A stretch of 64,000 nt of DNA, taken from NCBI GenBank assembly GCA_965226885.1, contig CBDDEL010000017.1:32001-96000 (forward strand). The letters are read 5' to 3'. Source of the stretch: Opitutales bacterium. Its GTDB lineage: Bacteria > Verrucomicrobiota > Verrucomicrobiia > Opitutales > UBA2987. Positions 1-64,000 of this stretch are shown here, in pieces. Under the pieces are notes generated by a model, which saw nothing but the letters and a program-made list of their open reading frames with translations, made no database searches and was not told where the DNA came from. The first letter of the stretch is position 1. The number at the start of each line of letters is the position of its first letter. The translations under genes and the position numbers were made by a program.

Positions 1-297
1 TTCACCCGCTCCGAAACCGCAAATATCTTTGCCTTCCGCTTTTAACTCTTTGGCCCGCGCGGTAACGGCCAAAGTCGGAGAAGGAGTGATATTTTTTGCC
101 CAAACAGACAATTTGATATTATTGGATCCCATTTAATTGAAATTCCTTAGGTAGGTTGAAGGTGAGGAAAAATGAAAAGCCACGCACCATTGGCAACTGA
201 AAAGCAATTGGCAATGGTAAATGATAAATTGTCCGGATCTTGTGAAACCGAAGTATTTCCAAGAGGGCGAAAAGAGGGCGAAAAGCCGGATTGAAGA

Positions 298-858
298 TTA
301 TTTCTTCCGGCCGGTCTTTTTCTTAGCAGCTTTTTTCTTGGCGGGAGCTTTCTTTTTAGCAGCCTTTCTGGCGGGAGCCTTCTTTTTGGCTACCTTCTTT
401 TTAGCTGCCTTTTTCTTGGCCGGGGCTTTCTTTTTTGCAGCCTTCTTAGCTGGGGCCTTTTTACGGGCGGCTTTTTTAGCGGGAGCCTTCTTTTTGGCTA
501 CCTTCTTTTTAGCTGCCTTTTTCTTGGCCGGGGCTTTCTTTTTTGCAGCCTTCTTAGCTGGGGCCTTTTTACGGGCGGCTTTTTTAGCGGGAGCCTTCTT
601 TTTGGCTACCTTCTTTTTAGCTGCCTTTTTCTTGGCCGGGGCTTTCTTTTTTGCAGCCTTCTTGGCTGGGGCCTTTTTACGGGCGGCTTTTTTAGCGGGA
701 GCCTTCTTTTTGGCTACCTTCTTTTTAGCTGCCTTTTTCTTGGCCGGGGCTTTCTTTTTTACAGCCTTTTTGGCTGGGGCCTTTTTACGGGCCGCCGCCT
801 TTTTCGCTGGGGCTTTTTTCTTGGCTGATTTTTTAGTTGGTGATTTCTTTTTTGCCAT
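298..858 (-). CDS. Histone H1-like / Hc2-like Lys-Ala-Pro-rich nucleoid protein
   Basis: 186 aa made almost entirely of K/A/P/R pentamers ([15 protein letters not shown]); no acidic residues. Confidence 0.85.
371..800. repeat. About 4 tandem copies of a 108-bp (36-codon) unit within the H1-like gene
   Basis: gcgggagccttc recurs at 371, 479, 587 and 695 (period 108). Confidence 0.9.
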
Positions 859-1495
859 GATTAACTTACCATTATGTGTTAGGTTTTAGTCAGGAAATGA
901 CTCCGAAAGAAAAATTAAAATCCGCATACCTTTTATACCTTTTTCTTATACGCTATTGCGAGGTTAGGCTGGTTGGAAAAGTCGTAAAAATTAAAAACGT
1001 CGGCTATACGATTGCAGTTTACGTTTTTATTGAATTCCATTTTCATTCGCATCCACCGGCATCCACCGTTTCTGAAAAATTATGATGGAACTTAACGGTA
1101 TATGAGAAAAATTCAACATAAATTTTCACACTTTTGACTTTTTGATACGGAAGGTTATTTAACGCTTATCTAGCGTTACTGTTTTCCGGTTATGACTTCT
1201 CAATATTATCCCGAATTGAAATTTTCCTTCAGAGAATACTTTCGCCATGCAAACATTCCCAAAAACAATATTTAATTGTTTTGAAGGGAGATGGATAGCT
1301 TTTGATTCTGGCAAAAACTTTACTCCCTTGCAAGATGGGTGGTGTTTGTTTTTGCCGGATGACATAAGTGATTCTTTCCGTATTGTCAGACGATAAATCT
1401 TTACATCGCAGGGCTTAGTTCTTTTGCTGGGCGGCTGGGCGGGATCAGCTGGGCGGGATCAGGAAATATTGTTTCTTTCACAACATCGTTTATTC

Positions 1496-2635
1496 ATGGC
1501 AAGAGTCGTTTTAGAGAATTTGGTTAAAGATTATACCGGCGCTAAAAGTAAAACCGTTCGCGCCGTCAATGAAATCAATCTGGAAATCGTGGATCGCGAA
1601 TTCATGGTTTTGGTGGGGCCTTCGGGTTGTGGAAAATCCACCAGTTTGCGCATGATAGCCGGTCTTGAGGAAGTAACTTCGGGAGCCATCTACATCAATG
1701 ATCGGGTGGTCAACGATGTATTGCCCAAGGACCGCGATATTGCCATGGTTTTTCAAAACTACGCTTTGTATCCGCACATGAGCGTTTATGACAACATGGC
1801 TTTTGGGTTAAAGTTGATGAAGCTTGGCAAAGTGGAAATTCAGCGGCGAGTGGGGGAAGCGGCCCAGATTCTCAATATCGAAGAATTGATGGATCGAAAA
1901 CCCAAAGCTCTCTCCGGCGGCCAGCAACAGAGGGTTGCCGTGGGGCGTGCCATCGTTCGCAAACCCAAAGTATTTCTGTTTGACGAGCCGCTTTCCAATT
2001 TGGACGCGAAAATGAGGGGCTCCATGAGGAAGGAGTTATCCAAATTGCACCAACGGCTCGATTCGACCATGATCTATGTCACCCATGACCAGGTGGAAGC
2101 CATGACCATGGGCGATCGCATCACCGTCATGGATGAGGGTAAAATCATGCAGACGGCGGACCCGCTGACTTTATACAATCATCCCGTAAATATGTTCGTG
2201 GCCGGTTTTATCGGCAGCCCGCCCATGAATTTTCTGCCTGGAATTTTGGAGCAGGAGGGCGAGTATTTGTATTTTTCTGAAAACAATGCGGCGGGTTCCC
2301 CTGTTCGCATAAGACTGACGGATGAATTGGCGCGGGCGGCCACCAGTTACTCAATAAAAGAGGTCGTTTTTGGAATTCGTCCCGAAGATATTAAAGAAAC
2401 TATCAATGGCGACGCCAACGACAGGCATTCGCCGGTAAAAGCCAAACTGGAGGTTGCCGAAACGATGGGTGCGGAGACGCACCTGCACCTGCACACCGGG
2501 GAACATGCTTTTATAGCCAGGATTAATGTCGGCAGGCACTATAAAATAAACGATACGGTGGCGGTTGAATTTAATGTGGGCCGCGGCCATCTATTCGATC
2601 CCGCATCCGGAGAAGTCATCAATAAAGTTTCCTGA
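1496..2635 (+). CDS. Sugar ABC transporter ATP-binding subunit (MalK/MsmK/UgpC family)
   Basis: Walker A GPSGCGKST, LSGGQQQR signature, LFDEPLSNLDAK, C-terminal TOBE-like region; likely start ATG 1496. Confidence 0.93.
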   Translation: MARVVLENLVKDYTGAKSKTVRAVNEINLEIVDREFMVLVGPSGCGKSTSLRMIAGLEEVTSGAIYINDRVVNDVLPKDRDIAMVFQNYALYPHMSVYDNMAFGLKLMKLGKVEIQRRVGEAAQILNIEELMDRKPKALSGGQQQRVAVGRAIVRKPKVFLFDEPLSNLDAKMRGSMRKELSKLHQRLDSTMIYVTHDQVEAMTMGDRITVMDEGKIMQTADPLTLYNHPVNMFVAGFIGSPPMNFLPGILEQEGEYLYFSENNAAGSPVRIRLTDELARAATSYSIKEVVFGIRPEDIKETINGDANDRHSPVKAKLEVAETMGAETHLHLHTGEHAFIARINVGRHYKINDTVAVEFNVGRGHLFDPASGEVINKVS

Positions 2636-2642
2636 CGACGTT

Positions 2643-3578
2643 TTATTTTAAACCGGTGAAAGCATCCGGCGATACGGCGGGAGTGGCCTCCGCCAGGTAT
2701 TCCGGCAAGAAATGATTCTTTGTAAACTTCTGGCTGAGAGCGGCGGCCGTTACCCTGAACCGGGTTTTGGAACGCGATCGCTCGTCAAAAAAATCGATGG
2801 TCCTGGGAAAGCCCTCATTTCCTATCCTTTTTACGCTGATGATTTTGAAAGATTTCAGGGTTTGGCCTTCCTTGTCCACCAGTTCAGCCTTCAGCCATTG
2901 CCGGCTTTTCTCTTCCAGAAAAATGCGCACAGCGCCCAAGGCCGGATTATGTCTGGCAGTGTTTTGAGGTGGATACATGAGAAAAACGAATAAAGTTCGT
3001 CCCAGTTTTTTGGTTTTCCCTTCGAATGCATAATCAGTCCAGTATATGAATGGCATTTGCAAATCGAAAGGGGTGACGATTAGCCCGGGCAATAGCGGCT
3101 CAAACAATTCTTCACCTGACAACTCCCGGGCCGATGCGGGCGTATTATTTGCCAGTCGCCAGATTTTCGGTTGGTTGCCGTTATGCACCAGCAGGGCCAG
3201 GGAATCCCCGTTTTCATTTCCATTTCCGGGTAGGATGATCTTGGTCTGCGCCCCGGAGGCATTCCAGGTTCCCCACAGTTGTCCTTTGTAGGTTGTAGTG
3301 GTTCCTCTCCGGGGCATGTGCCGCAATTCGAATTTGAAGCTGTAATCGCCGCCCAGTCTCTGCTCGCGAAAATCATCCAGGACTTTCTCCGCCGCAAGAA
3401 GATCTAATTGGCCATCCTGGGAAATATGTGGCTGTGGCGGCAATTTTTGATCTGCCCCCCAAAGCCCGCAGGTCTGCATTTGCATGAGCATGAGAACCAG
3501 CAGGAGCCTACGCCCCACACGCTTGGGAATTAACCCACCTTTCTGGGGGGAACCTGAATCAGTTCTGGTCGGGACCAT
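2643..3578 (-). CDS. Putative outer-membrane lipoprotein-sorting (LolA-like) exported protein
   Basis: Hydrophobic N-terminal segment; TPFDL...KAELVDKEGQTLK pattern resembles this family; start uncertain. Confidence 0.55.
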   Translation of the reverse strand: MVPTRTDSGSPQKGGLIPKRVGRRLLLVLMLMQMQTCGLWGADQKLPPQPHISQDGQLDLLAAEKVLDDFREQRLGGDYSFKFELRHMPRRGTTTTYKGQLWGTWNASGAQTKIILPGNGNENGDSLALLVHNGNQPKIWRLANNTPASARELSGEELFEPLLPGLIVTPFDLQMPFIYWTDYAFEGKTKKLGRTLFVFLMYPPQNTARHNPALGAVRIFLEEKSRQWLKAELVDKEGQTLKSFKIISVKRIGNEGFPRTIDFFDERSRSKTRFRVTAAALSQKFTKNHFLPEYLAEATPAVSPDAFTGLK

Positions 3579-3990
3579 CCGTTTCGGATTCCCCTGATTC
3601 GGCGTTTTCTTCTTCCAGTTCGAGGCTTTGAGTAAAAGCGGGCACACTCAATTCATCGCCTGAATTTTCGACTGGCAGGGAAGTGGCTGGCGTTGTCTCG
3701 GAGATGCTGGATGGTAATCTGCCATCTTCGACCTGCGGCCCGCCCGCATTTGAAATGTATCCCAGATACAATCCGAAACTGATGAGGAAAAAGGCCACCG
3801 CTGCGAAGTAGGTCCATTTTTTGAGCATGCCACCGGCATCGGCACCGAAGGTGGACTCGGCAATGCCTCCGCCAAAGGCCGTGCCCAGCCCGGCGTTGGT
3901 GCTGGCTCTTTGTAAAAGGACCATAAAAATCAGGAACACGCTGACCAATATTAAGATGAGAGTAAAAAATGCTGAAATGATGCTGCCCAT
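3559..3990 (-). CDS. secG: Preprotein translocase subunit SecG
   Basis: Two TM helices, VLLQ...AGLGTAFGGG motif, acidic C-terminal tail. Confidence 0.9.
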   Translation of the reverse strand: MGSIISAFFTLILILVSVFLIFMVLLQRASTNAGLGTAFGGGIAESTFGADAGGMLKKWTYFAAVAFFLISFGLYLGYISNAGGPQVEDGRLPSSISETTPATSLPVENSGDELSVPAFTQSLELEEENAESGESETDGPDQN

Positions 3991-4112
3991 ATTTTCGTTC
4001 GGGTTTAGGTGGGTAGATTAACTATGAATGAGAGGCGAAAATGCAAATATGATGGCAAGAATCAAGAAATTAATGAATGGATTTTTGATATCGGCACTGC
4101 TGAAATTTAATA

Positions 4113-5054
4113 TCAGGCGTTGATTCCCAGTTTTTCCAGAATCCGCTGCAAGTCGTCGTTGCCGTAATACTCGATCACGATGCGGCCTTTTTTAGGCGTG
4201 TGGTGAACTCTGACCTTGGTGCTGAATTGAAGTTCCAGTTGATTTTCCACTGCCTTCAGAGCCGTGGATTCCGATGCCGGTCTTTGCTTGGGGCCGGAAA
4301 GCTTTTTACCCTCGCGATAACGGCGGGTTACGCGTTCCAGTTCGCGCACGCTGAGTCCGGCTTCTATTATGCGGCGCGCGATGAGCAATCGTTGGGCGTC
4401 GTCTTCGATGCCTAGCAGCACCTTGGCGTGGCCAACGGATAAGAGATTCTTGCTCAAGTAGCCCAGGATTTCTCTTTCCAGTTGTAAAAGACGCAGGGAA
4501 TTGGCGATCGTTGCCCGGCCTTTGCCGACGCGTTCGGAGACGCCTTCCTGGGTCAGGTCGAAGTCTCGAATGAGGCTGGCATAACCGCGGGCCTCCTCAA
4601 TCGGGTTGAGTCCCTCGCGCTGCAAATTCTCAATCAGGGACATGGCGGCGCTGGAGGCGTCGCTGGCCACCACTATGCGGGCGTGGATTTTTTTCAGTTT
4701 CAGTTCCTGACAGGCCCGGAAACGGCGCTCTCCGGCAATAATCTGAAACTCGCCGCCAACTTCCCGCACCACGATCGGTTGCAGGAGGCCTTCGGAGCGA
4801 ATGCTTTCGGCCAGTTCGCTTACCTGTCCTGGATCGATTTCACTCCTCGGTTGATAGGGATTGGGGGTGATTCGATTAACGGGAATTTCCCTGAATTCCC
4901 CCGTGGCCGAAAAATCCTCACCGCTTGCGGGTGGGGTTTTTTTATTTATGGGTGAAATATTGCCGACAGAATCGGCGCCCTTTCCGGATTTTGAAACGCC
5001 TGCGGATATCAGGCCGACCAATCCTCTGCCCAAACGTTTTTTTGTCTTTGCCAT
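4113..5054 (-). CDS. parB: Chromosome partitioning protein ParB/Spo0J
   Basis: LGRGL N-terminus, NPYQPR, IIAGERRFRA, ENLQREGLNPIEEA, HTH. Confidence 0.95.
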   Translation of the reverse strand: MAKTKKRLGRGLVGLISAGVSKSGKGADSVGNISPINKKTPPASGEDFSATGEFREIPVNRITPNPYQPRSEIDPGQVSELAESIRSEGLLQPIVVREVGGEFQIIAGERRFRACQELKLKKIHARIVVASDASSAAMSLIENLQREGLNPIEEARGYASLIRDFDLTQEGVSERVGKGRATIANSLRLLQLEREILGYLSKNLLSVGHAKVLLGIEDDAQRLLIARRIIEAGLSVRELERVTRRYREGKKLSGPKQRPASESTALKAVENQLELQFSTKVRVHHTPKKGRIVIEYYGNDDLQRILEKLGINA

Positions 5055-5157
5055 AGAAAAGAAAATTTGGATGCTGGATAGGGGAGAGTGGTGTCAGGTG
5101 TTAGGTGGGAGATTTGCTGGATGTTGGATGGAGGATGTGGTTTTATGAAACATTAGG

Positions 5158-5811
5158 TTAATTGCGCGATTGGGGAACGAAAATGGTCTGGCCTGCTTTC
5201 AGGTCTTTGGGATCGGCGATTTTGTTGGCATTCTGGATATCCGCCACGGTGGAATGGAATTTTTTTGCGATGGCCGATAAGGTGTCTCCGCTTTCCACCG
5301 TATAGGCAACCCCTTCTTTCGGATAATCTTGGGAAAAAGACTGGGCCAGGTTGATTTGTGGTTTTGCCGCCACCGATTCGGCCAGAGCTTTCATGGCTTC
5401 CTGAGTTTGCATGGCCAGCCGCTCCATCTGGCTGCTCACTTCGCGGATAATATGGGATTTTTCCGCATCCAGGCGGGTGCTCAATTCCTGGCTGACGGCG
5501 GCCAAACGGCTATTCAACTCGACCGCGGTGGCAAATTGGGAGAGGCTTTTATTCTGCTCCTCCAGTCTCGTCCGGAGGAGAGTTCGCAATTCCCTGTTTT
5601 CCCTCGAAAGCCTTTCCAATTGCAGATTTAACCTGGCCACTTGTTGGCCTAGGTGGGCCACATCCTCCTTCATGTTGGCCAGTTCAATCCTGTCGTTATT
5701 TATGTTTTTGGATGAACTTTTCAGCAATGCCGGATACGCCGGATGAATTAAAAAAAGCATCCCCGCCAGAGACAGGATGAAAGTTAAATTTTTTCTTTTT
5801 GCACTGAACAT
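5158..5811 (-). CDS. Exported coiled-coil protein with C-terminal LysM domain
   Basis: Signal peptide; YTVESGDTLSAIAKKF...LKAGQTIFVP. Confidence 0.88.
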   Translation of the reverse strand: MFSAKRKNLTFILSLAGMLFLIHPAYPALLKSSSKNINNDRIELANMKEDVAHLGQQVARLNLQLERLSRENRELRTLLRTRLEEQNKSLSQFATAVELNSRLAAVSQELSTRLDAEKSHIIREVSSQMERLAMQTQEAMKALAESVAAKPQINLAQSFSQDYPKEGVAYTVESGDTLSAIAKKFHSTVADIQNANKIADPKDLKAGQTIFVPQSRN

Positions 5812-5886
5812 TTGCCTGCCCTTGAGATGCTTTTAAAGGTAAACTTTCTCCATCCAAGAATGTCAAATGATTCGTCCGATTGGGGC

Positions 5887-6885
5887 CTATTTTTTACGCA
5901 TGAGGAAAGGTTTTGAAGAACTCAGAGGCAGCATCTCTCCGTTTGCGAGCATAGTTCCAGCAGAAATGGGGAAACCTCTGAGGAATTCTTCTGCCGGAAG
6001 CGTTCTTCCCCCCGGCCGCTGTAATGTCAAAATACGCAAAACGCCCTTTCCGGTGGCGACTGCGAGGGTTTTGTCCCCTCCATCAACGACTTCGCCCGGT
6101 TTGCCACCTGTAGCTCCCTCTAGTAAATCTGCCTGGCCTATTTTAATTCGCATCCTTTCGTATTCAAAGTAGCAGCCGGGCCAAGGCTGCAAAGCCCTTA
6201 TGCGGTCAACCAATTCATCCGCCGATTTCCGGAAATCGAGGTGTCCGTCGCTTTTCCCCAATAACCTTGTGTAGGATGCCCGGTTGGAATCCTGTTTATT
6301 AAATACGGCCTTTCTTTCCAGAATGGCGGGCAGGCATTGGTGGATTAAGGGAACACAGGCCAGGCCCAGTTTTTCCCGCAAGTGGGCGGAGGTATCGTGG
6401 GGATTGATGGGGACTTTTTTGCAGTCCAGGGTGGGCCCGGCATCCACCTTGGACGCCATTTGCATGAGGGTGACGCCGGTTTCTTTTTCGCCATTGGCAA
6501 TGGCGGCCTCAATGGGAGCGGGGCCCCGGTAGGCGGGCAGGATCGAGGTGTGCAGGTTTAATGCGCCCAATGGCGGCAAATCGAGAACTTCCTGCTTGAG
6601 AATGTGCCCATAAGACATCACCAGCAGAAGATCACAGCCGGTATTTTTCAGCCATTGGAGGTCGGTAGAGTCAATTCTGCCGGGTTGCCGGATGGTAATT
6701 CCCTGTTTTTGAGCCCAAAGTTTTATGGGGTTCGGTTTCAGCTTTAATCCGCGCCCCGAAGGTTTGTCCGTCCCCGTGAAAATGCCAGTCAGGCGCACTT
6801 TTTCACTTTGGCGGTAAAGGAGGTCCTCTAAAAGGGGAAGGGCGATGGACTCGGAGCCCATAAAGACTGTTTTGGCCGGTTCCAT
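5887..6885 (-). CDS. fmt: Methionyl-tRNA formyltransferase
   Basis: VFMGS, DKPSGRG, NLHTSILPAYRGPAPI, DAGP, PWPG. Confidence 0.95.
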   Translation of the reverse strand: MEPAKTVFMGSESIALPLLEDLLYRQSEKVRLTGIFTGTDKPSGRGLKLKPNPIKLWAQKQGITIRQPGRIDSTDLQWLKNTGCDLLLVMSYGHILKQEVLDLPPLGALNLHTSILPAYRGPAPIEAAIANGEKETGVTLMQMASKVDAGPTLDCKKVPINPHDTSAHLREKLGLACVPLIHQCLPAILERKAVFNKQDSNRASYTRLLGKSDGHLDFRKSADELVDRIRALQPWPGCYFEYERMRIKIGQADLLEGATGGKPGEVVDGGDKTLAVATGKGVLRILTLQRPGGRTLPAEEFLRGFPISAGTMLANGEMLPLSSSKPFLMRKK

Positions 6886-6897
6886 GCGTAAAGAATG

Positions 6898-8331
6898 CTA
6901 CCTCTTGCGGTCAAATTCTTTTTTGATAACCTGGGGCTGGTAAAAGTCCTTGGAACGTTTCGGTTTTTCAGCCAACTGGAAACGCACCGGACAGCCTTTA
7001 AGGTTGAATTCGGTATGGAACCCTTTTTCCAGGTAGCGGCGGTAGCGGTCGTCAAGCTTGGCCGCCTGATTGCAGAAAAGCCGGATATGAAAAGGGCGCG
7101 AACCGGTTTGCACGGCGTAATAGATTTTGAAACGCTTGCCTTTGGTGAGGGGCGGGCTTTGCCGTTCGATCAGCCTGGCTATGAGGCGGTTGACTTTGGG
7201 AGTGGAAAGTTGGGTCGATTGAATTCCGTCCAGTTCCTTGCCACAATGGAGGATTTTGCTGATGGAAAAGCCTTTCAAGGCGGAGACGAAAATTATTGGA
7301 CTGTCCGGCAAAAAGAATAATTCTTTGTAAATGGCCTCGACGTATTGTTGGCGAAAATCTTTTTCGTTTTCGTAGCCTTTGATCGATTCGCGTCGAAACG
7401 AATCCAGTGCCAGGTCCCATTTGTTGACCACCACGGCGAGTGTTTTCCCCGACTTGACGATGTGCCCGGCGAGCGACTTGTCCTGCTTGGTCACTCCGCT
7501 CAGGGCGTCGAGCACGAGAAAAACGACATCCGCCCGATCAATGGCACCCTCGGAGCGCAAGGCGGAGAAAAATTCCACCGATGAACTCATTTTTCCGCGT
7601 TTGCGCACTCCCGCCGTATCCATGAGGCGAAATTGCCAGAGGTCGCCGTCCTTAGATTTATAATCCATATCCAGGGAAACCGAATCGCGGGTGGTCCCCG
7701 GTACTTCCGTCACCACCAGCCGGTTGGATTTAAAGAGCCGATTGCAAATGGACGATTTTCCCACATTGGGGCGGCCCGCGAAGCAAATTTTAGTGCGATT
7801 TTCCTCCGACTCTTCCGGCTCCGGCGGTTTCGGCCCGAGCATCTCATCGATGGTTGCGCGCAAATCATAAGCGCCGCGGCCATGCTCAGCCGAAACCAGG
7901 TGCGATCGGGCAAAGCCGAGTTTGTCAAAATCCGCACCGAGGGTCTCCTGGCGGTCGGTGTCGATTTTATTGATGACCAGAACGGGATCTTTGCCATAAC
8001 GGCGCAATTTTTCCGCCACCATTTCATCCATCGGGGTGCAGCCCTCCCGGCCATCCACCATGAAAAGAATGATAGTGGCCGCCTGGATGGCAAAGATCAC
8101 CTGATCCTCCACCGCCTGGGTGATTACCTCCTTGCCCTCGCCCGCGTCGAGCCCGATGCCCCCCGTGTCCATGAGGATGAAATCGCCGTCCACCTCGGTC
8201 GTGTTGACGTCCCGGGTGACTCCCGGTTGGTCGTGTACGATGGCGATGCGCCGCCCAGCGAGGCGATTAAAGAGTCGGCTTTTGCCCACATTGGGGCGGC
8301 CCACCAGGGCTACACTGCGATTATTATTCAT
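6898..8331 (-). CDS. der: Ribosome biogenesis GTPase Der
   Basis: Two tandem G domains (GRPNVGKS twice, DTGG/DTAG, NKID/NKWD) plus KH-like C-terminus. Confidence 0.96.
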   Translation of the reverse strand: MNNNRSVALVGRPNVGKSRLFNRLAGRRIAIVHDQPGVTRDVNTTEVDGDFILMDTGGIGLDAGEGKEVITQAVEDQVIFAIQAATIILFMVDGREGCTPMDEMVAEKLRRYGKDPVLVINKIDTDRQETLGADFDKLGFARSHLVSAEHGRGAYDLRATIDEMLGPKPPEPEESEENRTKICFAGRPNVGKSSICNRLFKSNRLVVTEVPGTTRDSVSLDMDYKSKDGDLWQFRLMDTAGVRKRGKMSSSVEFFSALRSEGAIDRADVVFLVLDALSGVTKQDKSLAGHIVKSGKTLAVVVNKWDLALDSFRRESIKGYENEKDFRQQYVEAIYKELFFLPDSPIIFVSALKGFSISKILHCGKELDGIQSTQLSTPKVNRLIARLIERQSPPLTKGKRFKIYYAVQTGSRPFHIRLFCNQAAKLDDRYRRYLEKGFHTEFNLKGCPVRFQLAEKPKRSKDFYQPQVIKKEFDRKR

Positions 8332-9508
8332 TGCTTGATTTTAAATTCTCTAAAAACTTTTCGATTCGATTAAGGGCCTCAATGAGCCGTTCATAAGCGG
8401 TGGCGAAACTGGCCCTGACGAATCCATGGCCGCTCGGTCCGAAGGCTGTGCCTGGCACCACCGCCACTTTTTGCTCTTCCAGCAACCGACGGCAGAATTG
8501 ATCGTCGGTCAAACCGGAGGAGCGGATATCGGGAAAAGCATAAAAAGTTCCTTTTGGCAAATGGCAAGGCAAACCCAGCTCATTAAACCGACGGACAACG
8601 TAATCGCGCCGGCGGAGGTATTGGGCGCGCATTCCCGCGACCGCTTCTTCGCCGTGCCGCAGGGCCTCCAGAGCCGCCTCCTGGCTGACGATGGGCGCGC
8701 AGAGCATCCCGTATTGATGGACTTTCGTGACGGCTTCGATAAGGGCCGCGGGTCCGCAGGCGAATCCGATGCGAAATCCCGTCATGGCGAAAGCCTTCGA
8801 GACCCCGTGCAAAAAGAGGGTGCGCTCTTTCATTCCCGGCAGGGCGGCGATGCTCCGGTGTTTTTCACCATAGGTTAGTTCGGCGTAGATTTCATCGGTA
8901 ATGACCAATAAATCCTTTTCCACGGCAAACCGGCCGATGCCTTGCATGGATTCAGGGTCGAGAACGCCTCCCGTGGGATTGGTGGGGAAGTTGAGGACCA
9001 GCGCCTTGCAACCCGGTTGCCAGGCCTCGGCCAGTTTTTTGGGGTTGAGAGAAAAATTATCCTCAGCCGAAGTGGGAATGGGAACGCCTTCGCCGTGGGC
9101 GAGCTGTACGCAGGGGAGGTAGGCCACATAGCAGGGCTCGTGGTAAAGCACTTTGTCCCCCGGATCAATAATAGCCCGCAGGGCCGCGTCGAGCCCCTCG
9201 GACACTCCCGTGGTGACGACGATTTCATTTTCCGGATGATAACTGAGGCCGAAATGTTCCTCCACATAGGTGGAAATGGCCCGCCTCAACTGGATCAAGC
9301 CGAGGTTGTCCGTATAGCTTGTTTTACCGCGCTCAAGGGCAAAAATGGCCGCCTCGCGGATTCGCCAGGGAGTATGGAAATCAGGCTCCCCGATTCCCAG
9401 GGAGATCGCTTCCGGCATTTTCGAGACGATGGAGAAAAATTCCCGAATGCCCGAGCGGGGCAGGCTTTGGATATGCCTGGCCACAAAGCGGGAGGTGTCT
9501 TCGCTCAT
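8324..9508 (-). CDS. PLP-dependent aminotransferase class I/II
   Basis: GEPDF, NFPTNPTG, DEIY, SKAFAMTGFRIG. Confidence 0.93.
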   Translation of the reverse strand: MSEDTSRFVARHIQSLPRSGIREFFSIVSKMPEAISLGIGEPDFHTPWRIREAAIFALERGKTSYTDNLGLIQLRRAISTYVEEHFGLSYHPENEIVVTTGVSEGLDAALRAIIDPGDKVLYHEPCYVAYLPCVQLAHGEGVPIPTSAEDNFSLNPKKLAEAWQPGCKALVLNFPTNPTGGVLDPESMQGIGRFAVEKDLLVITDEIYAELTYGEKHRSIAALPGMKERTLFLHGVSKAFAMTGFRIGFACGPAALIEAVTKVHQYGMLCAPIVSQEAALEALRHGEEAVAGMRAQYLRRRDYVVRRFNELGLPCHLPKGTFYAFPDIRSSGLTDDQFCRRLLEEQKVAVVPGTAFGPSGHGFVRASFATAYERLIEALNRIEKFLENLKSSNE

Positions 9509-9513
9509 GTTTC

Positions 9514-9996
9514 TCAGGGGCTGACAGGCGGTTTATCGGGGTCGCCGCGTTCCCCTCCCAGATAATAGCCCTGTTCCTTGTAAGCGCGCAGCAGGAAATG
9601 CGTGACGGTTGAGAGGACTCCCTCGATAGTGGCCAGTTTCTCCGAGACGAAAGCGGCCACATCATGCAGGTTGGTCCCACTTACAACGCAGAGTAAATCG
9701 TAACCTCCAGACATGAGGTAGCAGGTCTCCACTTCGTCGAAACGACTGATTCTTTCACCCATACGATCGAACCCACCCTCGCGCTCCGGCGATATTTTGA
9801 CTTCGATGAGGGCGCGAACGCAGTCGCCGGCATCAACGTTGGGATGCAGCACTGGGCGCCAACCGAGCAGGATATTTTCCGCCTTAAGTTTTTCCAGCTC
9901 GGCCTCCACTTCAGCCGTGTCTATGCCCAGAATTTCGGACATCTGGCCGGTGGAAAGGTTTTCTCCTTCGAGCAGGAGTTTGAGCAAATTGTTCAT
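9514..9996 (-). CDS. Lrp/AsnC family regulator
   Basis: N-terminal HTH; CYLMSGGYDL RAM domain; adjacent to the aminotransferase. Confidence 0.9.
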   Translation of the reverse strand: MNNLLKLLLEGENLSTGQMSEILGIDTAEVEAELEKLKAENILLGWRPVLHPNVDAGDCVRALIEVKISPEREGGFDRMGERISRFDEVETCYLMSGGYDLLCVVSGTNLHDVAAFVSEKLATIEGVLSTVTHFLLRAYKEQGYYLGGERGDPDKPPVSP

Positions 9997-10377
9997 GAAT
10001 TCAGTCGGGAGCTGATTAACATTAATGTTTTTATAAATTTATAGCTAAAATATCGCATTGTAATTGACAACTAATAACAGCGAATACCATTTCGCAAACA
10101 ATTCCTGGAACCGCTTTATAGGTATTATCATCGAAGTGCATGAGTAGGTATTTTCCATATGGCCCGTTCCCATCCGAGACTTTCTTCCATCCTTTCGACA
10201 GATAAAAATCTATAGCTTTAATATTCTGTTGCACGCATTTCAGAGCTGCGGGCCGTCCAATATTATTGAGACTTTCGTTGAGCAATGCCGAGCCGATGCC
10301 CTGACCTATGACTTTGACGTGTACTGGATTTGTTGGACACGGGATTCTCTTATATTCATTGTTTATTGATTAGTGTG

Positions 10378-11295
10378 TCAGGCGGCTTGTTTTGGTAAAG
10401 GGTTTTGTTTTCTCGTTGCCCCCCATGGGGGGCAAATATTTTCCTCGAATTGGACTGGGCTTTGGTAACTCAGAGAGGAATGTTTGCGATATCGGTTGTA
10501 GAAGATTTCCACGTATTCGAAGACAGTTGATCGCAGTTCGCGCTCGTCGGCAAAGTGGCGGCCTCGAATCGTGCTGGTCTTGAAGCGGCCGTAGAACGAT
10601 TCCATGGCCGCGTTGTCGTAGCAGTTGCCTTGGGCGCTCATGCTCGGCTTCATGCCTAGTTCAGAGACCAGCCTCTGATAGTCGTCGCTGGCGTAGGGGC
10701 TGCCCCGATCGCTGTGATGAATAATCCCGGTGCGCAGTGTGCCGCGGGTCATGGCCGCGGCTTTGAGGGCCTTGCCAACCAGCTTCGCGTCGTTGTGGTT
10801 GGAAACGCTCCAGCCCAGCAGGCGTCGGCTGAACAGGTCCATCACCGTGGCCAAGTACATCCAACCGGCCAGGGTCCGTAGGTAGGTCGTGTCCGCCACC
10901 CAGACCTCGTCGATATGGGTCGGCTGGCCATGCTTTTTAAGCACATTGGGGCTGTAACCATAGGGATGGTTACTGTTGGTTTTTAATGGCTTAAAGCGTT
11001 TACTCTGGGTGCTTTTGATTCCCATTTCACGCATCAGACGCAGAGCCCGGTCACGGCCGCAATCGATGCCCTCATCATCCTTCAGATGGCGGTGCATTGG
11101 CTGATGCCCATAGCGGCCCTTGGCCTCTTTGTGTACCTTCAGGATCGCCCCCTTGATTCCCTCGTCCTCGATCCGCCGGGCCGAGGGCGCTCGGTGCCTC
11201 CAGCAGTAATAGCCACTGCGACAAATCCCCATCGCCGAGCATATTTCCTCGATCTTGAAGCGCCCCTCGTTGTCTTTGACAAACTGGTACTTCAT
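10378..11295 (-). CDS. IS3 transposase OrfB (DDE integrase core)
   Basis: WVADTTY, HHSDRGS, CYDNAAMESFY; ATG overlaps the orfA stop (ATGA). Confidence 0.93.
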   Translation of the reverse strand: MKYQFVKDNEGRFKIEEICSAMGICRSGYYCWRHRAPSARRIEDEGIKGAILKVHKEAKGRYGHQPMHRHLKDDEGIDCGRDRALRLMREMGIKSTQSKRFKPLKTNSNHPYGYSPNVLKKHGQPTHIDEVWVADTTYLRTLAGWMYLATVMDLFSRRLLGWSVSNHNDAKLVGKALKAAAMTRGTLRTGIIHHSDRGSPYASDDYQRLVSELGMKPSMSAQGNCYDNAAMESFYGRFKTSTIRGRHFADERELRSTVFEYVEIFYNRYRKHSSLSYQSPVQFEENICPPWGATRKQNPLPKQAA

Positions 11296-11603
11296 TGTTC
11301 GTCCTTGGCAAAGTAGCCCACCGTTTTTTTTAGTATCTGGTTGATCCGCTCCGAGCGGCGCAGCTCTTTGCGAAGACGATCTATCTCGGCCGCCATCTCC
11401 TTCGGACTGCTCTGTCGCTTTGAGGTGGCTTCGCCCTGCTGATCGTCCAGATAGAGCCTCTTCCACCTATACAATTGGTTGGTGTTGACCCCAAGTTTGG
11501 TCGATACCTCGGTGGCGCTCAGACCATCGAGTATCATCAGTTGAACTGCCTCATTTTTGAACTCTATACTAAAGCGTCTTCTTCCCATGCTTCGATTCTC
11601 CAT
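11292..11603 (-). CDS. IS3 transposase OrfA
   Basis: RRFSIEFK HTH; ILKKTVGYF with an A8 slippery run near 11324-11331. Confidence 0.92.
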   Translation of the reverse strand: MENRSMGRRRFSIEFKNEAVQLMILDGLSATEVSTKLGVNTNQLYRWKRLYLDDQQGEATSKRQSSPKEMAAEIDRLRKELRRSERINQILKKTVGYFAKDEQ

Positions 11604-11885
11604 TTAGGAGAATCTCGTGTCCACTTTTTCCAGTGCACATCAGTATAAGTGATGAATGAAGTTATCCGGCTCCCAAACCGAAATAAATCCGACTGGCTTA
11701 GACCCATTGGTAGCCACCCAGATTTTTTCCCCCTCGGTGTCCCGGTCAAAATCGTCCTCTTTATACAAAGAGCTATCCATCCAATCGAAGGCGTGCTTCC
11801 GGGAGTGGAGGTAGATTTTTCGCAAAGCATTTCTATCGCACTCGCTGAAAAGTCGCGTGTCCATGGTTTTTCCTGAATAATAGTT

Positions 11886-12794
11886 TCAGGTGTTTTTCAA
11901 AATGGTAGCGATGCGCTCGGAAATGCCTTTCCATTGGCTGGCTCCGACGGTCACGGGGGCCCGTCTGCCCAGACCACGTGCCCAAACAGTTTTTAATCCG
12001 ATCTGTTTGGCATAATCCAGGTCTACCCCGCCGGGTGGAGCGGAGAGGTCCATGACGAGCGCATGCGGCGGGAGTTTATCGAGAACAGAGGGTGTTACAA
12101 TGCGTGCCGGTACGGTGGAAAAGAGGATGTCTAATTGAGGGGCCAACGATTCCAGGTCATCGGTGTGGGCTGCATCGGCTCCGGCATTGAGGGCGTCCGC
12201 TCTGGCTTCCGCTTTTCTGGCCGCCAGGGTGACGTTTGCCCCCAGCAGGACCAGAGTCCGCGTGAGCATGGCGCCGATATTGCCGTAGCCGACAACGCAG
12301 ACTTTTGACCGGTGCAGGGTCCTGTCGGTGTTTTCGATGGCCAATTGAAGGGCTCCCTCAATAATGGCGTGCATCCGCAGGAGCATCAGCTCCTTGTCCG
12401 ATTCGTATTCATGCAGCCCGATGCCGAGCGATTCAGCGGTTTGTTTGAGCGCTTCGTCGGGGGTCCCCAAAATTATATGGGCGCCGGTGTCCATGACACT
12501 TAAAAGATCGCCATCCAGCAGAATCGATTCGGTGGCGAAAAGAGAACCATCCACACTCATACCGGGAATCGGGAAAAGGGCAAAATGGGCTCCTTTGAGG
12601 GCATCCCGGGCGCTGTCCGATTTTTCCACCCCTTCGATTCCGCCGTCCGGCCAGGGAAATCCGAAAGCCAGCACCTTTGCCCCGGCAGCAGCGGCCAGGC
12701 GGGCAATTTCGCGCTCCCTCTCATCTCCGCCCACTACGGCGATCCGCAGGCGACTCCAATCGACGGAATCCTGGATTTTACTACCTTTTATCAT
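11886..12794 (-). CDS. Dipicolinate synthase subunit A (DpaA/SpoVFA)-like NAD(P)-binding protein
   Basis: IAVVGGDERE start, EGALQLAIENTDRTLH, GYGNIG, DLSAPPGGVD, ARGL; no DpaB partner in the window. Confidence 0.8.
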   Translation of the reverse strand: MIKGSKIQDSVDWSRLRIAVVGGDEREREIARLAAAAGAKVLAFGFPWPDGGIEGVEKSDSARDALKGAHFALFPIPGMSVDGSLFATESILLDGDLLSVMDTGAHIILGTPDEALKQTAESLGIGLHEYESDKELMLLRMHAIIEGALQLAIENTDRTLHRSKVCVVGYGNIGAMLTRTLVLLGANVTLAARKAEARADALNAGADAAHTDDLESLAPQLDILFSTVPARIVTPSVLDKLPPHALVMDLSAPPGGVDLDYAKQIGLKTVWARGLGRRAPVTVGASQWKGISERIATILKNT

Positions 12795-13880
12795 TTAACC
12801 CCTGATTTTTTCCAACAAGCCCTCTTTGTCGAGCCCCGCTATGCCCATTTTTTGGGCGTTCCTTCCCGTCGATTGGAAATCCTTTCCGGTCAGTATTTCG
12901 CCCAGTTTCAGGAGGGATTCGGCAGCGGGAGTTTTCACTCCGGCGATTTGCGCCAGGGCCAGGAACGGGACCAGGCCGTGCCCGAAATCCTCCCTATAAT
13001 AGCGATGTCCGAGCGAATCGGGCGCTTTGATTTTGCGGTTGGCTTTGCCCCCGGTGATGGCCCGGACCAGATCGCCTCCCTCCGAATGCGACTTTTCCAC
13101 CGTTCCGAGGGCCGTCATTTCATCGATTAATTGGGGTAAATTATGCCCGAAAGCATTTGCCGTGGCCAGCCTCTCGTCATCGAGGTTTTTCATGACACGG
13201 GCCACACCGGGGGTCATTCCCTCGACATAAAAAGTGAAATCGCCGCCGGTGGCCTCGATCCAGGCCGATCCCAGCACGGCGCAGGGCGGATGCAGGACCA
13301 GATTTACATTGGCCAGGCCGGTGGCCAGGATGTCCCCTACAATGTTGGCCGCCGGGTAAAGCTCTGCGCCCCAGCGAAGCGCTTCCCCGCCCCCCGGGAG
13401 GGCAGCCAGCCGAATGCTTTTGGCCGCGCTGGTGATGATCACCCGGTTCTCCCGGTATTTTCTGGCCACATAGGTGAGGGTGGAAAATTCAGCCAGGGGG
13501 GGCGGACGCATTCCGCGTTCCCTGAAAACATTCTCGAACTCCAGCGCGCCGCCTGTGTGTCCGGGATTGAGGACAATCGGCGTGGAGGTGAATCCGGCAT
13601 CGGCAATGGCGTGGGCCATCGCCGAATGGGCAAAGGTCGGCAGGCAAACCAGAAAAACTTCGGCTCCTTGCAGAACGGCCGGCAAATCGGTGGAAATGAG
13701 TTCGGGTTTGGCCAAGCCTTCTCCCAGGATGCCCTCGTACTCGACCCCGCCGGTTTCCCGCAAGGCATCAAGGGGGCACTGCGAACGGTTCCAGAGGCGT
13801 ACCTCACGGCCGCGGGAAATCTGTTCGGCCACCGCCGAAAGGCCGCCCGCCCCGGCGCCCAATATGGCTACGGCGCTCAT
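12795..13880 (-). CDS. NAD/NADP opine (octopine/nopaline) dehydrogenase family protein
   Basis: ILGAGAGG, LNPGHTGG, NVNLVLHP, FTFYVEG, RYYREDFGHGL; start 13880 overlaps the upstream stop (ATGA). Confidence 0.88.
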   Translation of the reverse strand: MSAVAILGAGAGGLSAVAEQISRGREVRLWNRSQCPLDALRETGGVEYEGILGEGLAKPELISTDLPAVLQGAEVFLVCLPTFAHSAMAHAIADAGFTSTPIVLNPGHTGGALEFENVFRERGMRPPPLAEFSTLTYVARKYRENRVIITSAAKSIRLAALPGGGEALRWGAELYPAANIVGDILATGLANVNLVLHPPCAVLGSAWIEATGGDFTFYVEGMTPGVARVMKNLDDERLATANAFGHNLPQLIDEMTALGTVEKSHSEGGDLVRAITGGKANRKIKAPDSLGHRYYREDFGHGLVPFLALAQIAGVKTPAAESLLKLGEILTGKDFQSTGRNAQKMGIAGLDKEGLLEKIRG

Positions 13881-15034
13881 TTTTCGGCGTATTTTTCCAG
13901 CTTGGCAAGGTCCACCTCGACGCCCAGCCCTGGGCCGTCTGGGGCCATGACTTGGCCGTCCTGGAACCTGAATGGCTCCGTCACAATATCGTCCAAGTAG
14001 TAAATACCGGCGATATCCGGCCCTGGCGCGCCCTCCGGTTTGGTAACCGGGCATACGCTGGGCAGGATGGCATTTTTGAGGGCCGTTCCCAGGTGGAGGT
14101 TGGCCGCGTTGCCAATTCCCAATTCGATGGAGCCTCCGATATCGCAATAAATCCCCAGGGTGTCGGCGAAATCGGCCTGCTGTTTGGCCCGGTAAAGGCC
14201 GCCCGGCTTGGTCACGTAGCAGGAAAAACAGGCGGCGGCTTCATTTTCATGCAATTCCAGAATATCCCCGACCGTCCAGGCCGACTCGTCGGCCATGACC
14301 GGGGTGTCGATGCGCGCGGCCACCTTGGCCAGACCCTCGATACCCGCCACCGGCTGTTCGCACAGAAAGATGCCATATTCCTCCTGTCGGCGGGTCACCT
14401 CGACGGCCTCCTGAATGGTGGCGTAGCCCTCGTTGCCATCAACCCGGATGCGTACCTCGTCTCCCAGTTTTTCCCTTAATTTTTGGACCAATTCCACATC
14501 TCTGGCGGGATCGAGGCCGGTTTTGCATTTGAGGGTGCGTGCCCCTTCGGCCACGGCTTGTTCCGCTTCGGTCACGCAGCGGTCGTTGTCCATGATGCCG
14601 AGGGAGTGGGCGATTTCGATACCATCGCGGTGGCGGCCCCCAAGGAGAGTGGAAACGGGCACTCCAAAGGCCTTTCCGGCGATATCGTAACAGGCCATGT
14701 CGATGGCCGCCTTGGCATAGGGATGGCCTTTGGCCGCCCGGTCCATTTGGGCATGCAGGACACCCATCTGCCTGGGATCCATACCTTTGATGGCGGGAAG
14801 CAGGTGATCCATGATGAGGTGTTTGACCGTTTCCGGGGATTCGCCGTAATAACGCATGGCGGCCCCGCCCCAAGTCATTCCGGCGGGCGCTTCGCCCCAG
14901 CCGCTGAGGCCCTCGTCGGTGTCGACCCGTACGATGGCATGCCGCCCTATGGGAGCGACCATTTTACTGGCCCAGGTGTGGTGGCGGCGGTTGGGGATGG
15001 CCACAATTGTTACGGTGCAATCGACGATTTTCAT
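13877..15034 (-). CDS. Enolase superfamily enzyme (muconate cycloisomerase / mandelate racemase-like)
   Basis: GWGEA, AAIDMACYD, KxK (LKCKTG), metal ligands DGNE / EQP / DES, PDGPGLGVEVD. Confidence 0.92.
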   Translation of the reverse strand: MKIVDCTVTIVAIPNRRHHTWASKMVAPIGRHAIVRVDTDEGLSGWGEAPAGMTWGGAAMRYYGESPETVKHLIMDHLLPAIKGMDPRQMGVLHAQMDRAAKGHPYAKAAIDMACYDIAGKAFGVPVSTLLGGRHRDGIEIAHSLGIMDNDRCVTEAEQAVAEGARTLKCKTGLDPARDVELVQKLREKLGDEVRIRVDGNEGYATIQEAVEVTRRQEEYGIFLCEQPVAGIEGLAKVAARIDTPVMADESAWTVGDILELHENEAAACFSCYVTKPGGLYRAKQQADFADTLGIYCDIGGSIELGIGNAANLHLGTALKNAILPSVCPVTKPEGAPGPDIAGIYYLDDIVTEPFRFQDGQVMAPDGPGLGVEVDLAKLEKYAEK

Positions 15035-15179
15035 AGTACCTCACTGATCGAAAATCGTTTTTATCTCAATTAAAATCTGATTGCCAGCAGAGGAGGCGTA
15101 AAAACATAATCATCGCCCATACCCTTGCCAGGAATCCGGCAAAGGTTGTTTTCAGCGAAAAAGGAGTGAATTAAATAAA

Positions 15180-15425
15180 ATGCCAGTAGTAACTGTTCAA
15201 ATGTGGCCGGGCCGGACAACCGAGCAAAAACGGGCCCTCGTCAAAGCCATCACCGATGCCATGGTCGAACACGCCAATGCCAGACCGGATGCCTTGCATG
15301 TGGTCTTACAGGAAGTGCCCCTGGAAAACTGGGGACGGGCCGGTGTGCTCGGCGTCGATCGAGTGGATTTGAAAAAGGATAAAAAGGAGGGAGAGGTAGA
15401 AGGGCAGGGCGTCGATGAGTCTTGA
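15180..15425 (+). CDS. 4-oxalocrotonate tautomerase family protein
   Basis: Catalytic N-terminal Pro (MPVVTV), GRTTEQK, WGRAG; upstream aaggag RBS. Confidence 0.92.
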   Translation: MPVVTVQMWPGRTTEQKRALVKAITDAMVEHANARPDALHVVLQEVPLENWGRAGVLGVDRVDLKKDKKEGEVEGQGVDES

Positions 15426-16404
15426 TTTACTCGATCCGGGTAAAACCGCGCTCATTGTCATCGACATGCAGAATGCCTTTGCCCACGAAAAGGGGACTCT
15501 GGGCATTTCCGGGGTAAACATCGAGCCGGCCCGTGAGGCCGTCGAACCGATTTCCCGATTGGTCAAAGGCTGCCAAAAAGCGGGTGTGCCGGTTCTGTGG
15601 ACCTTACAGGAACATTTTCCCGCTGAAAAGGACCACCGGCGCGGAAAAAAAAGGCTTCCCTCGCACACTTCGAAGCGCAAAACGGTTTCCGCCCTGGCCA
15701 GAAGCTGGGACGCCCAACTACTGGACGAACTGGCTCCGTTGGCAGACGATCCTTCGCTCATCATTCGCAAACACCGCTTCGGTGGATTTTATGAAACGCG
15801 TTTGCAAATCGTCCTCGAAATGCTGGGGGTGGAGGCGCTTTTAGTGACCGGAGCCACTGCCAATGCCTGCGTCGAGACGACGCTGCGCGAGGCCTATTTG
15901 CGCGATTACGATGTGGTCGCGGTGACCGATTGCATCGCCGGGGTATCAGCCGAATGGGAAAAACCGGCCCAGGAAGTCTGGGCGCATTATTTGGGTATAT
16001 TGGCCGATTCCTCAGCCGTTCTGGAATGGATTGAAAACGCGGGCGGCGCGCGCAACTTGGGTCTGGCCCATCTATTGTTGAAAGTGAGCAACCTCGAAAG
16101 ATCGCGACGGTTTTATGTCGAAATGCTCGGCTTTAAGGTGCGTCCCGATGCCTCGCCGCTGCCCGACGGGCGTCCCCTCGTGGTGATGGAGCAGGGTCTA
16201 GGCCTTACCATTGGCGGCGATGGCCAGGGCCAGGTGGATCATATCGCCTTTGAAGTGCGTGGGGTGGCGGAGTTTGCCCAACGCGTTAAAGAGGCCGGAG
16301 TTCCCATCTTCCGCGATCTTGGCCCCGGCGCCTACGGCTTGACCATTTACGTAAAAGATCCCGATGGCAACATCATCGAAATTTTTGAGAAAAATCCTCG
16401 TTAA
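15415..16404 (+). CDS. Isochorismatase-family cysteine hydrolase fused to a C-terminal VOC/glyoxalase domain
   Basis: D-K-C triad (VIDMQN, IRKHRF, ANACVETT); VOC part AHLLLKV...DHIAFEV...DPDGNIIE. Confidence 0.88.
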   Translation: MSLDLLDPGKTALIVIDMQNAFAHEKGTLGISGVNIEPAREAVEPISRLVKGCQKAGVPVLWTLQEHFPAEKDHRRGKKRLPSHTSKRKTVSALARSWDAQLLDELAPLADDPSLIIRKHRFGGFYETRLQIVLEMLGVEALLVTGATANACVETTLREAYLRDYDVVAVTDCIAGVSAEWEKPAQEVWAHYLGILADSSAVLEWIENAGGARNLGLAHLLLKVSNLERSRRFYVEMLGFKVRPDASPLPDGRPLVVMEQGLGLTIGGDGQGQVDHIAFEVRGVAEFAQRVKEAGVPIFRDLGPGAYGLTIYVKDPDGNIIEIFEKNPR

Positions 16405-16421
16405 AACGGGATTTTAGGGTG

Positions 16422-17258
16422 TCAGATTGAGGGTGGGGGAAACGGAAAAACCGTTTTTATTCCGGCCAGGGTTTCCTCGGTTGTGTGGTCGCCGGGAACG
16501 CATTCAAACCCGACTGGTCCGTCCCAGCCGAGGGCCTGCATTTCCCGCCAGATGGCGTGGATGTCGATTTCACCCGAACCGGGCATGCCACGCCCTGGAA
16601 CATTGGCGATGTGAATGGCTCCCGCCTTGTCGATGGTGCGCCGCAGGTTTTTGATGATGTTCCCTTCGTTGATCTGCTGGTGGTAGAGATCGAAAACGAA
16701 TTTCAGGCGCGGATAATCGATGCGTTTGACCAGTTCGTAGGTATCGACGGCGCTGCGCAAGAGGTAGCCCTGGACGTCGTCCTGGGAAAGAGGCTCGATG
16801 AGCAGATCGACATCGACCCCGGAGTTGGCGGCCAGTTTGGTCACTTTTTTGACGCCTTGGTCGAGGTTTGCCCAACGTTCTTCATCGGTTAACGGGCGGG
16901 AATGGGGAACCACGATTCCCCCGTGGCCCACCTCGTCGGTCTGCAAAAAGAGGGCTTTGACACCCGTTCGCGCGGCCATATCGAGGGACTCCTTGAATTG
17001 TTCGAGGACCTTTTCGTGGTCTGCGGCGTCGCAGAGGGAACCTTTGCGTGAACCGAAAACCGAATTGACGAAAATTCCGTTGTCCTGGGCCACCTGGGCC
17101 AGATGGTTGATATCCTTGTCGATCCAGTCCCAGAAATCGACACCGTTGAAACCGGCCTGGGCGGCGGCGGGGATGCGTTCCTCGACGGGCAGTTCATTCC
17201 AGAGGAACTGGTATTGGGGCATCCCGGCGATAGATTCGACCATGGCGATGTATTCCAT
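16422..17258 (-). CDS. Hydroxypyruvate isomerase-like TIM-barrel isomerase/epimerase
   Basis: LLIEPL, FDLYHQQINEGN, HIANVPGR, GFE. Confidence 0.82.
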   Translation of the reverse strand: MEYIAMVESIAGMPQYQFLWNELPVEERIPAAAQAGFNGVDFWDWIDKDINHLAQVAQDNGIFVNSVFGSRKGSLCDAADHEKVLEQFKESLDMAARTGVKALFLQTDEVGHGGIVVPHSRPLTDEERWANLDQGVKKVTKLAANSGVDVDLLIEPLSQDDVQGYLLRSAVDTYELVKRIDYPRLKFVFDLYHQQINEGNIIKNLRRTIDKAGAIHIANVPGRGMPGSGEIDIHAIWREMQALGWDGPVGFECVPGDHTTEETLAGIKTVFPFPPPSI

Positions 17259-17404
17259 TTTCAAATTCCGACCTAATTAAAATTATGGGTTAGGTTTATG
17301 TTTGCGGGAAACGTTTACTGTAATGGGAGGCGCCAGAGGTTGGAAATATGCCAGCACTATTTTTGTCTAGTCAATGACTTTAATCCGGTGCAAAATCTTA
17401 TCGA

Positions 17405-18754
17405 ATGAAAGCCGATCTTGTAATCCGTAATGCCAGGGTGGTGGACCACAAAGGCGAGTTTTTTAGTGGTATCGCCGTGTTGGGAGAAAAAATCCTTTTG
17501 ACCGGCACAAACGATGCCCTTCCCGAGGGGCGAAGGGAGATCGATGCCGAGGGGCGTTGCCTGATGCCGGGCGTGATCGACCCGCACTGTCATCTGGGGG
17601 TCAATTACCCTTATGATGAGGACATGCGCTCCGAAAGCGCCCAGGCGGCCCGCGGGGGGTTGACCACTTTTTTCCTCTATATCCGTAATAAGGAGCCTTC
17701 CTATATTCCATTTTATCATGACCGGCGGTCGGTGGGGGAGGCGAACTCCTGCCTCGATTTTGGTTTTCATTTCGGTATTCAGCGGGAGGAACATATCCAT
17801 GAAATCCCACGTATCGCGGAGGAAACGGGGGTGCAGTCTTTTAAACTTTATTTTGGCTACGAGGCGGACAATCCCATCGGTATCGTGCCCGCCACGGATG
17901 GCTGGGTTTATGGGGCCATGCAGAGGGCGGCCAAGCTGCCTCGGGGCAAGGTATCCGTGCATTGCGAAAACACGGCCATCGCCACCTGGTTGAAAAAAGA
18001 GCTGATGGCCACGGGACGCCAGGACCTGGGGGCTTTTACGGAATCGCGCCCGGCATTTTGCGAGGAGGAAACCATTGGGCGCATGATTTTTCTGGCGGAG
18101 TTGACCGGCTGCCCTCTTTATATTGTCCACACGACGATTGGCGTAGGTCCCATTATGGGAGCCGAGGCGCGGGCCCGGGGCGTCGATGTGACGATCGAGA
18201 CCTGCCCGCACTATCTTACGCGGACGGCTTATGATGAGGACCTCGATATGCGGGCCAAGATTTCCCCGCCTTTGCGCGATGAGAAGGAAAAGGAAATGCT
18301 TTGGGAGGGGGTTTTGAATGGTTCGGTGCGCAGTCTCGGTAGCGACCATGTGCCGTTTTTCCCAAAAAAAGGAGAGGATTTGTGGACGGAAAAACCGGGT
18401 ATCGTCTCCTTTCCCTGGGAACTGCCGCTGATGCTTTCGGAGGGCGTTCACCGGCGGGGTTTGCCGCTGTCCCGGCTGGCCTACCTCAATTCCGCTGGGC
18501 CGGCCCAGCATTTCGGTTTTTACCCGCAAAAAGGCTCCCTCCTGGCCGGAACCGACGCCGACCTCGTTCTGGTTGATTTGGACGAGGAGCGGGAAGTCGT
18601 CCACACCGGCAACGGAACCTGTATCTACGAAGGAATGAACCTCAAAGGCTGGCCCGTCCTGACCGTCTCAAGGGGCCGCATCATTTACGAAAACGGTGAA
18701 GTGGATGAAGATGCCTACGGCCACGGATTGTGCGTCAACGTCCCCGAAAAGTAA
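17405..18754 (+). CDS. Cyclic amidohydrolase (dihydroorotase/dihydropyrimidinase/allantoinase-like)
   Basis: Complete binuclear site: DPHCH, SFKLY, VHCEN, IVH, GSDH; ETCPHYL, SPPLR. Confidence 0.9.
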   Translation: MKADLVIRNARVVDHKGEFFSGIAVLGEKILLTGTNDALPEGRREIDAEGRCLMPGVIDPHCHLGVNYPYDEDMRSESAQAARGGLTTFFLYIRNKEPSYIPFYHDRRSVGEANSCLDFGFHFGIQREEHIHEIPRIAEETGVQSFKLYFGYEADNPIGIVPATDGWVYGAMQRAAKLPRGKVSVHCENTAIATWLKKELMATGRQDLGAFTESRPAFCEEETIGRMIFLAELTGCPLYIVHTTIGVGPIMGAEARARGVDVTIETCPHYLTRTAYDEDLDMRAKISPPLRDEKEKEMLWEGVLNGSVRSLGSDHVPFFPKKGEDLWTEKPGIVSFPWELPLMLSEGVHRRGLPLSRLAYLNSAGPAQHFGFYPQKGSLLAGTDADLVLVDLDEEREVVHTGNGTCIYEGMNLKGWPVLTVSRGRIIYENGEVDEDAYGHGLCVNVPEK

Positions 18755-18972
18755 TGATTTTCCCCGTCCTCAACATCTTCCTCTTCGCCTTCCTCTCCCT
18801 CATCCTCCCGACTTAATTTGAGACTCTGATAATGGCAAAATTCGTTCTTACGAAACCGATGACACCGGAAGATATAATCAAAGATTAGTGCTACAATGTC
18901 GAGTTCACTCGCGCAGCTTGTCCGCGCGATTCTCGGAAAGCAGTATTGGACACAACACTCAGGCTACTGTAT

Positions 18973-19725
18973 TCACTCCTTCCAGTCTTCCCATTGAGGT
19001 GCGCGTGCTTTGCTGATTCCTACCCTGCTATAGATAACGGCGTGATTAGTTTTGAATGGCCACGCACATTCGATACGCTTTTCGCGCTGCTTGTTACGAA
19101 AAATCAATCCCCTGGGACGTTGTGTACCCCAAAAAACTGAGTTGTCGGGTTTTCCGAGGAGGAGGCTAAAATGCACACCGGCAACGCGAAACTTAACTGC
19201 CTTAACTTCCCTTGTGTCGGTGTTGGTGAGCATTTCGAGAAAAAATTCCGTGGCCAGAACTTGATTTCCTGAGGGCGTTGGGACATACAGACCCCAACCA
19301 TCAGGCCATGTCCCACCCGACAATAATTGACACCACTTGGTCGGGACGGTCCCATTGTTGAAGTCCATTCCCACCGCCAAGCCACACATAATTTTCAGAA
19401 ACCATCGTTCGACCAACATACCGTCAACCGTTGTGACGGCTGGCAAGGTTTCTGGTCGTTTATCTGCTGCATCGATTACTTGAAAAAATTCACCAGCCAT
19501 ATTGTCGAGTTCGCTGAGAGCGGAGTTGTGCGTCTCGCAGAGAATATTCGAGATAAGAGATTTGATACCGAAGCACTGAAGAGTTTGTTTTGGTTGAAGC
19601 GGAAGCCCGCTGATTTGGACGTTCCCAGTGCCACTAATAGCATTTAGCACAGTAGCGGAAATGTAGTGCTCGCCGGAGATTTTTCCTCCGCATTTACCAT
19701 GACCTTGAAGAAAACAACTGCTCAT
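18973..19725 (-). CDS. Hypothetical protein with HNH-like nuclease motifs
   Basis: C..C, SGEHYIS, LCETHNSALSELD; lower GC than neighbours; start ATG 19725. Confidence 0.55.
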   Translation of the reverse strand: MSSCFLQGHGKCGGKISGEHYISATVLNAISGTGNVQISGLPLQPKQTLQCFGIKSLISNILCETHNSALSELDNMAGEFFQVIDAADKRPETLPAVTTVDGMLVERWFLKIMCGLAVGMDFNNGTVPTKWCQLLSGGTWPDGWGLYVPTPSGNQVLATEFFLEMLTNTDTREVKAVKFRVAGVHFSLLLGKPDNSVFWGTQRPRGLIFRNKQREKRIECAWPFKTNHAVIYSRVGISKARAPQWEDWKE

Positions 19726-19756
19726 GCCGTTCGTCCATGTGGTGCCCAACTAGATA

Positions 19757-21586
19757 GAGGCTGTCCCAAAAATATAAAGATTTTATAGTCAACTGGATGA
19801 CGTTGATAAAAAGAGCCGGAAAGAGCAAGTTTTTGCTCGATCCGGCCAAAAAAGGGTTCTATAATTGAGTTAGCGAAAATCAATATAGCCCTTTCTATGA
19901 AAAATATAGCCATCCAATGCCTCCTGCGTCCAGCTTTAACTGTGGTCGACCGGTGCCTCGATTACGATAACTTCCGCGCCACCATTGATCGAATCGATCG
20001 GCTGCTGATCGACTCGGAGGTGGAATCGCAGGCCATTGAGCTGGCCTTGGAGGGGTGGCCGCCAATGGGTCTAAAGGCCCGGCGGCAGCGGGCCAGTTTT
20101 GCCATCAAGGCACTGCGCATGGATACGCTGGGCCGTCTGCTCGGAGGGATTTCGTTTCGGCATTTGTCGCGGGCTCTGGGCAGCAGCGATCTGTTGGCCG
20201 ACTTTTGCCGTGTCCGGCAGATCGATGGCATCAGGGGCATCTCCAAAAGCACCCTGGAGCGGGCCTCGAAGTTTTTCAGCGAAGAGCAGTTGAGGGCCTT
20301 GCACCGGACCTTGACTGAGGTGGTGGGCGATGCCCTTCTGGCCCGGCAGGTGGGATTGGACAAGCCGATTGACACCACCATTTGCCTGATCGACGGCACC
20401 TGTTTGGAGGCTAACATTCATTGGCCGACGGACTGGGTATTACTCAAGGATGTAGCCGGCACGTTGCTCAAAGCGATCCGGCTGATCCGCGAGAAGGCCG
20501 GTTTGCGCCATCGCATGCCGATCGAACCGGAGCCCTTGGCTCGGCAGATGAATCGGCTGTGCATACAGATGACCCACAGCCGGCGGCGAAAGGACAGCGC
20601 GCGGCAGCGCAAGGGTATCTTGAGGCAGATTCTTGAGGCAGATGAAAAAGCTGCTCAAACGGATCGGGGAGCATGCCCGCAGTCACCGGGAATTATTGCA
20701 AGCCTGCTGGGAGCAAAGCGATTACAGCGAAAAACAGGTCCAACAGATCCTCGCCCGGATGGAGCGCATGAGCGAGCAAATCCCGGTGGTCATCAAACAG
20801 GCGCACGAGCGGATCATTGGCGGCCGCCAGGTGAAAAACGCAGAGAAAGTCTTGAGTGTTTACGAACTCGATGTGCAGGTGATTGTGCGAGGTAAAGCGG
20901 GCCAAGAGGTCGAGTTCGGCAACACCCTGTTTTTGGGAGAAAGCGTTGAAGGGTACCTGCTGGACTGGAAACTCTACGGCAGCCGAACTCCAAGCGAAAA
21001 TGAACAAATGCTAGAGAGTTTGCAAAGACAGAACCGCTTCAACCTGGAAGAACCCATAGCGGCCATGTGCGCGGACCGGGGATTTGCCTCCCAGCGGGCC
21101 CGCCGGCAGTTAGCCCAGGAGGGAATCTACGACGCGCTCTGTCCACGCGATCCGAAGCAGTTGAAAAAACGGATGGAGGAACCACTGTTCAGACAATTGC
21201 AAAAGCGCCGGGCCAGCACCGAAGGGCGGATCGGGGTATTGAAGAATCGCTGGCAGGCCGGGCGGTTGCGCAGCAAAGGCTTTGCCAACCGCTCGATCAG
21301 CGTAGCCTGGTCGGTACTCTCGCACAACCTATGGAAAGTAGCCAAGATGCTGGCCCAGCAAGACGAACTAAAAACCAAAGCGGCGGCCTAGAGAGCGGAA
21401 AAGCAAGGACAATACTTTTTCACAGCCTTACTGTCGGCTCATACAAAGAAAACCAGGCAACCGGACCCCAAAACCAGTATCCTAACGTCATAGGAGAGCA
21501 AAGTTGATACTCTCCCAAATGCAAATACCTCTAAAATGAGCGCCTATCAAAAGCCCTCGCAAAAATCACCCTTTTGGGACAGCCTC
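19757..21586 (+). mobile_element. IS5/ISNCY-like insertion sequence (1830 bp)
   Basis: IRs GAGGCTGTCCCAAAA / TTTTGGGACAGCCTC; 6-bp direct repeat TAGATA at 19751-19756 and 21587-21592. Confidence 0.9.
19897..21391 (+). pseudogene. DDE transposase frameshifted by a 13-bp tandem duplication
   Basis: IDGTCLEANIHWPTD, GKAGQEVEFG, ADRGF, RRASTEGRIG; tcttgaggcagat duplicated at 20618-20643. Confidence 0.87.
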
Positions 21587-21653
21587 TAGATATAGGCAGA
21601 ATATACGCTGATAGAATTAAGTTTATTATTATTACTACCTATATTTTAATAAT

Positions 21654-23084
21654 TTAATCGTAGAGGGTTGTGGTGGTGGGGATGTTTTCTTTTATTAGGC
21701 CTGCTCGATTGGATATTTGGATGGCTCTTTGGCGGGCTTCCTGGAATAGTTTTGGTTCGTCGAGAGTGAGGATTTTGCCGTTTTTGTAGAGGGTTTTTCC
21801 GTCAACCCAGGTTTGGGCGATGGAGGCGGGGGAGGCGGACCAGACGAGGGCCTGGAGGGGGTCGAGGTAGGGCGTCCATTCGTAGTGGTTTAGGTCGAAT
21901 AGTATGAAGTCGGCTTTTTTGCCTTTTTCGAGGGAGCCGATTTGGTCGTCCCAGTTGAGGACGCGGGCGCCTTCGATGGTGGCCATGCGGAGGGCGCGGC
22001 GGGCGCCGACTTGAGTGGAGTCGATGCGGGCGTCTTTGAAGAGGCCGGCGACGACGAACATCTGGCGCATGAGGTTGAGGTTGCCGGAGGCGGAAACGCC
22101 GTCGGTGCCGAGGCCGACGCTGACGCCGGCATCCATCAATTCCGGGTATTTGCCGATTTTGGCGGCCCCTTTGCCCAATTTCAAGGAGGAGGAGGGGCAA
22201 AAAGCGATCTTGGTGCCGTGTTTGGCGAGGAGGGCGATTTCGTGGTCGGCCACGGCCAACCCGTGGGCGATGACGAGGTTGTCCCCCAGGCCGTTGTTTT
22301 TCTCGATGCGGGAAATGGGCCAGAGGTTATGCTTTTTTTGGCAGGCATGGGCCTCCTCGATGCTGGTGGCGAGGTGGTAGGTGGTGCCCACGCCGAGCTT
22401 TTCGGCCAAGGCCCGCGCGCCCACATGGAGGTCGAGGGTGCAGGGTTCCTTGCCTTCGATGTTGACCCAGCAGCGGATTCTGCCGTCGGCTGAATTATTC
22501 CATTGCTCGACGCAATCTCCGAGGGTCCGCAGGGCAGTTTCGGTATCGGGAAAAAAATGATGCTGCACCATCTCGTCGGACCAGCCGGGGGGAATTTTTT
22601 CGGGCGGATTGTCGGCCGCATGACGCCCGGTGATGCCCCGGATGCCCGTCTTCTGCATGGCCCGCACGGTGACCCCTGGATCGTTTTGCGCGCCCATGTC
22701 GAGCAGGCAGGTGGTGCCGCAGCGCAGCATTTCACCGACCCCGAGAAGGACGCTGACATATTCGTCCTCATCGGTCACGTGGGCGTAGAAGGGTTTGGCC
22801 CAATGAAATACCCAGGCTCGGGTGTTGAGGTTGTCGGGAAAAACCCCGCGCGAAAGCGTTTCCGAAAGGTGCACGTGGGTATCGACAAAACCGGGGCAGA
22901 GGCCCTTGCCGGAGCCGTCAATGATCTCATCGAAGGACTCGCGGCTGTGGCGGCCGAGGACATCATGAGCGGGGCCGATATCCTCGATGCGGTCGTTGTT
23001 GACGACCATTGCGGCGGGGGAAAAGACGGTGTCGCGGGCGTCCACGGTGAAGGCGAAGCTGAGGTTTTCGATTAAGGTGCGCAT
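21654..23084 (-). CDS. Amidohydrolase, TRZ/ATZ/MTA-deaminase-like
   Basis: PGFVDTHVH, IAHG, GLGTDG, MATIEGA, GSLEKGKKADF; start ATG 23084. Confidence 0.9.
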   Translation of the reverse strand: MRTLIENLSFAFTVDARDTVFSPAAMVVNNDRIEDIGPAHDVLGRHSRESFDEIIDGSGKGLCPGFVDTHVHLSETLSRGVFPDNLNTRAWVFHWAKPFYAHVTDEDEYVSVLLGVGEMLRCGTTCLLDMGAQNDPGVTVRAMQKTGIRGITGRHAADNPPEKIPPGWSDEMVQHHFFPDTETALRTLGDCVEQWNNSADGRIRCWVNIEGKEPCTLDLHVGARALAEKLGVGTTYHLATSIEEAHACQKKHNLWPISRIEKNNGLGDNLVIAHGLAVADHEIALLAKHGTKIAFCPSSSLKLGKGAAKIGKYPELMDAGVSVGLGTDGVSASGNLNLMRQMFVVAGLFKDARIDSTQVGARRALRMATIEGARVLNWDDQIGSLEKGKKADFILFDLNHYEWTPYLDPLQALVWSASPASIAQTWVDGKTLYKNGKILTLDEPKLFQEARQRAIQISNRAGLIKENIPTTTTLYD

Positions 23085-23115
23085 GGGGGGGGTTGGATGC
23101 TGGATTCTGGATGCT

Positions 23116-24234
23116 TTAAGAAATGGGTAGCAGCTGGTCGGTGTTGGCGTAGTTTGACAGGAGTTCGGAACCGGTTTCCGTGACGAGAACCATATCTTTG
23201 TTTTGGAGGCCGAAGCCGTGGCCGGTTTTATAGACGAGGGGCTCGATGCCCAGGACCATGCCCGCTTCGAGCGGGGTGTCGGCATATTTGCCCAGATAGG
23301 GCTCCTCGTGAAGGTGCAAACCGATGCCGTGCCCAACGAAAGATATCGGCGGGAGGTTAAGGGCGGAAAGTTTGGCGATAAAGTCCTCGTAAATGGCGCG
23401 GGTGCTTTGGCCCGGTTTGATCATTTCCAGGATGCGGTATTTGCACTCCACCAAATGTGCCCAGATGCGTTCGGCGTGTTGGGGCGGTTGGCCGACAACG
23501 GCGGTTCGGCAGACACCCGCATGGTAACCGCCGATGATGGAGAAAATTTCCACCCGGCAGATGTCGCCATTTTTTAGAATGCGTTGGGTCGGGCCCACGT
23601 TGGGAAAAACGCTGCGCTCCCCCGTGGCCACGATCATGAGCTTGAAATGCTCCGCTCCGGCGGTGTAAACCCCCCGGGTGAGAGCTGAGGCGATGTCCAT
23701 CTCCGTGCTACCCACGCCGACCGCCCGGTAGGCATCGGTAATGGATTGATCGGATATGCGAGAGAGGCGGCGCAGAAGATCGATTTCCTGGGGCGTTTTT
23801 ATTTGCCGGAGCCGGTTGTAGAGGCTCTCGGCGGGGGCGAATTTCGCATTGGGCAAGAGTTTGCTGAGTCGCGCAAAATCTCCCGCTGGGAGGTAATCCA
23901 TTTCGACGCCGAGGCGGCCCTTGGCCAGGCCGAGGTCGTTGAGGAGGGCGGCCAGTGTTTCCATGGGATCATCCGTAAATTCCCCCCATACGCGAATTTC
24001 AGCACCTTTTGCGGCCCGGTTTCGGACGGTGCTTTCCTCCATATCGACGACCACAAGGGCGGATTGTCCGTCAGCCTTAACGATGGCCAGGGCGTGCCGC
24101 CAGCGCAGGATGGGCTGGGAGGGAATCGTGAACCCGGTCGTGTAAGCGAAATTTTCCGGAGAAATGGCGATCAAGGCGTCAAAGCCCGCCTCGGTCATGG
24201 CCTTCATCTGACGCTGGACGATTAATTGATTCAT
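23116..24234 (-). CDS. M24 family (Xaa-Pro peptidase / creatinase / ectoine hydrolase-like) hydrolase
   Basis: ENFAYTTGF, RQIKTPQEI, GHGIGLHLHEEP, IEP; metal ligands partly substituted. Confidence 0.88.
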   Translation of the reverse strand: MNQLIVQRQMKAMTEAGFDALIAISPENFAYTTGFTIPSQPILRWRHALAIVKADGQSALVVVDMEESTVRNRAAKGAEIRVWGEFTDDPMETLAALLNDLGLAKGRLGVEMDYLPAGDFARLSKLLPNAKFAPAESLYNRLRQIKTPQEIDLLRRLSRISDQSITDAYRAVGVGSTEMDIASALTRGVYTAGAEHFKLMIVATGERSVFPNVGPTQRILKNGDICRVEIFSIIGGYHAGVCRTAVVGQPPQHAERIWAHLVECKYRILEMIKPGQSTRAIYEDFIAKLSALNLPPISFVGHGIGLHLHEEPYLGKYADTPLEAGMVLGIEPLVYKTGHGFGLQNKDMVLVTETGSELLSNYANTDQLLPIS

Positions 24235-24379
24235 AGTGGGTTCCCTTCCAGCCAAGGAAATTTTCGACTGTCTGACCAGAGTTAATTTTTTGTTTGTCTA
24301 GGATTGTCCCATCAGGTAACTACGACCCTCCCTTAGGCAAAACTCGAATAGTTAAACAGAAATTAATTTAATTCAAAAT

Positions 24380-25156
24380 ATGAGCATTGAAGGAAGAGTC
24401 GCCTTAGTAACCGGGGGAGGGCAGGGCATCGGGCGTGGAATTGCCGAGCGCCTGGCCAAAGACGGGGCCACCGTCGCCATTGCCGATTTGAACGGGGAAA
24501 CGGCCGCCGAGGCTGCTTCCGATATTGTAGCCAGCGGAGGCAAGGCGCTTGCCGTGGTTATGGATGTGGCCAAAGAATCGAGTGTCAACGAAGCAGTGGA
24601 AAAAGTTGTGGCCGAGGTTGGGCCGGTTTCGATTTTGGTCAACAATGCGGGGATTTTTCGCGACACCCCGGCCCTGGAGGTCTCTTTGGATGAGTGGAAT
24701 TTCAATCTCGCGGTTATGCTGACGGGGCCCCTGCTTTGCGCCAGAGCAGTCGGGCCAGGCATGATTGAGCAGCGTTGGGGGCGCATCATTAACATGGCTT
24801 CGCTGATGAGTTTCGTAGCTTATGGGCGCGATGTAGGTTATTGCACGACGAAGACGGGACTGCTGGGCTTGACCCGTTCCCTGGCGGCCGAACTGGCCAA
24901 ACACAATGTGCTGGTCAACGCCATTTGCCCCGGAAATATCATGACGCCCATGCTGGAGGAAACGGGGCGGCTGGTTGAACTGCGCGATGGCATGGAGCCG
25001 GGTCAGTTTATCCGGGAGCGGTCCAACGACATACCGTTGGGGCGGCTGGGGCAGCCCGAGGACATCGCCAAAATGGCCTCTTATCTTTGCAGTGAAGATG
25101 CCGACTACGTCACCGGCCAGTCCCTGCACTTAAACGGCGGTCTATATAACACCTGA
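24380..25156 (+). CDS. Short-chain dehydrogenase/reductase
   Basis: TGGGQGIG, NNAG, YCTTK, VNAICPG. Confidence 0.93.
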   Translation: MSIEGRVALVTGGGQGIGRGIAERLAKDGATVAIADLNGETAAEAASDIVASGGKALAVVMDVAKESSVNEAVEKVVAEVGPVSILVNNAGIFRDTPALEVSLDEWNFNLAVMLTGPLLCARAVGPGMIEQRWGRIINMASLMSFVAYGRDVGYCTTKTGLLGLTRSLAAELAKHNVLVNAICPGNIMTPMLEETGRLVELRDGMEPGQFIRERSNDIPLGRLGQPEDIAKMASYLCSEDADYVTGQSLHLNGGLYNT

Positions 25157-25246
25157 TTTATTTATTTTTGTTTTTTTCTAATAAATCAGAAACATGAACG
25201 TATATACAGTAGATCATCGCTCTTATATGCTAAAAATTTTTTAATT

Positions 25247-26281
25247 ATGCCAAAAAACAATCTCCAAAAATATAATCCCGATTTTCTGGTCCGGCTTTAC
25301 CGTGAAATGGTTCTTATCCGGCGTTTCGAGGAACGTGCCTCGGAGCTTCGCAATGCCGGGCATATTCCTGGTTTCCTGCATCCTTATATCGGACAGGAGG
25401 CGGTCGCGGTGGGGATTTGCGCGGTCCTGGGCGAAAATGATTTCATTGCCAGCACCCATCGCGGGCATGGGCATATTTTGGCGCAGGGCGGCGAGCCGAA
25501 ATACATGTATGCCGAACTTTATGCCCGGCAGGACGGTTATAACAGGGCCAAGGGGGGGTCTCTGCACCTCGCCAATATCGGGCTTGGTATCATCGGGGCC
25601 AACGGCATCGTGGGCGGTGGCCTACCGCTGGCGGTGGGCGCGGCCCTGGCCATCAAGCGGGCCAACGAGGCCGATTACCCCGGTTCGGAAAAATGCAAGG
25701 GAGGTGTCTCTGTGGTGTTTTTCGGTGACGGCGCCTCCAACGAGGGCTCTTTTCACGAATCCCTCAATCTGGCCGCTCTGTGGAAATTGCCGGTAATTTT
25801 TGTTTGCGAAAACAACCTTTACGGGGAGTTTACTTCGCAGGAAAAACATCAGACGATCAAAGATATTGCCTCGCGATCTTCCTCTTACAACATGCCGGGC
25901 CTCATCGCCGACGGCAATGATGTGCTCGATACTTTCCACGTCATGACGACAGCGGTTGACAATGCCCGAAAAGGGAAGGGGCCCACCTTGCTGGAGTGCA
26001 AGACCTACCGGCACCGAGGTCATTACGAGGGTGATATGGGCCGTTACCGGCCCGAGGAGGAAGTGGCATTCTGGATGGCCAAAGATCCCATTAACAATTT
26101 CGGCAAACGTCTCCTGGAGGAATCCGTAGCGACGGAAGAGAAGTTGAAAGAATTGGAAAGCGAAATCGGCAAACAACTGGATGAAGCGGCGGAATTTGCC
26201 GGCAACTCACCTCATCCCGATGCTGAGGAAGCGCTCGACCATGTATTTGTGGAAAGCTATAACGGGAGGGCCTTGTTATGA
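25247..26281 (+). CDS. ThDP-dependent 2-oxoacid/acetoin dehydrogenase E1 alpha
   Basis: GQEA, THRGHGH, GDGASNEG...N ThDP motif, TYRHRGH. Confidence 0.92.
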   Translation: MPKNNLQKYNPDFLVRLYREMVLIRRFEERASELRNAGHIPGFLHPYIGQEAVAVGICAVLGENDFIASTHRGHGHILAQGGEPKYMYAELYARQDGYNRAKGGSLHLANIGLGIIGANGIVGGGLPLAVGAALAIKRANEADYPGSEKCKGGVSVVFFGDGASNEGSFHESLNLAALWKLPVIFVCENNLYGEFTSQEKHQTIKDIASRSSSYNMPGLIADGNDVLDTFHVMTTAVDNARKGKGPTLLECKTYRHRGHYEGDMGRYRPEEEVAFWMAKDPINNFGKRLLEESVATEEKLKELESEIGKQLDEAAEFAGNSPHPDAEEALDHVFVESYNGRALL

Positions 26282-27270
26282 GCAAAACAAAGACCCGTAG
26301 AATCAGTTATTCGCAGGCCATCAACGAGGCGTTGAGTGAGGAAATGGAGCGCGACCCTTCGATCCTGATGCTGGGGGAGGATGTCGCTGAACCCGGAGGC
26401 GTTTTCGGCGTGACGAAAGGGCTTTACAAGAAGTTTGGGACTTCGCGAGTGCTCGACACGCCCATTTCCGAAGAGGCCATGGTCGGCGCGGCACTGGGCG
26501 CTTCGCTTCTGGGTGTTCCTACCATCACGGAAATCATGTTCAGCGACTTCGTCACACTGGCCATGGACCAGTTGGTCAACCAAGCGGCTAAATTTCATTA
26601 CATGACGGGCGGGCGCACCAGCGTACCCATGTTGATCCGCATGGTTACAGGCACCGCTGGGGCCGCTGCGGCCCAACATTCCCAAAGCCTGGAAGCCTGG
26701 TTTACCCATACACCGGGTCTCAAGGTGGTCACAGCTTCCACTCCTTATGAGGCCAAAGGTTTGCTCAAAAGCTCCATCCGCGACCCCGATCCGGTCCTGT
26801 TTTTTGAGCACAAGCTGCTCTACAATAGCAAGGGCAAAGTCCCGGAAGAGGAATACACCTTGCCGCTGGGAGAGGGAGCCGTCATGCGTGAGGGATGCGA
26901 TGTCACCGTTGTGACCTACCTCAACATGCTACCCAAAGTCCTCCAGGCAGCCAAAAAGCTCGACCGTGAAGGGATTTCGGTGGAGGTCTGGAATCCGCGC
27001 AGCCTGGTGCCGTTTGACCGCGAGGGCCTGGGGCGGGCGATATGCAAAACCGGCCGTCTCCTGATTGTCCATGAAGCGCCCCAGCGCAGTGGATTCGGGG
27101 CGGAAATCGCAGCCATCGCGGCGGAGGAATATTTCCAGCACCTGAAGGCGCCGGTTTGCCGGTTGGGCGGAGCCAACACCCCCATGCCCTATGCTCCGGA
27201 AATGGAAAACCGGGTCGTTCCCCAGGTGGAAGACATTATGGAGGCGGTGCGCAAAATTTTTAATAACTAA
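26278..27270 (+). CDS. ThDP-dependent dehydrogenase E1 beta
   Basis: LGEDV, DTPISE, QHSQSLE, FFEHKLLY; ATGA overlap with E1 alpha. Confidence 0.92.
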   Translation: MSKTKTRRISYSQAINEALSEEMERDPSILMLGEDVAEPGGVFGVTKGLYKKFGTSRVLDTPISEEAMVGAALGASLLGVPTITEIMFSDFVTLAMDQLVNQAAKFHYMTGGRTSVPMLIRMVTGTAGAAAAQHSQSLEAWFTHTPGLKVVTASTPYEAKGLLKSSIRDPDPVLFFEHKLLYNSKGKVPEEEYTLPLGEGAVMREGCDVTVVTYLNMLPKVLQAAKKLDREGISVEVWNPRSLVPFDREGLGRAICKTGRLLIVHEAPQRSGFGAEIAAIAAEEYFQHLKAPVCRLGGANTPMPYAPEMENRVVPQVEDIMEAVRKIFNN

Positions 27271-27299
27271 ATTTAAAAAACCGGGAGATTGATTCTATT

Positions 27300-27578
27300 A
27301 TGGCGGAGACGGTAAAATTACCCAAATGGGGCCTTACCATGGAGGAGGCCACCATTGTCGAATGGCTGGTGGAGGAGGATGAAAGTGTTGAAAAAGGGGA
27401 GATAATTGCCGAAGTGGAAGCCGAGAAAGCCAATATCGAGCTGCCCTCGCCCTGTTCCGGCGTGGTGGCTAAAATCCTGGTCGAGGACGGAGAGGTGGCC
27501 GCTGTCGGCGATCCCCTCATGATCATCGCCTCTTCCGCGGAGGAGGCCAGTGCCATTCGGGAAAAAGAGGATTCCTGA
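27300..27578 (+). CDS. Stand-alone lipoyl domain protein
   Basis: LPKWGLTMEEATIVEW...EVEAEKANIELPSP; 92 aa, no acyltransferase core. Confidence 0.88.
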   Translation: MAETVKLPKWGLTMEEATIVEWLVEEDESVEKGEIIAEVEAEKANIELPSPCSGVVAKILVEDGEVAAVGDPLMIIASSAEEASAIREKEDS

Positions 27579-27614
27579 GCGGAAAAAAAATGGGCCCAGG
27601 GCTTTTATTTTGTT

Positions 27615-29046
27615 ATGAAAATTTACCAAATTCCCGTCTGTGGGGGGAGTGAACGGGTCGTCACCGAGAGCTATTTTGATATAACGAATCCCGCCAATGG
27701 CGAGATCGTCTCCCGCATCCCGAAAATGACGGCCACCGATGTGGACCGGGCCGTTTCCGCCGCCACCGGGGCCATGGACGAAACCGATTGGGCCCATGAT
27801 GGCGTCCTGCGGGCCAAAGTCATGCTGCAATGGGCCGACCGGCTGGAGGGAAATATAAAGTCCATTGCCCGACAACTGACGCTGGAAAACGGAAAACTGA
27901 TCGGCGAGGCGACTTACGAAGTTAGCAGCCAGGTGGGAGTTATACGCTATAACGCCGGACTGGCCCGCACGGTGAGTGGGCGGTCCCACTCGCTCGTGCG
28001 CGATTCCTTTGCGGTGGTGGCGCGGGAACCGATAGGAGTGGTAGCCGTCATTTCGCCCTGGAACTGGCCCGTTACCCTGATGATCCGCGACCTTGCGCCG
28101 GCCCTGGCGGCCGGGAATGCCATTTTGGTCAAACCAGCCTCGCAACCGGCGGGAGTGAGCCTGGACGTTTTGCGTCTGCTAATTGAAGAGACGGATTTGC
28201 CTTCGGGCATTGTTCATGCCATTACTGGGTCCGGGCGGTCTGCCGGACAGGCTATGGTAGTGCATCCGGGGATCGACATGATCGCCTTTACGGGGGACAG
28301 CTCAACCGGCCGCAACATTATGCGGGACGCCTCGCCAACTTTGAAAAAAACGGCGCTCGAACTGGGTGGTAAATCGCCCATGGTGGTCTGTGCCGACGCT
28401 GGTGAGCGCGGTTTTCACAACCACTTCCGGGCAGATCTGCACGGCCCCGTCCCGACTGCTGGTGGAGCGCGCCATTGAGGATGAACTTTGCGGGCGGCTG
28501 AAAGAAGCGATATCAACCATCCGCGTAGGAGACGGCCTGGACCTGGCCTCCCAAATGGGCCCGCTGACCACCGGGGATCAATATAGAAAAGTTCTCAAAT
28601 TCATGGAAATGGGCCGTCAGGAATGCCGCTTGGTGGCGGGCGGGGAAACCTTGCAGGATGAAAGCTTGGCCAAAGGCAATTTTGTGGCCCCAGCCATTTT
28701 TACTGACGTGGCGGATGATTCACCCCTCAATCGGGAGGAAATATTCGGGCCCGTGCTGGTGATCAAGGCATTTGAGGGAGACGAAGAAGCCATTGCCCTG
28801 GCCAACGACACCGAATTCGGATTGGCTTCGGCCGTTTTTACGGAGAATGTGCACAGGGCCTGGCGCATCGCCCGCGCCATCAAAGCGGGAACCGTTTGGG
28901 TGAACACCTATAACCGGTTTTACCCGGAGGTCGAAGTGGGCGGCTACAAGCAGAGCGGTATCGGGCGTATGGCCGGTCTTGATGGGTTGCTCGAATTCAC
29001 CCAAACCAAGTTCATCAATTTCGACAGTATTGCGCCCCAGGGCTGA
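27615..29046 (+). pseudogene. Aldehyde dehydrogenase, frameshifted near 28391-28400
   Basis: PWNWP, FTGDS, LELGGKSP in one frame; GQIC, EEIFGP, GGYKQSG in another; the intervening DLDxA-type residues are absent. Confidence 0.88.
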
Positions 29047-29154
29047 CTTCGCCCCATGCGGGCATTGATTTTATCGTTGTCCGAACGGTTTTTGCCTGAT
29101 TGAGTAGGGGAACTGTTTTCGGCGTCAAGCGCCAGCAATGAAGATTTAGGTATC

Positions 29155-30927
29155 GTGAGTTTCGACATCGCCATTGTCTTTGCGGTTCTCCTGGTTTCAG
29201 TGGCGCTCTTTGCCACCGACAAGGTGCGGCATGATGTTATAGGTTTGATGGTCATAGTGGCTTTGGGGCTTTGCGGAATATTAAAACCCAAGGAGTTGCT
29301 GGGGGGATTCAGCAACCAGGCTGTGGTCACGATCGGGGCCATGTTTGTCTTGAGTGCAGCGCTCATGCGATCGGGCATGGTGGCGGCATTGGGAGCGAAG
29401 TTAACCAGTCTTTCGCGAGGCAGCCCGGCGCGCTTTCTCTTTTTGTCACTCTGTGCCGTGTGTATTTTGTCGGCTTTTATCAACAACACGCCAGTGGTGG
29501 TGGTTTTTATACCGGCGGTGCTGACGGTATGCACGAAAATGGGGCAGAGTCCTTCCAAATTTCTCATGCCCATATCTTTCGCCTCAATGCTGGGAGGAAG
29601 CTGCACATTGATCGGGACATCTTCCAATATTCTGGTTTCATCGCTTTCTGAAGGGGCTGGGCATGGGCCGCTGGGGATGTTCGAGTTTAGCAAAATGGGC
29701 TTACTGGTGGTTCTTGCGGGAATGGCCTATTTGCTTCTGTTCTCCCGGCGATTCTTACCGGAAAGGGTAACTCTGGCCACGAGCGCACCCATCGATGCGA
29801 CCAAAGAGTACGTAACCCAGGTAAGCGTGGGTAAGGAATCGCATTTGGTGGGCAAAATGCCCCAGGAGACCTTCCTAGGATCAAGCGGAATCTCTATTGT
29901 CGAATTGATTCGTGGGGAGAGAATCCGGCGTTTGGACAAGAAAACCTTTTTAGAGGTCGGCGACGTTTTACTGCTAAAGGGCGACGTTAATAAGATCCTG
30001 GAGCTTGACCGGCAGCACGAAATCAGCATCACCCCGGAATTGGCTCAGATGGAGGGGACCATCAAGCGTGTCGAAATGTCGCTCTTCGAATTGATGATCG
30101 CGCCGGAGTCGCGCCTCATCGGCCGCACCTGCAAGAATGCCGGGCTACGGGCCCAGTTTGGGGTTTCCGTATTTGCCCTGCAACGCAGGGGCCGCCACCA
30201 CCAGAGGGAAATTGGAGATCTGGAGTTGCGCATGGGCGACATCCTGCTGGTGCGCGGGCAGATGGAGTCCCTCAATCAGCTTCGCCATAGCGATGCTTTT
30301 ATACTTTTGGAGGGTGTGCACGAGGAAGTGGTTGAGAGGCATAAAGCGCCGTTAGCGGTGGGCATTATTCTGGCTATCGTGGCTCTGGCTGCGTTCAGTG
30401 TTTTTCCCATCAGCGTCCTGTCTCTGGCCGGTGTTGCCCTCATAATCATGACCCGGCTGCTGACACCCGGGCAGGTTTACAGGTCCATTGACTGGACGGT
30501 TCTGGTGCTCATCGCGGGCATGATCTCTCTGGGCGAAGCGATGGGGAAAACGGGGGCGCTCGATCTTTTGGCCAATATCCTCCTTTCCTGGGTGGGCGAC
30601 CTGGGAGCCCATTTCACTTTGTGGATATTTTATTTTATGACGGCTGCTCTGAGCCTGCTCATTTTGAACAAACCGGCGGCCGTCTTGATGGCTCCCCTGG
30701 GGATGATACTGGCCCAGCGCCTGGGAGTATCGCCGATGACCTTCATCATGGCAGTGGCCTTTGCCGCCTCCACCGCCATGGCCACCCCAATGGGTTACCA
30801 GACCAACCTGCTGGTTTACGGGCCGGGCGGTTATAACTATAAAGATTTCCTCAGATTCGGCCTGCCTCTTAATATTGGCATCGGCATTTTAGCTTGCCTC
30901 CTGCTGCCCGTTTTCTGGCCGTTTTAG
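29155..30927 (+). CDS. SLC13/DASS family permease with two TrkA-C domains
   Basis: SAFINNT, GGSCTLIGTSSN, TPMGYQTNLLVYGPGGY; central soluble TrkA-C repeats. Confidence 0.9.
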   Translation: MSFDIAIVFAVLLVSVALFATDKVRHDVIGLMVIVALGLCGILKPKELLGGFSNQAVVTIGAMFVLSAALMRSGMVAALGAKLTSLSRGSPARFLFLSLCAVCILSAFINNTPVVVVFIPAVLTVCTKMGQSPSKFLMPISFASMLGGSCTLIGTSSNILVSSLSEGAGHGPLGMFEFSKMGLLVVLAGMAYLLLFSRRFLPERVTLATSAPIDATKEYVTQVSVGKESHLVGKMPQETFLGSSGISIVELIRGERIRRLDKKTFLEVGDVLLLKGDVNKILELDRQHEISITPELAQMEGTIKRVEMSLFELMIAPESRLIGRTCKNAGLRAQFGVSVFALQRRGRHHQREIGDLELRMGDILLVRGQMESLNQLRHSDAFILLEGVHEEVVERHKAPLAVGIILAIVALAAFSVFPISVLSLAGVALIIMTRLLTPGQVYRSIDWTVLVLIAGMISLGEAMGKTGALDLLANILLSWVGDLGAHFTLWIFYFMTAALSLLILNKPAAVLMAPLGMILAQRLGVSPMTFIMAVAFAASTAMATPMGYQTNLLVYGPGGYNYKDFLRFGLPLNIGIGILACLLLPVFWPF

Positions 30928-31211
30928 CAATTAAGTCGCGTTTTCAATCCACTGGAAAACCCCGCCAACACCTGGCAGCTATTGTCGGTAATATAAACTC
31001 ACATTACCGCACCGGTGGATGAAATTCTCAAATAGGTAGAAATCGATAGGGTGAAGGCGAGCAGAAAAGGTAGTGCCTGAAACACCTGCTCCTTACGGTG
31101 CAAACAGCAAATTGGGAAATAACATGCGCCAATCCTCTGCTTCTGTTGTCCATACCAAGGGAAATAATTCTCTTTGAGTCCAAAACCATCCTAAATCTTC
31201 GGACCAAAGCC

Positions 31212-32560
31212 TGACGTGTACTGGATTTGTTGGACACGGGATTCTCTTATATTCATTGTTTATTGATTAGTGTGTCAGGCGGCTTGTTTTGGTAAAGGGT
31301 TTTGTTTTCTCGTTGCCCCCCATGGGGGGCAAATATTTTCCTCGAATTGGACTGGGCTTTGGTAACTCAGAGAGGAATGTTTGCGATATCGGTTGTAGAA
31401 GATTTCCACGTATTCGAAGACAGTTGATCGCAGTTCGCGCTCGTCGGCAAAGTGGCGGCCTCGAATCGTGCTGGTCTTGAAGCGGCCGTAGAACGATTCC
31501 ATGGCCGCGTTGTCGTAGCAGTTGCCTTGGGCGCTCATGCTCGGCTTCATGCCTAGTTCAGAGATCAGCCTCTGATAGTCGTCGCTGGCGTAGGGGCTGC
31601 CCCGATCGCTGTGATGAATAATCCCGGTGCGCAGTGTGCCGCGGGTCATGGCCGCGGCTTTGAGGGCCTTGCCAACCAGCTTCGCGTCGTTGTGGTTGGA
31701 AACGCTCCAGCCCAGCAGGCGTCGGCTGAACAGGTCCATCACCGTGGCCAAGTACATCCAACCGGCCAGGGTCCGTAGGTAGGTCGTGTCCGCCACCCAG
31801 ACCTCGTCGATATGGGTCGGCTGGCCATGCTTTTTAAGCACATTGGGGCTGTAACCATAGGGATGGTTACTGTTGGTTTTTAATGGCTTAAAGCGTTTAC
31901 TCTGGGTGCTTTTGATTCCCATTTCACGCATCAGACGCAGAGCCCGGTCACGGCCGCAATCGATGCCCTCATCATCCTTCAGATGGCGGTGCATTGGCCG
32001 ATGCCCATAAGCGGCCCTTGGCCTCTTTGTGTACCTTCAGGATCGCCCCCTTGATTCCCTCGTCCTCGATCCGCCGGGCCGAGGGCGCTCGGTGCCTCCA
32101 GCAGTAATAGCCACTGCGACAAATCCCCATCGCCGAGCATATTTCCTCGATCTTGAAGCGCCCCTCGTTGTCTTTGACAAACTGGTACTTCATTGTTCGT
32201 CCTTGGCAAAGTAGCCCACCGTTTTTTTTAGTATCTGGTTGATCCGCTCCGAGCGGCGCAGCTCTTTGCGAAGACGATCTATCTCGGCCGCCATCTCCTT
32301 CGGACTGCTCTGTCGCTTTGAGGTGGCTTCGCCCTGCTGATCGTCCAGATAGAGCCTCTTCCACCTATACAATTGGTTGGTGTTGACCCCAAGTTTGGTC
32401 GATACCTCGGTGGCTTGGTCGATACCTCGGTGGCGCTCAGACCATCGAGTATCATCAGTTGAACTGCCTCATTTTTGAACTCTATACTAAAGCGTCTTCT
32501 TCCCATGCTTCGATTCTCCATTTAGGAGAATCTCGTGTCCACTTTTTCCAGTGCACATCA
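31212..32560 (-). mobile_element. IS3-family element, copy 2 (1349 bp, both ORFs frameshifted)
   Basis: Near-identical to 10315-11642; 3-bp target duplication GCC; 20-bp duplication at 32395-32434 and +1 near 32009. Confidence 0.95.
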
Positions 32561-32747
32561 GCCAGTAAGAATTTCTTTTTTCAACAATTTCGCTCGGACG
32601 GCAAAATAGCCAACCGAGTTCGCGGTGAAAAATCCACGGATAATGCTGTATGTTCAAATCGCCGAAGCCAATGGCGGACACCCAGCCCCCATTAACATTA
32701 AAATCAAAGGTAACAACCTCCGTTCCCTCAACATTGAATATCCTTAG

Positions 32748-34315
32748 CCCGGATATTTCGTAAAAAAAGTATCGTTGATATGCTTAACTGCTGATATACA
32801 GCAGGATAGATCAATAATTAAAGCAATATCAGCGATGACAAAAGGTAAACAATTAAAGCTACAGTTGACAAGGGTAAAAGGCCGCCGTGTGCGGGTTGAT
32901 TTCAAGGGCGGAGAGGTTACTTCGGATGCCGGACTGCTTTTGATCCGGGAAGTGGATCGGCAGTTGGGCTTGACCGAACGAGCGGCCCGACAGTTAGTGG
33001 ACAAACGGCAGAAGGGCAAAGTACGCCATGAGGTATTGGGGATGCTGCGGCAGCGCGTTTACGGGCTGGTGGCGGGCTATGAGGATTTGAACGACTTTGA
33101 TACCCTGCGCCACGATCCATTGTTAGCAAACGGTAACGGGGCGCATTGAAACGTTGGCCAGCGCGCCGACTTTGTGTCGTTTTGAAAACGGGCAGGATCG
33201 GCGGGCGGCCTTTGCGGTAAACGAGCTGTTGGTCGAACAGTTCATGGGCTCCTTTGCCGAGGAACCCGAAGAGATCATCCTGGACTTTGACGCCACCGAC
33301 AATCCGGTGCACGGGCTCCAGGAGGGACGTTTTTTCCACGGTTATTATGATCATTACTGTTTTCTGCCGCTATATGTTTTTTGCGGTGATCAGCTGCTGG
33401 TGGCCTACCTGCGGCCGAGCAAGATCGATGCCAGCAAGCATGCCGGGGCCATCCTCAAATTGCTGGTTAAACGGATTCGCCAAAGCTGGCCCCGTACGCG
33501 GATTATTTGGCGCGCCGACAGTGGATTTTGTCGAGACCGGATACTCTCTTGGTGCGACCGCAACGAAGTTAGTTACATCGTGGGGATGGCTCGCAATGCA
33601 CGCTTGCAGCAAGACGCCCAGCAGTTGCAAAAGCAGGCCAAAGAATGGTTCGAACTAAGGGGTAAAAAACAACGGTTATTCCAGGACTTCGTCTATGCTG
33701 CCGATTCGTGGCGATGGCTGCGGTTGGTCATCCATAAAGCCGAACACACCGCACAGGGGTCCAACCCGCGCTTCGTGGTGACGAACCTGCCGGGCGATCC
33801 CCAGGAGCTTTACGACAAGGTATACTGTGGCCGCGGTGAAATGGAGAACCGAATCAAGGAACAGATGCAATTGTTCAGCGAGCGCACCAGCGCCCATCAA
33901 TGGTGGGCCAATCAGTGGCGATTGCTCTTGTCGGCGCTGGCCTACACCTTGATGGAAGCCATGCGCCGGTTAGCCTTAAAAGGGACGAAGTGGGCGCGGG
34001 CCCAATGCCACACCCTGCGGCTCAAATTAATCAAGATCGGAGCGGTCATCGTGCGCAACACCCGAACGATTCACTTTCACCTAAGTGAGAGTTATCCTTG
34101 GGCCAGTCTTTTCAACCATGCGGCCCGCCGATTGGTGCCAACCTAAAGGGTGCATTGGTGCTGCCCCCGGCACTACCGAACCAATGGGGGAAAGGGGGCA
34201 GTGTCTCTACACCCTGAAAAACACCTAAAAATCAAGACGATCTGCTCAAAATACAAAGAAATCCATCTCCAATAGCAATAACGAGCCAAACTTTACCCTT
34301 CATGAAATATCCGGG
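32748..34315 (+). mobile_element. IS1380-family element, copy 1 (transposase frameshifted near 33125)
   Basis: IRs CCCGGATATTTC / GAAATATCCGGG, flanked by TTAG on both sides; TSDAG, GYEDLND, DFDATD, RADSGF, RGEMENRIKE. Confidence 0.95.
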
Positions 34316-35004
34316 TTAGGCCAATAAGATTCCTGTCGATTAAGCTCTCTGTTCTTTCGCTTAGAATCCAGGTTATGGCAATTGAAGGAGCCTCAACCTG
34401 AACAATGTTCGAAGGGATGCCGAACAATTCATCGGAGGGTGCTACTTCATTTTCTTCCCTGGTTACAACTATGATGCCTTTAGGCGATTGCTCCATCCAG
34501 ATAATACTGGTCGTGGAATCCGAATATTCGCTTGGTCCGAAGACAATAAACTCCTCGCCATGAGAAACGTAAGGAATGTATGCTAATAAAATAAAAGGTA
34601 GGATTTTGAGAGTTTTATTCATTTTTTTCTATTTTACATATTGGGGTTGATGTAACAACGATTCACCTGAAACGTTGAAAAATTAAAGAAAGATTCCTAA
34701 TCAGTAAATCTTTGGCCGGGGTAAATGCTTTGGTTGCCGGGACCATGCTAGGTATCCGTGTAATGTCGTATCATTGGGTGTTTGCAATAGAAGTCTCTAA
34801 ATTCGTTAGGCGTTAGCCTTGAACGAGTTCCTGTCGGGTTTGGCTCATGTTCGGTGCATTTGGGGATCGGTATTCGAGCTATAAAAGCACAACGTCGTTA
34901 CTTTGGAAAGAAAAAAGTGAAAAAAAACATAAATTTACCACGTTATACTTGCTACTTGAAGATAATCTTTTCATACTGAGGTATTTGTAGAATTAAATGG
35001 TTAG

Positions 35005-36572
35005 CCCGGATATTTCGTAAAAAAAGTATCGTTGATATGCTTAACTGCTGATATACAGCAGGATAGATCAATAATTAAAGCAATATCAGCGATGACAAAA
35101 GGTAAACAATTAAAGCTACAGTTGACAAGGGTAAAAGGCCGCCGTGTGCGGGTTGATTTCAAGGGCGGAGAGGTTACTTCGGATGCCGGACTGCTTTTGA
35201 TCCGGGAAGTGGATCGGCAGTTGGGCTTGACCGAACGAGCGGCCCGACAGTTAGTGGACAAACGGCAGAAGGGCAAAGTACGCCATGAGGTATTGGGGAT
35301 GCTGCGGCAGCGCGTTTACGGGCTGGTGGCGGGCTATGAGGATTTGAACGAACTTTGATACCCTGCGCCACGATCCATTGTTGCAAACGGTAACGGGGCG
35401 CATTGAAACGTTGGCCAGCGCGCCGACTTTGTGTCGTTTTGAAAACGGGCAGGATCGGCGGGCGGCCTTTGCGGTAAACGAGCTGTTGGTCGAACAGTTC
35501 ATGGGCTCCTTTGCCGAGGAACCCGAAGAGATCATCCTGGACTTTGACGCCACCGACAATCCGGTGCACGGGCTCCAGGAGGGACGTTTTTTCCACGGTT
35601 ATTATGATCATTACTGTTTTCTGCCGCTATATGTTTTTTGCGGTGATCAGCTGCTGGTGGCCTACCTGCGGCCGAGCAAGATCGATGCCAGCAAGCATGC
35701 CGGGGCCATCCTCAAATTGCTGGTTAAACGGATGCGCCAAAGCTGGCCCCGTACGCGGATTATTTGGCGCGCCGACAGTGGATCTTGTCGAGACCGGATA
35801 CTCTCTTGGTGCGACCGCAACGAAGTTAGTTACATCGTGGGGATGGCTCGCAATGCACGCTTGCAGCAAGACGCCCAGCAGTTGCAAAAGCAGGCCAAAG
35901 AATGGTTCGAACTAAGGGGTAAAAAACAACGGTTATTCCAGGACTTCGTCTATGCTGCCGATTCGTGGCGATGGCTGCGGTTGGTCATCCATAAAGCCGA
36001 ACACACCGCACAGGGGTCCAACCCGCGCTTCGTGGTGACGAACCTGCCGGGCGATCCCCAGGAGCTTTACGACAAGGTATACTGTGGCCGCGGTGAAATG
36101 GAGAACCGAATCAAGGAACAGATGCAATTGTTCAGCGAGCGCACCAGCGCCCATCAATGGTGGGCCAATCAGTGCCGATTGCTCTTGTCGGCGCTGGCCT
36201 ACACCTTGATGGAAGCCATGCGCCGGTTAGCCTTAAAAGGGACGAAGTGGGCGCGGGCCCAATGCCACACCCTGCGGCTCAAATTAATCAAGATCGGAGC
36301 GGTCATCGTGCGCAACACCCGAACGATTCACTTTCACCTAAGTGAGAGTTATCCTTGGGCCAGTCTTTTCAACCATGCGGCCCGCCGATTGGTGCCAACC
36401 TAAAGGGTGCATTGGTGCTGCCCCCGGCACTACCGAACCAATGGGGGAAAGGGGGCAGTGTCTCTACACCCTGAAAAACACCTAAAAATCAAGACGATCT
36501 GCTCAAAATACAAAGAAATCCATCTCCAATAGCAATAACGAGCCAAACTTTACCCTTCATGAAATATCCGGG
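35005..36572 (+). mobile_element. IS1380-family element, copy 2 (frameshift near 35351)
   Basis: Same IRs, flanked by TTAG; ORF split into 35032-35358 and 35378-36403. Confidence 0.95.
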
Positions 36573-36576
36573 TTAG

Positions 36577-38143
36577 CCCGGATATTTCGTAAAAAAAGTA
36601 TCGTTGATATGCTTAACTGCTGATATACAGCAGGATAGATCAATAATTAAAGCAATATCAGCGATGACAAAAGGTAAACAATTAAAGCTACAGTTGACAA
36701 GGGTAAAAGGCCGCCGTGTGCGGGTTGATTTCAAGGGCGGAGAGGTTACTTCGGATGCCGGACTGCTTTTGATCCGGGAAGTGGATCGGCAGTTGGGCTT
36801 GACCGAACGAGCGGCCCGACAGTTAGTGGACAAACGGCAGAAGGGCAAAGTACGCCATGAGGTATTGGGGATGCTGCGGCAGCGCGTTTACGGGCTGGTG
36901 GCGGGCTATGAGGATTTGAACGTCTTTGATACCCTGCGCCACGATCCATTGTTGCAAACGGTAACGGGGCGCATTGAAACGTTGGCCAGCGCGCCGACTG
37001 TGTGTCGTTTTGAAAACGGGCAGGATCGGCGGGCGGCCTTTGCGGTAAACGAGCTGTTGGTCGAACAGTTCATGGGCTCCTTTGCCGAGGAACCCGAAGA
37101 GATCATCCTGGACTTTGACGCCACCGACAATCCGGTGCACGGGCTCCAGGAGGGACGTTTTTTCCACGGTTATTATGATCATTACTGTTTTCTGCCGCTA
37201 TATGTTTTTTGCGGTGATCAGCTGCTGGTGGCCTACCTGCGGCCGAGCAAGATCGATGCCAGCAAGCATGCCGGGGCCATCCTCAAATTGCTGGTTAAAC
37301 GGATGCGCCAAAGCTGGCCCCGTACGCGGATTATTTGGCGCGCCGACAGTGGATTTTGTCGAGACCGGATACTCTCTTGGTGCGACCGCAACGAAGTTAG
37401 TTACATCGTGGGGATGGCTCGCAATGCACGCTTGCAGCAAGACGCCCAGCAGTTGCAAAAGCAGGCCAAAGAATGGTTCGAACTAAGGGGTAAAAAACAA
37501 CGGTTATTCCAGGACTTCGTCTATGCTGTCGATTCGTGGCGATGGCTGCGGTTGGTCATCCATAAAGCCGAACACACCGCACAGGGGTCCAACCCGCGCT
37601 TCGTGGTGACGAACCTGCCGGGCGATCCCCAGGAGCTTTACGACAAGGTATACTGTGGCCGCGGTGAAATGGAGAACCGAATCAAGGAACAGATGCAATT
37701 GTTCAGCGAGCGCACCAGCGCCCATCAATGGTGGGCCAATCAGTGGCGATTGCTCTTGTCGGCGCTGGCCTACACCTTGATGGAAGCCATGCGCCGGTTA
37801 GCCTTAAAAGGGACGAAGTGGGCGCGGGCCCAATGGCACACCCTGCGGCTCAAATTAATCAAGATCGGAGCGGTCATCGTGCGCAACACCCGAACGATTC
37901 ACTTTCACCTAAGTGAGAGTTATCCTTGGGCCAGTCTTTTCAACCATGCGGCCCGCCGATTGGTGCCAACCTAAAGGGTGCATTGGTGCTGCCCCCGGCA
38001 CTACCGAACCAATGGGGGAAAGGGGGCAGTGTCTCTACACCCTGAAAAACACCTAAAAATCAAGACGATCTGCTCAAAATACAAAGAAATCCATCTCCAA
38101 TAGCAATAACGAGCCAAACTTTACCCTTCATGAAATATCCGGG
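36577..38143 (+). mobile_element. IS1380-family element, copy 3 (1567 bp, intact ORF)
   Basis: Directly tandem to copy 2, separated only by TTAG; followed by TTAG. Confidence 0.95.
36664..37974 (+). CDS. IS1380 transposase (uninterrupted)
   Basis: Continuous ORF with DDE motifs; start MTKGKQ assumed (ORF is open from 36604). Confidence 0.88.
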   Translation: MTKGKQLKLQLTRVKGRRVRVDFKGGEVTSDAGLLLIREVDRQLGLTERAARQLVDKRQKGKVRHEVLGMLRQRVYGLVAGYEDLNVFDTLRHDPLLQTVTGRIETLASAPTVCRFENGQDRRAAFAVNELLVEQFMGSFAEEPEEIILDFDATDNPVHGLQEGRFFHGYYDHYCFLPLYVFCGDQLLVAYLRPSKIDASKHAGAILKLLVKRMRQSWPRTRIIWRADSGFCRDRILSWCDRNEVSYIVGMARNARLQQDAQQLQKQAKEWFELRGKKQRLFQDFVYAVDSWRWLRLVIHKAEHTAQGSNPRFVVTNLPGDPQELYDKVYCGRGEMENRIKEQMQLFSERTSAHQWWANQWRLLLSALAYTLMEAMRRLALKGTKWARAQWHTLRLKLIKIGAVIVRNTRTIHFHLSESYPWASLFNHAARRLVPT

Positions 38144-38301
38144 TTAGTATATTTTTGGTGCGATTTTTTGCTGTCAGCATTGGGTCGCGGCAAAGTGTGA
38201 AGCCCGCAGTATTTTGAATACGTTGGGGCAGCGGGGGTGTTTTGGCGGGCTCGGCGAAGAGGGTGTGCCGGTCTTGGGGGCACAGCTTGTCCGCCCATGA
38301 T

Positions 38302-38580
38302 TAGAACCTATCTCAAATTCGCAGATGAATGATGTTTGTAGCGCCACGGTGGCAGATGCCAGGCGGCTTTGCGCCCAGATGGGCTGGTAAGCCCCTTGAG
38401 CGCAAACCAACGCCGCAGGTGCTACCGTGCCGCACAAATCCTTTGGACAGAGGCAATTATGCGTTTGAGCGGCGTTCCGCCGGGGCCACAGGGCTACCAG
38501 CCCGGCGAGCTCCGTCGCGCCTTGCTCCAAGCGTATAATTGCTCTCTGCATCACCATTTGCGAATTTGAGATAGGTTCTA
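38302..38580. mobile_element. MITE-like non-autonomous element (~279 bp)
   Basis: Perfect 22-bp terminal IR TAGAACCTATCTCAAATTCGCA; GC-rich palindromic interior; no credible ORF. Confidence 0.8.
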
Positions 38581-38713
38581 GTAGAATTTTTTGGAATTTG
38601 GCGGTTTTTATCTGTTGGATGGGTGTTTTTTGGATGAAATTGGGTTTTTTTGGTGAAAAATTCCCCGAAAATCGGTGTTTAATCAAACGCATCAAACGGA
38701 GCCAACCTATCCA

Positions 38714-38742
38714 TTGACGTTTTTTGCATTTTGCTGTATAAT
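38714..38742 (+). promoter_or_regulatory. Near-consensus sigma70 promoter upstream of the GH13 gene
   Basis: TTGACG-N17-TATAAT. Confidence 0.75.
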
Positions 38743-38854
38743 GTCGGCTTATGTTGCAAGTGACTAATAGTTAAAGTGAAACCCGATATTGGGCCGCGCA
38801 GGGCAATGATCCAACAACGGTTAAAGATCGAATAACCGGATATTGTGAAGGTAG

Positions 38855-41296
38855 ATGATCATGACTAAGCCGATCAAGAAAATTGCGAGCGCCCGATGGA
38901 TTTCCGAGCATGGCGGCCTTGTCGAATTGTGCCGGGATTGGAAGTTCGCCGATCTTCCGCCGCTGTTTTCCACTTTGGACAAGAGGCCTTTGAGTGAATT
39001 GCAACGGGCTTCACCGCTACTTTTTGCCGAGAAAAGTGGGTATTTTGTCGAGGGGGAATTGGTTACGTTCGTGATTTTCCCCGATCATTATCCAAATATC
39101 GAACTGGAAAATCGGGTCTTGTATGTGGTCGGAGATTTCAATGATTGGGGAAATGCCGAGTGTGAGAATAGATGGATATTGCAACCCATTGAGGCGGATG
39201 GGCAAAGGCGCCTGGAGTTAAAAGCGCCTCAAAAGAGTTGTTATGATCGAAAATGGTCGCAGTTTAAATTCGTTACCGATGACGGCCAATGGCTGGAGGC
39301 GCCTGCCGACGCCCCCAACGCTGGTTACGACCGCCGGGGTCACCGAAATTTTCGCATCCATCCGCACCAGACGGGACGGCATATTTTTACCTTTACCAGG
39401 TCGCAACTGGAAGGATTCGACGGGGGAGGGGGTGTGCTGTGGAAAGAGGGCGATTATGAGGAAGTGGCAGGGTTGGTCCAGGGCGACTATTTCCTGAAAG
39501 CCGGAACCGATTTGGCGCTGGGAGCCATCGTTGAAAAGAACCGGACCGTTTTCCGCTTATTTGCACCGAGGGCTACGGGCGCGACTGTATCCATTTTCAA
39601 GGATTTGCAGAATACAAACAGCAAGGAGGTCCTGGAGATGGAACGGGTGGACGCCACTACATGGGAGGCTGTTTTTACCCTCAACCTGCACGGCTATTAT
39701 TATCATTTCAATCTGGAGGACAGCCATAACCAGAAGCATACCGGGATCGTTCCCGGTCACGATATTCTCGACCCTTACGCAATTGTGGCGGTAGGTCCGG
39801 GCGGACCCGGAATCGTTTGGGACCGGTTCCTGATCGATAAACCGGCGAAAAATTTTGTTCCGCCAGCGCGGGTGGACCTGGTCATCATGGAGGCGCATGT
39901 GCGGGACCTTACGGCACGGGCGCCGATCGATCTGGACGAGCGCGAGCGATTGGGATTCAGCGGACTTCGGAAATGGATCGAAAGCGAGGAATTTTATGCG
40001 ACATCTCTCGGAGTCAATGCCCTGGAATTGCAGCCGGTGCAGCAATACGATGTGGGGGAGGCGGCGTTTTACCAATGGGGCTATATGCCGGTAAATTATT
40101 TCTCGCCCCATGCGGGGTATGCAAGTTTTCCGAATCGAGGTTCACAGATTCGAGATTTTCAAGACCTGGTGACGGCCTGCCACAGCCGGGGTTTGGCCGT
40201 TATCCTGGATGTCGTTTACAACCACACGGGCGAGCCCAATCATCTGGGCCGTATCGACAAACGATACTTTTTTGAACTGGATAATAAGGGCGAATTTTTC
40301 AACTGGAGCGGGACCGGCAACACCCTTCGAGGCAACAGCCCGATGGCTCGCAGGCTCATCATCGAAAGTCTCATTCATTTGATGGAAATATACGATGTGG
40401 ACGGATTTAGATTCGATTTGGCCGAGTTGATCGGTGTGGAAACCCTTCGTGAGATTGAAAAAGCCCTGAAAAAAGTTCGTCCCTCGGTGATATTAATTGC
40501 CGAGCCGTGGAGTTTTCGGGGGCATATCGCCAAAAACCTCAAAGCCACCGGATATTCTTCCTGGAATGACGGATTCCGTAATTTCATGCGCCAATACCTG
40601 ATGGGTCACGGCGACCTGGAGGGGATTCAATTTTACCTTGCCGGTTCGCCCGGTCACCTGACTTCGTTTCCCGCCCAAACGATCAATTATGTGGAATCCC
40701 ACGATGACCGCTGCTGGCTCGATAATATTACCGAATACCCCGGCCACAACGGGTCGGACCCGACCTTTTTGGATCGCAGGAGAACACATTTGATGGTGGC
40801 GATTCTCATGAGTTCGCTTGGCATCCCCATGATATCAGCCGGCCAGGATATGCTTCGCTCGAAGGGAGGCGTGCACAATACCTACTTACGGGGCGATTTG
40901 AACGCTCTGGACTATGATCGGATGCTGCGTTTTTCTGGCACTCATGAGTATTTCCGCAACTGGATTCGTTTTCGGCTTTCGGCAAAGGGCAGGGCGTTTC
41001 GCCTATCTTCGCATCCTGGCAAAGAGTATTTGCGTTTTTTTGACACCGCCGGATCCAGTGCCCTGGCGGTATTGTATAATGCCGATGGCAGCGTGGTACT
41101 GGAGCGCATTCTTTTCGCTGTCAACCCCCACAATGAGGAGGTTGCCCTAAAATTAAACGACATTGCGCTTAAAGAGTGGACACAGGTTGCGGATCATGAA
41201 CGGTTTGCGGAAACCGGTCTGGATGCCGCTCTTTTACGTTGCGAAGGAAAAATCCTTCACCTGCCCGCCATGAGCTGCGGTCTCTGGGTGGAGTGA
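38855..41296 (+). CDS. GH13 pullulanase/isoamylase-like debranching enzyme
   Basis: WGYMP, LDVVYNHT, catalytic FRFD / AEPW / SHDD; N-terminal YVVGDFNDW CBM-like module. Confidence 0.9.
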   Translation: MIMTKPIKKIASARWISEHGGLVELCRDWKFADLPPLFSTLDKRPLSELQRASPLLFAEKSGYFVEGELVTFVIFPDHYPNIELENRVLYVVGDFNDWGNAECENRWILQPIEADGQRRLELKAPQKSCYDRKWSQFKFVTDDGQWLEAPADAPNAGYDRRGHRNFRIHPHQTGRHIFTFTRSQLEGFDGGGGVLWKEGDYEEVAGLVQGDYFLKAGTDLALGAIVEKNRTVFRLFAPRATGATVSIFKDLQNTNSKEVLEMERVDATTWEAVFTLNLHGYYYHFNLEDSHNQKHTGIVPGHDILDPYAIVAVGPGGPGIVWDRFLIDKPAKNFVPPARVDLVIMEAHVRDLTARAPIDLDERERLGFSGLRKWIESEEFYATSLGVNALELQPVQQYDVGEAAFYQWGYMPVNYFSPHAGYASFPNRGSQIRDFQDLVTACHSRGLAVILDVVYNHTGEPNHLGRIDKRYFFELDNKGEFFNWSGTGNTLRGNSPMARRLIIESLIHLMEIYDVDGFRFDLAELIGVETLREIEKALKKVRPSVILIAEPWSFRGHIAKNLKATGYSSWNDGFRNFMRQYLMGHGDLEGIQFYLAGSPGHLTSFPAQTINYVESHDDRCWLDNITEYPGHNGSDPTFLDRRRTHLMVAILMSSLGIPMISAGQDMLRSKGGVHNTYLRGDLNALDYDRMLRFSGTHEYFRNWIRFRLSAKGRAFRLSSHPGKEYLRFFDTAGSSALAVLYNADGSVVLERILFAVNPHNEEVALKLNDIALKEWTQVADHERFAETGLDAALLRCEGKILHLPAMSCGLWVE

Positions 41297-41308
41297 AAAT
41301 CAATTTAA

Positions 41309-42490
<1,182 letters not shown>

Positions 42491-42563
42491 ACATCTTTCA
42501 AATCCCGTTTTATCCATCCAGTGTTGCATTGATCGGCGATTGACGATCAAGCTGGTTTTATAA

Positions 42564-43769
42564 ATGAAAACCCTTCGTGATATTTCCCCCAAGGGCAAAC
42601 GCGTATTTGTCAGAGTGGATTTTAACGTGCCCTTCGATTCGGGGGGCGAAATATCCGACAGCACGAGGATTGAGGCAGCTCTTCCCACCATCAAGCATTT
42701 GCAGGGCGAGGGCGCAAAAGTCATCCTGGCCAGTCATCTGGGCCGCCCCAAAGGGGAGCGGAATCCTCAATTCAGTCTCCAGCCGGTAGCGGCGGAACTT
42801 GCCAGAAAACTGGGGCAGCCGGTTATATTCTTGGAAGATTGCGTGGGCCCGGAAGTGGAATCGGCAGTGGGCGGAATCTACGACGGTTCGGTTGTCCTGC
42901 TGGAAAATCTCCGCTTTCATCCAGGTGAGGAAAAAAATGACGCTGAATTTAGCAGAGGATTGGCCCGGCTGACCGAAATTTATGTTAACGATGCCTTTGG
43001 TGTGGCCCACCGGGCCCACGCCTCGACTGCGGGTTTGCCGGCCTTGATAGAGGAAAAAGCGGGCGGATTCCTTCTCCAAAGGGAACTGGCTTATCTGGGC
43101 GAAAAGACTGAAAATCCGGAGCGTCCCTTCGTGGTCATACTGGGCGGAGCCAAAGTGAGCGATAAAATCGGGGTCATCGACGCTCTGCTGGAAAAAGCGG
43201 ATTCCATTTTAATCGGCGGAGCGATGGCTTATACATTCAGCCTGGCACAAGGCTTCGAGGTCGGTTCCAGTCTCTGCGAACCAGACAAAATTGAATTAGC
43301 CAAAAACATCCTCGAAGCGGCCCGGAAAAAGGGCGTCAAATTCCTGCTCCCGGTCGATCATTTGATTGCTGAAAAACTGGATTTCAAAACATTCGCTACG
43401 GGAGAGTTGCGCGTAGTCGAAGGTAGTTTTCCGGAGGGCTGGTCGGGAGTCGATATCGGTTCGAAAACGATTGAGTTTTATTTGCATGAAATTGCTCATG
43501 CGCGAACCATCCTCTGGAATGGACCGATGGGAATTTTCGAGATTGAGTCCTGTCGCAAAGGGACTTTTGCGGTGGCCGAAGCGATTGCCGGAAATACCCA
43601 GGCAACTTCCATTCTGGGGGGAGGGGACTCCGTCAAGGCGATCAAAATGGGTGGTTTTGACGATGGCATCAGTTTCATCAGCACCGGGGGCGGGGCCAGC
43701 CTGGAATTTCTCGAAGGCAAACCGCTCCCCGGGGTATCGGCTCTGGAAGCAATCGAACAGTCCGCATGA
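42564..43769 (+). CDS. pgk: Phosphoglycerate kinase
   Basis: [41 protein letters not shown]. Confidence 0.97.
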
Positions 43770-44818
43770 AATCACTTTTTTTCAGTATCTACCTGTCATT
43801 TCTGTGGGCCGCCTTGGCCAACGCTCAAACTGTCATTGATCCAATACCCGATGGTTACTATAGTACAGCAGAGGGCAAAACAGGGACGGAGTTGGCCGAT
43901 GCCCTCCATGACATCATCGACGATCACTTCAGCATTGGATATACTCCGACACGTGAGGCATTACCAATTACGGACATGGATCCTTCGAATCCCAACAATA
44001 CGATCTTAATTTATTCGAGAGACTCGGTACCCTTCACCACTCTTACCGGAATTTATAATCGGGAACATCTCTGGCCACGTTCGAGGGGCATCGGCAGTTC
44101 CGGACCGGATAATTCGGACCTGTTCAACCTTCGCCCAAGTCATGTTTCCACCAACAGCGACCGGGGCAATTTGATTTTCGATGAAAGCGATGTAAATGAC
44201 TCCGGTTATCGACCGCCGGGATCTTTTTCATTGGCGCCCGAGGTATCCCGCGATTCGGATTCGTGGGAGCCGCCCAACAGCGTGAAAGGGGCCATCGCCC
44301 GGTCGATGTTTTATATGGCCGTTCGTTACGATGGGAGCGATTCCGCTACCACCGACCTGGTTTTGACCAACGATTCGCAATTATCCAGTACGGAATTGGG
44401 CGCCCTGGACACCCTGCTTACCTGGCACCGGCAGTTTCCCGTGACCGATGCGGAACGCCTCCGAAACCAGAAAATTTTCGACCAATTTCAGCATAATCGT
44501 AACCCATTCATCGATTTCCCGGATTTTGCCGAGATGATTTACGGCACTGAATCACCCGACGTTTTTGGTGGGGTTGCGATTATTGGATTCTCTGGATGGC
44601 GCAGTTCATCCTGGTACAAGAACTATAACGCGGAGTTCTGGCCCTGGATTTATCATGACGAGCACGGGTGGCAATATGTTGACGCAAATAGCGCCGAAAA
44701 CGAAATATTTATTTGGGATTTTGGCCTCAACGAATGGATTTTCCTGAACGAATCCACCTATCGCTGGATTTATATCTTCGGGGATAATCCGGGTTGGATT
44801 TTTACTTTTTACCTTTGA
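43766..44818 (+). CDS. Secreted endonuclease I / Bsn-like nuclease with Trp-rich C-terminal domain (tail probably frameshifted; corrected stop 44903)
   Basis: Signal peptide, NREHLWPRS, DLFNLRP, KGAIARSMFYMAVRY, QHNRNPFID. Confidence 0.88.
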   Translation: MKSLFFSIYLSFLWAALANAQTVIDPIPDGYYSTAEGKTGTELADALHDIIDDHFSIGYTPTREALPITDMDPSNPNNTILIYSRDSVPFTTLTGIYNREHLWPRSRGIGSSGPDNSDLFNLRPSHVSTNSDRGNLIFDESDVNDSGYRPPGSFSLAPEVSRDSDSWEPPNSVKGAIARSMFYMAVRYDGSDSATTDLVLTNDSQLSSTELGALDTLLTWHRQFPVTDAERLRNQKIFDQFQHNRNPFIDFPDFAEMIYGTESPDVFGGVAIIGFSGWRSSSWYKNYNAEFWPWIYHDEHGWQYVDANSAENEIFIWDFGLNEWIFLNESTYRWIYIFGDNPGWIFTFYL

Positions 44819-44927
44819 AACTAATACCCCGCAAAGCCGATTCTTTCAGAGATTCGACGATGGAAGCTTATTCAGCATCCCGGCAGGGTTGACCCCCGAT
44901 TGATTTTATTAATTATTTTCAGGCGCA

Positions 44928-45956
44928 ATGGTATTTGAAATTCTGCCTCAGGTAACCAAGGGGTGGATGCAAATGGGCATTTCCATCGGTGTCATCTTGC
45001 TGGTCCTTGGGTTTTTCTTTTTCCGGATGGTGTCCATGCCGGGGAAAACCTACTCCGGTACTTTGCCTAAGCTGGACGGGGAGGAGGCGGAAACGGCCCG
45101 AAATCTCCAACGCCATGTTGGCAAGCTGGCTCACGAAATTGGAGAGCGGAATTACGTTGCTTACGCAGGTTTGCTAGCCGCCGCCGAATACCTGGAAAAG
45201 ACCCTGGGGGAATTGGGGTATAAAGTTCGGTCACAAACCTTCGACATTCCCGCGGGCGTGGTGAGGAACCTCGAGGTCGAACTTCCCGGCAAGGCGCGGC
45301 CCGAAGAAATTATCGTTATCGGCGGGCACTACGATTCTGTTGTCGGCTCCCCGGGGGCGGACGATAATGCCACCGGCTCAGCCGCAGTGATTGAGCTGGC
45401 TCGAATCTTTGCTCAAAAAAGGCTGCAAAAAACCATTCGCTTTGTCCTCTTTGTCAACGAGGAAGATCCCCATTTTCAAACGCCGACTATGGGTAGTCTG
45501 GTTTACGCCAATGAGCTTCACGAGCGGGGAAATAATGTAGTGGCGATGTTCTCCCTTGAGTCCATCGGGTATTTTTCCGGCCAGGCCGATTCGCAGAATT
45601 ATCCGTTCCCTTTCAGCCTTCTTTATCCGGACAAGGGTAATTTTATAGGTTTTGTGGGCAACCTAGGGTCCCGCGGCCTCGTTCGCCGATCCTTGGATAT
45701 TTTCCGCAACAACTGCATTTTCCCATCAGAGGGGCTCGCAGCTTTGGAAATAATACCGGGCATCGGCTGGTCGGACCACTGGCCGTTTTGGAAATTCGGC
45801 TACAAGGCATTAATGGTCACCGATACGGCCCCGTTTCGAAATCCCCATTATCATCTCGCAACAGACACCATCGAGACCATTGACTATGCCTCCATGGCCC
45901 GGATTGTGCACGGCCTTGAGGCCGTCATATCCAATTTGGCCGGAGAAACAGAATAG
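44928..45956 (+). CDS. M28 family peptidase
   Basis: GGHYDS, GADDNATG, NEE, SDHWPF, HYH. Confidence 0.88.
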   Translation: MVFEILPQVTKGWMQMGISIGVILLVLGFFFFRMVSMPGKTYSGTLPKLDGEEAETARNLQRHVGKLAHEIGERNYVAYAGLLAAAEYLEKTLGELGYKVRSQTFDIPAGVVRNLEVELPGKARPEEIIVIGGHYDSVVGSPGADDNATGSAAVIELARIFAQKRLQKTIRFVLFVNEEDPHFQTPTMGSLVYANELHERGNNVVAMFSLESIGYFSGQADSQNYPFPFSLLYPDKGNFIGFVGNLGSRGLVRRSLDIFRNNCIFPSEGLAALEIIPGIGWSDHWPFWKFGYKALMVTDTAPFRNPHYHLATDTIETIDYASMARIVHGLEAVISNLAGETE

Positions 45957-46016
45957 GTCGGCTGCTTTGCCATTGAAGTCAGCCAGTGAGCTATTGTTGA
46001 TCTGTCCAAAAGGGCT

Positions 46017-46583
46017 CTACCTGACGACTATCAGATCGCAGCGGCGATCGTTGGCCATTTGGTCGGACGAACCTTCCTCTATCGCATCGAAGTCGCCTTT
46101 TGAATTGGTTTCCATACGATCTTCTGCCACGCCTAGGGCTGCCAAGTACTGTTTTACATTGTTCGCTCTGCGATCGCCCAGGGCCAGATTGTATTCGGTG
46201 GTTCCCCGCCAGTCGCAATGGCCCTCGATGAGAAGTTTGTCGTTGGGATTGTCGAGCAAGTGGGCTGCGGCGCCCTGAAGTATTTCACGCTGGCCGGGTA
46301 AAATGGAGACTAGGTCATAATCAAAAAATACCGGGGACAGTAAATCCGGCAATTGATTGTCCACCGACATAAAGTCGGAATCCGGTGCCCTGACATTCAA
46401 TAATCCCGATTCTCCGGTATAGGCATCGGTCACAATCGTATAATCGATTCTTTCACCGCCGGGCCCTAAAATGGTGTCCTGAGGTGTGGGGTCGGGGTTT
46501 TTTTTGCCGCACCCAGCCAGTGCCAGCGCCAGTATTAGAGGAATCAGAGCCAGTAAAAGATATTTTCGGCCTTTCATAAGCAT
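46017..46583 (-). CDS. pal: OmpA/Pal-family peptidoglycan-associated lipoprotein
   Basis: Lipobox LAGC; EGHCDWRGTTEYNLALGDRRA. Confidence 0.85.
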   Translation of the reverse strand: MLMKGRKYLLLALIPLILALALAGCGKKNPDPTPQDTILGPGGERIDYTIVTDAYTGESGLLNVRAPDSDFMSVDNQLPDLLSPVFFDYDLVSILPGQREILQGAAAHLLDNPNDKLLIEGHCDWRGTTEYNLALGDRRANNVKQYLAALGVAEDRMETNSKGDFDAIEEGSSDQMANDRRCDLIVVR

Positions 46584-46641
46584 AAGTAGTATGTGTTTTT
46601 CAGTTTGAATTGGAACTTTTTATTGATGGGAACGTAAATTT

Positions 46642-47295
46642 TTATGGACGCCCCGGCGTGTCGATCAATCCTTGCTCAATGGCAAACCGGGTGAGCCCGG
46701 CGACATCGTGCAAATCAAGTTTCTTCATCAGGTTGGTGCGATGGTTTTCGGCTGTTTTCACACTGATGTTGAGCTTGCTGGCGACTTCTTTTGTGCTGTG
46801 GCTTTCGGCAATGAGCTGTAGAATTTCCCGCTCGCGGGTGGTCAACAATTCCAGAACCGGATTTTGCGAAGAAGGGTTGGCCACCGCTTCACGCAAGTGG
46901 CGGGCCACATCCGGGCCAAAATAACTACCTCCATTGGCGACCGCCTGGATTCCATTTTTAAGCTCAGACAGAGGCGCAGATTTTTCCACAAAACCGTGGG
47001 CTCCGGCTTGCAGCAGCTCTCGAATCAAAGAGGTGTTCTGGTATCCAGAAAATACCAGCACCCTGGTTTTTTTAAGAGACTTGGAAAACCTGCGCAAAAC
47101 TTCCGTACCGTTAAGGCCGGGCAGCATGACATCGAGAATGACAAAGTCCGGCTTCAATTCGATGCAGAGATTGTAAGCGGCCTGTCCGTCACCCGATTCG
47201 GCGACGACATCAAAATCGGGCTGTGAGGAGATAATTTCAGCAATCATCTCCCGAACCGCAGTTTGATCTTCAATTATAACAACTCTTTTTATCAT
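46642..47295 (-). CDS. NarL/LuxR-family response regulator
   Basis: REC domain (ED, LDVMLP, K) plus LTTREREIL...KTAENHR HTH; no adjacent kinase. Confidence 0.93.
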
Positions 47296-47515
47296 CCGTA
47301 GGGTGGAAAACAGTTTCCAAGACTAAGTTAATCAGCTATTTGAAACATTCCATCGGCGCAATATAATTCTGGGATTGCCATTGATTTTTAATGATTTGCG
47401 AAATTCAAGGAAATCGAATATCTTAAATCCATTACTTGTGTGAATAAAGGGGACTGTTGACGCCTCCTGTTTAGAACTGGCAGCAACCCAATGACAGACT
47501 GGAAAGTGAATAAAA

Positions 47516-48289
47516 ATGTTTGCTAGATTGGCCCTTTGGCTGGGAGGAATCGGGACCTTCCATGTGAAGCGATTGGGACGCTCGGGGATTTTTCTGATCG
47601 AGAGCCTGGCCTGTTTGTTGTCGCCGCCCATCAAATGGGGGCGGATTGTCAGGCGCATACAATTTATCGGCTGGCAATCAACCGGATTGATCTGCCTGAC
47701 GGGAGTATTTACCGGCATGGTCCTGGCCTTGCAGGGCCATAACACATTGAAAAGAGTTGGCTCGGAAGCTCTTTTGGGTCCGCTTGTGGCGCTCTCCTTG
47801 ATTCGCGAACTAGGGCCTGTTCTGGCCGCTTTGCTAGTTACGGGCCGGGCCGGCTCGGCCTTGACGGCGGAAATTTCCATCATGCGCAATAACGAGCAGA
47901 TTGACGCCATGCAGCTGATGGGGCTGAATCCGTTGCGCTACCTCGTTCTTCCCGTCATGGTGGCGGGTGTCATTGCGCTCACTATTTTAACCTGGATATT
48001 CGATGTTACTGGAATTTTTGGAGGCTATTTAATTGGCGTAAAACTGTTAGGGCTGCCTTCGGGAACTTATTTTGGGGAAATCAGCCGCTACCTGGTTATG
48101 GACGATATTGTGGGCGGCATTTACAAATCCTTGAGTTTCGGCCTCATCATGACCTGGATCTGTTGTTACAAGGGTTATTTTACCGGACTGGGAGCCGAAG
48201 GCGCCGGGCGGGCCACCACGCAGGCGGTGGTCACCACATCGGTCTTTATCCTGATATGGGACTTTTTTGTTACTACCGTTATTTTTTAG
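47516..48289 (+). CDS. mlaE: MlaE family lipid-asymmetry ABC permease
   Basis: RELGPVLAALLVTGRAGSA, EQIDAM, GAEGAGRATT. Confidence 0.92.
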   Translation: MFARLALWLGGIGTFHVKRLGRSGIFLIESLACLLSPPIKWGRIVRRIQFIGWQSTGLICLTGVFTGMVLALQGHNTLKRVGSEALLGPLVALSLIRELGPVLAALLVTGRAGSALTAEISIMRNNEQIDAMQLMGLNPLRYLVLPVMVAGVIALTILTWIFDVTGIFGGYLIGVKLLGLPSGTYFGEISRYLVMDDIVGGIYKSLSFGLIMTWICCYKGYFTGLGAEGAGRATTQAVVTTSVFILIWDFFVTTVIF

Positions 48290-48301
48290 GAATCCATCGA
48301 A

Positions 48302-49048
48302 ATGATTCGCGTTGAGAATTTAAGAAAATCATTGGCCGGAGCGGAGGTATTGCGGGATGTTTCCCTCTGCGTCGAGAAGGGCGAATTCCTGGCTTTAATA
48401 GGCGGGAGCGGGAGCGGGAAGAGCGTTTTGCTGAAGCATATCGTCGGCCTCATGCAGCCGGACTCGGGTCGCATTTGGATTGATGGCAAGGATCTGGGAT
48501 CGCTGCGCGGAAGCAGATTGGAACAGATGCGCCGCAGGTACGGGTTCGTATTTCAAAACGGCGCTCTGTTCGACTCCATGACCGTTTACGAAAACCTGGC
48601 CTTTCCCCTGCGGGAAAAAACCCGCCTAAGCGAAACAGAAATCAGGAAAAAAATCGCGCAAGAGCTGGAACAGGTCGAACTGGACGGAGTCGAATCGAAG
48701 TACCCTGCACAGTTAAGCGGAGGCATGGTTAAAAGAACCGCTTTGGCCAGAGCCCTCATAATGGATCCCGAAATCATATTCTTCGATGAACCGACCACGG
48801 GACTGGACCCCATCATTGCCGATTCTATGCTCAAGCTGTTCGAGAGATGTCATCAACAGTTAAATTTAACCGGCATCATCGTTTCCCATTTAATCCCGAA
48901 AATTTTTACCATCTCCCAGAAGGTAGCCATGCTGCACGAGGGAAAAATCATCAGCGCACCTTGCGAAAATGGTTCCATAATCACAGAAAATCGGATTTTA
49001 AAGCAATTTGTCGAGGGAACCACCGAAGGGCCCGTGCGTTATGAATAA
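48302..49048 (+). CDS. mlaF: MlaF family ABC ATPase
   Basis: GGSGSGKS, FQNGALFDS, LSGGM, DEPTTGLDP. Confidence 0.92.
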   Translation: MIRVENLRKSLAGAEVLRDVSLCVEKGEFLALIGGSGSGKSVLLKHIVGLMQPDSGRIWIDGKDLGSLRGSRLEQMRRRYGFVFQNGALFDSMTVYENLAFPLREKTRLSETEIRKKIAQELEQVELDGVESKYPAQLSGGMVKRTALARALIMDPEIIFFDEPTTGLDPIIADSMLKLFERCHQQLNLTGIIVSHLIPKIFTISQKVAMLHEGKIISAPCENGSIITENRILKQFVEGTTEGPVRYE

Positions 49049-49107
49049 CCTGGAATATTTACTGAAGAACCCATTAAAAAAATCCGCAAAGGCAGCATAA
49101 CTAAACT

Positions 49108-49554
49108 ATGAAAACGAGAGAGCATTATTTGGAATTTTCCGTCGGGCTTTTCATGATCCTTGGCTTGGCGGCGATAGGATACCTAAGCGTCAAACTCGCT
49201 AAAAAGGATTTTTTCGATACCGGCGGTTACCAGGTGCACGCTTTATTCTCCAATGTGGGAGGGCTCACCGCTGGCGCCCCAGTGGAAATTGCCGGTGTCC
49301 AAATCGGGCGCGTGAAAGCCATCACCCTCGACAATTATGACGCCAATGTCCTCATGATTATGGATGAGGGTGTGGAATTGCAGGAAGACGTCATTGCTTC
49401 GATCAAGACCAAGGGTTTGTTCGGGGAAAAATTCGTGGAAATCGTCCCCGGCGGGGTAGAGGAGGTCATTCAACCGGGGGGCTTGATTTTGGAAACGGAA
49501 CCGGCCATGGATTTTGAAGGACTCATATCTAAATTCGTACACGGGAAATTCTAA
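49108..49554 (+). CDS. mlaD: MlaD / MCE family protein
   Basis: VGLF TM anchor, GGLTAGAPVEIAGVQIGRV, TKGLFGEKF. Confidence 0.92.
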   Translation: MKTREHYLEFSVGLFMILGLAAIGYLSVKLAKKDFFDTGGYQVHALFSNVGGLTAGAPVEIAGVQIGRVKAITLDNYDANVLMIMDEGVELQEDVIASIKTKGLFGEKFVEIVPGGVEEVIQPGGLILETEPAMDFEGLISKFVHGKF

Positions 49555-49567
49555 CTTTTGGCCCTCA

Positions 49568-50215
49568 ATGCACCCGATACCGTTTCCAACAAGCGTCCGC
49601 TGGCGTTTAAAAGGGATTTTTTCTGTAACTCTTGTGATGGGGTTATTGTCAGCAACTTTGGCGATGGCGGGACTGCCCACGGACCTGATAAGGGAAACGA
49701 ATAAGAAATTAGTGGCTATTCTTGAGGATCCGGACCTCACGGATGCGGAAAAGCTTCCTCAAAAAAAGGTTCAAATTGGAAAAGTAGCGGACGAACGAGT
49801 CGATTGGTACGGTCTTTGCCAGAGATGCCTGGGGAGGCATTGGAGAGAACGGACAGCCGAAGAAAAAAAACTTTTTATATCCACCCTGACCCGATTCGTG
49901 AAAATTAAATACACCAATCAGATTCTTGATAATTTTGGAGATTTAAAGGAGATCGTCTATCAGGATGAGACCACTGTAGGCAGCTATGCCCTGGTGAAAA
50001 TTATATTGGTTACCAAGGATCATTTGGTAACTCCCATTTTTTATCGCATGAAATCGAATTCCGACGAATCCAATTGGGAAATCATAGATATCGTGATCGA
50101 AGGGACCAGCATGGTGAAGATTTACCGGACTCAGTTCGACGATATCCTCAGAAACGGCACGTTCGATGAGTTAATAGAAAAAATTAATTCCAAGACCATC
50201 GAGTTAACTTTATGA
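49568..50215 (+). CDS. mlaC: MlaC/Ttg2D family periplasmic binding protein
   Basis: LGRHW, W.IIDIVIEGTSMVKIYRTQF; operon position; start uncertain. Confidence 0.85.
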   Translation: MHPIPFPTSVRWRLKGIFSVTLVMGLLSATLAMAGLPTDLIRETNKKLVAILEDPDLTDAEKLPQKKVQIGKVADERVDWYGLCQRCLGRHWRERTAEEKKLFISTLTRFVKIKYTNQILDNFGDLKEIVYQDETTVGSYALVKIILVTKDHLVTPIFYRMKSNSDESNWEIIDIVIEGTSMVKIYRTQFDDILRNGTFDELIEKINSKTIELTL

Positions 50216-50379
50216 GGTTAAATGTCTAAATATCAAAGATTTAGGAAAATAGCATAAAACGCACAATATATATTATGTCTAATTATTATCTTCGTGTTTT
50301 AAGACCATATTGCCCTTTTAACTTTTCGACCTGAATTTTTTGGCTTTCCTCAGTATACTGAATTTCTCATGTTGAAATC

Positions 50380-51381
50380 ATGAATTTGCGGAATGAAGGA
50401 AAAATTCTGGTTACGGGCGGGGCCGGTTTTATCGGGAGCGCATTGGTTTGGGCTCTCAATAAGCGGGGAATTGAGGACATTATTATTGCCGATTATTTGG
50501 GGAGCGATGAAAAATGGAAAAATCTGGTTCCTTTGCGCTTCGAACATTATCTGGAAGCAGACGAGTTGCTTGAGAACCTGAAAAGAAAAGAAAATTCTTT
50601 CTTGGGAGATTTGAGCACCGTTTTTCACCTTGGGGCCTGTTCCAGCACGACAGAAACGGACGCTTCCTATCTGGCGAATAACAATTACGAATATACCCGG
50701 TTTCTGGCTGAATGGGCGCTTTCCAGAGGAATCCGTTTTATTTATGCTTCCTCAGCCGCCACTTACGGTGATGGCGGCCAAGGTATGGATGACAAAGATA
50801 AGGACCTCGCCCGCCTGAGACCGCTCAATATGTATGGATATTCCAAACACATGTTCGACCTCTACGCTCAAAGGCACAATCTATTGGAGCAAATTGTAGG
50901 GCTTAAATATTTCAATGTCTTCGGTCCCAATGAAAACCATAAGGGAAATATGCGCAGTCTGGTCCACAAAGCTTTTGAACAAATTCGTGATTACGGGGCC
51001 GTTAAATTATTCAAAAGCTATCATCCCGACTACCCTGACGGCGAACAAAAGCGGGATTTTCTCTATGTCAAAGACACCGTGGAGATGACCCTTTTTCTGG
51101 CTGAAAATGAAAAAGCGTCCGGCCTCTACAACATCGGCAGCGGACAGGCGCACACCTGGATTGAATTGGTCGAACCGATTTTCCATGCCATGAATAAGCC
51201 GGTAAATATCGAATTTATCGACATGCCAGAGGCCATCCGGTCTCAATACCAATATTTCACGGAGGCCGATACCTCAAAACTTCGTCATAGCGGTTATGGA
51301 GATTCAGTCATGTCACTGGCGGAAGCCGTCACCGACTATGTGAAAAACTATCTCCTCGACCATAAAACCCTGGGCGCCTGA
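50380..51381 (+). CDS. hldD: ADP-L-glycero-D-manno-heptose 6-epimerase
   Basis: TGGAGFIGS, HLGACSSTTE, YASSAATYG, YGYSK, YQYFTEAD. Confidence 0.95.
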   Translation: MNLRNEGKILVTGGAGFIGSALVWALNKRGIEDIIIADYLGSDEKWKNLVPLRFEHYLEADELLENLKRKENSFLGDLSTVFHLGACSSTTETDASYLANNNYEYTRFLAEWALSRGIRFIYASSAATYGDGGQGMDDKDKDLARLRPLNMYGYSKHMFDLYAQRHNLLEQIVGLKYFNVFGPNENHKGNMRSLVHKAFEQIRDYGAVKLFKSYHPDYPDGEQKRDFLYVKDTVEMTLFLAENEKASGLYNIGSGQAHTWIELVEPIFHAMNKPVNIEFIDMPEAIRSQYQYFTEADTSKLRHSGYGDSVMSLAEAVTDYVKNYLLDHKTLGA

Positions 51382-51418
51382 GGGCCCCCCTTCCCTTTTA
51401 AACGCGAGGGATAAGGTA

Positions 51419-52096
51419 TTATTCGAGCGGGAAAAGTTCCAGAATCTCTTCCACTTTCCACGAATTGGGCCGCTCGTGGCTGGCCCTGATTGCGGTCACC
51501 TGCTCGGCGGATACCTGGTCGGAATTATTACCCCAGTCGGGATTGGTACGAACATAGGTGGCAATGGCGGCTATCTGCTCATCGTCCAACAAAGAGGAAA
51601 AAGGCGTCATAATGCTGTTATAGGCATTTCCGACAACTTCAATTTGGCCAGACATGCCGTTCAACATAATGGCCACCATGCGGTCCGGTTCCCCACGCAC
51701 CCAGCGCGAACCGACAAGCGGCGGAAAGGCTCCGGGTAGCCCCGTGCCGTCGGCTTGGTGGCAGGCGATGCAATTGCGTTTGTAAAGCTTTTCCCCATCA
51801 ATTGCCACTGGCTGCAAATCCCCGGAACCTACATCAAACGAGGGTGGCTTACCCTCGGGATCGAAAACAAAAGGATGGTAGCCGCCGGCGTATTTACTGA
51901 GGTATATGCTCCCGAAGACAAAGATGAATGTGAACAAAGCTGTCCCCAAAATAGGCATGGAAAGGACACCGTTGCCATTACTCTCGGATTTCGAGAATGT
52001 CCGGGCATGGGTTTCCAGAAGAGCGTCGTCCGGCATCCGGCTTTTTTCAGCCAGATTCATGGATGGGTCGGAATCGTTAGATTTTGAGTGGCTCAT
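51419..52096 (-). CDS. Membrane-anchored monoheme cytochrome c
   Basis: One TM helix, CIACH, FPPLVGS, axial Met. Confidence 0.9.
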   Translation of the reverse strand: MSHSKSNDSDPSMNLAEKSRMPDDALLETHARTFSKSESNGNGVLSMPILGTALFTFIFVFGSIYLSKYAGGYHPFVFDPEGKPPSFDVGSGDLQPVAIDGEKLYKRNCIACHQADGTGLPGAFPPLVGSRWVRGEPDRMVAIMLNGMSGQIEVVGNAYNSIMTPFSSLLDDEQIAAIATYVRTNPDWGNNSDQVSAEQVTAIRASHERPNSWKVEEILELFPLE

Positions 52097-52107
52097 TAAT
52101 GGATCGA

Positions 52108-52794
52108 TTAATTCTGCGGTTCTTCCTGTAAACGGGCTTCGGGCAGGCTGTAATCGAGTTTCAGGCTCTGCAAATAGGCAACCAGAGCCTTTGCCCGGCG
52201 GGTGGGCACAATTTCGTATCCTTCGGCGGGGCCAAAGCCCTCCTGAAATTCAATGGCGTTGGGCGAAGCTTCCCCATTTGAGGCGATTTTGCGTTTTTGG
52301 TATAAAAAAGCATAGGGAGGCATGTTGGAACCGGACTTTTCGGATTGCGGGTTATACAAATGGGCGTGTAGGCGGTTCACCGAGCCGCTGCGTTGGCCGA
52401 AGTCGGCCAAATCCGGCCCGTTGCGCGAAGATCCCAGCAACACCCTCTTTTGCTGTATGTAATCGCGGGGCACTGATTGGCGGTTTCCCCAGCCGCGCTC
52501 GAAATCGGTTCCGAAGCCTTTTCGGCGAACCTGCTGGGTGTGGCAATAGACGCAGCCCAGGCCAACGTATTGGGCTTTCCCCTGTTGGGCCAGACCGACG
52601 GATTCCTCGGGGTATCGAGGCTCGTCTTTTTGAGGCGTCTCGATTCTCGCGGTATTGGAAACCGGGTCGATGGCGTAATATTCCGACATGGGTTGAAGCT
52701 CGCCCAATTGCTTTTGGCCCTGCCAGAGAATTCCAGCCCAGGAAAGAGCCAGGGTGGCGAATAATCCGCAAAATATTAAAGGCAGGCTTTTCAT
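52108..52794 (-). CDS. cbb3-type oxidase subunit II (CcoO/FixO)-like cytochrome c
   Basis: CVYCHTQQVR, LGSSRNGPDL, HLYNP, SNMPPY. Confidence 0.85.
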   Translation of the reverse strand: MKSLPLIFCGLFATLALSWAGILWQGQKQLGELQPMSEYYAIDPVSNTARIETPQKDEPRYPEESVGLAQQGKAQYVGLGCVYCHTQQVRRKGFGTDFERGWGNRQSVPRDYIQQKRVLLGSSRNGPDLADFGQRSGSVNRLHAHLYNPQSEKSGSNMPPYAFLYQKRKIASNGEASPNAIEFQEGFGPAEGYEIVPTRRAKALVAYLQSLKLDYSLPEARLQEEPQN

Positions 52795-52804
52795 TCTATC
52801 TCAA

Positions 52805-54283
52805 TCATGAAGCGGCGGTTTCGGGAAGCAGGTTGTTGTCGGCCGTGAAGAAGGCTTTTTTACAAGAAAGGGCCGCCAGTGCAAACATCCAGAGAATGTT
52901 GGCCGCAAACGCCAGATGCCCAACGCCTATTAACAAGATCGATACCGTGCGGGCATGAAGCCAGGGCAGTGTATTGCGCACAATTTGCAGGAAATCCAAT
53001 TGAACCGGGTTTCCATAGCTATCCAGTGTGGCCAAATTCATCTGCGAGCCTTGAATCCAGCCGCCCACGTAGAGGGCAACGAGCATGAGGGTTATTCCGC
53101 CAGCGGCGCACCAAAAATGGCATTGGATCAACTTTGCCGAAGGCCAGGGGCAATTGAGAAGGCGTGGCATCATGAAATAAATCGCCCCGAACATGGTCAT
53201 GGTGAAAAAGGCATAAATCATATGATGGGTCTGCCCCTGCACCATGAGGGTGAATTGGGCAACTTCACTGACCGATCGCAGGGACATGGCGCAGCCGATC
53301 AGACTAGCCAAGGTGTAGGAAATCGTTCCGAAGACCACGAACCGCAAGGCGGGGCTGGCCGCAACCTGATTCCATCGGCCGGAAACGGTGAGGTGGTGGT
53401 TAACGGCGGCGATGGCGATGGGGAGAACCATAGCCATGGATGCCACGATCCCGACCGTGACCAGCCATGAGGGCACGGGCCCACCAGCCAGGTGGCGTAT
53501 TCCGCCCCACCCTACTATGAGGGCCAGGGACCAAAATCCGAGGGAAGCCAGGTAGTAACTGTGGATGGGCCGGCCCAGAATTTTGGGTATGAGGTAATAG
53601 GCGGCGCCCAGCCCGGCGGGAATCAGCCAGAGACCCAAAAGGTTGTGCATGTACCACCAATTGGCCATAGCCTGGACCACTCCCCGGGCCGGAGCATAGA
53701 CGAGAAAGATTTGCGCCGTTACATAAATCCAGGGAAACCAGAACAGGGCGCCCAGCACATACAACTGGGAAATAAAAACGGGTCCGGGCCGGCCATAGAA
53801 GACTACGAGTGTTCCCCATATTCCCATGATAATGCTGGAAAAGGCCAGCAGAGGGACCGCGTAGGCGGGCATTTCGAGCCATTCAATCGAGGTCATATCC
53901 CCGATAATAATCCCGCCGATCCCGATGGTGACGGCCACGTTCCAGAACATGGCCCCGATCAAAAGCATCCCGGCTTGGGGAACAGGCCGCCGGCAAAGTC
54001 GGGCCAAAATCCATAATCCAACCCCAAAAAAGGCGTTGCCGCCCCAGCCATAAATCATGGAGTTGAGGTAGGCCGCCCAGACACGCCCGTAGGTGAGCCA
54101 TTCGCAACCGGCCAAGAATCCGGGATGGGTCGATTTTACGGAGGCCATGAGAGCGAAAGTTGTGGCCGTCAAGAGCCAGAGAATGGCTGAAAGCAAGAGT
54201 AGCAATACGGGCCATCTCAACGAGCGGTCGATCTCGTTCAACCTGGATTGTGCCGTCACTGGCTCTGTGGATGGTGTGTTCAC
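52805..54283 (-). CDS. cbb3-type oxidase subunit I (CcoN)-like membrane protein with degenerate metal ligands
   Basis: About 12 TM; WLTYGR, EWLEMP, WWYMHN, YYLIPK...PIHSY match CcoN; several His ligands replaced. Confidence 0.82.
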   Translation of the reverse strand: MNTPSTEPVTAQSRLNEIDRSLRWPVLLLLLSAILWLLTATTFALMASVKSTHPGFLAGCEWLTYGRVWAAYLNSMIYGWGGNAFFGVGLWILARLCRRPVPQAGMLLIGAMFWNVAVTIGIGGIIIGDMTSIEWLEMPAYAVPLLAFSSIIMGIWGTLVVFYGRPGPVFISQLYVLGALFWFPWIYVTAQIFLVYAPARGVVQAMANWWYMHNLLGLWLIPAGLGAAYYLIPKILGRPIHSYYLASLGFWSLALIVGWGGIRHLAGGPVPSWLVTVGIVASMAMVLPIAIAAVNHHLTVSGRWNQVAASPALRFVVFGTISYTLASLIGCAMSLRSVSEVAQFTLMVQGQTHHMIYAFFTMTMFGAIYFMMPRLLNCPWPSAKLIQCHFWCAAGGITLMLVALYVGGWIQGSQMNLATLDSYGNPVQLDFLQIVRNTLPWLHARTVSILLIGVGHLAFAANILWMFALAALSCKKAFFTADNNLLPETAAS

Positions 54284-54315
54284 GAAATTGCTTGAATTTA
54301 AAAATGAATGGGCGA

Positions 54316-54636
54316 TTACGGGCTGCCGTCTACAGGTGGTTCCTTGGACAGATCTTTTAGGGTCAGTTCCATGGCGCGCTTGATGGGGATGCGAACAATC
54401 CCGGCGGACTGATCAATCCACCCATAGGTGGTGCGGATTTCTTCGTGCCAACTGCGGACTTCCATCAAAGTGTTGTCTCTCTTTTGCGAGACCCGATCGC
54501 CGACCGGCGCGGGGCGGTTGACGGCAACCATAATGATGACCACCAGCAAAAAGGAGAGAATCAGCCCGAAAATGCTGAGGGCGGATAGGCTCAAGGAGAG
54601 CCCGCCCGGTTCCGAAGTTGGAGGGTGTTCACTCAT
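54316..54636 (-). CDS. Alternative complex III small subunit (ActG-like)
   Basis: One TM helix; YGWID...VRIPIKRAMEL. Confidence 0.75.
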   Translation of the reverse strand: MSEHPPTSEPGGLSLSLSALSIFGLILSFLLVVIIMVAVNRPAPVGDRVSQKRDNTLMEVRSWHEEIRTTYGWIDQSAGIVRIPIKRAMELTLKDLSKEPPVDGSP

Positions 54637-55927
54637 GGGCGTTGATGGATTCGAGGATACGCGGATCCCGGATGGGAATGGGTTTCACCTTGCGGGAACT
54701 GATGATAAAAGACCAAACACAGATGCTCCCCACACCGAGCCAGGTTAAAAAGTCAACCCAGTTAGGAATGAAGGGCCTGACGACGAAACCGAGAATATTT
54801 TCATCGCTGGGAATCTGGCCCGGCAAAATATTCCAATACATGTCGAGGCCGTGAAAAGCGAGTATCCAGATGGCGATAAAAAGTACCCGGAGGCCGAATT
54901 TATTGTGGTACCACAACAGGTAGATGAAGGGGAAAAGGAAGTGGGCGAAAACCAATCCCATACTGACCCACCACCAACTGTTTTTGGTACCGTCGAAATT
55001 CATTTCCCGAATGTTGTACCAAAAAGTCTCCTCGGGGATATTGGTGTTATAAATGAGGAAATACTGGCAAAAGCTGATGTAGGCCCAGAATACCGTGAAA
55101 GCCAGCATGAGGCAGGCCAACAAGTAGGAATGGTAGCGGTTGTAGATGCCTTTGAGGTAGCCGCGGGTTCCCAGTATCCAGCAGATTACCATGGTCCCGG
55201 CCAGGCCGGCTCTCATGCTCTCGGCAAAAAACCAAACTCCGTACATGGTCGAGAACCAGTGGTACTCGAGGGACTTGAACCAATCGACGGCTGCGAAGGT
55301 GGCGCAGAAGGCGCACAGGTAAATGCCGACGGCGGAAACATTGTGGGCCAGGCGCGCCCATTTGGGATCGCCATCCTTTTCCATAGAAAAAGAACAACGC
55401 CGCAATATACCTGCCAACCCGATCCAGGCGGCAAAATAAAAAATGGTCCGGAAGGTGAAAAAGCCCACATTGAGAAAGCTGGATTTTTTTTGAAGTAAAA
55501 CATCGCCGCTGACCGGTTCGCCACTGGGAAGTAAATTACCCGGATCCATCCAGACCCAGGGCACGGCATTGTTTTCGGGGTGGAAAAAACTCAGTGCCGC
55601 CACCGGTAGAAAGATTAAGGCAATCCATTTGAAACCGGACAGGGCGTGCTCGATCTGCCGCCTGACGATGATCGACCAGCCGGCGTCGAAAACGTATAAT
55701 ATCATGAGCAGGAAGAGCATTCCGACGCCCATGGAAAGCCAGTAGGAGAGCCCGATCATCCAGCCCAGGAAGGGACGTGAATCACCGGTTCGCCAACCCA
55801 TCATCAAGAGGATGAAGGCACCGGCGAGGCTGACTAAACCGAGGATCAAGGCTTTTGTCGCCAGATCGTTATTTTTACCGGAGGAAGCCACCGCTTCCAG
55901 GGTTGGGTTGGCCGCTTCAGCGCTCAT
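54629..55927 (-). CDS. actF: Alternative complex III subunit ActF
   Basis: Polytopic; AGWS..RR..E, DW.KSLEYHWFSTMYG, FWAYISFCQY, NIPEET. Confidence 0.88.
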   Translation of the reverse strand: MSAEAANPTLEAVASSGKNNDLATKALILGLVSLAGAFILLMMGWRTGDSRPFLGWMIGLSYWLSMGVGMLFLLMILYVFDAGWSIIVRRQIEHALSGFKWIALIFLPVAALSFFHPENNAVPWVWMDPGNLLPSGEPVSGDVLLQKKSSFLNVGFFTFRTIFYFAAWIGLAGILRRCSFSMEKDGDPKWARLAHNVSAVGIYLCAFCATFAAVDWFKSLEYHWFSTMYGVWFFAESMRAGLAGTMVICWILGTRGYLKGIYNRYHSYLLACLMLAFTVFWAYISFCQYFLIYNTNIPEETFWYNIREMNFDGTKNSWWWVSMGLVFAHFLFPFIYLLWYHNKFGLRVLFIAIWILAFHGLDMYWNILPGQIPSDENILGFVVRPFIPNWVDFLTWLGVGSICVWSFIISSRKVKPIPIRDPRILESINAHE

Positions 55928-56532
55928 AGTCCTAAATCCCCCCTATGTTCGGCCGGCACATCGGCGAGTCTCGAATTTTGCGCGCGCTGCAATGCTCTCA
56001 AGTAGGCGATAACAGCCCAACGCTCGGCGGGCCTCAGCTTTGCCCCATAAGGTCCCATATTATTTTTGCCCTTGGTTATGGTATTAAAAATCTCCCCTTC
56101 GGGCATGTCGCGAAATCGCTGGTTGTGGTAGGTCGGGGTGGCCACCATGCCGTATTTTTTGGTGATGCCGTTGCCATCTCCGCTGGCACCGTGGCATACG
56201 GCGCAAAAAATAGTAAATTTTTCCTGCCCCAGTTTCATTAAACCGGCATCGATGGACAGGGGGAATCCTCGTCCGAAATCCTCGTCGATCTTTCCGGTGA
56301 CGTAGTATTCGTTTTCGTGAAAGGAGCTGAATGAGACTGTTCCGGGCACCGCAGGGCGGTCTGCGCGCCCGTCGGCAAACATATCGCTCTCCGCCTGGGG
56401 TTTGTATTTTTCCTGCCGGTCCATGTCTGGAAACACTTCCAGTGGAGGCTTGCTCGAACGCGATCCCCTAAACCCTGTAAAGGAGAGGGTCGTGACGACC
56501 AGAAATATCAAGAAGGCAATAAAGTAACGCAT
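55924..56532 (-). CDS. actE: Alternative complex III monoheme cytochrome ActE
   Basis: DMDRQEKYKPQ, CAVCHG, ERWAVIAYLRALQ. Confidence 0.88.
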   Translation of the reverse strand: MRYFIAFLIFLVVTTLSFTGFRGSRSSKPPLEVFPDMDRQEKYKPQAESDMFADGRADRPAVPGTVSFSSFHENEYYVTGKIDEDFGRGFPLSIDAGLMKLGQEKFTIFCAVCHGASGDGNGITKKYGMVATPTYHNQRFRDMPEGEIFNTITKGKNNMGPYGAKLRPAERWAVIAYLRALQRAQNSRLADVPAEHRGDLGL

Positions 56533-56537
56533 ATTAA

Positions 56538-57068
56538 TTATTCCTTCAATTCTACTACTTCGAGGCTCTTCAGGCCTTCCAGAAATTTGCGTGTTTCCTC
56601 CAGGTCGAATTTTTCATCCTGGGCTTCGAGGAGGATGAGAAACTGGTCGTCGGTAATGCCGGGCCATTTTTTAAAGTCCATCACCGGGTGGTGGTGGCGA
56701 GGGAGCCGGTTGGTGATAAACATCCCGAAGAAGGCCCCGAAGGAGGCCAGCAGAATAGTCATTTCATAAGCCACAGGAAAGGGAAAAATGGGGCTAAATA
56801 AGGGTTTCCCCCCGACCACCAGGGGAAAGTCGAACTCACCCATATACCAGGCGATAAACATTCCGGTAATAAACCCGGTGACGCCTCCTATCAAAGAAAA
56901 TAGAGGCACTTTGGAGCGTTCCAGGCCCATGGCCCCTTCCAGTCCGTGCACGGGAAATGGAGAATAGACATCCCAATGGCGGAAGCCGGCCTCGCAAATT
57001 TCCTCCGCCGCCTTGTAGAGGTTGTGGGTGTTGCCGAAAGTGGCGATCAATCCGAAAGTTTTGCTCAT
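56538..57068 (-). CDS. actD: Alternative complex III subunit ActD (DUF3341)
   Basis: [23 protein letters not shown]. Confidence 0.9.
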
Positions 57069-58498
57069 TGAGTGAGTTCCGGTTCGTGATGATTCCCGTA
57101 GGGATCGGCCTGGGGGGTCACGTGTTTAATTTCGGCAATGGCCATGAGGGGCAGAAAGCGGATGAAGAGCAGGAATAAAAAGGAGAAGAAACCAAAAGTC
57201 CCGATGAAGGTAAAAATGTCCACCACGGTGGGGGAGAAGTAATCCCAGTTGGCCGGCATATATTCATTGGCCAAGGTGGTCACGACGATGACAAAGCGCT
57301 CGAACCACATGCCGATATTGACAAAAATGGAAACGATCCAGACCAGCGCCGTGTTTTCCCGAATCCAGCGGAACCAGAATAGTTGAGGCGTGATGACATT
57401 GCATGAAATCATAATCAGGTAGGCCCACCAATAGGGACCGAAGGCGCGGTTGATGAAGGCGAATCCTTCATAGGGGTTGGCCCCGTACCAAGAGATGAAA
57501 AACTCCATGGCGTAGCCGTAGCCGACCATGCTGCCGGTGGCCAAGGTGACTTTACACATGCAGTCGATATGGTATTGCGTAACGAGGTCGTGCAAACCGT
57601 AAATCGCCCTCAAGGGTAGTATAAGCGTCAAAACCATTCCGAAACCGGAAAAAATGGCGCCAGCGACAAAGTAAGGGGGAAATATGGTGGTATGCCAGCC
57701 CGGCAGGTTGGCCACCGCGAAGTCGAAGGAGATGATGGTGTGGACCGAAAGTACCAAGGGAGTGCTCAATCCCGCCAGTAATAGATATGCCATCTCGTAA
57801 TTGGTCCAGTGGCGGCAGGACCCGCGCCAACCCATGGCTAGAATACCGTAAAAGTATTTGCGCCAGGTCTTTGTGGCCCGGTCCCGCAAAGTGGCCAAAT
57901 CGGGTACCATGCCCATATACCAGAATAATATCGAAACCGTAAAATAGGTTGAGACGGCAAAAACGTCCCACTCCAGTGGGCTGCGGAAGTTAGGCCAGAT
58001 AGATTGCGAATTGGGCAGGGGAAAGAGCCACCAGGAAAACCAGATTCGACCCATGTGGAAGAGAGGGAAGATGCCCGCGCACATAACCGCGAAAATCGTC
58101 ATGGCTTCAGCTGTGCGGTTGATGGAGGTGCGCCACTTCTGTTTCAACAGGCAAAGAATGGCCGAGATAAGGGTGCCGGCATGGCCGATGCCGATCCAAA
58201 AGACGAAATTAACAATGGCCCAACCCCAATAAACCGGCCCTCCCAAACCCCATACGCCGACCCCCGTGGCAACCAAGTATAATAGCCCAAGGCCCGTAAA
58301 TGAAGCCACGAATCCAGCCACCAAAAAGCAAACCCACCACCAATTGGGCGTTTTTTCCTCCACGATCCGGCAGACTTTTTCCGTGATCCAATGGAAATCG
58401 CGGTTGTTTTCGACCAGCGGCCGACGCGGCATATGGGTTTGCCTGACCTCGTCCAGAACAACCGGCCTGACAATGGGAATTTCTTCTGTATATGCCAT
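57065..58498 (-). CDS. actC: Alternative complex III quinol-binding subunit ActC (NrfD/PsrC family)
   Basis: [41 protein letters not shown]. Confidence 0.93.
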
Positions 58499-58525
58499 AT
58501 TCTTCTACGTTCCAGACGTTAAAAT

Positions 58526-61500
58526 TTAATGATGACTGCCGTTTCCATGTTCCGTGTCCTCGCCGTGTGCGGCACCGTGCGGGTTGAGTTTTTCATACTC
58601 CATACGGCTCAGGGGCATAGACTCATAATCCGGCATGAGCGGGTTGGGGTTGCGCAGCCGGGCCAGGTAAGTCGTCCGCGGGCGGGTGTTCAAATAGCCT
58701 AACATGCCGTAATTCAAATCGGAATTTTTGATTTTCGAGACCTCCGAATCGGCATCGGCGACATCGCCGAAAACAATGGCCCCGGTGGGACATACTTGCT
58801 GGCAGGCAGTCTTGATGGCGCCTTCCCGGACTTTTACGTCGTCGGAATCCCGCGCCGCCACCTTGGCTTTGATCACCTCGACATCAATGCGCTGCTGGCA
58901 GTAGGTGCATTTCTCCATCACCCCGCGCATGCGAATGGTGACTTCGGGATTTTTTTGCAGGCTCTTGATTTCGGGTTTTCCGGCCGGCCCCAGCGGTCCT
59001 TCGTAAAAATGGTCGATTTCGCGCTTGTTCCAGTCGAAAAAGTTGAAACGGCGAACTTTGTAGGGGCAATTGTTGGCGCAATAGCGGGTACCCACGCAAC
59101 GGTTGTAGGCCATTACGTTGAGGCCCTGAGAGTCATGCACGGTGGCATTGACCGGGCAGACCTGTTCGCATGGCGCCATCTCGCAATGCATGCAGGGTAT
59201 CGGGGCCACGGAAACCTGCGGATTGTCCGGCACATGCTGTTTATTTACCTCGACATCGCCGCTGGAATAATAGCGGTCGAGGCGAATCCAGTGCATTTCC
59301 CGCCCGCGGGCCACCTGGTCCTGGCCAACGATGGGGATATTGTTCTCGCTCTGGCAGGCGACCACGCAGGCGCTGCACCCGGTGCAGACATTGAGGTCGA
59401 TGGACATGCCCCATTGCTGCGCGCCGCCGAATTTGGGAGTAAAATAAAGAGAGTTGCCGCGGGGTTGGGTTACGACCTGCTCTTGCAGCGATTTATCTTT
59501 GGCGCTGCCCAGAATGGGGGGCGAATGGGATTCCATGCCCAGTTTTTCCACAAAATGGGGTTCCTTTTGGAAATCCCCCACATTTGCTTCCCTGATGATG
59601 GCCCGCCCTTCCATGGACCAGTGTTCCTGGGTATTGGCCAGATTATGAGTAGTCCCGGCCAGTTCCAGCCGAGCGCCCCGGATGATTCCGCCCGATTGCG
59701 AGGAAAATAACGGATAGGCGCTGAAACCGACGTTGTCCCCTACCCGTCCGGATTTTGTGCGCCCATAGCCGGTTGTCAGGGCGACGGTATAATCGGCCAG
59801 GCCGGGCTGGACATTGATGGGGCCTGTTATGGTCGTTCCGTTGATGGAAAGCGTGCCCACCGGGGCGACTTGCCGGCCCATTTTAAAATCGTTAAACCTT
59901 TTGGCTGAAACTTGCGCCAGTTTGAGAAACCGGGAAACCGGGGAGCGCGGGGTGTTGGGCTCCCAGCCCAAATCCCGGGCCAGTTGCGGACTGATCGAAA
60001 TGACATTATCCCAGGTGATCTTGGTCATGGGATCGGGACATTCCTGCAGCCAGCCATTGTTGCTGTAACGCCCATCCAGCACTTTGGGGTCGGCCGTAAT
60101 GCGAACTTCCAGGTCGTCTGCGGAAAAAGGCCTGGAGGGCGGGATCATCCTGGCAACATCTTTTTGCAAAGCGCCCACATCCAGGGCAACCTTTTTCCGG
60201 GCATAGCCTGAATTTTCGAGTAGACCATCGCTCAGGAATCGTTCAAAAGCTCGATCATTATCGAGTTTGCCAGTGATGGCGGCAATCGTTTCGCGCACCA
60301 AAATGTAGGGATCGGTTTCCTCCAAACCGGCCAGGCGAGCCAGTATGGCAATTTCCTGAAAACCGTCGAAGAGGGGAAGGATCATCGGCTGCACCGGCAG
60401 TATAACGCCGTCCCAGGCGCGCCCGTCACCCCAGGATTCCAGATAATGGGCGGCGGCGATATGCCCTTGTGAAAGTGCGGAAGTCTCATCCTCATAATAA
60501 CCGAAGCGGATGACTTCATCCACCGCTCCTTGCAAATCGGCCCAATGAAGGTCGCCGGGGGCATTGTAGGCTGGATTTCCGCCGAGGATAAAAAGAGTTT
60601 CCACCCGGCCGGCTTGAATAGCCTCGGCCAGGTCTTGAATGGTCACGCCCTCCTTTTCCGGAATTTCCAGGTAATCCACAGTTTTCCCGTTGGCGGATAA
60701 AAGATCGTTGGCAAAATAGGCCAGTTGATGAACTTCCACCGGCTGGTCCTCCCCTGCCACGATGACGGCTTCCCCCCGGTGTTCGAGGAGATCGGCCACA
60801 CATTCCCTGATCCAGGCGGAATCCACTTCCAGACCGGCCGCTTTTCGTCGCAGAAGAGCCGCCAAGGATGCATTTTGGTCCATCTTTTCGAGCAATTCGG
60901 CAACTGTCAGAGCGGCCAGAGCAGGAATATGACTGGCCGGTAAACGGAGGCGGTGATCGGCCATGGTTCCTGTGATGCTGTAATGGCTCTCGGCCATATA
61001 AAGGCGGCTCATTTTTTCGGCTGCGGCAGGCTCGTGTACCCTTCGACGGTCTGAAAAATCCCGAGCTTGTTGCAAAAGGCCCGGCCCGCTATTTAAAAAG
61101 TCCGCATCAAGGGATAATATTCGACGCGCATTCTTGAAATTGTAACGGGGCCGCAGTCTTTTCCCCAAAATCCGGGCCAAAGCCGACTCGGCATTATTCT
61201 GCTCGGTCGCATCGTATTCCGCCCATATGCTCCGCGGAAATCTTTCCCGAAGGGCTTTGACGAGGCGTTCACGGGTTGGTGAGGTGCTTCCCTCGGCCAG
61301 AATGGCCAGTCCCTGCCCTTGTGTGGGGCGGTATTTTTCACCGATCGCATCAAGCCATGCTTCTACCTCTGCGCGGTTCAGTTCCCGCGATCTCTTTTTG
61401 CTCGTTGCCGACCTGTCCGGATCATACAGATCGAGAATAGAGGCCTGGGCCTGAAGATTGGTCGATCCGCCATAGGGACTGTAGGCAGGATTGCCCTCAA

Positions 61501-61879
61501 TCTTGGTGGGGCGATTCTGATGCGTCTTGACCACCAATGGGATGTTGTCCTTGGCTGACGGCAGGGAGGTGGAAAAATAAACCGGAACCCCCGGAACTCC
61601 ATTTTCAGGCTGTTTGGAGTAGGGTAAAATATGCTGTTCGGGCCTGCGGCAACCTGCCATGCCGGCCCCGGCGAAAGCAAAGGAGGCAGCCATGATCTTG
61701 AGGAAATGCCTACGGTTGAAGCCCTCTATTTCGGAGGCCCCGGCCGGGAATTCGCGTTCCACCCAGTCGCGGAATTCAGCCGATTCCGCCAGCTCGTCGA
61801 GGCTTTTCCAATAATGAGGACCACTGCGGTGTTTTTCCGCGGTTTCCGATGGCTGTTTTTGTTGGGTTGGGAGAATCAT
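58526..61879 (-). CDS. actB: Alternative complex III subunit ActB (molybdopterin-oxidoreductase-like plus Fe-S domain)
   Basis: YWKSLDEL, Tat motif NRRHFLK, CTGCSACVVAC, CMHCEMAPCEQVC, CVGTRYCANNC, KCTYC; start 61879 (ATGA overlap with actA). Confidence 0.92.
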   Translation of the reverse strand: MILPTQQKQPSETAEKHRSGPHYWKSLDELAESAEFRDWVEREFPAGASEIEGFNRRHFLKIMAASFAFAGAGMAGCRRPEQHILPYSKQPENGVPGVPVYFSTSLPSAKDNIPLVVKTHQNRPTKIEGNPAYSPYGGSTNLQAQASILDLYDPDRSATSKKRSRELNRAEVEAWLDAIGEKYRPTQGQGLAILAEGSTSPTRERLVKALRERFPRSIWAEYDATEQNNAESALARILGKRLRPRYNFKNARRILSLDADFLNSGPGLLQQARDFSDRRRVHEPAAAEKMSRLYMAESHYSITGTMADHRLRLPASHIPALAALTVAELLEKMDQNASLAALLRRKAAGLEVDSAWIRECVADLLEHRGEAVIVAGEDQPVEVHQLAYFANDLLSANGKTVDYLEIPEKEGVTIQDLAEAIQAGRVETLFILGGNPAYNAPGDLHWADLQGAVDEVIRFGYYEDETSALSQGHIAAAHYLESWGDGRAWDGVILPVQPMILPLFDGFQEIAILARLAGLEETDPYILVRETIAAITGKLDNDRAFERFLSDGLLENSGYARKKVALDVGALQKDVARMIPPSRPFSADDLEVRITADPKVLDGRYSNNGWLQECPDPMTKITWDNVISISPQLARDLGWEPNTPRSPVSRFLKLAQVSAKRFNDFKMGRQVAPVGTLSINGTTITGPINVQPGLADYTVALTTGYGRTKSGRVGDNVGFSAYPLFSSQSGGIIRGARLELAGTTHNLANTQEHWSMEGRAIIREANVGDFQKEPHFVEKLGMESHSPPILGSAKDKSLQEQVVTQPRGNSLYFTPKFGGAQQWGMSIDLNVCTGCSACVVACQSENNIPIVGQDQVARGREMHWIRLDRYYSSGDVEVNKQHVPDNPQVSVAPIPCMHCEMAPCEQVCPVNATVHDSQGLNVMAYNRCVGTRYCANNCPYKVRRFNFFDWNKREIDHFYEGPLGPAGKPEIKSLQKNPEVTIRMRGVMEKCTYCQQRIDVEVIKAKVAARDSDDVKVREGAIKTACQQVCPTGAIVFGDVADADSEVSKIKNSDLNYGMLGYLNTRPRTTYLARLRNPNPLMPDYESMPLSRMEYEKLNPHGAAHGEDTEHGNGSHH

Positions 61880-62529
61880 CGATGGCATCTGGAACAGCTC
61901 AAAGGTGGGTCGATTTTCCATGCTTCGACAATTTTTTGACCCATTTCGAGTTGTTCCCGGTGGTTGGGGGCTTTCCAGTCCAAATCGTAAACTTTGTCGA
62001 GGGGGCGTACTTTTTCTTCGGGATTGCGGTGGCAGGTAAGACAAAAATCCATGCTCAGTGATTCTGCGTGCTCGACTACTTTCATTTTATTGATCTGCCC
62101 GTGGCACTCCACACAGCTGACACCCCGATTGACGTGCGCTGAGTGGTCAAAATAAACGTAATCCGGCAATTTGTGTACGCGAATCCAGGGAACGGGTTCC
62201 CCCGATTGGTAGCTTTCGCGGATGGGCGCCAGCTTGGGGCTTTCCGGCAGAATCTGGTTGTGACAATTCATGCAAGTGGCCGCATCCGGCACATTGGCGT
62301 GCTCCGAGCGGTCCACATAGGTATGACAATAGCGGCAATCCAGGCCAAGTTGACCGACATGCAGGCTATGGTCATAAGCCACTGGTTGGGTAGGTTGATA
62401 GCCGACGCGGGTGTATTTGGGCGAAAAAAAGTAGGTCACTCCGGCGGTTCCGACTCCGCTCAAAAGAAACAAGGCGATGATCACATTGATCGGTACCTGA
62501 TTGGACCATTTAGGGAAAATATTCGCCAT
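61876..62529 (-). CDS. actA: Alternative complex III pentaheme cytochrome ActA
   Basis: Five CxxCH motifs (CRYCH, CMNCH, CVECH, CLTCH, CSRCH); N-terminal TM. Confidence 0.93.
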   Translation of the reverse strand: MANIFPKWSNQVPINVIIALFLLSGVGTAGVTYFFSPKYTRVGYQPTQPVAYDHSLHVGQLGLDCRYCHTYVDRSEHANVPDAATCMNCHNQILPESPKLAPIRESYQSGEPVPWIRVHKLPDYVYFDHSAHVNRGVSCVECHGQINKMKVVEHAESLSMDFCLTCHRNPEEKVRPLDKVYDLDWKAPNHREQLEMGQKIVEAWKIDPPLSCSRCHR

Positions 62530-62583
62530 TACTCAAAAAAGAATTCTAACCGTGCCTCGTTTTTACGATGTTTCAACAGCTTC

Positions 62584-62772
62584 TTAGGCAAAGGGATTTT
62601 TACGGGCTACAGCCCGTGGGTCCCTCTTTACGGCTAGCGGTTTGTCAACCGAAGGACTGATTTTTGGGTCTCTCCACCCGGAAAGACCCGCTTTGGTCAG
62701 GCCGAATAATCCGGCGCCCAGTCCCACCATCCATTTAAGAAAGTTTTTTCGCTCTATACTGACAATCGACAT
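62584..62772 (-). CDS. Small protein with Tat-like N-terminus preceding actA
   Basis: ERKNFLK plus hydrophobic stretch; co-oriented, 54 bp upstream of actA. Confidence 0.5.
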   Translation of the reverse strand: MSIVSIERKNFLKWMVGLGAGLFGLTKAGLSGWRDPKISPSVDKPLAVKRDPRAVARKNPFA

Positions 62773-63078
62773 CCAGAGTTATTTAGGGGTTTCAATTCAG
62801 TTCAGTTCAAAAATGAACCTGTCACAGGAAATACAAAAGGAGAAATAATGTTCGCAATTCAACTATTGAGGCCCGGGATCAGGTAAATATTTTCAACCAT
62901 GCCCAGCCCCAGCCAATAGAAGAATTCAGTTCAATTCTTCAACATATTTTTGTAATTTATCGAATTAATTTAAAATTTAATAACTATTATTAGAAGAATT
63001 TTGCATTAAAAAGGATAGTGAACCCGAAATTGGAAAACCAATTCTCCGCTGTCAACCCCGGAAGAAATGATTTTTGGG

Positions 63079-63228
63079 TGACGTGTACTGGATTTGTTGG
63101 ACACGGGATTCTCTTATATTCATTGTTTATTGAACTGCCTCATTTTTGAACTCTATACTGCGTCTTCTTCCCATGCTTCGATTCTCCATTTAGGAGAATC
63201 TCGTGTCCACTTTTTCCAGTGCACATCA
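63079..63228. mobile_element. 150-bp internally deleted derivative of the IS3 element
   Basis: Both IS ends retained, joined at a TTGA microhomology. Confidence 0.88.
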
Positions 63229-63477
63229 GTACTAATTGACAGCAGATACCAAAATCATTTGCCAAATCACCTTGAAAGCAATAAATTGGATCGAATTATT
63301 AGAAAGTAACTATTTTCAACGATTATGAATGTTCATATGGGAAATCTCGGATTTAATTAATATAAATCAAATCACTGATTGCCGGATGCCAGACGGCGAC
63401 CGGGATTTTACGCTCTATTCCTTGCATATAAAGCGGCCTACGGACTTTAAGCTTTTCCCGAAAAATTCTTCCCCACT

Positions 63478-63690
63478 ATGGCAGGCAATCTCGTAAAACG
63501 AATCAAGTGGATAGTCTTGGGCCTAGTACTGGTCCTGATTTTAATACTGATTTTGCAAAATACCGAGAGCGTGGCTTTGAGATTTTTTCTCTGGAATCTT
63601 GAAATGCCTAAGCTGGCATTGGTAATTCTTTGCCTCCTGGCCGGTATGGCCGCCGGATTCATGTTAGCCAAGCAGCCGTGGGACCATTAA
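63478..63690 (+). CDS. LapA-family small membrane protein
   Basis: Two TM helices with the QNTESVALRFFLW loop. Confidence 0.75.
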   Translation: MAGNLVKRIKWIVLGLVLVLILILILQNTESVALRFFLWNLEMPKLALVILCLLAGMAAGFMLAKQPWDH

Positions 63691-64000
63691 CGGCCGGGCC
63701 GGACAAGACCTTCATTGTAAATCCGAATCCGGTTTTTCCAATTCAATCCATGCGGACAGCGAAATTTATTTGGTTTCCGAACTTGAATATTATTTCCAAA
63801 AGTATTTGTTGTTGAATCTTTTTCGTTGACTGGCGCGTCCCAAATAGAATTTAGCAAGCTGTTGCGGAATCGAATAATGTCGCCTGAACAGAATTTCCTT
63901 TCGGGTATTCAATGTATAAGCAAAAATAGTAAATAATTTTCAAGGAATGAACAAATCGATCATCATTGCGTTAAGCCTTTTCGTAGCTCTTTTACTTTGG

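Follow-up and report, generated by a model that had tools for sequence, protein, structure and literature searches.

The window analysed here, a 64,000-nt stretch of DNA from an Opitutales bacterium, carries 15 metabolic and transport genes at positions 11886–30927. Pfam and NCBIfam profile searches bore out the families and coordinates given in an earlier note made from the letters alone, as well as the IS-rich setting between two housekeeping blocks, with EngA, an aminotransferase and AsnC on the left and GlgX, GAPDH and PGK on the right. The leftmost gene (11886–12794, minus strand) encodes a DpaA-like NAD(P) oxidoreductase that matches Pfam DpaA_N at 68.2 bits (cut-off 29.2) but remains below the NCBIfam DpsA/DpaA equivalog cut-offs (210.8 versus 261 and 192.3 versus 319.65). 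Its best PDB match is the dipicolinate synthase A chain (2rir, 131 bits); no DpaB partner was found in genome G000. Next to it lies an NAD(P) opine dehydrogenase of the CENDH type (12795–13880, minus strand; Octopine_DH, 120.9 bits), a full-length relative of N-(1-D-carboxyethyl)-L-norvaline dehydrogenase (PDB 1bg6, E 2.7e-52 over residues 4–357) in which H197, R293 and D298 are invariant across 21 aligned sequences. The third gene (13877–15034, minus strand; MR_MLE_N and MR_MLE_C) encodes an enolase-superfamily enzyme of the muconate-lactonizing (MLE) subgroup, with K169-x-K171, D199, E226, D249 and K276 invariant in 36 sequences. It scores below its best NCBIfam model, that of the muconate cycloisomerase subfamily (232.5 versus a cut-off of 334.95), and although it matches solved dipeptide epimerases (E about 1e-39 to 1e-41), it is closer to muconate cycloisomerases. 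The start codon of the opine dehydrogenase overlaps the stop codon of the enolase gene (ATGA), and its own stop abuts the start of the DpaA-like gene; gene junctions in the window probably reflect translational coupling, which we count in favour of one functional unit.

A 4-oxalocrotonate-tautomerase-family protein (15180–15425, plus strand; Tautomerase, 74.4 bits) begins with Met-Pro and has an invariant R12 (63 sequences). Its gene is located directly upstream of the hydrolase/VOC gene in the mapped loci. The latter (15415–16404, plus strand) encodes an isochorismatase-type cysteine hydrolase fused to a VOC (glyoxalase-fold) domain, both detected with Pfam, so that the VOC domain listed earlier as a separate gene is in fact the C-terminal half of the cysteine hydrolase. 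The nearest solved relatives of the hydrolase domain are RutB (82.9 bits), biuret/cysteine hydrolases and N-carbamoylsarcosine amidase, and the residues D17, K119 and C152, together with H219, H276 and E322, are invariant in 45 sequences. A binuclear cyclic amidohydrolase resembling hydantoinases, allantoinases and dihydropyrimidinases follows at 17405–18754 (plus strand). Its best NCBIfam matches fall below cut-off (allantoinase 277 versus 631, D-hydantoinase 256 versus 393), it aligns with solved L- and D-hydantoinases at 192–198 bits, and H61-x-H63, K147, H186, H242 and D314 are invariant in 67 sequences.

Two further hydrolases are encoded on the minus strand. The TRZ/ATZ-like amidohydrolase (21654–23084, 476 aa; Amidohydro_1, 172 bits) reaches no NCBIfam cut-off (best 273 versus 522). 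Its T240 aligns with the glutamate of 'HLAE' in 3hpa and 'HMAE' in 4v1x, and with a serine in 4f0r; among 46 orthologues this HxxE-glutamate position is occupied by Thr in 42, Ser in 4 and Glu in none, which makes a deaminase role doubtful. The M24 'pita-bread' hydrolase (23116–24255; Creatinase_N and M24 domains in Pfam), whose true start is probably the ATG at 24234, has an altered metal site. Its nearest solved relatives are prolidases (126 bits), ahead of DoeA (66) and creatinase (62), and E236 and G247 occupy two Asp positions conserved in four solved prolidases, both replacements being present in 45 of 45 orthologues. Thus, the four families of C–N hydrolases reported earlier are all present, but the reactions of the TRZ-like and M24 enzymes are uncertain because these active-site residues are replaced.

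The other genes encode a Hyi-like xylose-isomerase-fold TIM barrel (16422–17264, minus strand; AP_endonuc_2, 112.2 bits), far below the NCBIfam hydroxypyruvate isomerase model (120.1 versus a cut-off of 353), and a short-chain dehydrogenase (SDR; 24380–25156, plus strand; adh_short, adh_short_C2) that passes only generic NCBIfam SDR subfamily models. They are joined on the plus strand by ThDP-dependent E1 alpha (25247–26281) and E1 beta (26278–27270) subunits, a pair with E1_dh, Transket_pyr and Transketolase_C domains. E1 beta exceeds the cut-off of subfamily model NF006667 (352.2 versus 321), and E1 alpha stays below its NCBIfam cut-off (352.1 versus 393.85). A free-standing lipoyl carrier of 92 aa (27300–27578, plus strand; Biotin_lipoyl, 73.9 bits) has no E2 catalytic domain; its best NCBIfam match is the lipoyl end of the acetoin dehydrogenase E2, with E-K-A around K43. 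An aldehyde dehydrogenase (ALDH) pseudogene made of two ORFs (27615–29046, plus strand; Aldedh halves at profile positions 8–248 and 260–461) precedes a DASS/SLC13-type anion permease with two TrkA_C domains (29155–30927, plus strand; CitMHS 300.7 bits, also Na_sulph_symp). The permease adjoins the ALDH in G001, G002 and G004 and was detected by tblastn in none of the 76 loci from outside the genus; it is the putative transporter of the cluster in this lineage. A 258-aa ORF inside the region (18973–19749, minus strand) has no Pfam or NCBIfam match, no counterpart in 80 loci (tblastn) and no second copy in G000, and is outside the conserved cluster.

Co-occurrence of the genes in other genomes, on which the earlier note had made its reading depend, was found in neighbourhoods seeded with the DpaA-like protein. 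These comprised 80 loci, 4 from congeners (L018–L021) and 76 from outside the genus, and were scored by tblastn (E≤1e-8, at least 50% of the query), many loci ending at contig ends. The DpaA-like gene was accompanied by the opine dehydrogenase in 74 loci, the cyclic amidohydrolase in 68, the tautomerase in 65, the enolase-family gene in 64, the cysteine hydrolase/VOC fusion in 58, the M24 hydrolase in 51 and the TRZ/ATZ-like gene in 47. The others were rarer: SDR (18 loci), ALDH (15–19), Hyi (11), E1 beta (7), lipoyl carrier (7) and E1 alpha (6). The opine dehydrogenase gene is directly followed by the DpaA-like gene in 62 of 74 loci, and the latter by the amidohydrolase in 67 of 68. This order is mostly fixed across loci with Pseudomonadota, Actinomycetota, Acidobacteriota or Verrucomicrobiota in their record titles. 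The core consists of three blocks: the enolase-family enzyme, opine dehydrogenase, DpaA-like oxidoreductase and cyclic amidohydrolase; the tautomerase followed by the cysteine hydrolase/VOC fusion; and the M24 hydrolase followed by the TRZ-like amidohydrolase. Here and in some Actinomycetota, it is extended by the SDR, the Hyi-like isomerase, the E1 pair with its free lipoyl carrier, and the ALDH. In a Gaiellales locus (L089), nearly the full set forms one co-directional operon (ALDH-SDR-Hyi-SDR-E1a-E1b-Lip-Taut-Iso/VOC-M24-Enol-OpDH-DpaA-amidohydrolase), including a 93-aa free lipoyl homologue after E1 beta.

The region is thus the Opitutales version of a widespread, uncharacterised conserved gene cluster, and we are highly confident that its genes form a coherent conserved unit. 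None of the curated pathway-specific (equivalog) NCBIfam models, among them those for ectoine, Rut, pyrimidine, allantoin and muconate enzymes, attains its cut-off with any cluster protein, in agreement with the earlier view that the genes are not close orthologues of a characterised pathway, and our literature searches brought up no paper that describes the cluster. The genes occur in all four congeners, with a strong match in each. None of 36 other genomes of the order has a strong DpaA-like match (two have weak NAD-domain matches only), and no homologue was detected in 300 other sampled genomes of the phylum (E≤1e-30). The cluster has apparently been acquired by the genus through lateral transfer and since maintained by purifying selection: dN/dS of every cluster gene is 0.06–0.20 against G004 and 0.02–0.11 against G001, compared with 0.09 and 0.07, respectively, for the flanking aminotransferase. 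The AsnC/Lrp-type gene (9514–9996, minus strand; Pfam AsnC_trans_reg) adjoins the DpaA-like gene in three of the four congener loci (L018–L020; not shown in L021) and in none of the 76 loci from outside the genus. Its product could be a local regulator; its association with the cluster is confined to the genus.

Insertion sequences border and interrupt the region. One IS3-family element (10315–11642, 1328 bp, minus strand; rve/HTH_21 transposase) lies between AsnC and the cluster, and a second copy with a split transposase (31212–32561, minus strand), 98.3% identical to the first with 21 gap positions, lies beyond the permease. An ISNCY/IS5-like insertion of 1836 bp (19750–21585, plus strand; NCBIfam transpos_ISNCY_1 matches two ORFs) has 15-nt terminal inverted repeats, a frameshifted transposase split over two frames, and short flanking repeats of about 6–7 nt resembling a target duplication. 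It interrupts no conserved gene, having inserted between the amidohydrolase and TRZ-like genes where their 3′ ends face each other. Two direct IS3 copies around the region and another IS inside it might suggest a composite transposon, a mosaic gathered by chance whose genes share no pathway; we regard this as barely credible. The genome holds about 150 IS3 copies (155 blastn matches of 300 nt or more), so many that copies should flank a region by chance, and ISNCY-type sequences give 193 such matches. In the congener G004, gene content and order match, the neighbouring AsnC, aminotransferase and EngA are the same, and no IS3 occupies the left border; gene set and order are also retained in loci titled from four phyla, including the L089 operon, which contradicts the mosaic. 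The cluster is therefore not IS-borne and is older than the IS copies. Of the earlier interpretation as a whole, the single unit and the lack of a close characterised pathway hold, but the framing as an 'IS-rich island' has to be dropped.

Accessory families were identified by protein clustering across the 76 loci from outside the genus and subsequent family naming, and annotated plasmid loci were also used. GntR/FCD regulators form clusters of 35 and 8 loci, a NitT/TauT-type ABC importer is present as permease and ATPase in 37 and as binding protein in 26, a CobW-type GTPase occurs in 40 and RidA in 16. A cytosine-deaminase-like gene was detected in 38 of the 80 loci. No oxygenase family was seen in the window, as the earlier note had stated, but this does not extend to the relatives, whose clusters often include a P450 (9/76), a molybdenum hydroxylase (8/76) or an FAD oxidase, and thus the route may or may not be independent of oxygen. 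Accessory genes, among them these three, a PhyH-like protein and E1/lipoyl, vary strongly by lineage, and entry and exit steps, perhaps even substrates, may therefore differ.

The regulators, importer, RidA and CobW-type GTPase of the relatives form a catabolic signature, and we consider it likely that the cluster is catabolic rather than biosynthetic. Our overall explanation, that the region would be one functional catabolic unit of core and extension acting on a nitrogen-containing ring compound, is consistent with the conserved catalytic residues of the amidohydrolase, hydrolase/VOC fusion, enolase-family enzyme and tautomerase, though we give it somewhat less than an even chance. As to substrate class, a carboxylated cyclic ureide or amidine is our best guess from the protein families, and one about evenly balanced. 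Ureide chemistry is favoured by the RutB- and hydantoinase-type relatives, the cytosine-deaminase-like gene and a binding protein nearest to formylaminopyrimidine-binding protein (ThiY) and THI5; against it, this similarity to pyrimidine binders is weak (60–73 bits), and no known route of that kind accounts for the opine dehydrogenase and DpaA homologue. The order of steps, drawn from family chemistry, is tentative and probably wrong in places. An anionic, carboxylate-bearing ureide or amidine (hydantoin-, imidazolone- or pyrimidine-like) would be taken up, undergo NAD(P)-linked redox on the ring by the DpaA-like enzyme and be opened by the adjacent binuclear amidohydrolase. The RutB/carbamoylsarcosine-amidase-like hydrolase would then remove a carbamoyl or ureido group, with the tautomerase and VOC domain handling an enol, enamine or imine intermediate. 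Further amidine or amide bonds might be left to the M24 and TRZ-like hydrolases, and the enolase-family enzyme might epimerise a stereocentre. From a secondary-amine dicarboxylate, the opine dehydrogenase would release an amino acid and a 2-oxo acid, and SDR, E1/lipoyl and ALDH would cleave and oxidise a 2-oxo-acid or acyloin fragment.

Much of this evidence could also be read as a new pathway for pyrimidines that parallels Rut and Pyd but works by hydrolysis and reduction, a reading we consider unlikely. Cytosine-type deaminases would feed a uracil- or orotate-like ring, whose C=C beside the ring nitrogen would be reduced by the DpaA-like enzyme; the dihydropyrimidinase-like enzyme would open the ring, the RutB-like hydrolase would remove the ureido group, and tautomerase and RidA would turn an aminoacrylate-type enamine into a semialdehyde for the SDR or ALDH. 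Tautomerase superfamily members act on 3-substituted acrylates and malonate semialdehyde, the hydrolase domain is nearest to RutB among solved proteins, and the nearly invariant succession of DpaA-like and amidohydrolase genes mirrors the dehydrogenase/hydrolase logic of pyrimidine reduction; the deaminase-like gene, RidA and the ThiY/THI5-like binding protein also fit. However, this route leaves no role for the opine dehydrogenase, enolase-family enzyme or M24 hydrolase, the RutB, dihydropyrimidinase and cytosine-deaminase models all score far below their cut-offs, a look for purine/pyrimidine riboswitches in the window and 11 loci found none, and the window's transporter is an anion symporter rather than a nucleobase permease.

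Degradation of cyclic dipeptides or small peptide-like compounds is quite improbable. The amidohydrolase would open a diketopiperazine, the enolase-family enzyme would be a dipeptide epimerase and the M24 protein a dipeptidase, as their matches to solved epimerases and prolidases allow; P450s of related loci even have a cyclodipeptide-synthase-associated P450 model as their second-best match (156–165 bits, cut-off 500). Nevertheless, the M24 protein lacks both Asp positions conserved in solved prolidases, the enolase-family enzyme is nearer to muconate cycloisomerases, relatives of the hydrolase domain act on ureido and carbamoyl groups, and the TRZ-like, cytosine-deaminase-like, DpaA-like and opine dehydrogenase genes would be without a role. 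A biosynthetic role, such as making an opine-type metal chelator or a compound like dipicolinate, is more improbable still. In known systems, DpaA and the opine dehydrogenases that serve metallophore pathways act in biosynthesis, and the linked CobW-type GTPase is a metallochaperone, but the cluster has four or five hydrolases, ALDH and RidA, its relatives carry GntR/FCD regulators as well as ABC systems of the import type with their binding proteins, no DpaB was found in G000, and no synthetase, nicotianamine-synthase-like enzyme or exporter family was called among the cluster ORFs.

In this genome, flooded with insertion sequences, the cluster is just beginning to erode, through the ISNCY insertion and an ALDH deletion. 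Alignment with G004 places a 26-bp deletion behind position 28389, splitting the ALDH into two ORFs, whereas both halves are in one frame in G001, G002 and G004. With the ALDH dead, this genome may lack a complete pathway. Public runs show polymorphism at both lesions, which are hence recent: the 26 letters are present in a run X6 contig and absent from X1 and X3 contigs, and one run X4 contig joins 19749 to 21586, an empty ISNCY site. These lesions, the hundreds of IS copies in the genome and the G004 M24 and DASS matches, which are split over two frames, would agree with a relic in decay, no longer able to sustain growth on the substrate. Such advanced decay is nonetheless rather unlikely, given that the lesions are recent, that the ISNCY element lies between convergent gene ends and that other aldehyde dehydrogenases may substitute for the broken ALDH; in the remaining 14 genes the reading frames are open over their full length and dN/dS is low.

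The ORF listing and the Pfam and NCBIfam scans of the window confirmed that the cluster (11886–30927) comprises 15 genes of the families that an earlier note had assigned to them from the sequence alone. One correction concerns the aldehyde dehydrogenase (ALDH), which is split into two ORFs and lacks 26 bp in an alignment with the congener genome G004. The genes make up six transcription blocks: an enolase-family enzyme, an opine dehydrogenase and a DpaA-like protein (minus strand); a tautomerase and a cysteine hydrolase/VOC fusion (plus); a Hyi-like protein (minus); a cyclic amidohydrolase (plus); an M24 protein and a TRZ-like amidohydrolase (minus); and an SDR, E1 alpha, E1 beta, a lipoyl carrier, ALDH and a DASS permease (plus). 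The first block is translationally coupled, with the enolase stop codon overlapped by the opine dehydrogenase ATG and the DpaA-like ATG directly following the opine dehydrogenase TAA. An AsnC regulator adjoins the cluster, and the transporter is the DASS permease. No cluster protein reached the cut-off of an NCBIfam equivalog (pathway-specific) model, the only models passed being two for generic SDR subfamilies and one for an E1-beta subfamily. Scores remained below the cut-offs for the ectoine model DoeA (89.5 vs 613), RutB (98.4 vs 378), AllB (247 vs 358), muconate cycloisomerase (232.5 vs 335) and 4-OT (67.8 vs 80). A common operator was sought in the three divergent promoter regions, which yielded only short AT-rich words and the 9-mer TTTGTCTAG, common to two of them (17265–17404 and 24235–24379). 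No riboswitch or other Rfam family was detected at the gathering score in the window and 11 related loci, where the sole match was a tRNA in one related locus (L023).

To examine the conservation of the gene set, a scan seeded with an alignment of DpaA-like proteins was run on one genome per prokaryote species, giving 259 pattern matches, of which 142 were confirmed. The best 80 of these 142 loci, four of them from congeners, were examined by tblastn with the window proteins (E ≤ 1e-8, at least half of the query). Among these best 80, homologues were found of the opine dehydrogenase in 74 loci, the cyclic amidohydrolase in 68, the tautomerase in 65, the enolase-family enzyme in 64, the hydrolase/VOC fusion in 58, M24 in 51 and the TRZ-like protein in 47. 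The remaining genes were rarer (SDR, 18 loci; ALDH halves, 15 and 19; Hyi-like, 11; E1 alpha, E1 beta and lipoyl carrier, 6, 7 and 7; DASS, none). All these counts are lower bounds, because many loci are short contigs (2.7–20.9 kb). Gene order is also conserved in this set: the opine dehydrogenase is directly followed by the DpaA-like gene in 62 of 74 loci, and the DpaA-like gene by the amidohydrolase in 67 of 68. A Gaiellales locus (L089) carries nearly the whole window set on one strand, in the order ALDH, SDR, Hyi-like, SDR, E1 alpha, E1 beta, a 93-aa lipoyl protein, tautomerase, hydrolase/VOC, M24, enolase, opine dehydrogenase, DpaA-like and amidohydrolase. With both halves together there, this locus shows that the E1/lipoyl/ALDH/SDR/Hyi half belongs with the hydrolase half. 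Record titles of the best 80 loci include soil, groundwater and uncultured marine lineages, and full-text literature searches listed no paper on the cluster. A lack of co-occurrence in other genomes, which the earlier note had named as one outcome that would refute its proposal, was thus not observed in the neighbourhood scan, the core genes being present in most of the best 80 loci. The proposal of an orphan, coherent catabolic cluster stands, now with comparative evidence and with no equivalog model at cut-off.

The ORFs of the 76 non-congener loci among these 80 were clustered and named by Pfam and NCBIfam. Frequent companions were a CobW-type GTPase (40/76), GntR/FCD regulators (ORF clusters of 35 and 8 loci), a NitT/TauT-type ABC importer (permease and ATPase in 37/76, binding protein in 26/76) and RidA (16/76). 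By tblastn, a cytosine-deaminase-like amidohydrolase was present in 38, and a conserved protein of ~227 aa without a Pfam family in 46, of the best 80 of 142 loci. The closest matches of the ABC binding protein are a solved formylaminopyrimidine-binding protein and THI5 (60–73 bits). The frequent companions are all missing from the window cluster, and GntR, CobW, P450, the 227-aa protein and the binding protein gave no tblastn match (E ≤ 1e-3) in the gap between the amidohydrolase and TRZ-like genes of the window or in the G004 gaps. The route had been taken in the earlier note to be oxygen-independent; that confidence is not upheld, given that relatives carry a cytochrome P450 (9/76) or a three-subunit molybdenum hydroxylase (8/76). 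The 227-aa protein (for example L083 12179–12904, L110 18240–18923 and L030 3689–4480) has no match anywhere in the source genome, G000, and none of its loci among the best 80 of 142 is from Opitutales or is one of the six Actinomycetota loci with E1/lipoyl genes. Its AlphaFold model (pLDDT 82) has PhyH-type Fe/2OG oxygenases as best Foldseek matches (TM 0.42–0.48, E ~4e-4), a modelled resemblance that is too weak to name this protein of the proteobacterial clusters a PhyH-type oxygenase. In gammaproteobacterial loci, a 530-aa protein without a Pfam or NCBIfam family adjoins CobW (L030 2100–3692, minus strand); it has three paralogues in G000 (contigs C8, C13 and C14; 43–62% identity), all outside the window.

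Fourteen plasmid records, from Aminobacter, Shinella and Phyllobacterium, carry the cluster, and the PGAP labels of its genes there are generic only. Cultured carriers include Variovorax ureilyticus (L065), Afifella pfennigii (L097), Actinomadura yumaensis (L061), Aminobacter aminovorans and, on plasmid pShin-03, Shinella sp. HZN7 (L110). On the conjugative plasmid pAA03 of Aminobacter aminovorans (L111 5155–26817), a partial copy lies between two identical TniQ/TniB/Mu-transposase gene sets and adjoins malate synthase G and a D-amino-acid dehydrogenase. This arrangement could indicate that the cluster is mobile and that glyoxylate is a product.

The DpaA-like protein resembles the dipicolinate synthase subunit DpaA in that its DpaA_N domain (68.2 vs a Pfam cut-off of 29.2) and Rossmann domain align full-length, with solved DpaA chains scoring 131 and 119 bits. 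Unlike DpaA of endospore formers, it falls below both curated DpaA cut-offs (NF006162, 210.8 vs 261; TIGR02853, 192.3 vs 319.65), its host belongs to the Verrucomicrobiota, and its gene is coupled to an amidohydrolase rather than to DpaB. DpaB (TIGR02852) had no match in G000, a 96% complete genome, whereas the Bacillus subtilis control scored above the cut-off. To our knowledge, the DpaA family has so far been known from spore dipicolinate synthesis only. At least 1683 database relatives of the DpaA-like protein were found at E ≤ 1e-10 among 8000 candidates scored. The opine dehydrogenase contains an Octopine_DH domain (PF02317, 120.9 bits) and an N-terminal Rossmann domain with a GxGxxG motif at the N-terminus. 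It is similar over its full length (residues 4–357, E 2.7e-52) to the NAD-dependent opine dehydrogenase of the bacterium Arthrobacter, N-(1-D-carboxyethyl)-L-norvaline dehydrogenase (1bg6). Residues H197, R293 and D298, invariant in 21 sequences, are presumably the His, Arg and Asp of the opine dehydrogenase active site. Classical opine catabolism in Agrobacterium relies on FAD-dependent oxidases encoded on Ti plasmids, whereas the cluster enzyme is an NAD(P) opine dehydrogenase. The opine dehydrogenase described in PMC5315480 belongs to a nickel-adaptation island unrelated to the cluster.

Several of the cluster enzymes retain the residues expected of their families. The cyclic amidohydrolase shares H61, H63, K147, H186, H242 and D314 with all of 67 sequences examined, and from the family motif these are presumably the metal ligands, including the carboxylated Lys. 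The enzyme is at about equal distance from hydantoinases, allantoinase and dihydropyrimidinase, and lies below the equivalog cut-offs for allantoinase (277 vs 631), D-hydantoinase/dihydropyrimidinase (256 vs 393), ErtD (177 vs 600) and dihydroorotase (174 vs 452). The triad of the cysteine hydrolase domain (D17, K119, C152) is invariant in 45 sequences, and its nearest solved relatives, RutB, biuret/cysteine hydrolases and N-carbamoylsarcosine amidase, all cleave ureido or carbamoyl groups. The enolase-family enzyme, which attained no equivalog cut-off, has K169, K171, D199, E226, D249 and K276 invariant in 36 sequences, corresponding to the KxK motif of the MLE subgroup, three acidic metal ligands and the second-face Lys. 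The tautomerase keeps its N-terminal Pro.

Two other hydrolases with apparently altered active sites are among the unusual parts of the cluster. The TRZ-like protein has invariant metal ligands (H70, H72, H237, H274 and D328; 46 sequences), and its T240 aligns with the HxxE Glu of 3hpa and 4v1x, while the Glu of 4f0r aligns with S241. This Glu, which we take to be a catalytic residue of TRZ/ATZ deaminases, is replaced by Thr in 42 and Ser in 4 of 46 orthologues and is present in none. The M24 protein carries E236 and G247 at the two positions where four solved prolidases conserve Asp, and keeps the His and two Glu (H309, E317 and E338) in the same alignment; all five states are found in 45/45 orthologues, and these positions are presumably the Asp, Asp, His, Glu and Glu metal ligands of the family. 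Creatinase is a non-metallo member of the M24 fold that has lost such ligands. By analogy, the cluster M24 protein could hydrolyse amidino or amide groups instead of peptides.

The E1 alpha and beta subunits are of the pyruvate dehydrogenase/acetoin type, the lipoyl carrier most resembles the lipoyl domain of the acetoin dehydrogenase E2, and an acetoin-reductase-like SDR and ALDH lie alongside, as would suit the AcoABCL and pyruvate dehydrogenase complexes. In contrast to these complexes, the lipoyl carrier is free-standing (92 aa in the window, 93 aa in L089), with an E-K-A context around the lipoyl Lys, and there is neither an E2 catalytic (2-oxoacid_dh) domain nor an E3 family among the ORFs of the cluster or of L089. 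The small lipoyl protein within the one-strand set of L089 shows that the free carrier is conserved rather than truncated. In ALDH, the missing 26 bp lie between the stretches for two catalytic residues, ELGGKSP, which we assume to include the Glu, and the one with the Cys.

Among known degradation routes, those of creatinine deaminase/creatinase and pyrimidine reduction come nearest to the logic of the cluster, but neither is matched in sequence or gene content. The former consists of creatinine deaminase, N-methylhydantoin amidohydrolase, N-carbamoylsarcosine amidase and creatinase. The cluster offers, in the same logical order, a deiminase (TRZ-like, and cytosine-deaminase-like in 38 of the best 80 of 142 relatives), a hydantoinase-type ring opener, an isochorismatase-family carbamoyl amidase and an M24 protein with Creatinase_N, and both routes would yield a secondary amine that is then oxidised. 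However, no model of this route was attained (creatinase, 62 bits; N-carbamoylsarcosine amidase, 44 bits), the ring opener of the cluster is an ATP-independent binuclear amidohydrolase, and the enolase-family, tautomerase, VOC, DpaA-like, opine dehydrogenase and E1/lipoyl proteins have no counterpart. Furthermore, the presence of a predicted epimerase suggests that the substrate, unlike creatinine, is chiral. Reductive pyrimidine catabolism proceeds through PydA, PydB and PydC, and Rut is a separate pathway. As in these, a dehydrogenase in the cluster adjoins a dihydropyrimidinase-like hydrolase and a RutB-like ureido hydrolase is present, with RidA (RutC-like) and the cytosine-deaminase-like gene in loci of relatives; yet the cluster has no PreT/PreA-type dehydrogenase, RutA monooxygenase or beta-ureidopropionase, and has an opine dehydrogenase, an enolase-family enzyme and M24 in addition.

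Taken together, the data establish a multi-enzyme unit that is conserved, under selection and linked to import, with predicted ureide-type hydrolases; its finer steps are conjectural. The DASS permease here, a TAXI-TRAP system in one relative (L048) and the GntR/FCD regulators point to a substrate that is probably carboxylated. That the substrate belongs to the cyclic ureide/amidine class we regard as about as likely as not. The sub-steps of a possible route were derived from the tightest gene linkages. The DpaA-like protein and the amidohydrolase would couple a ring redox step to hydrolytic opening, as in the pairs dihydropyrimidine dehydrogenase/dihydropyrimidinase and orotate reductase/dihydro-orotase. 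The tautomerase and the cysteine hydrolase/VOC fusion would strip off a carbamoyl or ureido group and deal with an enol or enamine, and M24 and the TRZ-like protein would cleave two further C–N bonds. Epimerisation by the enolase-family enzyme could then be followed by oxidative cleavage of a secondary-amine dicarboxylate by the opine dehydrogenase. Finally, the SDR, E1, free lipoyl carrier and ALDH, which resemble the logic of acetoin/2-oxo-acid cleavage, might finish a 2-oxo-acid or acyloin fragment. This particular order of steps is rather unlikely to be the true one.

We tentatively propose, with clear reservations about the proposal as a whole, that the cluster encodes an undescribed and widespread pathway degrading a common, unrecognised nitrogen metabolite, probably a carboxylated cyclic ureide or guanidine. 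If this is true, the new features would be a DpaA homologue that, in the absence of DpaB, carries out the redox step on the ring and is coupled to a cyclic amidohydrolase, cleavage of the resulting imino-diacid by an NAD-dependent opine dehydrogenase, ThDP E1 enzymes working with a free lipoyl carrier, and two new activities, of a TRZ-like hydrolase without the HxxE glutamate and of an M24 hydrolase without the two Asp ligands. Finding the substrate would at once give functions to at least eight enzyme subfamilies. It would also provide the first physiological role of a DpaA homologue outside sporulation and, for a bacterial NAD-dependent opine dehydrogenase, the first in a catabolic operon on the chromosome. 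The cluster is an uncharacterised system built from known superfamilies, unusual in its DpaA without DpaB, its free lipoyl carrier and its two altered hydrolases, and is mainly a well-defined target for enzyme-function discovery.

Strong matches to the DpaA-like protein were found in all four congeners (79–88% identity) and in none of 36 other genomes of the order, two of which gave only weak Rossmann-domain matches. None was found at E ≤ 1e-30 in 300 other sampled genomes of the phylum (148 other genera). In a quick maximum-likelihood tree of the DpaA-like protein and the amidohydrolase from 67 loci and the window, the Opitutales pair branches off deeply and separately, with good support. It is flanked by Gamma- and Alphaproteobacteria MAGs on one side and by Actinomycetota with Alpha- and Betaproteobacteria on the other, and no donor lineage can be named from the tree. 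The simplest reading of these distributions is that the cluster was probably gained laterally by the ancestor of the genus. dN/dS is 0.06–0.20 against G004 and 0.02–0.11 against a second congener, G001, for every cluster gene including the ALDH halves, similar to that of the neighbouring aminotransferase; judged by these ratios, the cluster genes are under purifying selection since their acquisition.

The gene set and its order are identical in G004, beside EngA, the aminotransferase and AsnC, with no IS3 at the left border. G001 and G002 hold all cluster genes, G001 in two places and without the IS3 copies of the window, while only the left-hand genes and E1 beta were recovered from G003, on short contigs. 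The cluster is therefore not a composite transposon, as it occupies the same context in G004 without the left-border IS3 and two places in G001 without these IS copies. Nor does the framing as an IS island hold, because insertion sequences are found genome-wide and the G004 context is the same without the left IS3. The 5.48-Mb assembly of G000 (17 contigs) has 155, 193 and 391 blastn matches of at least 300 nt to the IS3, ISNCY and IS1380-like elements, respectively, so that two IS3 copies at a distance of 21 kb are no surprise. This IS expansion is extreme, and within the window insertion sequences lie at 10315–11642, 19750–21585, 31212–32561 and 32744–38147.

An ISNCY-type element of 1836 bp (19750–21585) separates the amidohydrolase and TRZ-like genes, whose 3' ends converge on it. 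It has perfect 15-nt terminal inverted repeats, and the short repeats flanking it resemble a 6–7-nt target duplication. Beside it lies a 258-aa ORF (18973–19749, minus strand) without a Pfam or NCBIfam family. Homologues of this ORF were found neither in the congener gaps nor in the best 80 of 142 loci, and it could be cargo, a remnant or no gene. The lesions were checked by aligning Logan contigs, which give no allele frequencies, of four public runs (X1, X3, X4 and X6) on 11800–31000. None of the 17 public runs listed is an RNA run. In X1, which may be the source sample, the ALDH site is covered without difference (share of sampled query words, 1.00). A contig of X6 has 26 extra letters behind 28389, corresponding to the undeleted ALDH allele, and a low-depth contig of X4 joins 19749 directly to 21586, a site without the ISNCY element. 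Given these alternative alleles, the ALDH deletion and the ISNCY insertion are real and recent strain-level polymorphisms. In this organism, the cluster would be a nutrient pathway of lateral origin that was retained as the genus diverged and is now struck by IS expansion. The depth of ISNCY in contigs of the public runs is ~50–200 times that of the flanking genes.

In G004, the matches to M24 and to DASS both fall in two frames (L012 3551–4688 and 11510–13290), which may reflect frameshifts or assembly errors, and DDE-transposase remnants and an anthrone-oxygenase-like ORF separate the amidohydrolase gene from the TRZ gene. Just right of the cluster in the window, three IS1380-like copies (32744–34319, ~34999–36576 and ~36571–38147) stand almost head to tail with 99.6–100% identity, and in two of the three the transposase is split into two ORFs.

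Follow-up and report, generated by a model that had tools for sequence, protein, structure and literature searches.

The window analyzed here, a 64,000-nucleotide stretch of DNA from an Opitutales bacterium, contains an ACIII operon that ends in a gene for a CcoN-like protein. A preliminary description of this DNA proposed that the protein cannot reduce O2 and is retained on ACIII. This raises the question of whether the proposal is correct and, if so, what the protein is kept for. The ACIII subunit set is complete in one operon, comprising ActA to ActF and an ActG-like protein that was assigned from a weak match. The CcoN-like gene comes after ActA-ActG, and the gaps between the last four genes are 32, 10, and 11 nt. 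The three minus-strand genes in the region 51419-54283 encode the CcoN-like protein, a CcoO-like protein, and a cytochrome c. The operon is laid out as follows.

61876..62529, minus strand: ActA, the pentaheme cytochrome c subunit of ACIII (five CxxCH motifs; multiheme Pfam families; QrcA-like NCBIfam match)
58526..62044, minus strand: ActB, the ACIII subunit in which molybdopterin-like and 4Fe-4S parts are fused (Fer4 domains; QrcC/QrcB-like matches; TAT-variant domain TIGR04519 at residues 76-116)
57065..58498, minus strand: ActC, the NrfD-like quinol-interacting membrane subunit (PF03916 NrfD, 79 bits)
56538..57068, minus strand: ActD (PF11821 ActD, 204 bits; the sole ActD match in the genome)
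55924..56532, minus strand: ActE, a monoheme cytochrome c (one CAVCH motif; cytochrome c Pfam families)
54629..55927, minus strand: ActF-like membrane subunit (no Pfam match; assigned by position and by synteny with the ACIII operons of all relatives examined)
54316..54636, minus strand: ActG-like small single-helix protein of 106 aa (weak match to ActG chain 8k9e_G, E = 0.042; common V.IPI.RAM.L motif; syntenic in relatives)
54284..54315, minus strand: 32-nt gap between the ActG-like and CcoN-like genes, the place of ccoS/fixS in ligand-intact operons
52805..54283, minus strand: CcoN-like subunit of 492 aa (replacements at the cross-link Tyr and at three of the six His ligands)
52108..52794, minus strand: CcoO-like monoheme subunit of 228 aa (PF02433 FixO, 64 bits; CVYCH; aligned MP.Y Met kept relative to solved CcoO chains)
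51419..52096, minus strand: membrane-anchored monoheme cytochrome c of 225 aa, CcoP-like with one heme domain (PF00034, PF13442; CIACH; last gene of the operon)

With its listed TTG start, ActB shares 169 nt with ActA; translation probably begins further downstream. The terminal cytochrome c scored 36.7 bits on the NCBIfam ccoP model, below its cut-off of 180, and the next ORF past its gene (50380-51381) is on the opposite strand. As originally described, the CcoN-like ORF is full length, and the CxxCH motifs of its CcoO-like and cytochrome c partners are intact.

Subunit I of a C-family HCO has six invariant His residues, of which two ligate heme b, one heme b3, and three CuB. We used phmmer to align the CcoN-like protein to solved cbb3 structures (3mk7_A, E = 1.7e-36; 9g6b_A, E = 2e-39). 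This did not recover all six His. The four motif changes and the retained WWYxHN motif that the preliminary description had reported were all confirmed against P. stutzeri CcoN, the numbering of which is used for the canonical residues below.

54068..54070, minus strand: Tyr72 codon (RPLHTN reads WAAYLN), replacing the low-spin heme b ligand His60
53645..53647, minus strand: His213 codon, kept (WWYGHN reads WWYMHN), at the position of the CuB ligand His207
53513..53515, minus strand: Val257 codon, at the helix-VII position of the cross-linked Tyr251
53492..53497, minus strand: Arg263-His264 codons (WAGPHH reads WGGIRH), at the CuB pair His257 (lost) and His258 (kept)
53225..53233, minus strand: Gln351-Thr-His353 codons (GHVH reads GQTH), at His345 (heme b3; lost) and His347 (heme b; kept)

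The losses fall on one axial ligand of low-spin heme b, on the heme b3 proximal ligand, and on one of the three CuB ligands. As a control, seven canonical CcoNO fusions encoded in related genomes were put through the same alignment. All of them read HHYHHHH at the seven columns, and the conserved motifs flanking the ligand sites aligned without shifts. Therefore, the substitutions are not an alignment artifact. The ligand loss is real, but this copy, with three of the six His kept, is only half decayed.

The overall fold has been maintained. An AlphaFold2 model (pLDDT 94, pTM 0.93) had 3mk7_A as its best Foldseek match (TM 0.86/0.91; rmsd 2.2 Å), with the 12-helix cbb3 fold retained. The next-best matches were cNOR structures (3o0r_B, TM 0.77/0.84), which were weaker than CcoN. 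Pfam COX1 (PF00115) matched at 189 bits against a cut-off of 34.8, and the clusters retrieved from the ESM Atlas all belonged to the COX1 family, most of them from Verrucomicrobiota. Against the NCBIfam equivalog model for ccoN (TIGR00780), the protein scored 163.2 bits against a cut-off of 583.15, a shortfall that may typify the whole ACIII-linked group. The protein resembles CcoN (FixN) of cbb3 oxidase (P. stutzeri 3MK7/5DJQ and P. aeruginosa 8SMR) in its fold and full-length homology and in being accompanied by a monoheme CcoO-like subunit and another cytochrome c. However, it differs from CcoN in its missing His and Tyr residues, in falling below the equivalog cut-off, in being encoded at the tail of an ACIII operon, and in coming from a genome in which ccoS and ccoG were not detected (see below).

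Next to these enzymes, other members of the superfamily make a useful comparison. In NorB of cNOR and in qNOR, both hemes are ligated, and the FeB site consists of three His and one Glu. The same six His positions are required there, and three of them are missing here. Like the CcoN-like protein, cNOR/qNOR, NOD, gNOR, and other NOR families do not have the active-site Tyr, and they do not reduce O2. Passages of PMC11214002 describe both hemes as present in these families, with a metal site of three or four residues; a single active-site His is replaced in gNOR alone. In contrast, the CcoN-like protein is missing one ligand of heme b as well as that of heme b3. The same passages also report His/Met and His/Lys heme ligation and a changed active-site His among NOR families, which is a precedent for the idea that our protein is still a redox enzyme with altered ligation. 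Such an enzyme might, for example, bind a b heme through His353 and Tyr72, which could in principle ligate heme, and have a remodelled metal site at His213 and His264; it might carry out non-O2 chemistry or be a one-heme conduit. The three retained His fit this idea, as does the finding that the protein, which is among the least decayed deficient forms, keeps 78.6% of the 182 positions with a conservation of 90% or more among intact forms, compared to a deficient-form median of 53.8%. Even so, we consider this explanation unlikely, and variation within the genus is one reason.

Five species of the genus, with 70 to 90% overall identity, read YHVRHQH, YHVRHQH, YHTRHQH, YHTRHHH, and GHVSNNQ at the seven columns. 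Three, three, three, four, and one of the six His ligands remain, respectively. Ligand loss is common to all five, so the orthologues in the genus do not have the six His either. The His213 position is His in 5/5 species, which fits an altered-ligation enzyme. However, positions 264, 351, and 353 vary. Position 264 is Asn in one species, position 351 is Q, Q, Q, H, and N, and position 353 is H, H, H, H, and Q (the Tyr251 position is V, V, T, T, and V). The sister species with GHVSNNQ is 70% identical and has the same dN/dS, and one His is left in it. Also, Gln occupies the proximal-ligand position of the catalytic heme in our protein, and CcoS was not found in the genome.

If the protein has no redox chemistry, it might be a degenerating relic that is turning into a pseudogene, without function and kept merely for its location in an essential operon. 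We estimated dN/dS by the NG86 method. These ratios are rough because dS was >1 in most pairs, and ActB was left out because its values were unusable (dN >2). Within the genus, dN/dS of the CcoN-like gene was 0.13 to 0.18 (10 pairs). Its neighbors had values of 0.023 to 0.036 (ActC), 0.04 to 0.10 (ActF), and 0.06 to 0.21 (CcoO). CcoN in two ligand-intact genera had values of 0.044 to 0.050 (3 pairs) and 0.041 to 0.094 (6 pairs), and intact pairs that included the divergent species G044 had values of 0.12 to 0.14 (4 pairs). Therefore, the gene is under purifying selection, but this is approximately 3 times more relaxed than in most intact orthologue pairs, and the relaxation is a tendency rather than a clean separation because the range overlaps that of the four G044 pairs. 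The ratio of dN(CcoN) to dN(ActF) was 1.8 to 4.6 in the genus (about 2 in 7/10 pairs), compared to 0.3 to 0.47 and 0.6 to 0.98 in the two intact genera. This looser constraint, the drift at ligand positions, and the long branches of deficient forms fit a relic. However, dN/dS is far below 1, and there were no internal stops in the frames of the five species or in any of the relatives' 30 ACIII-linked genes, which aligned over approximately their full length. About 48 positions, mostly Gly, Pro, Trp, and aromatic, are conserved across both 199 intact and 144 deficient sequences, and deficient forms persist down to approximately 30% identity at the same operon position. A functionless relic is therefore very improbable. 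Because half of the metal-binding residues have been lost yet selection keeps the gene, the protein is probably a structural part rather than a high-affinity oxidase.

We extended the analysis to relatives, which means that the counts that follow are not independent of one another. Among 41 related genomes, 30 had both ActD and the CcoN module, 10 had neither, and 1 had CcoN on a 3.5-kb contig only. There was no case of ACIII without a CcoN module, live or dead, among these 41. The 30 ACIII-linked proteins ranged from fully intact to fully ligand-less, with 12 reading HHYHHHH and 18 deficient. CxxCH was kept in the CcoO-like protein in 30/30 loci and in the cytochrome c in 28/30, with the other two falling outside the stretch that was fetched. 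In a broader set of 132 representatives covering all seven sites, 128 were deficient, including 65 with no His and 44 with one, although representatives chosen at 50% identity over-count the fast-evolving deficient forms. Conversely, 73/80 named loci read HHYHHHH, and this 73:7 ratio is not a frequency because the search patterns, taken from a 14-row alignment, favor intact forms. These data support the earlier suggestion that such genes are common in Verrucomicrobia. They also bear out the suggestion that they are annotated as cbb3 oxidase, with naming sources calling homologues "cbb3-type cytochrome c oxidase subunit I."

The intact and fully ligand-less relatives bracket our protein. Intact ACIII-linked loci in Opitutales and other Verrucomicrobiota (for example, loci named Coraliomargarita, Cerasicoccus, Thalassobacterium, and Geminisphaera colitermitum TAV2) have the same gene order, ActABCDEF(G)-CcoN-CcoO-cytochrome c, and their CcoN proteins are 50 to 57% identical to ours. 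Unlike our locus, they keep HHYHHHH and have ccoS between ActG and CcoN. Passages of PMC8498564, citing Refojo et al. 2010, describe the adjacency of ACIII and cbb3 genes in Opitutaceae and verrucomicrobial methanotrophs. Fully ligand-less forms have the same operon position and intact heme-c partners, ccoS was likewise not found adjacent to them, and selection on them is similar (dN/dS of 0.18 for one pair from a sister genus). Our protein has derived Tyr65, Ala246, and Gln343 in common with them, whereas its three retained His set it apart.

In a quick tree, the 18 deficient rows formed one clade (SH-aLRT 99). A careful tree without the seven ligand columns did not resolve this clade, and an AU test did not reject one clade of 20 deficient forms (p = 0.283). 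The genus may have lost its ligands together with the fully ligand-less forms or independently, and the deficient forms may go back to one ancient loss or to several. Once the partly deficient Opitutaceae loci (L097 and L129) and a Chthoniobacter-labelled locus (L139) are counted, ligand loss must have arisen independently at least three times.

The preliminary description had also raised the possibility of an ion-translocating module. By analogy with the antiporter-like subunits of complex I, the protein might translocate ions or protons independently of redox chemistry, with conformational coupling to the quinol oxidation that ACIII performs. The protein is large, polytopic, and membrane-embedded, and it is retained beside ACIII, whose own proton translocation is debated in passages of PMC8498564. 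Furthermore, Asp19, Arg67, Arg95, Glu137, Arg164, and His389 are conserved in intact and deficient forms. However, these charged residues mark no new function because they are conserved in intact enzymes too. We also examined the position of P. stutzeri Ser240, a residue of the cbb3 proton channel. It is Ser in 99% of intact forms, whereas it is Ala in our protein and in 89% of deficient forms. We found nothing positive for such a module and regard it as improbable.

CcoS is required for the insertion of heme b, heme b3, and CuB. Pfam FixS/CcoS (PF03597) matched in 9/41 related genomes, namely, 8 of the 12 whose ACIII-linked CcoN is intact and one with only a fragment, and this model missed ccoS in 4/12 intact genomes. 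None of the 18 genomes with a deficient CcoN had a match. Eight of the nine matches were 70 to 620 nt upstream of CcoN. We constructed an HMM from these ORFs; 5/8 ORFs tested passed the Pfam FixS cut-off. This HMM, for which the source loci and the scored loci are the same, detected ccoS in 90/90 ligand-intact loci versus 4/25 ligand-deficient loci. In the loci examined, the presence of ccoS between ActG and CcoN is a practical marker, telling live ACIII-linked modules apart from dead ones nearly perfectly. In the genome containing our window, which is 96% complete, there was no PF03597 match, the best hit of our own HMM over 91,103 ORFs had an E value of 5.2, and there was no TIGR02745 (ccoG) match. 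With ligands and Tyr lost and CcoS not found, the protein is most likely without a heme-copper centre and unable to reduce O2. We infer that the cofactors are absent, and we are highly confident that this protein is not an O2 reductase.

A true oxidase was sought elsewhere in the genome and was found. Another contig has the operon cytochrome c-COX2-COX1-COX3-COX4-COX3, encoding an aa3 oxidase with all canonical COX1 motifs. This is the only heme-copper oxygen reductase found in the genome (96% complete), and neither bd oxidase nor bc1 cytochrome b was found in it. Another HCO scoring at least 412 bits was present in 18/18 genomes with a deficient CcoN. In 4 of the 12 genomes with the intact form, the ACIII-linked CcoN was the sole HCO found. 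The original proposal, that the subunit cannot reduce O2 and is retained on ACIII, is supported by genus-wide ligand loss, dN/dS of 0.13 to 0.18, the failure to find ccoS, and the aa3 oxidase.

We favor the explanation that this is a catalytically dead descendant of CcoN, kept as a non-redox subunit that anchors heme-c subunits beside ACIII, to which we assign a probability of roughly 60%. The ancestor would have been the CcoN of an ACIII-linked cbb3 oxidase. Its descendant would hold the CcoO-like protein and the monoheme cytochrome c next to ACIII, presumably by physical docking, and these two heme-c subunits might pass electrons from ACIII to the aa3 oxidase encoded on the other contig. Of the roles suggested in the preliminary description, scaffold and electron relay fit the retained heme motifs and the strict co-occurrence with ACIII, and we lean toward this combined role for the CcoN-like module. 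A complex prediction for ActF (20-432), the ActG-like protein, and the CcoN-like protein (11-480), run with alignments, scored 0.00 against a mark of 0.32; it was run without controls and carries no weight either way.

A bolder version, which we offer tentatively, is that the ACIII of Opitutales recruited a whole cbb3 oxidase as an integral module. With ccoS and the ligands gone, CcoN would have persisted as an empty shell, a structural subunit required by a supercomplex of ACIII, CcoO, and cytochrome c that connects quinol oxidation to a separate aa3 oxidase, with this genus half-way through the process (one to four of six His). If this is true, "high-affinity cbb3 oxidase" calls are wrong in Verrucomicrobiota genomes with ligand-deficient forms, and the genus is a natural series for the conversion of a respiratory enzyme into a pseudo-enzyme.

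It appears that a respiratory enzyme's catalytic core has been kept as a non-catalytic part of another complex, and the differences in residual His between species suggest that the genus shows this decay in progress. This bears on how electrons leave ACIII and on what ACIII assembly needs. It also matters for genome surveys, which would class such genes as high-affinity oxidases and conclude that their hosts live microaerobically. We found no description of a ligand-deficient ACIII-linked CcoN in the literature searched by full text, which included passages of PMC8498564, PMC5492636, PMC11214002, PMC8407424, and PMC13274419.

No RNA data set was listed with a match to 51419-55927. Three metatranscriptomic runs and one further record yielded just one contig, of 193 nt and from one RNA library, that was identical to 53699-53891, for which DNA carry-over is possible. 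Between 51000 and 63500, there were 13 promoter-like sites (9.7 ± 3.0 expected) and 26 terminator-like sites (15.9 ± 4.0 expected), with many of the latter inside genes.

The region singled out in the preliminary description spans the final three genes of a ten-gene operon on the minus strand, which encodes alternative complex III (ACIII). The products, in operon order, are listed here.

Minus strand: ActA, five CxxCH motifs
Minus strand: ActB, Fe-S and molybdopterin-like domains
Minus strand: ActC, NrfD-like
Minus strand: ActD, Pfam ActD, 204 bits
Minus strand: ActE, one CxxCH
Minus strand: ActF-like protein
Minus strand: ActG-like protein, 106 aa, weak match to ActG chain 8k9e_G (E 0.042)
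Minus strand, 52805-54283: CcoN-like protein, 492 aa
Minus strand: CcoO-like protein, 228 aa, CVYCH
Minus strand: membrane-anchored cytochrome c, 225 aa, CIACH

The last four genes are spaced by 32, 10, and 11 nt, there is an 8-nt overlap between ActF and the ActG-like gene, and the next ORF after the operon is on the opposite strand. With its listed TTG start, the ActB ORF (1172 aa) shares 169 nt with the end of ActA (window 61876-62044). Its real start is probably further downstream, because the TAT-variant domain of ActB begins near residue 76.

In a phmmer search of solved structures, cbb3 CcoN chains aligned with the whole of the CcoN-like protein (9g6b_A, E 2e-39; 3mk7_A, E 1.7e-36). The protein passed Pfam COX1 (189 bits), and its NCBIfam ccoN equivalog score of 163 bits was far below the cut-off of 583 bits. 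The preliminary description had claimed that heme-copper ligands were lost, and alignment to Pseudomonas stutzeri CcoN bore this out. The cofactor roles below are those established from cbb3 structures.

P. stutzeri His60 (heme b): Tyr72
P. stutzeri His207 (CuB): His213, kept
P. stutzeri Tyr251 (cross-link): Val257
P. stutzeri His257 (CuB): Arg263
P. stutzeri His258 (CuB): His264, kept
P. stutzeri His345 (heme b3): Gln351
P. stutzeri His347 (heme b): His353, kept

Read as a string, these seven sites are HHYHHHH in an intact CcoN; forms with a metal-ligand His and/or the Tyr replaced are called deficient. Motifs flanking the sites were not shifted in an alignment of 30 relatives, in which seven fused CcoNO proteins of the canonical type, drawn from the same order as a control, all read HHYHHHH. 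The AlphaFold2 model (pLDDT 94, pTM 0.93; 101-row alignment) had cbb3 CcoN chains as its top Foldseek matches (3mk7_A, TM 0.86/0.91, rmsd 2.2 Å), with NorB and A/B-family subunits ranking behind. The CxxCH motifs claimed for the two partners were indeed intact, and the CcoO-like subunit retains both CxxCH and the MP.Y methionine of solved CcoO. CxxCH was found in the CcoO-like gene at 30 of 30 loci and in the cytochrome c at 28 of 30, the other two lying outside the fetched stretch.

The CcoN-like protein is most likely a dead CcoN. Presumably without a heme-copper center, it would be retained as a membrane anchor for the CcoO-like protein and cytochrome c, on or beside ACIII. A rival reading is an altered yet still redox-active enzyme. 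A survey of new heme-copper oxidase (HCO) families describes some without the Tyr and one, gNOR, with a single active-site His replaced; we found no ligand-less C-family form among them (PMC11214002). ACIII adjoining a C-type oxidase is already in print for Opitutaceae and verrucomicrobial methanotrophs (PMC8498564, citing Refojo et al. 2010). Our full-text literature searches found no description of a ligand-deficient ACIII-linked CcoN.

Ligand deficiency is not confined to this genome. HHYHHHH was the reading in 111 of the nearest 120 homologues from the protein collection, and the four closest (90, 84, 72, and 70% identity) all belonged to the other 9. Searched at whole-genome level, 31 of 41 genomes (40 relatives plus this one) had the gene, one match being a fragment; the 30 aligned ACIII-linked genes were 12 intact and 18 deficient. 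All five species of this genus were deficient (YHVRHQH here and in a second genome, YHTRHQH, YHTRHHH, and GHVSNNQ). A sister genus of the same family, represented by three genomes, had FQSFHTQ, FHSSHYY, and FQSSDYY. Whether intact or deficient, every longer locus examined had the constant order ActA-F, ActG-like, CcoN, CcoO, cytochrome c. In a set clustered at 50%, which over-represents fast-evolving forms, all seven sites were covered in 132 of the best 150 representatives; 4 were intact, and of the six His residues none was kept in 65, one in 44, and two in 16. A pattern-based scan of species genomes, biased towards intact forms, yielded 80 named loci belonging to Puniceicoccaceae, Coraliomargaritaceae, Opitutaceae, and other Verrucomicrobiota, 73 intact and 7 not. 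ActF was upstream of CcoN in 73 of the 80, and 5 of the remaining 7 have <1 kb of upstream sequence. Close kin of Verrucomicrobiota ACIII-linked CcoN also occur on contigs of other-phylum bins, in MAGs labelled Thermoanaerobaculia (L137) and Alcaligenaceae (L140, with a full ACIII operon); either binning error or gene transfer might explain this.

Another rival is a relic without function, and selection on the gene bears on it. Pairwise Nei-Gojobori estimates are listed below; the ratios are rough because dS is >1 for most pairs.

CcoN dN/dS and dN(CcoN)/dN(ActF) by genus
This genus, deficient, 10 pairs: 0.13-0.18; 1.8-4.6, about 2 in 7 pairs
Sister genus, deficient, sole pair with measurable dS: 0.18; 2.2
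Genus g34, intact, 3 pairs: 0.044-0.050; 0.3-0.47
Genus g14, intact, 6 pairs: 0.041-0.094; 0.6-0.98
Genus g14, intact, 4 pairs with divergent species G044: 0.12-0.14

Therefore, the CcoN-like gene is clearly under purifying selection. Its constraint is about threefold weaker than in most intact orthologue pairs, and it outpaces its ACIII neighbors, whereas intact forms are slower than theirs. Other genes of this genus gave 0.023-0.036 (ActC), 0.04-0.10 (ActF), 0.06-0.21 (CcoO-like), and 0.11-0.21 (cytochrome c). A third rival is an ion-translocating module, for which the positions that are conserved matter. The comparison covered 199 intact and 144 deficient sequences (three His or fewer). About 48 positions, mainly Gly, Pro, Trp, and aromatic, are conserved in both forms, and about 75, including all seven sites and their neighbors, drop from ≥90% in intact to <50% in deficient forms. 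Deficient forms have a few states of their own (Phe65 to Tyr, Ser246 to Ala, and His343 to Gln), and this gene has all three. By sequence, this copy ranks among the least decayed deficient forms, because it keeps 78.6% of the 182 intact-conserved positions (deficient median, 53.8%; intact median, 98.9%); a single deficient sequence surpasses it.

Maturation genes provide a line of evidence independent of the others. CcoS is required for insertion of heme b, heme b3, and CuB into CcoN. Among 41 related genomes, Pfam FixS/CcoS gave a match in 9, namely 8 of the 12 whose ACIII-linked CcoN is intact and one with a CcoN fragment only; none of the 18 with a deficient CcoN had one. Eight of the nine matches share the strand of CcoN and sit 70-620 nt upstream of it, and the ninth is at a contig end. 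With an HMM built from ORFs of this kind, a ccoS ORF was found ≤900 nt upstream of CcoN at 90 of 90 intact loci versus 4 of 25 deficient loci, three of the four being only partly deficient (HHSHHHH, HHSARHH, and HHQRHHH). Five of eight such ORFs submitted passed the Pfam FixS cut-off. Presence or absence of ccoS/fixS tracks CcoN ligand state. In this genome, ccoS was not found by Pfam or by the HMM (best E 5.2 among 91,103 ORFs), and the space where it would sit is 32 nt. Nor was ccoG found in this genome; in some relatives it occurs solely beside a second, fused CcoNO oxidase. In ligand-intact ACIII-cbb3 operons of Opitutales, the small gene is wedged between the ActG-like gene and ccoN, and examples from fetched loci are as follows.

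L010:1251-1439, plus strand: ccoS/fixS gene
L087:9681-9944: ccoS/fixS gene
L113:9685-9900: ccoS/fixS gene
L066:9619-9834: ccoS/fixS gene
L139:9711-9968: ccoS/fixS gene

A search for a true oxidase elsewhere in this genome (5.48 Mb, 96% complete), proposed beforehand, found one other HCO, an aa3 oxidase. It is encoded on a separate contig by a diheme cytochrome c-COX2-COX1-COX3-COX4-COX3 operon, and its COX1 has every canonical His motif and the HPEVY tyrosine. Neither cytochrome bd nor a bc1-type cytochrome b was found in this 96% complete genome, and a single copy of ActD was. On the reading of a dead CcoN, electrons would exit ACIII via c-type hemes and pass to the aa3 oxidase. All 18 genomes whose CcoN is deficient had a further HCO scoring at least 412 bits, and an intact ACIII-linked CcoN was the sole HCO found in 4 of the 12 genomes carrying one. 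ActD and the CcoN module occurred together in 30 genomes and were both missing from 10, and one genome had CcoN just on a 3.5-kb contig. An IS-type transposase (rve integrase core and HTH_21; L003:13936-14799, contig 16 of this genome) lies ~2 kb downstream of the aa3 operon. In relative G029, a second ActD sits roughly 4 kb from an A-type COX1 (C71:26200-31788). This resembles another ACIII operon, of the ACIII-caa3 type, in addition to the ACIII with a dead CcoN. In relative G017, an A-type COX1 match (C3:191441-192826) contains one in-frame TAG stop.

In a quick tree, the 18 deficient sequences grouped as a single clade (SH-aLRT 99) surrounded by intact ACIII-linked forms. In a more careful tree, with the seven ligand columns left out and 13 rows added, ligand loss needs at least three origins: a Chthoniobacter-labelled locus in which just the Tyr is missing, two Opitutaceae loci, and a deep set. 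Ligand loss is therefore recurrent. The careful tree neither backs nor excludes a single clade for the deep set, which includes this genus, and one clade of 20 was not rejected in an AU test (p 0.283). Separate, partly deficient ACIII-type genes occur at two Opitutaceae MAG loci (L097, HHQRHHH; L129, HHSARHH) and at the Chthoniobacter-labelled MAG locus (L139, HHSHHHH), which has none of ActB-F within 10 kb upstream. The placement of these genes among intact relatives suggests that the same decay has started recently and independently in them.
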